IMG/VR virus record: IMGVR_UViG_3300031812_000267
Location: 1-11,341 of that record
Strand: one strand, 5' to 3'
Length of the DNA stretch: 11,341 bases
DNA from: a virus
The translations under genes and the position numbers were made by a program. Below, piece after piece: positions 1-11,341 of this stretch. Under the pieces are notes generated by a model, which saw only the letters and a list, made by a program, of their open reading frames with translations, made no database searches and had not been told where the DNA came from. Positions within the stretch are counted from its first letter, which is position 1; the number at the start of each line of letters is the position of its first letter.

Positions 1-71
1 AACGACCGCAACCACGAGTATGACGAAGAGCGACTCAGCCACGATACCACCTGTCTACCGCGTACAACATG
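1..71. repeat. Terminal overlap, copy 1 (identical to 11271..11341). Marks circular closure of an 11,270-bp replicon.
   Basis: Base-by-base comparison: aacgaccgcaaccacgagtatgacgaagagcgactcagccacgataccacctgtctaccgcgtacaacatg is present at both window ends. A small minus-strand ORF reads continuously through the junction. Confidence 0.95.
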
Positions 72-124
72 AACAACGTCACGCCGTACACAAGCAGTTG
101 CAACACAGCGCGCTCATACTCCAT
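35..124 (-). CDS. 29-aa hydrophobic peptide MEYERAVLQLLVYGVTLFMLYAVDRWYRG. Candidate pVII/pIX-like minor virion protein. Absent from the supplied ORF track.
   Basis: ATG at 124, 10 nt after the rep stop (135..137). TGA at 35..37. One TM-like core with a basic C-terminus. Mostly G/C third positions. Its stop overlaps the GTG start of the next 29-codon ORF (GTGGCTGA). Confidence 0.45.
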   Translation of the reverse strand: MEYERAVLQLLVYGVTLFMLYAVDRWYRG

Positions 125-134
125 AGCACCGATA

Positions 135-1085
135 TTAGCGCAACCGTGCGAAATCATCCAGTAGATTCCTGTCCTCCCCGGCGTTGAGAATCGACAACCA
201 CTCGTCCGAGTTCAGTAGCGCGAGTACGTCCTCATCCGCAATCTCATCCCAGCCCGACGCGGGATCAACAAAATCATACAACCGCCGCAGCCGGGGAGAC
301 ACCGTCAGATGATGGACGCCGTGCAGCGCGGCCGCATACTCGTAAATGAGGGCAGCGTCAGAGGAGGAACGATAGCGCGCGTAGTCGTAGAGCAATCCAG
401 GATAGGAGCGACCAGCGGGCACCTTGGCCGCAGGATTAGCCGTCTCAAACGCAGCACCCGCAACGCCATCGGTCGTCAAATACCGCGCGACCGCCGCCAC
501 GCCATCATGCGCCACCCGGCGGACATCGGCGCGCCAGTCTGCGCCCGCAACCTGCGACCAGCGCTCCGCAAGCGCGACGGAGACCGGAGTCAAATAGGGG
601 AGCCCGGGGGAGACAAACACGAGCGCGTGGTAGTGCGGGTGCCAGCCCGACACGCCGTGCACGACCTCGAGCGCACGAACGTTGCCGACGTAGTGCGCGC
701 CCAGCACATCACGCCATGCATTCCGAGCGTACCGCCGCCACGTATCGGCAAGCCGGTCGAGGACGACCGGGAGCGCCTCATCGCGTGCGTGGGGCACGGT
801 GTAGGTCGCCAACAGCGCCGAGCCGCCGGCGTCAACGTGCCGGCGCAGGGCCGTCTCGATCTGGCGCGCCCGGCGGATGCCGAGCGTCACACGGCAACTG
901 GGGCAGCGCCAGAAATCGCCACAGCGGTAGAGACCACTATAGGCAGCGCGCCCATCGGGAAGCCGGCGCACGACAACGCCCGACGCGCCGTAGCGGAGCG
1001 CGACGCCACAGAGGGCGAGCCGCTCGCGCGGCATGAGCGCGCGGGCGAGACGGTGGAGATAGGAGGTACACGGCACGTCGGGCAT
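135..1085 (-). CDS. rep: Rolling-circle replication initiator (HUH endonuclease, pC194/pUB110/pIJ101-like Rep_1-type)
   Basis: 316-aa ORF. Motif 1-like LLATYTVPH. HUH motif GWHPHYHALVFV. Candidate catalytic Tyr in VARYLTTDG. N-terminal Cys cluster CGDFWRCPSCRV, as seen in Rep_1-family proteins. No SD precedes the ATG at 1085. Confidence 0.8.
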   Translation of the reverse strand: MPDVPCTSYLHRLARALMPRERLALCGVALRYGASGVVVRRLPDGRAAYSGLYRCGDFWRCPSCRVTLGIRRARQIETALRRHVDAGGSALLATYTVPHARDEALPVVLDRLADTWRRYARNAWRDVLGAHYVGNVRALEVVHGVSGWHPHYHALVFVSPGLPYLTPVSVALAERWSQVAGADWRADVRRVAHDGVAAVARYLTTDGVAGAAFETANPAAKVPAGRSYPGLLYDYARYRSSSDAALIYEYAAALHGVHHLTVSPRLRRLYDFVDPASGWDEIADEDVLALLNSDEWLSILNAGEDRNLLDDFARLR

Positions 1086-1088
1086 ATC

Positions 1089-1119
1089 AATTATCAGGAA
1101 ATTATCAGCAAATTATCAT
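1089..1119. repeat. Three phased direct repeats AATTATCA(G/T) with an 11-bp period (starts 1089, 1100, 1111). A fourth ATTATCA lies at 1160..1166.
   Basis: Read directly: aattatcag gaaattatcag caaattatcat. Sits in the only strongly AT-rich stretch, between divergent rep (ATG 1085) and the plus-strand cassette (ATG 1180). On the minus strand each repeat reads TGATAAT. Confidence 0.85.
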
Positions 1120-1147
1120 TGAAATAGCATCACTCACGTCCTATACT
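1119..1147 (+). promoter_or_regulatory. Sigma-70-like promoter TTGAAA-17 nt-TATACT driving the plus-strand two-gene cassette
   Basis: TTGAAA at 1119..1124, a 17-nt spacer, TATACT at 1142..1147. About 32 nt upstream of ATG 1180, with AAGGAGG at 1167..1173. Confidence 0.6.
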
Positions 1148-1179
1148 GCAAGAAACACGATTATCAAAGGAGGACCACA

Positions 1180-1404
1180 ATGAACACACTAGAACGCCGC
1201 ACATTCGCCGCCGCACTGCGCGCGGCAAAACAGGACGCCTACTGCCGCGCAGTCGGGGGATTCGTAATCGCGCGCCTGAGTGACGGAACCATCGACTGGT
1301 TCCCCGCCGGGCAGACGCCGCACCGGGGCGGCGAGCCGGATCGGAACGCCGTAATTCTCGGGAAATGGCGCTGGAACTACCGGCGATGGTCAAGAGTAGC
1401 GTAG
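1180..1404 (+). CDS. Hypothetical 74-aa protein. First gene of the divergent plus-strand cassette.
   Basis: ATG at 1180 preceded by AAGGAGG (1167..1173, 6-nt spacer) and by the 1119..1147 promoter. I recognise no family motif. Confidence 0.7.
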   Translation: MNTLERRTFAAALRAAKQDAYCRAVGGFVIARLSDGTIDWFPAGQTPHRGGEPDRNAVILGKWRWNYRRWSRVA

Positions 1405-1418
1405 GAAAGGAGGGCGCC

Positions 1419-1658
1419 ATGACGAGCATCAAGCTGGCCGCCAGGTGGGACGGGAGTCCAATGAGTCTCACAAACCCAGACACAACATGGGTTCGACTCC
1501 TCGAGACACGCGGCATCGCGTACGCCGCACACCTCAGCGAGCCGGCGGGATGGCGGCTCGTGGTATGCGACGAGAGACGATTCACGCGAGCGCTGCACGC
1601 ACTGCGAAAATACGGAGTGTACGGAATATGTGAGTGGACATACGACATCCATCCATAA
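1419..1658 (+). CDS. Hypothetical 79-aa protein. Second gene of the plus-strand cassette. Start moved from 1365 to the ATG at 1419.
   Basis: AAGGAGG at 1407..1413 with a 5-nt spacer before ATG 1419. The upstream gene stops at 1402..1404. Same SD architecture as the first gene. Confidence 0.7.
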   Translation: MTSIKLAARWDGSPMSLTNPDTTWVRLLETRGIAYAAHLSEPAGWRLVVCDERRFTRALHALRKYGVYGICEWTYDIHP

Positions 1659-1668
1659 CCCGCTCCAA

Positions 1669-1697
1669 CCCCCGCTCCGCCTGCCGGCGGACGGGGG
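1669..1697. terminator. GC-rich hairpin between convergent genes. Candidate bidirectional intrinsic terminator without a U-tract.
   Basis: CCCCCG(c)TCCGCC tgcc GGCGGACGGGGG: two 6-bp stems, one bulged C and a 4-nt loop. Lies between the plus-strand stop (1656..1658) and the minus-strand methyltransferase stop (1713..1715). Confidence 0.5.
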
Positions 1698-1712
1698 TCA
1701 TATCCAACACAC

Positions 1713-2891
1713 CTACCGCCGCACATAGGTCAACACGACCTCACGACGCATGCGATGCTCAAGGTCATTCATCCCGGCCTGCGCCGGCGGCGGCAGATAA
1801 CGACGCGAGGGGAGAATCGGACGCGAAAAGTGAGCGACATGGTCGAACCCGAGCCGCCGAAGAATGTGCGCGATACTACGCGAATTACGTACAAAAGAGC
1901 CCCTGACGTATGAATTGCCGATAACAAACACGGCGATACCACCGCACTTCAGCACTCGATGCACTTCGCGCAGCATAGCGTCGAGGTCTGTCACGTAGCG
2001 TGCAAGAACACGGCGTTCACGCTGTGGAAAATCAGGCGGTATCTTCATGATACGGAAGATCTCATCGAGTAATTCCGGATCAGCAATATGCTCAGGCGCT
2101 CGCTCCGCGCCGATGCTGCGCTGCCGGATAGCGCGAAGATCGCGAAGTCGATAGCCAAACCAGATGAGCGCCAGCCGATGACCGCGGATATAATCGATCG
2201 CGTTCAGATACGGCGGCGACGTGATGACCGCATCGACGGTTTGAGCGTGTATGCCGGTCGCACGAGCATCACCGTATGACACATCGACCCAACCGTGTGG
2301 CGGCTCTTCTTCCAAACGACGGGCCAACCGATGAACCGACTCGAGAAATCCTTCAAAGACGCGGTAGGTATTCGTCTGAGCGACTTTGTGCGGTCGACTA
2401 TGGGAAACATCGTGCGCTAGTGAAGCGCCGCGATTCTTGGTAATAATGATCCGACTGAGCGCGACCCGCAGCGCGTCACCAATCACGTCGTTGCGCCGGT
2501 GAAGACAGGAGCTCAATTGACGCAAACGTTGTCGTTGCTCTTCTGCGAACCAGTAGACGCTGAATGCTGCCGTCTCCGCATCATCATCAATCCAGGGAAG
2601 ATCGATCCGTGCAGGGGGCAGTTCACGCGCTTCATCGACCAGTTCACGCGCTGCAACACGTAACCGTTGTGGATCGATCGGCGCCGTCCATACTCTGGTC
2701 ATCAGCACCGCCAGCGGGTCGATGTCTCGACCAAACGCACGATGACCTGCTTCAGCAGCCACCCGCACGACCGTCCCAGACCCCATCATCGGATCAAGGA
2801 CCGTCGAGCCGGGCGTGAGCGCTTCTATTGCTTTCAGAGCAATATGCGGCGCCATGCGCGCCGGAAAAGGATGAATAGGACGAGGAAGCAT
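1713..2891 (-). CDS. DNA amino-methyltransferase (N4-cytosine or N6-adenine), (S/D)PPY family, with motif I N-terminal to motif IV
   Basis: AdoMet motif I VLDPMMGSGT near the N-terminus. Catalytic motif IV VITSPPYLNAIDY about 190 aa later. LKCGGIAVFVIGNS downstream. Start set at ATG 2891 (MLPRPIHPFPARM) because GGAGGTG lies 6 nt upstream. The track start at 2909 is a GTG inside that SD. Confidence 0.85.
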   Translation of the reverse strand: MLPRPIHPFPARMAPHIALKAIEALTPGSTVLDPMMGSGTVVRVAAEAGHRAFGRDIDPLAVLMTRVWTAPIDPQRLRVAARELVDEARELPPARIDLPWIDDDAETAAFSVYWFAEEQRQRLRQLSSCLHRRNDVIGDALRVALSRIIITKNRGASLAHDVSHSRPHKVAQTNTYRVFEGFLESVHRLARRLEEEPPHGWVDVSYGDARATGIHAQTVDAVITSPPYLNAIDYIRGHRLALIWFGYRLRDLRAIRQRSIGAERAPEHIADPELLDEIFRIMKIPPDFPQRERRVLARYVTDLDAMLREVHRVLKCGGIAVFVIGNSYVRGSFVRNSRSIAHILRRLGFDHVAHFSRPILPSRRYLPPPAQAGMNDLEHRMRREVVLTYVRR

Positions 2892-2905
2892 AATACGCAC
2901 CTCCA

Positions 2906-3628
2906 TCACACATCGCAGAATCCCGCATCGCAGAAATCCTGCTGATCCGCAGACATATCCACCCTCAAAACCGTTATCTCATCCTGTCCGCGCTGCCGCC
3001 GCTCCGCATTAATCCGATCCTCGAGCACCTGCGCCATTCCCGCCAAATCCGGATACCGTTGCACCAGCGCCCACTGACTCCGAATAGACCTATAAGGACA
3101 AAACCAACAGGAGGACTTCCACGGCACGGCCAAACCCGCACGCTCAACGATCTCGCGGCACTGCCACCTGGTCAACCGACGATCGACCAGCGGGTAAACA
3201 TGCTCAATGCGCGCCGCCGACGAGTCGCGCATGCGGTGATACTCGTCGACGCTGATACCGAGCATCAGCCCGATGCGCCCAGCCGGGTACCGGCCGTACA
3301 GGTAGCGCGTCAGCGGCGCAACCTTGTACTGCCGGGTGCACTGTCTAGACAACATGAATTTCTTGCGTCTCCCATGCCACGGGACCGGCGTGAACGCCGG
3401 GTTATCGAGCATATCGCGATACATGTTGCGCTCGATAACCGTAATATCGCGCCCATGCCCCCGACGCAACCACTGCCGGAATCGCGCGACGTACTCGCGC
3501 GTCGCGGGCGACTCCGCATCGAGCAGATCGACATGCACGATCTCATCGATATCCCATCCCTCCGACATCGCCAACACGACCAGCGCCGTACTCTGGACGC
3601 CGCCGCCGTAGGAGATAACCGTCGCCAC
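2906..3628 (-). CDS. PAPS reductase / DndC-like PP-loop ATP pyrophosphatase family protein with a Cys-rich C-terminus
   Basis: PP-loop-like ISYGGGVQST at the N-terminus. CTRQYKVAPL and GISVDEYHR motifs typical of the PAPS_reduct fold. Cys residues in WQCREI, SSCWFCPY and C-terminal FCDAGFCDV. Start set at GTG 3628, preceded by GGAGGTG plus 5 nt. The stop TGA (2906..2908) lies 14 nt before the methyltransferase ATG. Confidence 0.75.
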   Translation of the reverse strand: MATVISYGGGVQSTALVVLAMSEGWDIDEIVHVDLLDAESPATREYVARFRQWLRRGHGRDITVIERNMYRDMLDNPAFTPVPWHGRRKKFMLSRQCTRQYKVAPLTRYLYGRYPAGRIGLMLGISVDEYHRMRDSSAARIEHVYPLVDRRLTRWQCREIVERAGLAVPWKSSCWFCPYRSIRSQWALVQRYPDLAGMAQVLEDRINAERRQRGQDEITVLRVDMSADQQDFCDAGFCDV

Positions 3629-3763
3629 GTAACCACCTCCAGAATAGTGTAACAACGACAGTAAGCATCAGAAAAACGCGGCGAATCGCGTATTAATTAA
3701 CAAGAATCGATACCCTCAACGCGACTCGTCCAGTACACCTACCGCTTCGCCAGTGCGCCGCTC

Positions 3764-3864
3764 GCTCGGGCCGGCGCCCTCGCTCGCGGGCGCGCTCCGC
3801 GCGCCCGAGGATGCGCCATTCGGCGCGCCGCCAATCGCGCCGCCGCTCGGGCCGGCGCCCTCGC
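3764..3864. repeat. Internal direct duplication inside the 3656..3968 intergenic region: 20-bp gctcgggccggcgccctcgc at 3764..3783 and 3845..3864
   Basis: Perfect 20-mer read twice, 81 bp apart. Copy B of the dispersed repeat carries only one, hybrid version (gccctcgctcgcagacggcgc). Confidence 0.85.
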
Positions 3865-3977
3865 AGACGGCGCGACGGCTCGTCATCCCGACAGCTCTCC
3901 CGCGCGCGCGCCGTCCGTGGCGCGTGCGGCGGCGCGCGCGCCGACGGCCGCACCCGCCCGCAGCGCGGTTACGCGCC
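3790..3977. repeat. Dispersed GC-rich non-coding repeat, copy A (homologous to 8694..8867). Contains a GC hairpin and overlaps the dcm stop codon.
   Basis: By-eye alignment with copy B. The last 59 nt (3919..3977 vs 8809..8867) match at 54/59 positions. Shared blocks: tcgcagacggcgc, tcatcccga, cgcgcgcgcgcc, gcgcgc..cgcgcgccc.agga. The indels are not multiples of 3. Inverted repeat CGCGCGCGCC(3903..3912)/GGCGCGCGCG(3931..3940). Confidence 0.85.
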
Positions 3978-4925
3978 GCGCAGACTCTCGACAATCGCCT
4001 GCATGACGGGTGGGCAGACCGCATTGCCGAGCAAGCGCATCGCGTCGGTGCGGGTGCATCCATCCAGGACGAACGACGCGGGAAACCCCATCGCGCGCCG
4101 GAGCTCATCCACCTGGAGCATGCGCATCTCATGGCCGCCGCACCGATCCGGTCGCACCAGCGCGAAATGCCCGCGCGTCGTGACCGTCCGGAGCGGCACG
4201 TCCAGCGTCTGCCACTGCGGGCCCGAGCCATAGTAGACGGACAAAAACGTCGCGTCGCGGCCCAACGCCCGGAGCGCACGCTCGACGCGCTCGATCGTCG
4301 CATGGGCGCGGCGCGGCGTACGGAGCGGCGTATACGCATATCCGTCCAGATCGATAACGCGCGCGACCGGTATACGCTCAGACGTGCGCGGCGCGATCCC
4401 GGGCGGATCCGCCTCACGGTCGCAGACGATGTAGAGCCGCCGGCGGCGCTGGGGCACGCCGAAATCGGCCGCGTCCAGGACCTGAACGCGCACACAGTAA
4501 CCCAGATGCATCAGGGCATACAGGAACGCCCAGAAACCATGCCACCGGCGCATCTGGACGACGTTTTCCACGACAATCCAGCGCGGCCGGAACACCCGCG
4601 CGAACGCCCACACGCACCACGGAAGATCCAGACTCTTCTCACACCGCGACCTGGCGCCGCGCGCCGGACTATGGTCCGTGCACGGGGGAGACGCCAGCAG
4701 CAGATCAACAGGACCGAGATCGTCACGAATGGCCCGGACATCAGACTCCGTCAGGATTGCGAGATCGCGCAGATGGAACCGCGCGCGGGGAAAATTCGCC
4801 GCATACACCCGTCCAGCGACCGGCCACACGTCAAACCCAGCGACGATCTCCACACCCGCAGCCATCGCGCCGAGCGAACTCCCACCGGCGCCGCAGAACA
4901 GGTCTATCGCCCGCATGTCATCCAT
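3969..4925 (-). CDS. dcm: DNA (cytosine-5)-methyltransferase
   Basis: All the canonical C5-MTase motifs I checked for are present in order: I DLFCGAGG, IV SPPCTDHS, VI VVENV, VIII GVPQRRRRLYIV, IX-like MLQVDELRRAMGFPASF, X GNAVCPPV. Confidence 0.93.
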   Translation of the reverse strand: MDDMRAIDLFCGAGGSSLGAMAAGVEIVAGFDVWPVAGRVYAANFPRARFHLRDLAILTESDVRAIRDDLGPVDLLLASPPCTDHSPARGARSRCEKSLDLPWCVWAFARVFRPRWIVVENVVQMRRWHGFWAFLYALMHLGYCVRVQVLDAADFGVPQRRRRLYIVCDREADPPGIAPRTSERIPVARVIDLDGYAYTPLRTPRRAHATIERVERALRALGRDATFLSVYYGSGPQWQTLDVPLRTVTTRGHFALVRPDRCGGHEMRMLQVDELRRAMGFPASFVLDGCTRTDAMRLLGNAVCPPVMQAIVESLRGA

Positions 4926-4931
4926 CGCATG

Positions 4932-5351
4932 TCATCCCTCCAGCAACCCAAAATACGCCGGCGACGCCCAAAAATGTTCGACCGCAAAATGGTCGGCGAG
5001 CGCGGGAATCGAGCACTGCGAGCGCATGATCCACCGCAGGAGCCGCCGCCGGGCACGATACACCGGATCGTCGCTCCACGCGCCATCCGGCGGCGCATCG
5101 CCATCCGCATCGTCAGCGACAACCGACAAACGCCAGACAACCTCGTACCCAGCGCCGTGGTCGGTCGCGCCGCCGGAGACAACGAGATTCCAGAAACGAA
5201 GCGCACGGTCGACGTCGGCAGGGAACGGCCCGGGTCCGGCGAACGGATCGGAGACCGCGCGGCGGGCGATACACACGACGCGCGGCAACCCGCCGGGTGG
5301 GTCAACGTCACGGGGATGCCACTCCACCGACCAGTGATGATAGACGACCAT
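4932..5351 (-). CDS. Hypothetical 139-aa protein
   Basis: ATG at 5351 immediately follows the upstream stop (TAAATG). Ends 4 nt before the dcm region. Consistent frame within a tightly packed operon. No motif recognised. Confidence 0.55.
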   Translation of the reverse strand: MVVYHHWSVEWHPRDVDPPGGLPRVVCIARRAVSDPFAGPGPFPADVDRALRFWNLVVSGGATDHGAGYEVVWRLSVVADDADGDAPPDGAWSDDPVYRARRRLLRWIMRSQCSIPALADHFAVEHFWASPAYFGLLEG

Positions 5352-5669
5352 TTAAACACCATCGGCGCCGCCCAGCGACGGATCGGCACGGTACTCCTCA
5401 ACCAAATCCAGTGCAGCCTCAACAACCCGGAGTGTGAACTCCGAGTGATACTCCCACTGGCGGTTCGCCTGGACGTAGACCGACCGAAGCACCAGCGGGG
5501 GCGCGTCCTCGCGCACACGCAGGAGCTCGACAATCGCGTACGGGTAGTAGTCGAGCTCATACGTCACACCGACGTCGATATCATCCAGCGTATCGAGCAG
5601 CGCACGGAGATGACTCGACCTCCGGTGCACAATCTGCCACAACGCATCTTCCCTGCGGGTCGGCATCAT
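5352..5669 (-). CDS. Hypothetical 105-aa protein
   Basis: The ATG at 5669 overlaps the upstream stop (ATGA), with GGAG a few nt upstream. No motif recognised. Confidence 0.6.
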   Translation of the reverse strand: MMPTRREDALWQIVHRRSSHLRALLDTLDDIDVGVTYELDYYPYAIVELLRVREDAPPLVLRSVYVQANRQWEYHSEFTLRVVEAALDLVEEYRADPSLGGADGV

Positions 5670-5944
5670 CTCACTCCTTCGTCGACGTATAGTTTGATCA
5701 CCGGCCTACCGGAGCCATCGCGCGCGAACTGGAGCCGCGCGGGGAACGCGACCACCTCGCCGCGCGCGTAGTCCGGCGAGTCGACAAACACGTCGTAGCC
5801 GTCAACCGAACACAGAACGGCCTCACCAACAACCAGATCACCAAACACCGTTACCACGCGGAACAACTTGCCATTCTTGCGCGACGTGAATTCCCTGTAC
5901 GCGGCCACCATGCCGCGCAGGACCAAACGGTTATCCGTCGCCAT
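5666..5944 (-). CDS. Candidate OB-fold ssDNA-binding protein (gene V analogue), 92 aa
   Basis: Size matches inovirus gVp (about 87 aa). N-terminal NRLVLRGMVAAYREFTSRKNGKLFRVVTVFG resembles the SSB-like pattern of a beta-strand, then a G, then basic residues, then a second strand. GGGAGG sits 6 nt before the ATG. Assignment made by eye only. Confidence 0.5.
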   Translation of the reverse strand: MATDNRLVLRGMVAAYREFTSRKNGKLFRVVTVFGDLVVGEAVLCSVDGYDVFVDSPDYARGEVVAFPARLQFARDGSGRPVIKLYVDEGVR

Positions 5945-6161
5945 CGTCAGCCTCCCTGAAACCAGTTACGAACCACCGCAACAGCCGCACCACATCGCCG
6001 AACGTTACGCTGCCGTCCGGCAGGAGGGCAGCAACGATATACCAGCACACCTCGATCGCCAGCGCGACCGCACGACGCTGACGGTCATCCAGCGCCCGCG
6101 CGATGCCGGCGCCAGCCTCAGTCAGCACGCGCTCGGTACGGGGATCGTTCATAGCGCGCAT
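5931..6161 (-). CDS. Hypothetical 76-aa protein
   Basis: AGGAGGA sits 4-5 nt upstream of ATG 6161 (GGAGGATTAGGAGGACGCGATG). Coupled to the flanking genes. Confidence 0.65.
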   Translation of the reverse strand: MRAMNDPRTERVLTEAGAGIARALDDRQRRAVALAIEVCWYIVAALLPDGSVTFGDVVRLLRWFVTGFREADDGDG

Positions 6162-6170
6162 CGCGTCCTC

Positions 6171-6497
6171 CTAATCCTCCTCATCCTCATCATCCACACA
6201 ACTATCGCCGCACATCGAACGGACCTCGGCCGGCACGCACGCCAGCGCAGGCGACCAGTACCCGCGCGCGCCGAGACCATCGGCCACCCAACACCAGCCG
6301 ACGGCAGCGAGAGTCGCCGTCACACGACGTCCGCCAATCACCGTCCACCAACCGGAGCCGGATGCCAGCCGCATCCACGTCACGCCGCCCAGCACCATGC
6401 CGTACAACCCGGAGTCGTCGAGCGACGCCCGGATCTCAGCATCCGAGGGCGCGTAGTCGACATCCTCAACGCCGTCGAACGTCAGCAACGTCACCAT
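6171..6497 (-). CDS. Hypothetical 108-aa Trp-rich protein with acidic tail DDEDEED. Start moved to ATG 6497.
   Basis: GGAGGTG sits 3-5 nt upstream of ATG 6497. The track start at 6512 (GTG) lies inside that SD. First gene downstream of the 6542..6570 promoter. Confidence 0.65.
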   Translation of the reverse strand: MVTLLTFDGVEDVDYAPSDAEIRASLDDSGLYGMVLGGVTWMRLASGSGWWTVIGGRRVTATLAAVGWCWVADGLGARGYWSPALACVPAEVRSMCGDSCVDDEDEED

Positions 6498-6541
6498 ATC
6501 CACCTCCATCACACTATACTGCCAATAGCCTCGATACCGCC

Positions 6542-6570
6542 AGTATAGCGCGATAGACGCGATGTGTCAA
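6542..6570 (-). promoter_or_regulatory. Near-consensus sigma-70 promoter TTGACA-17 nt-TATACT for the minus-strand operon 6497 -> 3969
   Basis: Reverse complement of 6542..6570 is TTGACAcatcgcgtctatcgcgcTATACT. The -35 overlaps the Zot-like stop codon. The -10 sits in one arm of an 8-bp inverted repeat CTATACTG/CAGTATAG (6541..6548 and 6514..6521). Confidence 0.7.
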
Positions 6571-7208
6571 GCGCGCCGCCGCGCGGGAGCGAGCGAAGGC
6601 GCGGGGGCAGGAGCGGGGAGGATCGCGAGCGTGTCGCCAGCAGACGCGCCGTAGAGCGTGTCGTAGATGCCGTACCAGTCGGAGAGTCGCAGCGCGAACC
6701 GGTAACGCTCCACGAGGACGTCATCGGCGTAGGGATGCTCGTGCCAGCGATACACCGCGTAATCCGCGCCGCTACGACGGTAGCGACCGGCCGTGACGTA
6801 GACGTACTGCGTGAGGCGGCGCAGGCGCACATCGACCGTCGCAAAACTGGGACTGGTGTAGACACAGATGACGCCGCGCTTGCCCCACAGGATCATATCG
6901 CGCGTGAGCGCACGCGCCGCCTCAGACGCCCACTCGCGCGAGTCCAGAGAGACCTGCACCTCGTCCCACACCAGCACCGCGCCGCGCAGCGATGCGAGAT
7001 CGTCGAGCGTGGCCACGCGCCGGGCACCGCGCACGGGAATATTACCGACCAGATCGAGACCGAGGGAGCGGGCGAGGCAAACGGCCAGCCTGCACGCCAT
7101 CAGCGTCTTGCCGCTCCGGAGCGCGCCGAAGACGCCGACGAACGCGCCCAGGTGGTAGCGCTCGAACGGGAGCAGCCGGAGGGGGGGATCAGCGATCACG
7201 ACGCTCAT
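6567..7208 (-). CDS. Zot / pI-like inovirus assembly ATPase (P-loop NTPase), short form (213 aa)
   Basis: Walker A GALRSGKT. DLVGNIPV after it. Walker B-like AVLVWDEVQVSLDSREW, matching the Zot-family pattern (hydrophobic stretch, DE, Q, then R). Located in the structural/assembly part of an inovirus-like genome. No C-terminal TM segment is visible. Confidence 0.75.
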   Translation of the reverse strand: MSVVIADPPLRLLPFERYHLGAFVGVFGALRSGKTLMACRLAVCLARSLGLDLVGNIPVRGARRVATLDDLASLRGAVLVWDEVQVSLDSREWASEAARALTRDMILWGKRGVICVYTSPSFATVDVRLRRLTQYVYVTAGRYRRSGADYAVYRWHEHPYADDVLVERYRFALRLSDWYGIYDTLYGASAGDTLAILPAPAPAPSLAPARRRA

Positions 7209-7494
7209 CGCGACGCCTCACATATTCCTCGAGCGAGAGCGCCCGGAGCGCGTCACGGAGCGTGCGCGACGCGCCGGGAGATTGCCGGATCGCCGATGCC
7301 TCGATGATGGGGGCAATGCGCTCATACAGCCGGGGCGTAGCGATCGAGAGCCACGCGAGCGCCCGCACGCGACCGTCGGAATACCCGACGACGGCACGTG
7401 ACAACGCCGCCGCGAGGGTCGCGCGGGCGTCCAGGAACATCATATCGTCATCACCGAGCGACGGTTGGCGCAGGTAATCGCGTTCGGAGTGCAT
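7189..7494 (-). CDS. Hypothetical 101-aa protein
   Basis: GAGGAGGAG sits immediately upstream of ATG 7494. Its 3' end overlaps the Zot-like start by 20 nt. Confidence 0.65.
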   Translation of the reverse strand: MHSERDYLRQPSLGDDDMMFLDARATLAAALSRAVVGYSDGRVRALAWLSIATPRLYERIAPIIEASAIRQSPGASRTLRDALRALSLEEYVRRRDERRDR

Positions 7495-7539
7495 CCGCTC
7501 CTCCTCTCGTATTCCGTGGCGCTTTTTCAGGCTTCAACC

Positions 7540-7592
7540 CTCCAAACGCGCTCACCCTCGCGCTGCGCGCGACTCGGTTCGCGCGTTTGGAG
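7540..7592. other. Hairpin with a 12-bp perfect stem
   Basis: ctccaaacgcgc (7540..7551) is the exact reverse complement of gcgcgtttggag (7581..7592). The 29-nt loop contains a nested cgcgc/gcgcg stem. Confidence 0.8.
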
Positions 7593-7657
7593 CCGGTTTG
7601 CCCGTACCGGCGAGACAGGCCGTCCGGGCGGCATCACGTTTTTGCGGCGCATTGCGC

Positions 7658-7828
7658 CGGAAAACCGCGCGTAATTGTAGCGTACTGCGCGTACGCGCCG
7701 TCAAGACCTCGCTTCGCTCGCAAGCGCCGGAAAGCGGCGCAACTTTTTTCGGAACAGCGGAAGGCGCCGCTTTCCGGCGGTCTTGACGGCGCTGCGCAGT
7801 ACGCTGAGCCTCCGGCTGCGGTTTTCCG
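7658..7828. other. 171-nt imperfect long hairpin built from four perfect stems (11, 12, 14 and 15 bp)
   Basis: Verified pairings: 7658..7668/7818..7828, 7679..7690/7794..7805, 7695..7708/7779..7792 and 7726..7740/7764..7778. The apical loop 7741..7763 contains a TTTTTT run. Confidence 0.85.
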
Positions 7829-7993
7829 ACAAACAATGCGCGCGCAGGGCGGGCAGGGCAGGGCCGTACCGTCACCCGGTTTGCCGTACCGCTCCGGCGA
7901 GGGCAGGGCGGTGGGCAGGAACCCTGCCCAGGCCGTGCCGGATCGACGCCTGTACCGTCCACGACCGGCGTACTCACGCGGCGCCTGTACCCC

Positions 7994-8227
7994 CTACGCG
8001 CCGGGGGGAGTGGTCCCAGGCAGGGGGTGGGGCAACGCCGAACAGTCGGCACCGGCGGCACGCAGCGTCGCAATCGCCCGGCGGGCGAGCGACACGGAGT
8101 CGGGATCGTCGGCGTCGTAGACGACGCCCCAGACAACACGGCCACCGCACCGTGCCTGGACGAACCAGAGACGCCGGTCCGCCCAGGGCTTCAGCGTCAC
8201 ACGCCAGTCACGTACACCCACACTCAC
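7994..8227 (-). CDS. Hypothetical 77-aa protein
   Basis: The GTG start at 8227 overlaps the upstream stop (GTGA), implying translational coupling. No motif recognised. Confidence 0.5.
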   Translation of the reverse strand: MSVGVRDWRVTLKPWADRRLWFVQARCGGRVVWGVVYDADDPDSVSLARRAIATLRAAGADCSALPHPLPGTTPPGA

Positions 8228-8679
8228 CTCTCACCCACAAGCGCCAGGATCTGCGCCACCAGCGACTGGAGCGCCGACACCTGCGCCCACGTGAAATATG
8301 CGAACATGGCCGGGAGGACGACGCCGGCGACACGCAGGAAATCGATCCATTGCCCACCGCCGCGCCAGAGCGACGCGAGGGCCGCCGACTCACGCGCCCT
8401 CTCCAGCGCCTGGTGCTCAATCAGCGCCGCAGCATCGCAGCGCGCGATCCAAACCAGTTCGCGGCCGACCCGGAGCGCCGGCAACGACGCCGGATACGTG
8501 ACGCCATCCGCGACAATGCCGGAGTCGCCGTAGGCGGCCGGCAGCGCGCGCCAGCCGCCGACGTCATCATACAGCAACAACCAGCCAGTCACCCGTCCGG
8601 CGCCGGCCTCACGCCGGCGCATATACCAGATCGCCGCGCCGACCGCACAGATTGCCAGCGCGATACTGATCTCCTGCAC
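8224..8679 (-). CDS. Hypothetical 151-aa membrane protein (N-terminal and C-terminal hydrophobic segments)
   Basis: GTG start at 8679 preceded by GAGGTGAGCG. N-terminal ISIALAICAVGAAIWYM and C-terminal VAGVVLPAMFAYFTWAQVSALQSLVAQILALV look like TM helices. Confidence 0.6.
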   Translation of the reverse strand: MQEISIALAICAVGAAIWYMRRREAGAGRVTGWLLLYDDVGGWRALPAAYGDSGIVADGVTYPASLPALRVGRELVWIARCDAAALIEHQALERARESAALASLWRGGGQWIDFLRVAGVVLPAMFAYFTWAQVSALQSLVAQILALVGER

Positions 8680-8693
8680 CGCTCACCTCACAA

Positions 8694-8867
8694 GCGCGCC
8701 ACGCGCGCCCAAGGAAAGAGCCGTTAACCGCGCCGCTGCTCGCCCTCGCTCGCAGACGGCGCCATGCCTCATCATCCCGATACCCGTACCGCGCGCGCGC
8801 CATCCTTTGGCGCGTGCGGTGGCGCGCGCACCGACGGCCGTACCCGCCCGCAGCGCCGTTCCGCGCC
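8694..8867. repeat. Dispersed GC-rich non-coding repeat, copy B (homologous to 3790..3977). Abuts the stop codon of the 56-aa ORF.
   Basis: See copy A. The hairpin GCGCGCGCC/GGCGCGCGC is conserved with compensating context. Located between the 56-aa ORF stop (8867..8869) and the 151-aa gene start (8679). Confidence 0.85.
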
Positions 8868-9037
8868 TAATCATCGCCGCCGGCGGCGGCGGTCAACCAC
8901 GAGCGCAGCATGACGTACGCCACCGCCAGCTGCACGAGCGCCGCCGGCAACAACCAGCGCGGGAGCCAGAGCGCCGCGGCCGCCGCGAGCGCGAGCCAGA
9001 CGAAAACGTAGAGCGTCGCAACGACGTACTGCATCAT
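8867..9037 (-). CDS. 56-aa hydrophobic membrane peptide (MMQYVVATLYVFVWLALAAAAALWLPRWLLPAALVQLAVAYVMLRSWLTAAAGGDD)
   Basis: The ATG at 9037 overlaps the TGA of the pVI-like gene (TGATGATG). The 160-aa version in the track would overlap the pVI-like gene almost entirely. Confidence 0.5.
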   Translation of the reverse strand: MMQYVVATLYVFVWLALAAAAALWLPRWLLPAALVQLAVAYVMLRSWLTAAAGGDD

Positions 9038-9390
9038 CAGCTCACGAGTACGACACGGCGGATGACCAGCCACGCACGAAACGCGAGACCGACAGTAACG
9101 ATAGCGAGTTGAGCCAGCAGCGCCTGCCGGACGATTCCGGCATACGCGACGTAATCGACCAGCATGTACATGAGCCTCGTGTAATCCACGATACCGCCCA
9201 ACCAGTCGACGATCCAGCGTAACGCCGGAATGGACGGCATGGTCTGCGCGGGATGGAGGAGGGAGTCCATCCAGCCGTTCCAAATCTCGACCAGCGAGTT
9301 CACAAACGAGACAATACCGTTGTAGACGTTCGCCGATGCGTGATCCCACCAGCCGACAATCTTGCTCCAGAAATCCTCGAGCCAGTCCAT
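9037..9390 (-). CDS. pVI-like minor coat / membrane protein (117 aa)
   Basis: Position directly after the pIII-like gene, as in Ff phages. Size is close to pVI (112 aa). Hydrophobic segments (IVSFVNSLVEIW, LLAQLAIVTVGLAFRAWLVI). AGGAG sits 7 nt before ATG 9390 and overlaps the upstream stop. Confidence 0.65.
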   Translation of the reverse strand: MDWLEDFWSKIVGWWDHASANVYNGIVSFVNSLVEIWNGWMDSLLHPAQTMPSIPALRWIVDWLGGIVDYTRLMYMLVDYVAYAGIVRQALLAQLAIVTVGLAFRAWLVIRRVVLVS

Positions 9391-9399
9391 ACGCGACTC

Positions 9400-10887
9400 C
9401 TAGCTCAGCGACCGGAACACGCGCCAGGCGGTCCAGAACACAAAACCCACAACCATCAACGTGACCGGAAGCCGGACGAAATTAAGCACCGGCGACGCGA
9501 CACCCAGAAACCCACACAGACCCAGTATGAAATCCGGGAACGCATCCCGGAACCCATACTCCGGCGCGTCGGCCAGGACGGGGGCGGGCAGATCGCAGAT
9601 ACGCCCAGCCGAGGGCGCGACCGCGCGCCCGAGCGCCTCAAGCCCATCCATCAGATCGCCGACAATCGATCCCTCCCAGGACACATCATCGCCAAGCGGA
9701 GGCGGCGTGACGGGCGCGAGCGTATAGCGGGGCACGGCCGAGGGCGGCTGGTACGGATCGCGGGTTGCGCTGGGAAGCGCGGTCCAGGTCGGCGACGGAG
9801 TAAGCGTCGCGGTCGGCGTGCGCGTCAGCGAGGGCGTGCGCGTGATAGTCGGCGTGCGCGTGCGCGTCGGCGTGCGCGTCACGGTCGGCGTGCGGGTGTC
9901 CAGGGTCGGGGTCGGCGTGCGCGTGCGCGTCGGCGTGCGGGTGACCGTCGGCGTGCGCGTCGGCGTGCGCGTCGCGGTCACCGTCGAAGCGGGCAGCGGA
10001 TCCGACAGGCAAAACCGCGCGCGGCCGTTGCCGGACACCCTCACAACACCCCATCCGTCGAACTGATACGGATAGATGCCCGGTCCGTGATACTCCCCAA
10101 GCCACCACAACGATCCGGACGCCACCTCCATCCAGTACAAGCCTGCGCGGGGAGGGCGGAATATAACGGGAAACTCATCGGTCACATCCTCCCAGTCGGT
10201 GCAATCCACGGAGGGCCCGGGCGTCGCAGTCGGCGAGGGCGACGGCGTCGGCGAGGGCGAGGGCGTCGGCGAGGGCGAGGGCGCGAACGACGAATCCACA
10301 CTCAACCAAACATAGAGCGAGCCGCTCGCGGAACCCGGAACATAGTACCAGCCGGGCCCGACCAACAGGACCAAATTGCCGGGACCACGATCGAAGCGCA
10401 GCACGTCATACCGGCCGGGCCACCACGTGTTATTGAGATAGTCTCGCCAGGGACCCGTCACCCGCTGGTTGTTGTAATCGTACGGATCCCACTGAGCCGT
10501 CCAGTTGTCCAAGTAGTAGCAGAGAGCGGACGAGAACGGGAACCAGCCGTAATCACGCGTGCCGCCCGCGCCGGCATGGTACGCGCCGAATCCGGAAAAA
10601 TGCCACACACCCGCATAGAGCCAGTAACGCCCAGGGCCCGGATCGCCGCACCCCGAGCCGTCCAACAGGATGTACGAGTTAGGAGTCGGCGTCGGGGAGG
10701 GAGTCGGCGTCGGGGAGGGAGTCGGGGTCGGGGAGGGAGTCGGGGTCGGGGAGGGAGTCGGGGTCGGGGAGGGAGCCTGAGCATGCACGGGAAAATCGAC
10801 GCCCAGAACGCACAGGAATATCGTGAATATGAACACCGTGCGCGCACACGAGAACAAGCGTATGCGACGCGGGCGAGTCATCGACAT
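9400..10887 (-). CDS. pIII-like secreted adsorption / minor coat protein with Pro/Thr-rich linkers and a C-terminal membrane anchor
   Basis: Signal-peptide-like N-terminus (MSMTRPRRIRLFSCARTVFIFTIFLCVLGVDFPVHA|QA). Globular Trp/Tyr/Gly-rich domains, each with a Cys pair, are separated by (PTPSPT)n, (SPSPTP)n and (TRTP)n linkers. C-terminal hydrophobic VTLMVVGFVFWTAW. The start is uncertain: ATG 10887, ATG 10881 or GTG 10926. Confidence 0.75.
   Translation of the reverse strand: MSMTRPRRIRLFSCARTVFIFTIFLCVLGVDFPVHAQAPSPTPTPSPTPTPSPTPTPSPTPTPSPTPTPNSYILLDGSGCGDPGPGRYWLYAGVWHFSGFGAYHAGAGGTRDYGWFPFSSALCYYLDNWTAQWDPYDYNNQRVTGPWRDYLNNTWWPGRYDVLRFDRGPGNLVLLVGPGWYYVPGSASGSLYVWLSVDSSFAPSPSPTPSPSPTPSPSPTATPGPSVDCTDWEDVTDEFPVIFRPPRAGLYWMEVASGSLWWLGEYHGPGIYPYQFDGWGVVRVSGNGRARFCLSDPLPASTVTATRTPTRTPTVTRTPTRTRTPTPTLDTRTPTVTRTPTRTRTPTITRTPSLTRTPTATLTPSPTWTALPSATRDPYQPPSAVPRYTLAPVTPPPLGDDVSWEGSIVGDLMDGLEALGRAVAPSAGRICDLPAPVLADAPEYGFRDAFPDFILGLCGFLGVASPVLNFVRLPVTLMVVGFVFWTAWRVFRSLS
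9806..9980. repeat. Coding tandem repeats of 12-bp unit gtcggcgtgcgc (TRTP on the minus strand), including a 63-bp-period duplication (9848..9897 vs 9911..9960)
   Basis: Read directly. Encodes TRTPTRTPTVTRTPTRTRTPT...TRTPTVTRTPTRTRTPTITRTPSLTRTPT. Confidence 0.85.
10229..10282. repeat. Coding tandem repeat, 3 x 18 bp (gtcggcgagggcga(c/g)ggc), encoding (SPSPTP)n
   Basis: Units start at 10229, 10247 and 10265. Confidence 0.85.
10682..10775. repeat. Coding tandem repeat, 5.2 x 18 bp (ggagtcgg(c/g)gtcggggag), encoding (PTPSPT)n directly after the signal peptide
   Basis: Units start at 10682, 10700, 10718, 10736 and 10754. The first two units differ from the last three at one position. Confidence 0.9.
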
Positions 10888-10953
10888 CACAGCATGCAGC
10901 GCGCGCGGGCGCGGCCGGAGCTGCACCCGCAGCGGCGATCCGGAACACGCGAC

Positions 10954-11112
10954 CTAGAACAGATTGACGATGCGACCCAACATCCTGGCACCGAGCGTGA
11001 CGCCGATGGCCAACGCGAGCACGCCCACGAACGGGTTGAAGATACTGGTCGCAGCGTTGAGGATGTCGGTCATCGACGGAGCCGTAAACGCGGGCGGGTT
11101 GTTGAACTGCAT
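10954..11112 (-). CDS. Candidate major coat protein, 52 aa, no signal peptide (Pf3-like class)
   Basis: MQFNNPPAFTAPSMTDILNAATSIFNPFVGVLALAIGVTLGARMLGRIVNLF has a polar N-terminus with Asp, a hydrophobic core of about 20 aa, and a basic C-terminus (R..R). AGGAGG sits 9 nt upstream of ATG 11112. Located immediately upstream of the pIII-like gene. The track's TTG start at 11139 lies upstream of the SD. Confidence 0.65.
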   Translation of the reverse strand: MQFNNPPAFTAPSMTDILNAATSIFNPFVGVLALAIGVTLGARMLGRIVNLF

Positions 11113-11139
11113 AGCCGAAAACCTCCTATTCAACTTCAA

Positions 11140-11229
11140 CTACACAAACAGAGAGACCAGCCGCGCGGCAATGTAGGTCACGATTGCGAGCGCGGCCGGA
11201 TAGAGCACGTCCGACGTCTCTACTACCAT
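11140..11229 (-). CDS. 29-aa peptide MVVETSDVLYPAALAIVTYIAARLVSLFV. Candidate small minor virion protein. Absent from the ORF track.
   Basis: The ATG at 11229 lies inside the end of the preceding 29-codon ORF (CTATGGTAG). TAG at 11140..11142, just before the coat-gene SD. Confidence 0.45.
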   Translation of the reverse strand: MVVETSDVLYPAALAIVTYIAARLVSLFV

Positions 11230-11312
11230 AGCCGACCTACCGACAGCATAAACCGCAACACAACGACGGTAACGACCGCAACCACGAGTATGACGAAGAG
11301 CGACTCAGCCAC
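11223..11312 (-). CDS. 29-aa hydrophobic peptide (M)AESLFVILVVAVVTVVVLRFMLSVGRLW. Candidate small minor virion protein. Crosses the circular closure point.
   Basis: GTG start at 11312 (equivalent to position 42) overlaps the stop of the 35..124 ORF. TAG at 11223..11225. Almost entirely hydrophobic with a basic end. Confidence 0.45.
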   Translation of the reverse strand: MAESLFVILVVAVVTVVVLRFMLSVGRLW

Positions 11313-11341
11313 GATACCACCTGTCTACCGCGTACAACATG
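11271..11341. repeat. Terminal overlap, copy 2 (identical to 1..71)
   Basis: Exact 71-nt identity with the window start. Confidence 0.95.

Follow-up and report, generated by a model that had tools for sequence, protein, structure and literature searches.

A closed circular genome with the gene set of a probable filamentous phage, and a covarying single-stranded DNA hairpin kept in its relatives

The circular genome and its relatives

The window, that is, the whole stretch of 11,341 nucleotides analysed here, carries the same sequence at both ends, with 100% identity over 71 nt:

1..71, no strand: terminal direct repeat (assembly overlap), with its copy at 11271-11341

This repeat shows the genome to be circular, with a unit length of 11,270 bp, and the window is a complete closed-circle genome. 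Nearly all genes lie on the minus strand, the exceptions being two plus-strand ORFs at 1180-1404 and 1419-1658. The coding strand is rich in T, with a T/A ratio of 1.64 and, at third codon positions, 4.7% A against 20.3% T; the ratio is 1.78 in Propionibacterium phage B5 and 0.85-1.14 in flanking host-like genes.

Close relatives are already held in IMG/VR. They form an abundant, microdiverse lineage whose complete circular genomes span 7.4-12 kb, and tandem-dimer contigs, typical of small circular replicons, are seen among them. More than 15 independent contigs, with ATPase identities as low as 52-55%, carry a block of genes for the coat, a large protein, proteins of 117, ~152 and ~91-105 aa and an ATPase; such recurrence is far beyond chance. 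In some relatives the Rep_1 initiator is replaced by an unrelated HTH+rve-like protein while this structural and assembly block is kept; the block is thus the constant core, and the replicase is exchangeable. Neither a secretin nor an integrase was matched by any main or antisense ORF of the window. Absence of a secretin is normal for the Tubulavirales families of monoderm hosts (PMC6813254; bioRxiv 10.64898/2026.07.11.737922).

Candidate virion proteins and the assembly module

On the minus strand, Rep is followed by three tiny hydrophobic ORFs, a coat-like protein, a large secreted linker-rich protein and a pVI-sized membrane protein, as a preliminary description of this DNA had reported. 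The members of this run are:

35..157, minus: tiny hydrophobic ORF, 40 aa, one TM segment, which overlaps the stop codon of Rep; by size and position only, a pVII/pIX-like candidate for the virion tip or for assembly
11223..11312, minus: tiny hydrophobic ORF, 29 aa, one TM segment, pVII/pIX-like by size and position
11140..11229, minus: tiny hydrophobic ORF, 29 aa, one TM segment, pVII/pIX-like by size and position
10954..11112, minus: major coat protein candidate, 52 aa (profile match, B5 alignment)
9400..10926, minus: large secreted protein, 508 aa, pIII-like adsorption protein candidate (architecture and position)
9037..9390, minus: hydrophobic membrane protein, 117 aa, pVI-like candidate (size and position)

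The three tiny ORFs are all kept in relatives L011 and L100, with hydrophobic-for-hydrophobic substitutions. At the place of the ORF at 11140..11229, 29-aa genes are called in both; the ORF at 11223..11312 starts with GTG here and with ATG in the relatives, and L100 has a called 29-aa gene there.

The 52-aa protein, preceded by AGGAGG 8 nt upstream, has no leader peptide; it combines an amphipathic N-terminus with a hydrophobic core, GVLALAIGV, and two C-terminal Arg. A mature length of ~45-55 aa, a hydrophobic core and a basic C-terminus are expected of a small alpha-helical major coat protein; we predict this function for it, although its C-terminus has only two basic residues. Its family profile, built from five rows that include the B5 coat, had a sole match in the PDB, the major coat of the PH75 inovirus (1hgv), at a modest E of 0.022 over 38 residues. 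An alignment with Orf5, the B5 coat, has 27% identity, and conservation in relatives is 51-96%.

The 508-aa protein shows a signal-like N-terminus, three Pro/Thr or Pro/Ser linkers and a C-terminal hydrophobic membrane anchor. Its gene is the most variable among relatives (51-78% identity), and no sequence homology to B5 Orf6 was found. Directly behind this large gene, the 117-aa gene is kept in all relatives at 117-124 aa; its profile gave no significant match with the counterpart in Pseudomonas phage PMBT54. The size, hydrophobicity, order and conservation of the proteins beside the coat fit a minor-protein set, without sequence homology to characterised minor proteins, and the pIII-, pVI-, pVII- and pIX-like labels are accordingly candidate labels given by size, hydrophobicity and position only.

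The preliminary description had placed a Zot/pI-like ATPase next. A P-loop ATPase is indeed present, though not directly after the pVI-sized gene: between the two lie ORFs of 56, 151 and 77 aa, a 500-nt non-coding region and a 101-aa ORF.

8867..9037, minus: ORF of 56 aa with two TM segments, translationally coupled to the 117-aa gene, whose stop codon its ATG overlaps
8749..8867, minus: GC-rich ~120-nt repeat, copy B, beginning at the stop codon of the 56-aa ORF (repeat search)
8224..8679, minus: conserved protein of the assembly module, 151 aa, with one TM segment at the N-terminus and one at the C-terminus
7994..8227, minus: ORF of 77 aa, present in only part of the lineage
7189..7494, minus: conserved 101-aa soluble protein, overlapping the ATPase start
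6567..7208, minus: putative assembly (morphogenesis) ATPase, 213 aa, pI/Zot-like (profiles, family, fold)

Genes of 54-58 aa are called at the place of the 56-aa ORF in L011, L013, L100 and L101. The 151-aa protein is 47-55% identical in distant relatives, and the 101-aa protein is the most conserved of the module, with 67-73% identity where the ATPase has 52-66%. Neither of these two proteins matched a Pfam family or had a counterpart in B5.

The ATPase has a Walker A motif (GALRSGKT), a Walker B motif (VLVWDE) and no TM segment. The expected match to Pfam Zot (PF05707) is carried by the family: the protein on its own scores 13.8 bits, below the cut-off of 20.3, while Zot is matched by 11 of 14 close family members (best E 7e-7) and by 54 of 90 remote relatives (best E 2e-13), and the family profile aligns with the B5 morphogenesis protein, pI, at an hhalign probability of 93.9% (E 1.6e-7). 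When a model of low confidence (pLDDT 58) was searched with Foldseek, three among the first six BFVD matches bore the name 'Zonular occludens toxin [Inoviridae sp.]'; PDB 2r2a came at rank 13, and the 37-kDa protein of Acholeplasma phage L2 (Plasmaviridae) was also matched. The sole tblastn match in the phage database is Muninn virus, a His1-like archaeal virus (27% identity, E 1e-4). The profile matches and the Zot fold matches argue for a pI/Zot-like morphogenesis ATPase. Together with the PH75 coat match, this Zot relationship upholds the earlier reading of an inovirus-like phage rather than a plain rolling-circle plasmid, which had been made to depend on matches of this sort.

Replication genes, cis elements and the accessory block

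The remaining features, all on the minus strand except for one divergent gene pair, concern replication, its presumed control and DNA modification:

135..1085, minus: putative rolling-circle replication initiator Rep, 316 aa, Rep_1/HUH family (Pfam, PHROG, motif alignment)
1089..1118, minus: three TGATAATT(T) repeats with 11-nt spacing between divergent promoters, candidate operator (comparison of relatives)
1180..1658, plus: two genes, 74 aa (1180-1404) and 79 aa (1419-1658), divergent from rep, candidate regulators (SD sites, promoter)
1713..2909, minus: N6/N4 DNA methyltransferase (Pfam N6_N4_Mtase E 2e-11; phrog_18146 E 8e-29)
2906..3655, minus: PAPS-reductase-like protein, accessory (phrog_424 E 5e-27)
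3688..3704, minus: CTTGTTAATTAATACGC, at the core of a ~32-nt conserved motif that is proposed to be the Rep nick site and double-strand origin (motif search in relatives)
3860..3977, minus: GC-rich ~120-nt repeat, copy A, beginning at the stop codon of the C5-methyltransferase (repeat search)
3969..4925, minus: DNA cytosine-C5 methyltransferase, accessory (Pfam DNA_methylase E 2e-43; TIGR00675)
4932..6512, minus: small ORFs around the SSB gene, of 113 aa (6512..6171), 76 aa (6161..5931), 105 aa (5669..5352) and 139 aa (5351..4932)
5666..5944, minus: predicted OB-fold ssDNA-binding protein, 92 aa (predicted structure)
7640..7850, minus (coding-sense): long imperfect hairpin, proposed ssDNA promoter and minus-strand origin, sso (fold, covariation)

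Rep matches Pfam Rep_1 (PF01446), as had been expected, just above the cut-off (33.7 against 33.2 bits), and phrog_11698 at E 4e-37. Across 83-93% of its length it is 28-31% identical to its counterparts in B5, phage blackswan219-6 and PMBT54, and it is 26-33% identical to plasmid Reps, with about 180 small RCR plasmids equally similar. It has a Cys cluster (C55, C61, C64) and the HUH motif HPHYH; in a five-sequence alignment including B5 and PMBT54, HPHYH, Y202, E214 and K221 are invariant, and a C-x-W-x-C-P-x-C motif is common to the Reps of these two phages and ours. Score and motifs thus place the protein among the predicted Rep_1 initiators. Such a Rep with a CxxC cluster had been called atypical for an inovirus; it is not, because both B5, of the Paulinoviridae, and the Pseudomonas inovirus PMBT54 have Reps of the same subfamily.

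The motif CTTGTTAATTAATACGC occurs in the window as an exact match, with 0 expected by chance. On the coding strand the motif is present in nine of the ten Rep_1-bearing relatives searched, L101 having no match, and in L098 and L010 it precedes Rep by no more than ~100 nt; none of the five searched relatives without this Rep has it. We take its form CTTG(T/A)TAAT to resemble the CTTGATA of pC194, and the proposed nick site is also comparable to CAACTTGATATTAATAAC of phiX174. The conserved pC194/phiX-like motif is new here: its conservation is computed, and its role as nick site, with the position of the nick, is proposed from the sequence.

AAGGAGG Shine-Dalgarno sites precede each of the plus-strand ORFs, and a promoter-like TTGAAA-17-TATACT lies at 1119-1147. 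A family search of both ORFs gave no match; in L100, genes of 79 and 80 aa are called as their counterparts. The TGATAATT(T) repeats, in three to four copies, are found only in relatives carrying the divergent small genes and are missing where Rep directly follows the PAPS-like gene. The divergent genes and the three 11-nt repeats probably control rep expression.

The most distinctive cis element is the hairpin. Its -35 element, TTGAC, is paired in the apical stem, and its -10 element, TACAAT, sits in a conserved asymmetric internal loop; the ssDNA fold of 7495-7993 has z = -6.8. Ten relatives have the same architecture with unrelated stem sequences (z -10 to -14), and the boxes are conserved as TTGAC and (T/C)A(C/G)AAT. 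Among the seven in-register sequences, 97.6% of cells pair, against only 31-43% in slid controls, and 14 of 48 pairs change on both sides, a count reached by none of 500 shuffles; RNAalifold scores 16 of 30 pairs as compensatory. The hairpin always lies on the coding strand, its position in the genome varies among relatives, and it has no sequence similarity to Rfam families. This conserved and covarying ssDNA hairpin is, as computed, a new element. It could be an ordinary duplex promoter plus terminator. Its covariation, fixed orientation and variable position, however, fit the definition of an sso (PMC4595007). On these grounds the hairpin probably rebuilds a sigma-70-like promoter in single-stranded DNA and acts as minus-strand origin, presumably through priming by RNA polymerase.

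The 92-aa protein matched neither Pfam nor PHROG and has no sequence similarity to B5 Orf1. Its AlphaFold2 model (pLDDT 87) has five beta strands, and of its 50 best fold matches in the PDB almost all are SSBs from bacteria, mitochondria or apicoplasts, mostly at prob 0.99-1.0 and TM about 0.45. The protein therefore models as an SSB-type OB fold and would be the functional counterpart of Ff gene V. Membership of the Ff gene V family was considered and rejected on the absence of a Pfam or PHROG match and of gene V protein from the top 50 PDB matches. This gene lies downstream of the ATPase here; in L098, the minimal relative, it is found immediately upstream of origin and Rep. The separation of a gene-V-like gene into another operon, noted earlier, is seen, but most of the displacement comes from the insertion of accessory genes, namely a block with two DNA methyltransferases and a PAPS-reductase-like gene. 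The C5-methyltransferase gene is missing from L098 (7.4 kb), and L011 is without a 1.8-kb segment, 1087-2911, that includes the N6/N4 methyltransferase. The PAPS-reductase-like protein scores 17.1 bits against Pfam PAPS_reduct, below the cut-off of 22.5. We know of no description of such a DNA-modification cassette in ssDNA phages.

A probable filamentous phage, distantly related to the Paulinoviridae

We read the window as the replicative-form sequence of an uncultivated filamentous ssDNA phage of the order Tubulavirales (probability about 0.85), with the monoderm-host Paulinoviridae as its nearest, though very distant, characterised relatives. Circularity, the homologies, the 92-aa fold and the conservation and covariation of the two cis elements are computed. 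The signs of a circular ssDNA genome are indirect, namely the circular sequence, the RCR Rep, the SSB, the hairpin origin and the B5-like T-rich coding strand; that ssDNA is packaged, in which strand, and that the particle is a filament, we infer from sequence alone.

In the cycle that we propose, the Rep_1/HUH initiator would nick the coding-sense strand at the CTTGTTAATTAATA motif (3688-3704) and drive rolling-circle synthesis, and the 92-aa OB-fold protein would bind the displaced strand. Alternatively, the displaced strand may become double-stranded again: host RNA polymerase would recognise the 7640-7850 hairpin, whose rebuilt -35/-10 promoter would prime minus-strand synthesis. Virions would be assembled at the membrane, where the Zot-like ATPase may load the leaderless coat and the pVII/pIX-, pIII- and pVI-like proteins onto the DNA, presumably helped by three lineage-specific partners (the 2-TM proteins of 56 and 151 aa and the soluble 101-aa protein), and the particle would be extruded without a secretin. 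The variable accessory block probably shields the duplex from host restriction, and the divergent small genes with their repeats probably govern rep expression.

Within the Paulinoviridae (B5, OH3), the comparison covered B5 (Bifilivirus B5). Both genomes have a Rep of the same Rep_1 subfamily with its Cys cluster, HUH and Tyr, a homologous secretin-independent pI-like ATPase without a TM segment, an alignable coat, high GC content, a T-rich coding strand, and the one-strand order of two or three tiny ORFs, coat, ~500-aa protein, ~100-aa protein and ATPase. However, identities are about 25-30%, or detection is by profile only (Rep, pI, coat), and our genome is twice as long (11.3 against 5.8 kb), with four extra genes and the 500-nt intergenic region between the pVI-like gene and the ATPase. 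It also adds methyltransferases, a PAPS-reductase-like gene and a divergent regulatory pair; its SSB is not similar to B5 Orf1, nor is its pIII-like protein homologous. With Thermus phage PH75, compared by coat only, it shares the GVLALAIG core and short leaderless design.

The resemblance to Ff (M13/fd/f1, Inoviridae) is one of parts: a rolling-circle initiator, an ssDNA-binding protein, a pVII/pIX/pVIII/pIII/pVI-like set, a pI-like ATPase and an intergenic region rich in hairpins. Host RNA polymerase recognises the minus-strand origin of Ff, which is also a hairpin. Unlike Ff, the window has no pIV secretin, a Rep_1 rather than gene II type Rep, a short ATPase without TM or periplasmic domain, a coat without signal peptide and an SSB model that matches bacterial SSB OB folds and not gene V protein (top 50). 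The Rep of PMBT54 belongs to the same subfamily (29% identity across 84% of its length), but this phage has a secretin-like protein, PilQ, and a Zot-like ATPase of 368 aa, whose profile match to ours is weak (56% probability). The pC194-type RCR plasmids share the Rep_1 (PF01446) initiator, at 26-33% identity for many plasmid Reps, and an orientation-specific hairpin origin of the sso kind (PMC4595007), but lack the complete virion and assembly module carried here.

A rolling-circle plasmid or other non-viral episome with small membrane proteins and a P-loop ATPase, making no virions, would suit a Rep as close to plasmid as to phage Reps, in a mainly plasmid family, since RCR plasmids too carry a Rep_1 Rep, dso and sso, and many carry methyltransferases. 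We nonetheless regard it as highly improbable, given an ATPase homologous to the B5 morphogenesis protein and Zot, a coat matching those of PH75 and B5, the gene order of B5, a structural block that outlasts the replacement of Rep_1 by the HTH+rve-like protein, and the strand bias of an ssDNA phage such as B5. A virion of pleomorphic, vesicle-like or spindle-like form, whose common ground with inoviruses would be limited to the Zot-like ATPase and one small hydrophobic capsid protein, is somewhat easier to entertain, if still quite unlikely. The Muninn virus and phage L2 matches point that way, as do an ATPase without the TM segment and C-terminal domain of Ff pI and three extra conserved membrane or assembly proteins without inovirus counterpart. 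Yet B5 pI likewise has no TM segment, the coat is like those of filamentous phages and unlike the His1 capsid protein, and the complete series from tiny ORFs and coat to pIII-like and pVI-like proteins is the inovirus signature; moreover, the RCR Rep shared with B5 is in keeping with an inovirus, while Muninn virus uses a protein-primed polymerase. The least probable reading, to which we give almost no weight, is a defective or satellite element whose morphogenesis would partly depend on a helper phage: no role is assigned to several of the pI partners and minor proteins, but every B5-type module is there (replication, SSB, coat, minor proteins, ATPase), and the lineage is abundant, microdiverse and represented by complete circular genomes of 7.4-12 kb.

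Read as a filamentous phage, the genome is a new and fairly ordinary member of Tubulavirales with a few well-defined extras, and it opens no new kind of biology. To our knowledge, the filamentous phages characterised from hosts that lack an outer membrane are few: B5 and its relatives, CAK1 and the Thermus phages. As a second model, the genome and its many relatives are well delimited, abundant and microdiverse: the core measures about 7.4 kb, the accessory cassettes separate cleanly from it and, in the nick-site motif and the hairpin promoter, there are two sharply defined cis elements directly testable in vitro. The swap of replication modules (Rep_1 or rve-like protein) around a constant structural and assembly block illustrates modular evolution in Tubulavirales.

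More tentatively, and less likely than not, the genome might typify a new family-level lineage of filamentous phages in a high-GC monoderm phylum without a cultured inovirus, for which Chloroflexota is a weak host lead. If so, its possible marks would be a morphogenesis machine made of a short Zot-like ATPase and three dedicated partners, a DNA-modification cassette of two methyltransferases and a PAPS-reductase-like enzyme, and a self-contained single-stranded promoter serving as minus-strand origin, which is exchangeable in position and common to the sister branch that replicates or integrates via a DDE-transposase-like protein.

Genome map and assignment to the filamentous phages

Since positions 1-71 of the window recur without change at 11271-11341, its assembled sequence closes into a circle of 11,270 bp, along which the GC content varies from 57 to 72%. 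The large ORFs that have family matches are all on the minus strand, as can be seen in the following list.

Features of the window (coordinates, strand, description)
1085..135, minus: Rep
157..35, minus: 40-aa ORF with one hydrophobic segment
11312..11223, minus: 29-aa ORF with one hydrophobic segment
11229..11140, minus: 29-aa ORF with one hydrophobic segment
11112..10954, minus: 52-aa ORF (coat candidate), with AGGAGG upstream
10926..9400, minus: 508-aa ORF; N-terminus signal-like, C-terminal anchor, three linkers of the Pro/Thr or Pro/Ser kind
9390..9037, minus: 117-aa hydrophobic ORF
9037..8867, minus: 56-aa ORF with two TM segments, coupled to the 117-aa ORF
8679..8224, minus: 151-aa ORF with two TM segments
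8227..7994, minus: 77-aa ORF
7993..7495: 500 nt with no credible ORF
7494..7189, minus: 101-aa ORF, overlapping the ATPase ORF
7208..6567, minus: P-loop ATPase, 213 aa
6512..4932, minus: five small ORFs
4925..3969, minus: C5 DNA methyltransferase, followed by 313 nt of non-coding DNA
3655..2906, minus: PAPS-reductase-like gene
2909..1713, minus: N6/N4 DNA methyltransferase
1180-1404 and 1419-1658, plus: two short ORFs, each preceded by a correctly spaced AAGGAGG; a promoter-like site lies ahead of them

Counterparts of both plus-strand ORFs are called as genes in one relative. This map agrees with the gene order of the preliminary description, except that four genes and the intergenic region between the pVI-sized gene and the ATPase gene had been left out of the latter.

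The window is a genuine filamentous-phage genome, correctly recognised as such from the start, given the family of its ATPase, a match of its coat candidate, and a gene order in common with Propionibacterium phage B5 (Paulinoviridae). First, several lines, drawn from sequence profiles and a predicted structure, place the P-loop ATPase in the Zot family. When searched alone, the window protein gave a sub-threshold match to Zot; 11 of 14 close homologues match this family, with a best E of 7e-7. With a profile, 1,281 relatives were recovered from 1.8 billion representative proteins, and among the 90 scanned, which are top-ranked (ranks 3-92), 54 match Zot (best E 2e-13), with no other family near. 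The ATPase family profile also matched the B5 morphogenesis protein, with a probability of 93.9% over 120 columns that span the Walker motifs and a TSP..(V/A)D..(R/I)R..TQ block. The structure model is poor (pLDDT 58). Of the six viral proteins that rank best in a fold search with it, three bear the name of Zot proteins from Inoviridae, and the search also matched the N-terminal domain of Zot (PDB 2r2a). By tblastn against 50,697 phage records, the ATPase has a single match, to an unannotated ORF (8256-8711) of Muninn virus (L003), a His1-like virus of an Asgard archaeon (27% identity, E 1e-4); Zot-like ATPases may thus link filamentous with spindle-shaped viruses. Second, the coat-family profile, made of five rows of which the B5 coat is one, has one match in the whole PDB, namely, the major coat protein of the Thermus inovirus PH75 (E 0.022), and the 52-aa coat family aligns with the B5 coat. 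Third, the order of structural and assembly genes is the same in B5 and in the window (for the modules of this type of gene order, see bioRxiv 10.64898/2026.07.11.737922). Thus, a Zot match was obtained and the structural candidates did not fall into unrelated families, and the inovirus-like reading stands.

No secretin or integrase match was found in any window ORF of either strand, which bears out the lack of a secretin originally noted. Within this order, families whose hosts have no outer membrane lack a secretin as a rule (PMC6813254).

The Rep, in turn, scores barely above the Pfam Rep_1 threshold (33.7 against 33.2 bits). Replication proteins of B5, the Pseudomonas inovirus PMBT54 and an uncultured phage of 6.7 kb share 28-31% identity with it, in alignments that cover 83-93% of the window Rep. 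A Cys cluster (C-x5-C-P-x-C), the HUH motif GWHPHxH and Tyr202, Glu214 and Lys221 are invariant across the alignment. Since the Reps of about 180 small plasmids are as similar to the window Rep as the phage Reps are, this family is common to plasmids and filamentous phages rather than an oddity of this genome. A plasmid-type Rep with a Cys cluster had been considered atypical; this view is not sustained, as the same family is present in B5, PMBT54 and these plasmids.

By sequence, the phage appears to be distantly related to Paulinoviridae, and it probably represents a new genus or family. Its type is already known and related sequences are already present in IMG/VR; its value lies in the clean division into core and accessory genes, in the additional assembly proteins and in two candidate origins that are open to test.

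Core, accessory genes and the gene-V-like protein

In public data, the ATPase is represented by 83 clusters, whose representatives are mostly 85-97% identical and come from a few JGI and ENA metagenomes. Six of them are on contigs of IMG/VR, among which are complete circles (10,023 and 11,965 bp), so that sequences of the lineage are already catalogued. Contigs of 17-19 kb are head-to-tail repeats of one genome unit, as is a 21.7-kb contig in its readable 12 kb. In distant relatives, whose ATPases are 52-66% identical, the block formed by the coat, the large protein, proteins of ~117-124, ~150 and ~91-105 aa, and the ATPase is kept, and this virion and assembly block is the constant core of the lineage. 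Conservation within the block is highest for the 101-aa protein, whose family has no match in Pfam; neither this protein nor the 151-aa protein matches any B5 protein.

The accessory genes vary among relatives: L011 lacks segment 1087-2911, which holds the N6 methyltransferase and the two plus-strand genes, the 7.4-kb relative L098 lacks all three modification genes, and L096 carries the N6/N4 methyltransferase. The 1.8-kb segment has a lower GC content (57-60%) and, together with the TGATAATT repeats at 1089-1118, behaves as a putative insertable cassette. In one branch (L004-L009), Rep_1 is swapped for a 464-aa protein with weak matches to HTH_23 and rve (DDE integrase-core), and a contig runs on into host-like DNA with gyrA. 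The branch represented by L004 and L005 has the look of a filamentous phage that transposes or integrates. Within it, L004 (1-9666) and L005, with an ATPase 55% identical, keep the coat-to-ATPase block and the hairpin element of 7640-7850, and have an HTH_26 gene in addition to the 464-aa protein; the left end of L004 matches the unit end, inverted, and the host-like DNA into which L004 runs has gyrA and Uma2.

The 92-aa ORF at 5666-5944 has no family match; relatives of its product in metagenomes number more than 120, all of them close. Its structure model, with five beta strands, is confident (pLDDT 87), and the best 50 PDB fold matches are almost all bacterial SSB-type ssDNA-binding proteins; on this predicted fold, the protein should therefore work like gene V protein. 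It does not belong to the gene V protein family, and B5 Orf1 has no similarity to it. The gene is downstream of the ATPase gene in the window, and in L098, without methyltransferases and the PAPS-like gene, it is directly before the origin motif and Rep. Thus, insertion of accessory genes would account for most of its apparent displacement: the gene-V-like gene is indeed separate in the window, as previously described, but mostly owing to these inserted genes.

A close homologue of the 92-aa protein, P0128, is named 'sRNA-binding regulator protein Hfq' in one JGI record, a name against which the SSB-type OB folds of the fold search speak. The 92-aa ORF of another relative, L010, was ruled out as an SSB orthologue, as it is not homologous.

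Host

An ATPase profile scan of species-representative genomes for prophages found nothing. In L013, a related contig, phage genes are joined to host-like genes (glpK, glpD-like and Sdh-like), and its GlpK is closest to those of Chloroflexota MAGs (80-85%). Homology to the phage relatives starts at ~6526, just past the Pro/Ser linker stretch of the pIII-like gene, and the contig has neither a coat nor a rep gene; it reflects either chimeric assembly or a true fusion of genes. As it may be an assembly chimera, host assignment through it was dropped, and Chloroflexota is kept as a lead only. The pIII-like gene at L013 5763-6776 encodes an N-terminus of another kind, which bears a lipoprotein-type signal (LGAC). 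Of the host, no more can be said than that it is a high-GC bacterium without a secretin requirement; a literature search on the sample accessions found no description of the environment.

Candidate origins and repeated elements

When folded as coding-sense ssDNA, the non-coding region 7495-7993 reaches -161 kcal/mol, against -128 kcal/mol for shuffled sequences (z = -6.8). Its core, 7640-7850, is a long hairpin in which TTGAC is paired in the apical stem, a small bulge lies in the spacer, TACAAT is in an asymmetric internal loop facing a mini-hairpin, and the whole is closed by an outer stem. Ten relatives, including L004, L010, L094 and L100, share this layout and differ greatly in the sequence of the stems (z from -10 to -14). 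In seven in-register sequences, pairing holds in 97.6% of cells, and 14 of 48 pairs are changed on both sides, a result that none of 500 shuffles reaches; slid controls pair at only 31-43%. The element is always on the coding strand, and its position varies among genomes. A single-strand origin is orientation-specific and active only as ssDNA (PMC4595007). The features of the hairpin are those expected of such an element, which makes it a candidate minus-strand origin. In Ff phages and ssoA plasmids, host RNA polymerase primes minus-strand synthesis; from this precedent and the conserved promoter boxes, we infer that the host enzyme would also prime at the hairpin.

The coding strand has T/A and G/C ratios of 1.64 and 1.14, with 4.7% A and 20.3% T at third codon positions. 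B5 has the same bias (T/A 1.78), which is absent from host-like genes on flanking contigs (T/A 0.85-1.14). This bias fits with a genome that spends time as a coding-sense single strand.

A 14-nt pattern scan of IMG/VR for the hairpin gave chance matches only, and Rfam and tRNA scans found no RNA genes in the window. Just upstream of the hairpin, the 167 nt at 7841-8007 have offset, overlapping matches within L011 5580-6055 (5736-5899, and from 5889), which suggests extra tandem copies in L011, and an intergenic region that may vary in copy number.

We take the motif CGATTCTTGTTAATTAATACGCGATT(C/T)GCC, found on the coding strand at 3704..3688 with none expected by chance, as a candidate plus-strand origin. 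Of the ten relatives with Rep_1 that were searched, nine have this nick-like motif and L101 gave no match; it was not found in the relatives searched that are without this Rep. In L098 and L010 it lies at most ~100 nt upstream of rep, the L010 version being CTTGATAATTAATA. The motif resembles the nick site of pC194, CTTG/ATA, and the phiX174 origin, CAACTTG/ATATTAATAAC. The TGATAATTT repeats were ruled out as the origin, since only relatives with the divergent small genes have them. Three of these repeats, in the form TGATAATT, precede rep at 1089-1118 and look like an operator.

Finally, a GC-rich element of ~120 nt is present in two direct copies, 3860-3977 and 8749-8867, which are 82-92% identical, each beginning where the final gene of an apparent operon has its stop codon. 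These repeats and the 3656-3990 region were ruled out as structured ssDNA elements, since they fold no better than shuffled sequences. Both positions are conserved in L011 and L100, with a core more conserved than the adjacent genes, and the element may be a terminator or regulatory module.

Follow-up and report, generated by a model that had tools for sequence, protein, structure and literature searches.

The non-coding module at positions 7495-7993 of the window (the whole 11,341-nt stretch analysed here) most likely allows host RNA polymerase to start the second strand of a filamentous-phage-like genome, since its conserved core folds into a look-alike of a promoter. From the sequence and its predicted folds, the module may be a complementary-strand (single-strand) origin primed by RNA polymerase that probably doubles as the promoter of the p101-zot operon, an explanation to which we give nearly even chances. 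As such, the element is most likely of a known kind, the RNA-polymerase-dependent single-strand origin, in a new form. The module consists of a GGTAC-rich structured repeat unit, a branched hairpin of ~200 nt and a small, highly conserved hairpin designated hairpin 3 (Table 1). To our knowledge, complementary-strand origins and packaging signals have been mapped for few filamentous phages, essentially Ff, and for none of the uncultivated metagenomic inoviruses.

The window comprises one circular genome of 11,270 bp (~11.27 kb), present as a contig with a 71-nt terminal repeat, and it is an uncultivated filamentous-phage-like (inovirus-type) element. The features typical of the Tubulavirales are all present: a small circular genome, a Zot/pI-type ATPase, a rolling-circle Rep, small hydrophobic coat-like ORFs (61 aa and 29 aa) and genes on one strand. 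PF05707 (Zot) was found on homologues of the window ATPase at 60-66% identity. Together, the Rep_1 initiator, the ATPase, the coat-like genes and the circular genome bear out the Ff-like setting that an earlier note, made from the sequence without database searches, had assumed. Because all genes read on the minus strand of the window, that strand is presumably the packaged viral strand, an assignment that also draws on T-richness. Searches for similar DNA with the whole window and the intergenic region returned nothing among GenBank phages and no match among PLSDB plasmids, and neither relatives of the Zot-like protein nor copies of hairpin 3 occur in 185,579 reference genomes. No tRNA was found in the sequence. 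For the 77-aa protein p77 encoded directly upstream of the module, only close homologues were found, and a fold search of the PDB with its AlphaFold model (pLDDT 87.8) gave no match below E = 0.1.

Several observations establish that the region is non-coding and that its fold is real. Three-base GC periodicity is lost from ~7500 to ~8050, and in relatives the region ranges from 461 to 902 nt in length through block insertions and swaps that ignore reading frame, in agreement with the earlier description of the region as non-coding. Folded as single-stranded DNA, positions 7495-7993 reach -161.8 kcal/mol on the plus strand and -161.2 on the minus strand; dinucleotide shuffles gave -124.5 ± 5.1 and -128.2 ± 4.8, respectively. 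The corresponding z scores are -7.3 and -6.8, and none of 100 shuffles folded as well, so the comparison with shuffled controls that had been suggested comes out in favor of the structures on both strands. In a GC-corrected sliding fold of 200 nt, positions 7651-7850 form the strongest outlier of the window on both strands (-5.4 and -4.9 standard deviations).

Relatives recovered from 80 metagenome and 5 IMG/VR loci provided 41 distinct intergenic regions. With the addition of L090, L094, L006 and L049, 45 elements were scanned, of which 43 (the 41 regions, L090 and L094) were complete enough to fold; L006 was folded separately and L049 is an incomplete contig start, both with the same layout. 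One further candidate, L007, was rejected as a relative since its 16-mer match falls within an ORF on a 35-kb contig and is fortuitous. One branched hairpin is kept in 43/43 foldable elements. This layout is common to at least five sequence types (A to E), whose outer and middle stems are unrelated in sequence. A formal covariation alignment of 22 type-A, A' and L090 sequences has 96.9% of its cells paired and 19 base pairs changed on both sides, as against 33-46% paired in slid controls and 0/500 shuffles as good. On the sense strand there are 64 G.T wobble cells versus 16 A.C mismatch cells, counts that are dominated by a few invariant columns. Because compensatory evolution maintains pairing across many related genomes, the hairpins matter in single-stranded nucleic acid, as the earlier note had held; the covariation in related genomes for which it had asked is found here.

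Every relative genome carries exactly one copy of the module. L090 to L093 have the whole module at a different genome position, with a transposase-like gene instead of Rep_1, which is undetectable in these four genomes; in L090 a weak p77 homologue precedes it (E = 2e-5). L090 also keeps the module with the assembly genes (Zot, p101, p151 and coat) while its replication and integration genes differ. In L094, the branched hairpin alone is present and lies in front of rep. From these placements, it follows that the module is not tied to one replication protein or neighboring gene. Its location amid the assembly genes, as first described, therefore holds for the window but is not fixed, given that it follows a transposase-like gene in L090 and precedes rep in L094.

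Table 1. Features of the module and of its genome context (window coordinates).
Feature	Positions	Strand	Description
Structured repeat unit, one copy, ~155 nt	7846-8002	-	Four GGTAC boxes and local hairpin GGGCAGG-gtt-CCTGCCC
Box GGCGCGTAGGGGGTAC	7987-8002	-	Starts the repeat unit; includes the stop codon (TAG) of p77, the gene upstream
Extended branched hairpin (core element)	7643-7846	-	Composite hairpin 7658-7828 plus outer extension GCGCATTG/CAATGCGC
11-bp outer stem, sense-strand 3' arm	7658-7668, partner 7818-7828	-	Repeat I11; AT-richer than the rest
-10-like hexamer TACAAT	7674-7679	-	3' side of internal loop, sense strand; invariant in type A
Mini-hairpin AGCC-gga-GGCT (sense)	7806-7817	-	Fills 5' side of internal loop, opposite -10-like hexamer
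12-bp middle stem	7679-7690, partner 7794-7805	-	Repeat I8; most of the spacer between hexamers
14-bp inner stem	7695-7708, partner 7779-7792	-	Repeat I4; holds -35-like TTGACG at 7699-7704 (sense)
Apical arm 1	7725-7779	-	Repeat I1, helix 4; perfect 16-bp stem 7725-7740/7764-7779 and 23-nt loop
Apical arm 2	7708-7724	-	5-bp hairpin CTTGC-gagcgaa-GCGAG (sense); helix 5, invariant
Palindrome CGGCGCAATGCGCCG	7645-7659	-	Repeat I5; local 6-bp hairpin or outer extension of the big hairpin (alternative folds)
Fifth GGTAC box, CGGTACGGGCAAACCGG (sense)	7593-7609	-	Repeat D4; direct repeat of 7875-7891
Hairpin 3	7540-7592	-	12-bp stem, 3-bp helix and 6-bp stem with GCA loop
Leader	7495-7539	-	Shine-Dalgarno GGAGGAG before the 101-aa gene (read from sequence)
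101-aa gene (p101)	7189-7494	-	First gene of the p101-zot operon (6567-7494), 3' of the module
Zot/pI-like P-loop ATPase gene	6567-7208	-	Homologues P0078 and P0079 carry PF05707 (Zot)
p77, 77-aa gene	7994-8227	-	Directly upstream of the module
Rep_1 rolling-circle initiator (PF01446)	135-1085		Domain match
Three 11-nt direct repeats (A/C)TGATAATTT	1088-1120	-	Immediately upstream of rep ATG; candidate double-strand origin

The composite hairpin proposed at 7658-7828 is real, but it branches into two apical arms, has a mini-hairpin within the internal loop and can be extended outward as listed in Table 1. Its stems of 11, 12 and 14 bp were confirmed as described, while the supposed 15-bp stem has 16 bp. 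The apical loop is T-rich on the plus strand only; on the gene-sense strand it is A-rich and begins with a conserved CTTCCGC. Pairs of the outer stem covary (CGGAAAACCGC vs CCAAAAAACCGC), as do those of the middle stem, where five pairs have 6-10 double changes, and those of the mini-hairpin (helix 2), in which pair 35:43 occurs as GC, CG or AU. In types C, L090 and D, a mini-hairpin of other sequence takes the equivalent place. The inner stem of type C carries a compensatory change from A-T to G-C (TCGAGACC/GGTCTCGA). At the apex, arm 1 has been naturally deleted in 7 relatives, which constitute type A', and a longer hairpin replaces arm 2 in types B and C. The arm at 7658-7668 is predicted to be the initially transcribed region. 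The stem-loop noted earlier as CGGCGC-att-GCGCCG is also present.

On either side of the branched hairpin lie further elements. The repeat unit occurs in 1-4 tandem copies among relatives (72 unit copies examined), and in most of them the box GGCGCGTAGG has a pairing partner, CCTACGCGCC, located ~70 nt further downstream, with T-A, T.G and C-G states among the pairs. GGTAC and GTAC are enriched and the GGTAC boxes are co-oriented; the fifth box, between the branched hairpin and hairpin 3, is kept in nearly all relatives. Hairpin 3 contains the perfect 12-bp stem recognized from the outset (7540-7551/7581-7592), which extends to 17 nt at 88%. Hairpin 3 hardly varies in sequence, even in the distant L090 and across lineages with Zot proteins that are only 56% identical, and the few changes covary (A-T to C-G, ACC/GGT to ACT/AGT and TCGCGC/GCGCGA to TCGCAC/GTGCGA). 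Both L001 and L057 have lost it by deletion. The leader also has a second, weaker promoter-like pair, TTGAAG ... GAATAC. The Rfam search, with all families at a permissive threshold, gave no match. On the sense strand there is no intrinsic terminator and no U-tract after any hairpin, and the sole terminator-like match is on the plus strand inside arm 1.

What the different types hold constant in the core is a promoter-like arrangement. In each, the inner stem contains TTGAC (TCGAC in one type). Next come ~16 base pairs in a stack, or 11-14 with a symmetric internal loop in the case of types B and D, and then [T/C]A[C/G/T]AAT, which occupies the 3' side of the large internal loop and is confined to the gene-sense strand. 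When scanned for T[TC]GAC-N16-21-[TC]AnAAT, 45/45 elements have this pattern on the sense strand and 0/45 on the antisense strand; it occurs once in the whole window, where 0.04 would be expected. In types B, C, D and E, the -10-like hexamer reads CACAAT, CATAAT, TAGAAT or TACAAT at the equivalent place. The -35-like hexamer is base-paired along its whole length in every case. Its -10-like counterpart sits in the internal loop with a mean unpaired probability of 0.38-0.87; the best fold of type B leaves CACAAT partly paired (unpaired probability 0.39). Along the strand, types A and L090 have a spacer of 19-20 nt, and types B, C, D, E and L015 one of 16-17 nt. In the fold, 16 spacer nucleotides are paired in types A, A', C and L090, and the 3-4 nt left over in type A form a bulge, which in the window is GTA at ~7691-7694. 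Types B and D pair 11-14 spacer nucleotides and add a symmetric internal loop, with 16-17 nt on the opposite arm. From these counts, it therefore appears that promoter geometry is nearly constant in folded form and not in duplex form, a regularity spotted after the fact in predicted minimum-energy folds. The constant folded spacing looks clean for types A, A', C and L090 and weaker in B and D. A scan of the region for consensus promoters found nothing because the type-A spacer is 19 nt.

The element shares several attributes of single-strand origins in that it lies in the non-coding DNA of a Rep_1 rolling-circle replicon, has a selected single-stranded structure (the z scores, the 19 covarying pairs and the shared layout of at least five types given above) and places -35 and -10 look-alikes within the fold, the last on sequence-level evidence. 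The gene-sense strand, which would be the packaged one if the assignment made above is correct, carries the hexamers as well as most G.T wobbles. A mechanism can be envisaged in which the branched hairpin builds the promoter look-alike whenever the viral strand is single-stranded. The -35-like TTGACG would be held in perfect duplex near the apex, followed by ~16 stacked base pairs, and TACAAT would be left largely unpaired since the opposite side of the loop folds into its own mini-hairpin; the AT-richer outer stem would follow. Host RNA polymerase holoenzyme may bind this pre-melted look-alike and, with the -35 near the apex and the -10 near the base, would transcribe outward past the hairpin base, the 5' arm serving as its template. 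Transcription would begin at ~7815-7820 of the window and give RNA of plus-strand polarity, and such a short RNA could prime complementary-strand synthesis. Once the genome is in its double-stranded replicative form, these hexamers probably serve the p101-zot operon as a promoter. To either side, the repeat unit and hairpin 3 may be accessory and are candidates for a packaging signal or for protein binding.

The view that the module is a complementary-strand origin of the Ff or sso kind, first raised in the earlier note, fits this conserved look-alike, but the same hexamers invite a simpler explanation. In an ordinary double-stranded control region, TTGACG...TACAAT would be a plain promoter of the p101-zot operon (or of the downstream gene in relatives), the hairpins would act in RNA read through from the structural genes upstream (as a processing site of the RNase III type, a stabilizer, a barrier or a 5'-UTR structure, for instance), and the GGTAC repeats would be operator sites. 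This reading is doubtful but carries appreciable weight. The hexamers would be equally conserved if they served merely as a duplex promoter, they occur on the sense strand only, and a gene of the same orientation lies downstream in every lineage (p101 in the window clade, a 76-aa ORF in L090, and an ORF and rep in L094). The linear spacer of 16-17 nt in types B, C, D and E already suits a duplex promoter, and does so in 5/6 spacing classes; the origin reading, for its part, assumes that RNA polymerase tolerates the spacer bulge. Sense-strand G.T wobbles suit RNA as well as DNA, hairpin 3 would fall in the 5' UTR, and the enriched, co-oriented GGTAC boxes are what operators might look like. A duplex promoter has greater difficulty with the remaining half or so of the elements (A, A' and L090), whose 19-20-nt linear spacer is poor for a sigma-70-type promoter, and with the empty consensus scan. 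Nor does it give a reason for the -10 to coincide with the only large internal loop of a near-perfect hairpin in five unrelated types, or for a mini-hairpin to be kept opposite the -10 hexamer. The missing U-tracts on the sense strand and the lack of an Rfam family also count against it.

A packaging (morphogenetic) signal analogous to Ff hairpin A, in which the long hairpin, hairpin 3 or the repeat units would stay free of ssDNA-binding protein so that the assembly machinery could start extrusion there, is unlikely as the whole explanation, and it could possibly coexist with a single-strand origin instead of replacing it. Hairpins of the appropriate size exist in the repeat unit, the branched hairpin and hairpin 3, though no sequence rule defines packaging signals, and the likeness to the Ff packaging hairpin drawn in the earlier note is an analogy. 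These long imperfect hairpins occupy the sole large non-coding region of a filamentous-phage-like genome, the module has stayed with the assembly genes in L090 despite differing replication and integration genes, and hairpin 3 is near-invariant where Zot has diverged. Yet natural variants (L001 and L057) do without hairpin 3, the repeat units vary in copy number, and the conserved -35/-10 look-alike would be left unexplained. More improbable still is a recombination site or selfish palindrome, either a folded attP or a functionless, MITE-like mobile palindrome. The attP of CTX phage is a forked hairpin of two dif-like sites, with arms matching host dif and the prophage junction within it. A unit of p77-like ORF and module does sit at different places in related genomes, and an 11-bp stem, unpaired center and 12-bp stem superficially recall a forked recombination site. 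However, stem sequences differ freely between types and so cannot match one host site, and in the integrated L090 prophage the module is internal while the junction with host genes is elsewhere (8983-9360); with no host copies either, a CTX-phage-type folded attP for XerCD was set aside. A parasitic insert would not be expected in one copy per genome and always present. Neither idea gained support from the 185,579 reference genomes, the plasmids or the other phages, because they hold no copy.

Also at odds with much of the evidence is a double-strand (plus-strand) origin in which Rep would nick in or near the hairpin after cruciform extrusion and the GGTAC repeats would be Rep-binding iterons; it is quite improbable, if somewhat less so than a recombination site. 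GTCTTGAC resembles the Rep_1 nick consensus CTTGATA (PMC10378824), the direct repeats are iteron-like, and the L094 hairpin lies just upstream of rep. The module is also the only sizeable non-coding region of the minimal relatives L001 and L004 because these have no intergenic region upstream of their rep. Against this, TTGAC is buried in the middle of a perfect, covarying stem and not in an exposed loop, and type C has CTCGAC with a compensatory change (TCGAG) on the partner arm, so pairing is selected and not the nick sequence. The module is fully conserved in L090-L093 despite their lack of a detectable Rep_1, which together with the type C change eliminated GTCTTGAC as a nick site. Better candidates adjoin rep. 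An exact CTTGATA lies ~100 nt upstream of rep in L094, between the hairpin and rep, CTTGTTAATTAATAC adjoins rep in L006, L015 and L049, and the window has three TGATAATT repeats next to rep. These window repeats, outside the module, are by sequence a candidate Rep_1 double-strand origin. The nick motif is thus proximal to rep in relatives and, in a degenerate repeated form, in the window, where there is no exact CTTGATA; positions 7495-7993 contain none even with one mismatch. The separation of the two origins put forward in the earlier note is supported by the ~6.4 kb between module and rep and by the motif in relatives, but it lacks an exact motif in the window, where a rep-proximal double-strand origin is plausible. 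TTGATAAT at 1162-1172 was rejected as a nick site; it is not conserved and complements the ribosome-binding region of a plus-strand ORF.

Returning to the RNA-polymerase-primed origin, the closest known systems help to place it. The minus-strand origin of Ff phages (M13/f1/fd) consists of hairpins B and C of the intergenic region and is read by host RNA polymerase, while hairpin A of the same region is the packaging signal. Like the Ff origin, the element is a non-coding hairpin structure, presumably on the packaged strand, within an intergenic module of several hairpins, and host RNA polymerase is proposed to read a promoter look-alike and make a short primer for the complementary strand. Unlike the Ff origin, with which it has no sequence similarity, it is one ~200-nt branched hairpin and not two adjacent ones, holds its -10-like element in a fixed internal loop, and is located, in the window, between assembly-side genes and not next to the plus origin or rep. 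The window genome is also high in GC and has a Rep_1-type initiator in contrast to the gpII type of Ff.

Single-strand origins (sso) of rolling-circle plasmids are orientation-specific, flexibly placed and often parted from rep by gene cassettes, and they fold into a large structure on which RNA polymerase primes (PMC5703833). The module resembles ssoA, ssoU, ssoT and ssoW in belonging to a Rep_1-family replicon, in its folded element of ~160-200 nt, in having its hexamers on one strand only and in its flexible position relative to rep, priming by RNA polymerase being here a proposal. It differs in its branched architecture, in belonging to a phage, and in having neither RSB or CS-6 landmarks nor PLSDB similarity. 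The CS-6 of ssoA is TAGCGA/T in the terminal loop (PMC10378824); in the window, TAGCGT occurs at 7678-7683 on the plus (antisense) strand only, within a stem beside the complement of the -10, so an ssoA subtype was rejected and the missing ssoA landmarks count against the origin reading. The sso elements of the F plasmid and of many rolling-circle replicons are structures read as promoters whose short RNA serves as primer (PMC4595007, where ICEBs1 sso1 was examined in the rolling-circle vector pHP13, which lacks an sso), and Frpo mimics a double strand that carries -35 and -10 elements (PMC11541004). The branched hairpin is similar to the Frpo/ssi promoters of conjugative plasmids, which RNA polymerase reads on single-stranded DNA and which can yield primer RNA (PMC11541004, PMC4595007), in mimicking a duplex with the -35 near the apex and the -10 near the base. 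Their sequences are unrelated, and Frpo/ssi belong to the plasmid leading region. In the window, the folded strand is the coding-sense strand; since the hairpin RNA would be antisense to the upstream genes, it would act only as a primer and not as early mRNA.

By its Rep, the closest cultured phage is Propionibacterium phage B5 (Paulinoviridae, Bifilivirus), at 28% identity over 93% of the window Rep. This filamentous phage infects a high-GC Gram-positive host and, like the window, has all genes on one strand. Its one strong hairpin, of ~100 nt, is found where Orf8 ends, immediately before rep, and a scan of this strongest hairpin for promoter-like hexamers found none. At 5.8 kb, phage B5 has almost no intergenic DNA, no module comparable to that of the window and no DNA similarity to it.

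A broader proposal is that the module constitutes a self-contained, relocatable single-strand origin cassette made of a p77-like ORF, a variable number of GGTAC repeats and the branched hairpin. A clade of high-GC filamentous phages would have moved it between positions and kept it when replication or integration genes were swapped. Its core would define a new class of RNA-polymerase-dependent origin, with the -10 as a permanent bubble held open by a template-side mini-hairpin and promoter geometry residing in the fold and not in the linear sequence. This proposal is possible, on a tentative footing. For one uncultivated inovirus family, the present case offers a prediction, backed by covariation, of the nucleotides for RNA polymerase contact and primer start, and natural variants reveal tolerated changes, namely loss of arm 1, loss of hairpin 3 and a repeat-unit number of 1-4. 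Other single-stranded DNA replicons can be scanned for the same rule: a -35 in a stem, ~16 stacked pairs and a -10 in a loop that faces a mini-hairpin. If confirmed, it would describe a promoter whose folded geometry is conserved while the linear spacing varies between 16 and 20 nt. Such a module would also answer a need for phagemid and ssDNA-production vectors in high-GC hosts.

A scan with the pattern GGCGCCTTCCGC-N-GCGCC was discarded as too loose, yielding chance matches only. Some contigs end inside hairpins, and because these ends sit at hairpin apices, they are read as assembly breaks at palindromes and not as real molecular ends.

Since the three-base GC periodicity of the adjoining genes vanishes at ~7500-8050, and since the 499-nt gap folded as single-stranded DNA beats its dinucleotide-shuffled versions by 37 and 33 kcal/mol on its two strands (z = -7.3 and -6.8, a level that none of 100 shuffles reached), this region is non-coding, as the earlier note had proposed, and structured far beyond chance. 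It also contains the strongest GC-corrected fold outlier of the whole genome, found on both strands. The pairings previously listed by eye, namely a 12-bp stem, the palindrome CGGCGC-att-GCGCCG and a set of nested perfect stems, are all real; stems of 11, 12 and 14 bp are as described while the supposed 15-bp stem has 16 bp. The composite hairpin holds up too, but with a more elaborate design than described. It is branched, with two apical arms, one of 16 bp with a 23-nt loop and the other of 5 bp. The 5' side of its asymmetric internal loop (sense strand) folds as a 4-bp mini-hairpin, and an optional outer extension competes with the small palindrome. Within the gap, GTAC occurs nine times against 1.7 expected, and the gap accounts for five of the genome's 12 minus-strand GGTAC sites, all co-oriented; further sites were noted at 8786 and 8840. 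Because the genome encodes C5 and N6/N4 DNA methyltransferases, GGTAC and GTAC could be methylation sites, or else protein-binding sites.

Protein-anchored searches supplied 5 IMG/VR contigs and 80 metagenome loci as relatives (75-98% identity), among which 41 distinct gap versions of 461-902 nt share a common plan. On the sense strand, tandem units are followed by the branched hairpin, a GGTAC box, hairpin 3 (a small hairpin of 53 nt) and a leader of ~50 nt. There are one to four units of ~150-155 nt, each with GGCGCGTAGGGGGTAC at its start and rich in GGTAC boxes, and the unit-opening box has a complementary partner ~70 nt downstream, the two pairing in T-A, T.G and C-G states. The same unit-opening box encodes the last three codons and stop (P-G-A-stop) of the 77-aa gene. 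The AlphaFold model of this gene's product, p77 (pLDDT 87.8, confident; three strands and a helix), matches no solved fold.

The layout of the branched hairpin is equal in all sequence types although the stem sequences are unrelated. Relative to type A of the window, type A' lacks arm 1, while in types B and C the outer and middle stems are wholly unlike those of type A and arm 2 also differs; type D is found in L094, an NCBI metagenome-assembled contig, type E in the related loci L006 and L049, and a further form in the distant genome L090. Covariation among relatives, suggested earlier as a check, was found in an alignment of 22 sequences of types A, A' and L090, where 19 pairs change on both sides, a level reached by 0 of 500 shuffles. 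Paired cells amount to 96.9% of this alignment, and sliding the partners by 1-3 columns reduces pairing to 33-46%. Hairpin 3 covaries at three places. Since hairpin 3 is absent from two natural variants and arm 1 from seven, neither is indispensable. About half of the metagenome contigs cut inside the intergenic region start within the branched hairpin, in several cases precisely at the loop of arm 1, and several others start within hairpin 3 (5' ends of L001, L016, L019, L021, L024, L029, L034, L035, L041, L043, L046, L055, L059, L066, L074, L075, L085 and L089). These starts are taken for breaks that the assembler made at palindromes and not for real molecular ends.

Few sequences, all of them short, are constant across the hairpin types: T[T/C]GAC, within the inner stem on its 3' arm, where the sole change (type C) is matched by a compensating one on the other arm; [T/C]A[C/G/T]AAT, on the 3' side of the internal loop; and CTTCCGC, at the start of the arm-1 loop. 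The combination T[TC]GAC-N16-21-[TC]AnAAT is present on the sense strand of all 45 elements and on the antisense strand of none, and occurs once in the window against 0.04 expected. Partition-function folds show the first hexamer fully paired in every case, while the second, the -10-like element, is largely unpaired (mean unpaired probability 0.38-0.87) and faces the conserved mini-hairpin. The most telling result, suggestive rather than proof, is the spacing. Along the sequence, 19-20 nt separate the hexamers in A, A' and L090, against 16-17 nt in B, C, D, E and the related locus L015. The extra 3-4 nt of type A are predicted to bulge out, leaving a folded spacer of 16 paired nucleotides in A, A', C and L090; types B and D are predicted to have 11-14 paired nucleotides around a symmetric internal loop, with an opposite arm of 16-17 nt. 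This rule, noticed post hoc and based on predicted folds, suggests that promoter-like geometry may be kept in the folded single strand and not in the duplex.

Turning to genome position, L090-L093 represent a phage with a Zot homologue 56% identical to the Zot/pI-like P-loop ATPase of the window. It is integrated beside host genes, with a tandem copy in L091 (unit ~9.5 kb). The host sequence beside the L090 phage (1-9360), from a genome of ~57% GC, includes gyrA and a glycoside-hydrolase-like gene; the phage has an HTH_26 repressor-like gene and codes for a 464-aa protein weakly similar to integrase cores (rve). In L090-L093, homologues of p151, p101 and Zot follow one another without a gap. 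The complete module is found elsewhere (unit, branched hairpin and hairpin 3, with boxes ~75-95% identical), preceded by a DDE-transposase-like gene with an 85-aa ORF and followed by an unrelated ORF. The 85-aa ORF has weak similarity to p77, and in L090 shares its ending. No Rep_1 was detectable in these loci by tblastn (E <= 10). L094 has the hairpin ahead of rep and between the two, ~100 nt upstream of rep, an exact match to the Rep_1 nick consensus CTTGATA (PMC10378824), which is followed by ATTAATAC. Exact CTTGATA is absent from the window; L006, L015 and L049 have CTTGTTAATTAATAC upstream of rep. In the window, three 11-nt direct repeats, (A/C)TGATAATTT, each containing TGATAATT, lie directly upstream of the rep start codon and are a candidate double-strand origin. 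Since L090-L093 carry the module at another position without detectable Rep_1 and L094 has the branched hairpin before rep, the module is tied neither to Rep_1 nor to one neighbour gene, which argues against a plus-strand origin. Its position pattern fits reading by host machinery or by conserved assembly machinery.

The Ff minus-strand origin is understood to work by RNA-polymerase priming from a promoter-like hairpin. Plasmid single-strand origins (sso) and Frpo of the F plasmid are understood to work by such priming, and the sso is orientation-specific and often distant from rep (PMC5703833; PMC4595007; PMC11541004). From sequence comparison, an RNA-polymerase-dependent single-strand origin is the best-supported reading of the module. 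The earlier proposal of such an origin agrees with the promoter-like hairpin; a conserved structured element is well supported, and the mechanism we infer. The T-rich minus strand has the coding sense; going by known inoviruses, it would be the packaged one. On it, the hairpin would resemble a promoter whose -35 lies close to the apex and whose -10 lies close to the base. Polymerase would exit through the hairpin base, with the 5' arm as its first template and the repeat unit as the next, and the RNA would prime the complementary strand.

The main rival is an ordinary promoter of the downstream genes, with hairpins acting on the RNA. This reading would account for the downstream genes and for the bias to one strand; it leaves unexplained the coincidence of the -10 with a loop in every case and the 19-20-nt linear spacer in half of the elements. 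The same hexamers very likely do serve as a promoter of downstream genes in the replicative form. By analogy, a packaging signal may reside in hairpin 3, the units or the big hairpin and coexist with origin function. A folded attP or mobile palindrome is unsupported, the module being internal in integrated L090 and without copies in reference genomes; neither a terminator scan nor an Rfam search supported a terminator or a known RNA family. Compared with RNA-polymerase-primed single-strand origins, the single-strand origin proposed here would have a similar working mode but has no sequence similarity, and the landmarks of ssoA are missing. It also differs in being branched, in its looped-out -10, in a spacing that the fold seems to encode, and in apparently moving together with a p77-like ORF and structured repeats of variable number, as one cassette.

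Features of the window, which closes into a circle of 11,270 bp (71 nt identical at both ends)
Feature	Position	Strand	Remarks
61-aa hydrophobic coat-like protein	10954-11139	-	first in gene order, behind two tiny hydrophobic ORFs
508-aa protein	9400-10926	-	after coat-like gene; long Pro-Thr/Pro-Ser repeat linkers
18-nt periodic repeat	9767-10004		linkers of 508-aa protein seen in DNA
117-, 151- and 77-aa proteins	77-aa: 7994-8227	-	between 508-aa gene and gap
Gap	7495-7993		between 77-aa and 101-aa genes
Fold outlier	7651-7850	both	
Nested perfect stems	7658-7828		
Putative RNA start	~7815-7825		plus-strand polarity
Hairpin 3	7540-7592		12-bp stem 7540-7551/7581-7592
101-aa protein, then 213-aa P-loop protein		-	after gap
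Several small ORFs		-	after P-loop gene
C5 DNA methyltransferase, PAPS-reductase-like protein, N6/N4 methyltransferase		-	between small ORFs and rep
Two protein-like ORFs	1180-1404, 1365-1658	+	divergent from rep
Three 11-nt direct repeats	1088-1120	-	
Rep_1 (PF01446) rolling-circle initiator	135-1085	-	last in gene order
Two very small hydrophobic ORFs	1-134 + 11140-11270	-	in stretch from rep stop to coat-like gene
~190-nt direct copies	3780-3985, 8685-8875		after C5 methyltransferase gene; before 151-aa gene

The minus strand carries nearly all convincing genes. Of 83 database relatives of the P-loop protein, two (60-66% identity) carry the Zot/pI domain PF05707, and among cultured phages the filamentous Propionibacterium phage B5 has the closest Rep (28% identity); by these similarities the replicon is filamentous-phage-like. 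The two very small hydrophobic ORFs (29-aa MEYERAVLQLLVYGVTLFMLYAVDRWYRG and another of ~20 aa) occupy the place that gVII and gIX have in Ff phages, and the 508-aa protein that of the adsorption protein gIII. The pair of plus-strand ORFs is missing from relatives such as L001, L004 and L011, where rep directly follows the PAPS-reductase-like gene; it is a swappable module, possibly regulatory. The ~190-nt direct copies, 86% identical, very GC-rich and both kept in relatives, may be another regulatory or recombination module; the copy at 8685-8875, the one checked, sits in a stretch without codon periodicity.
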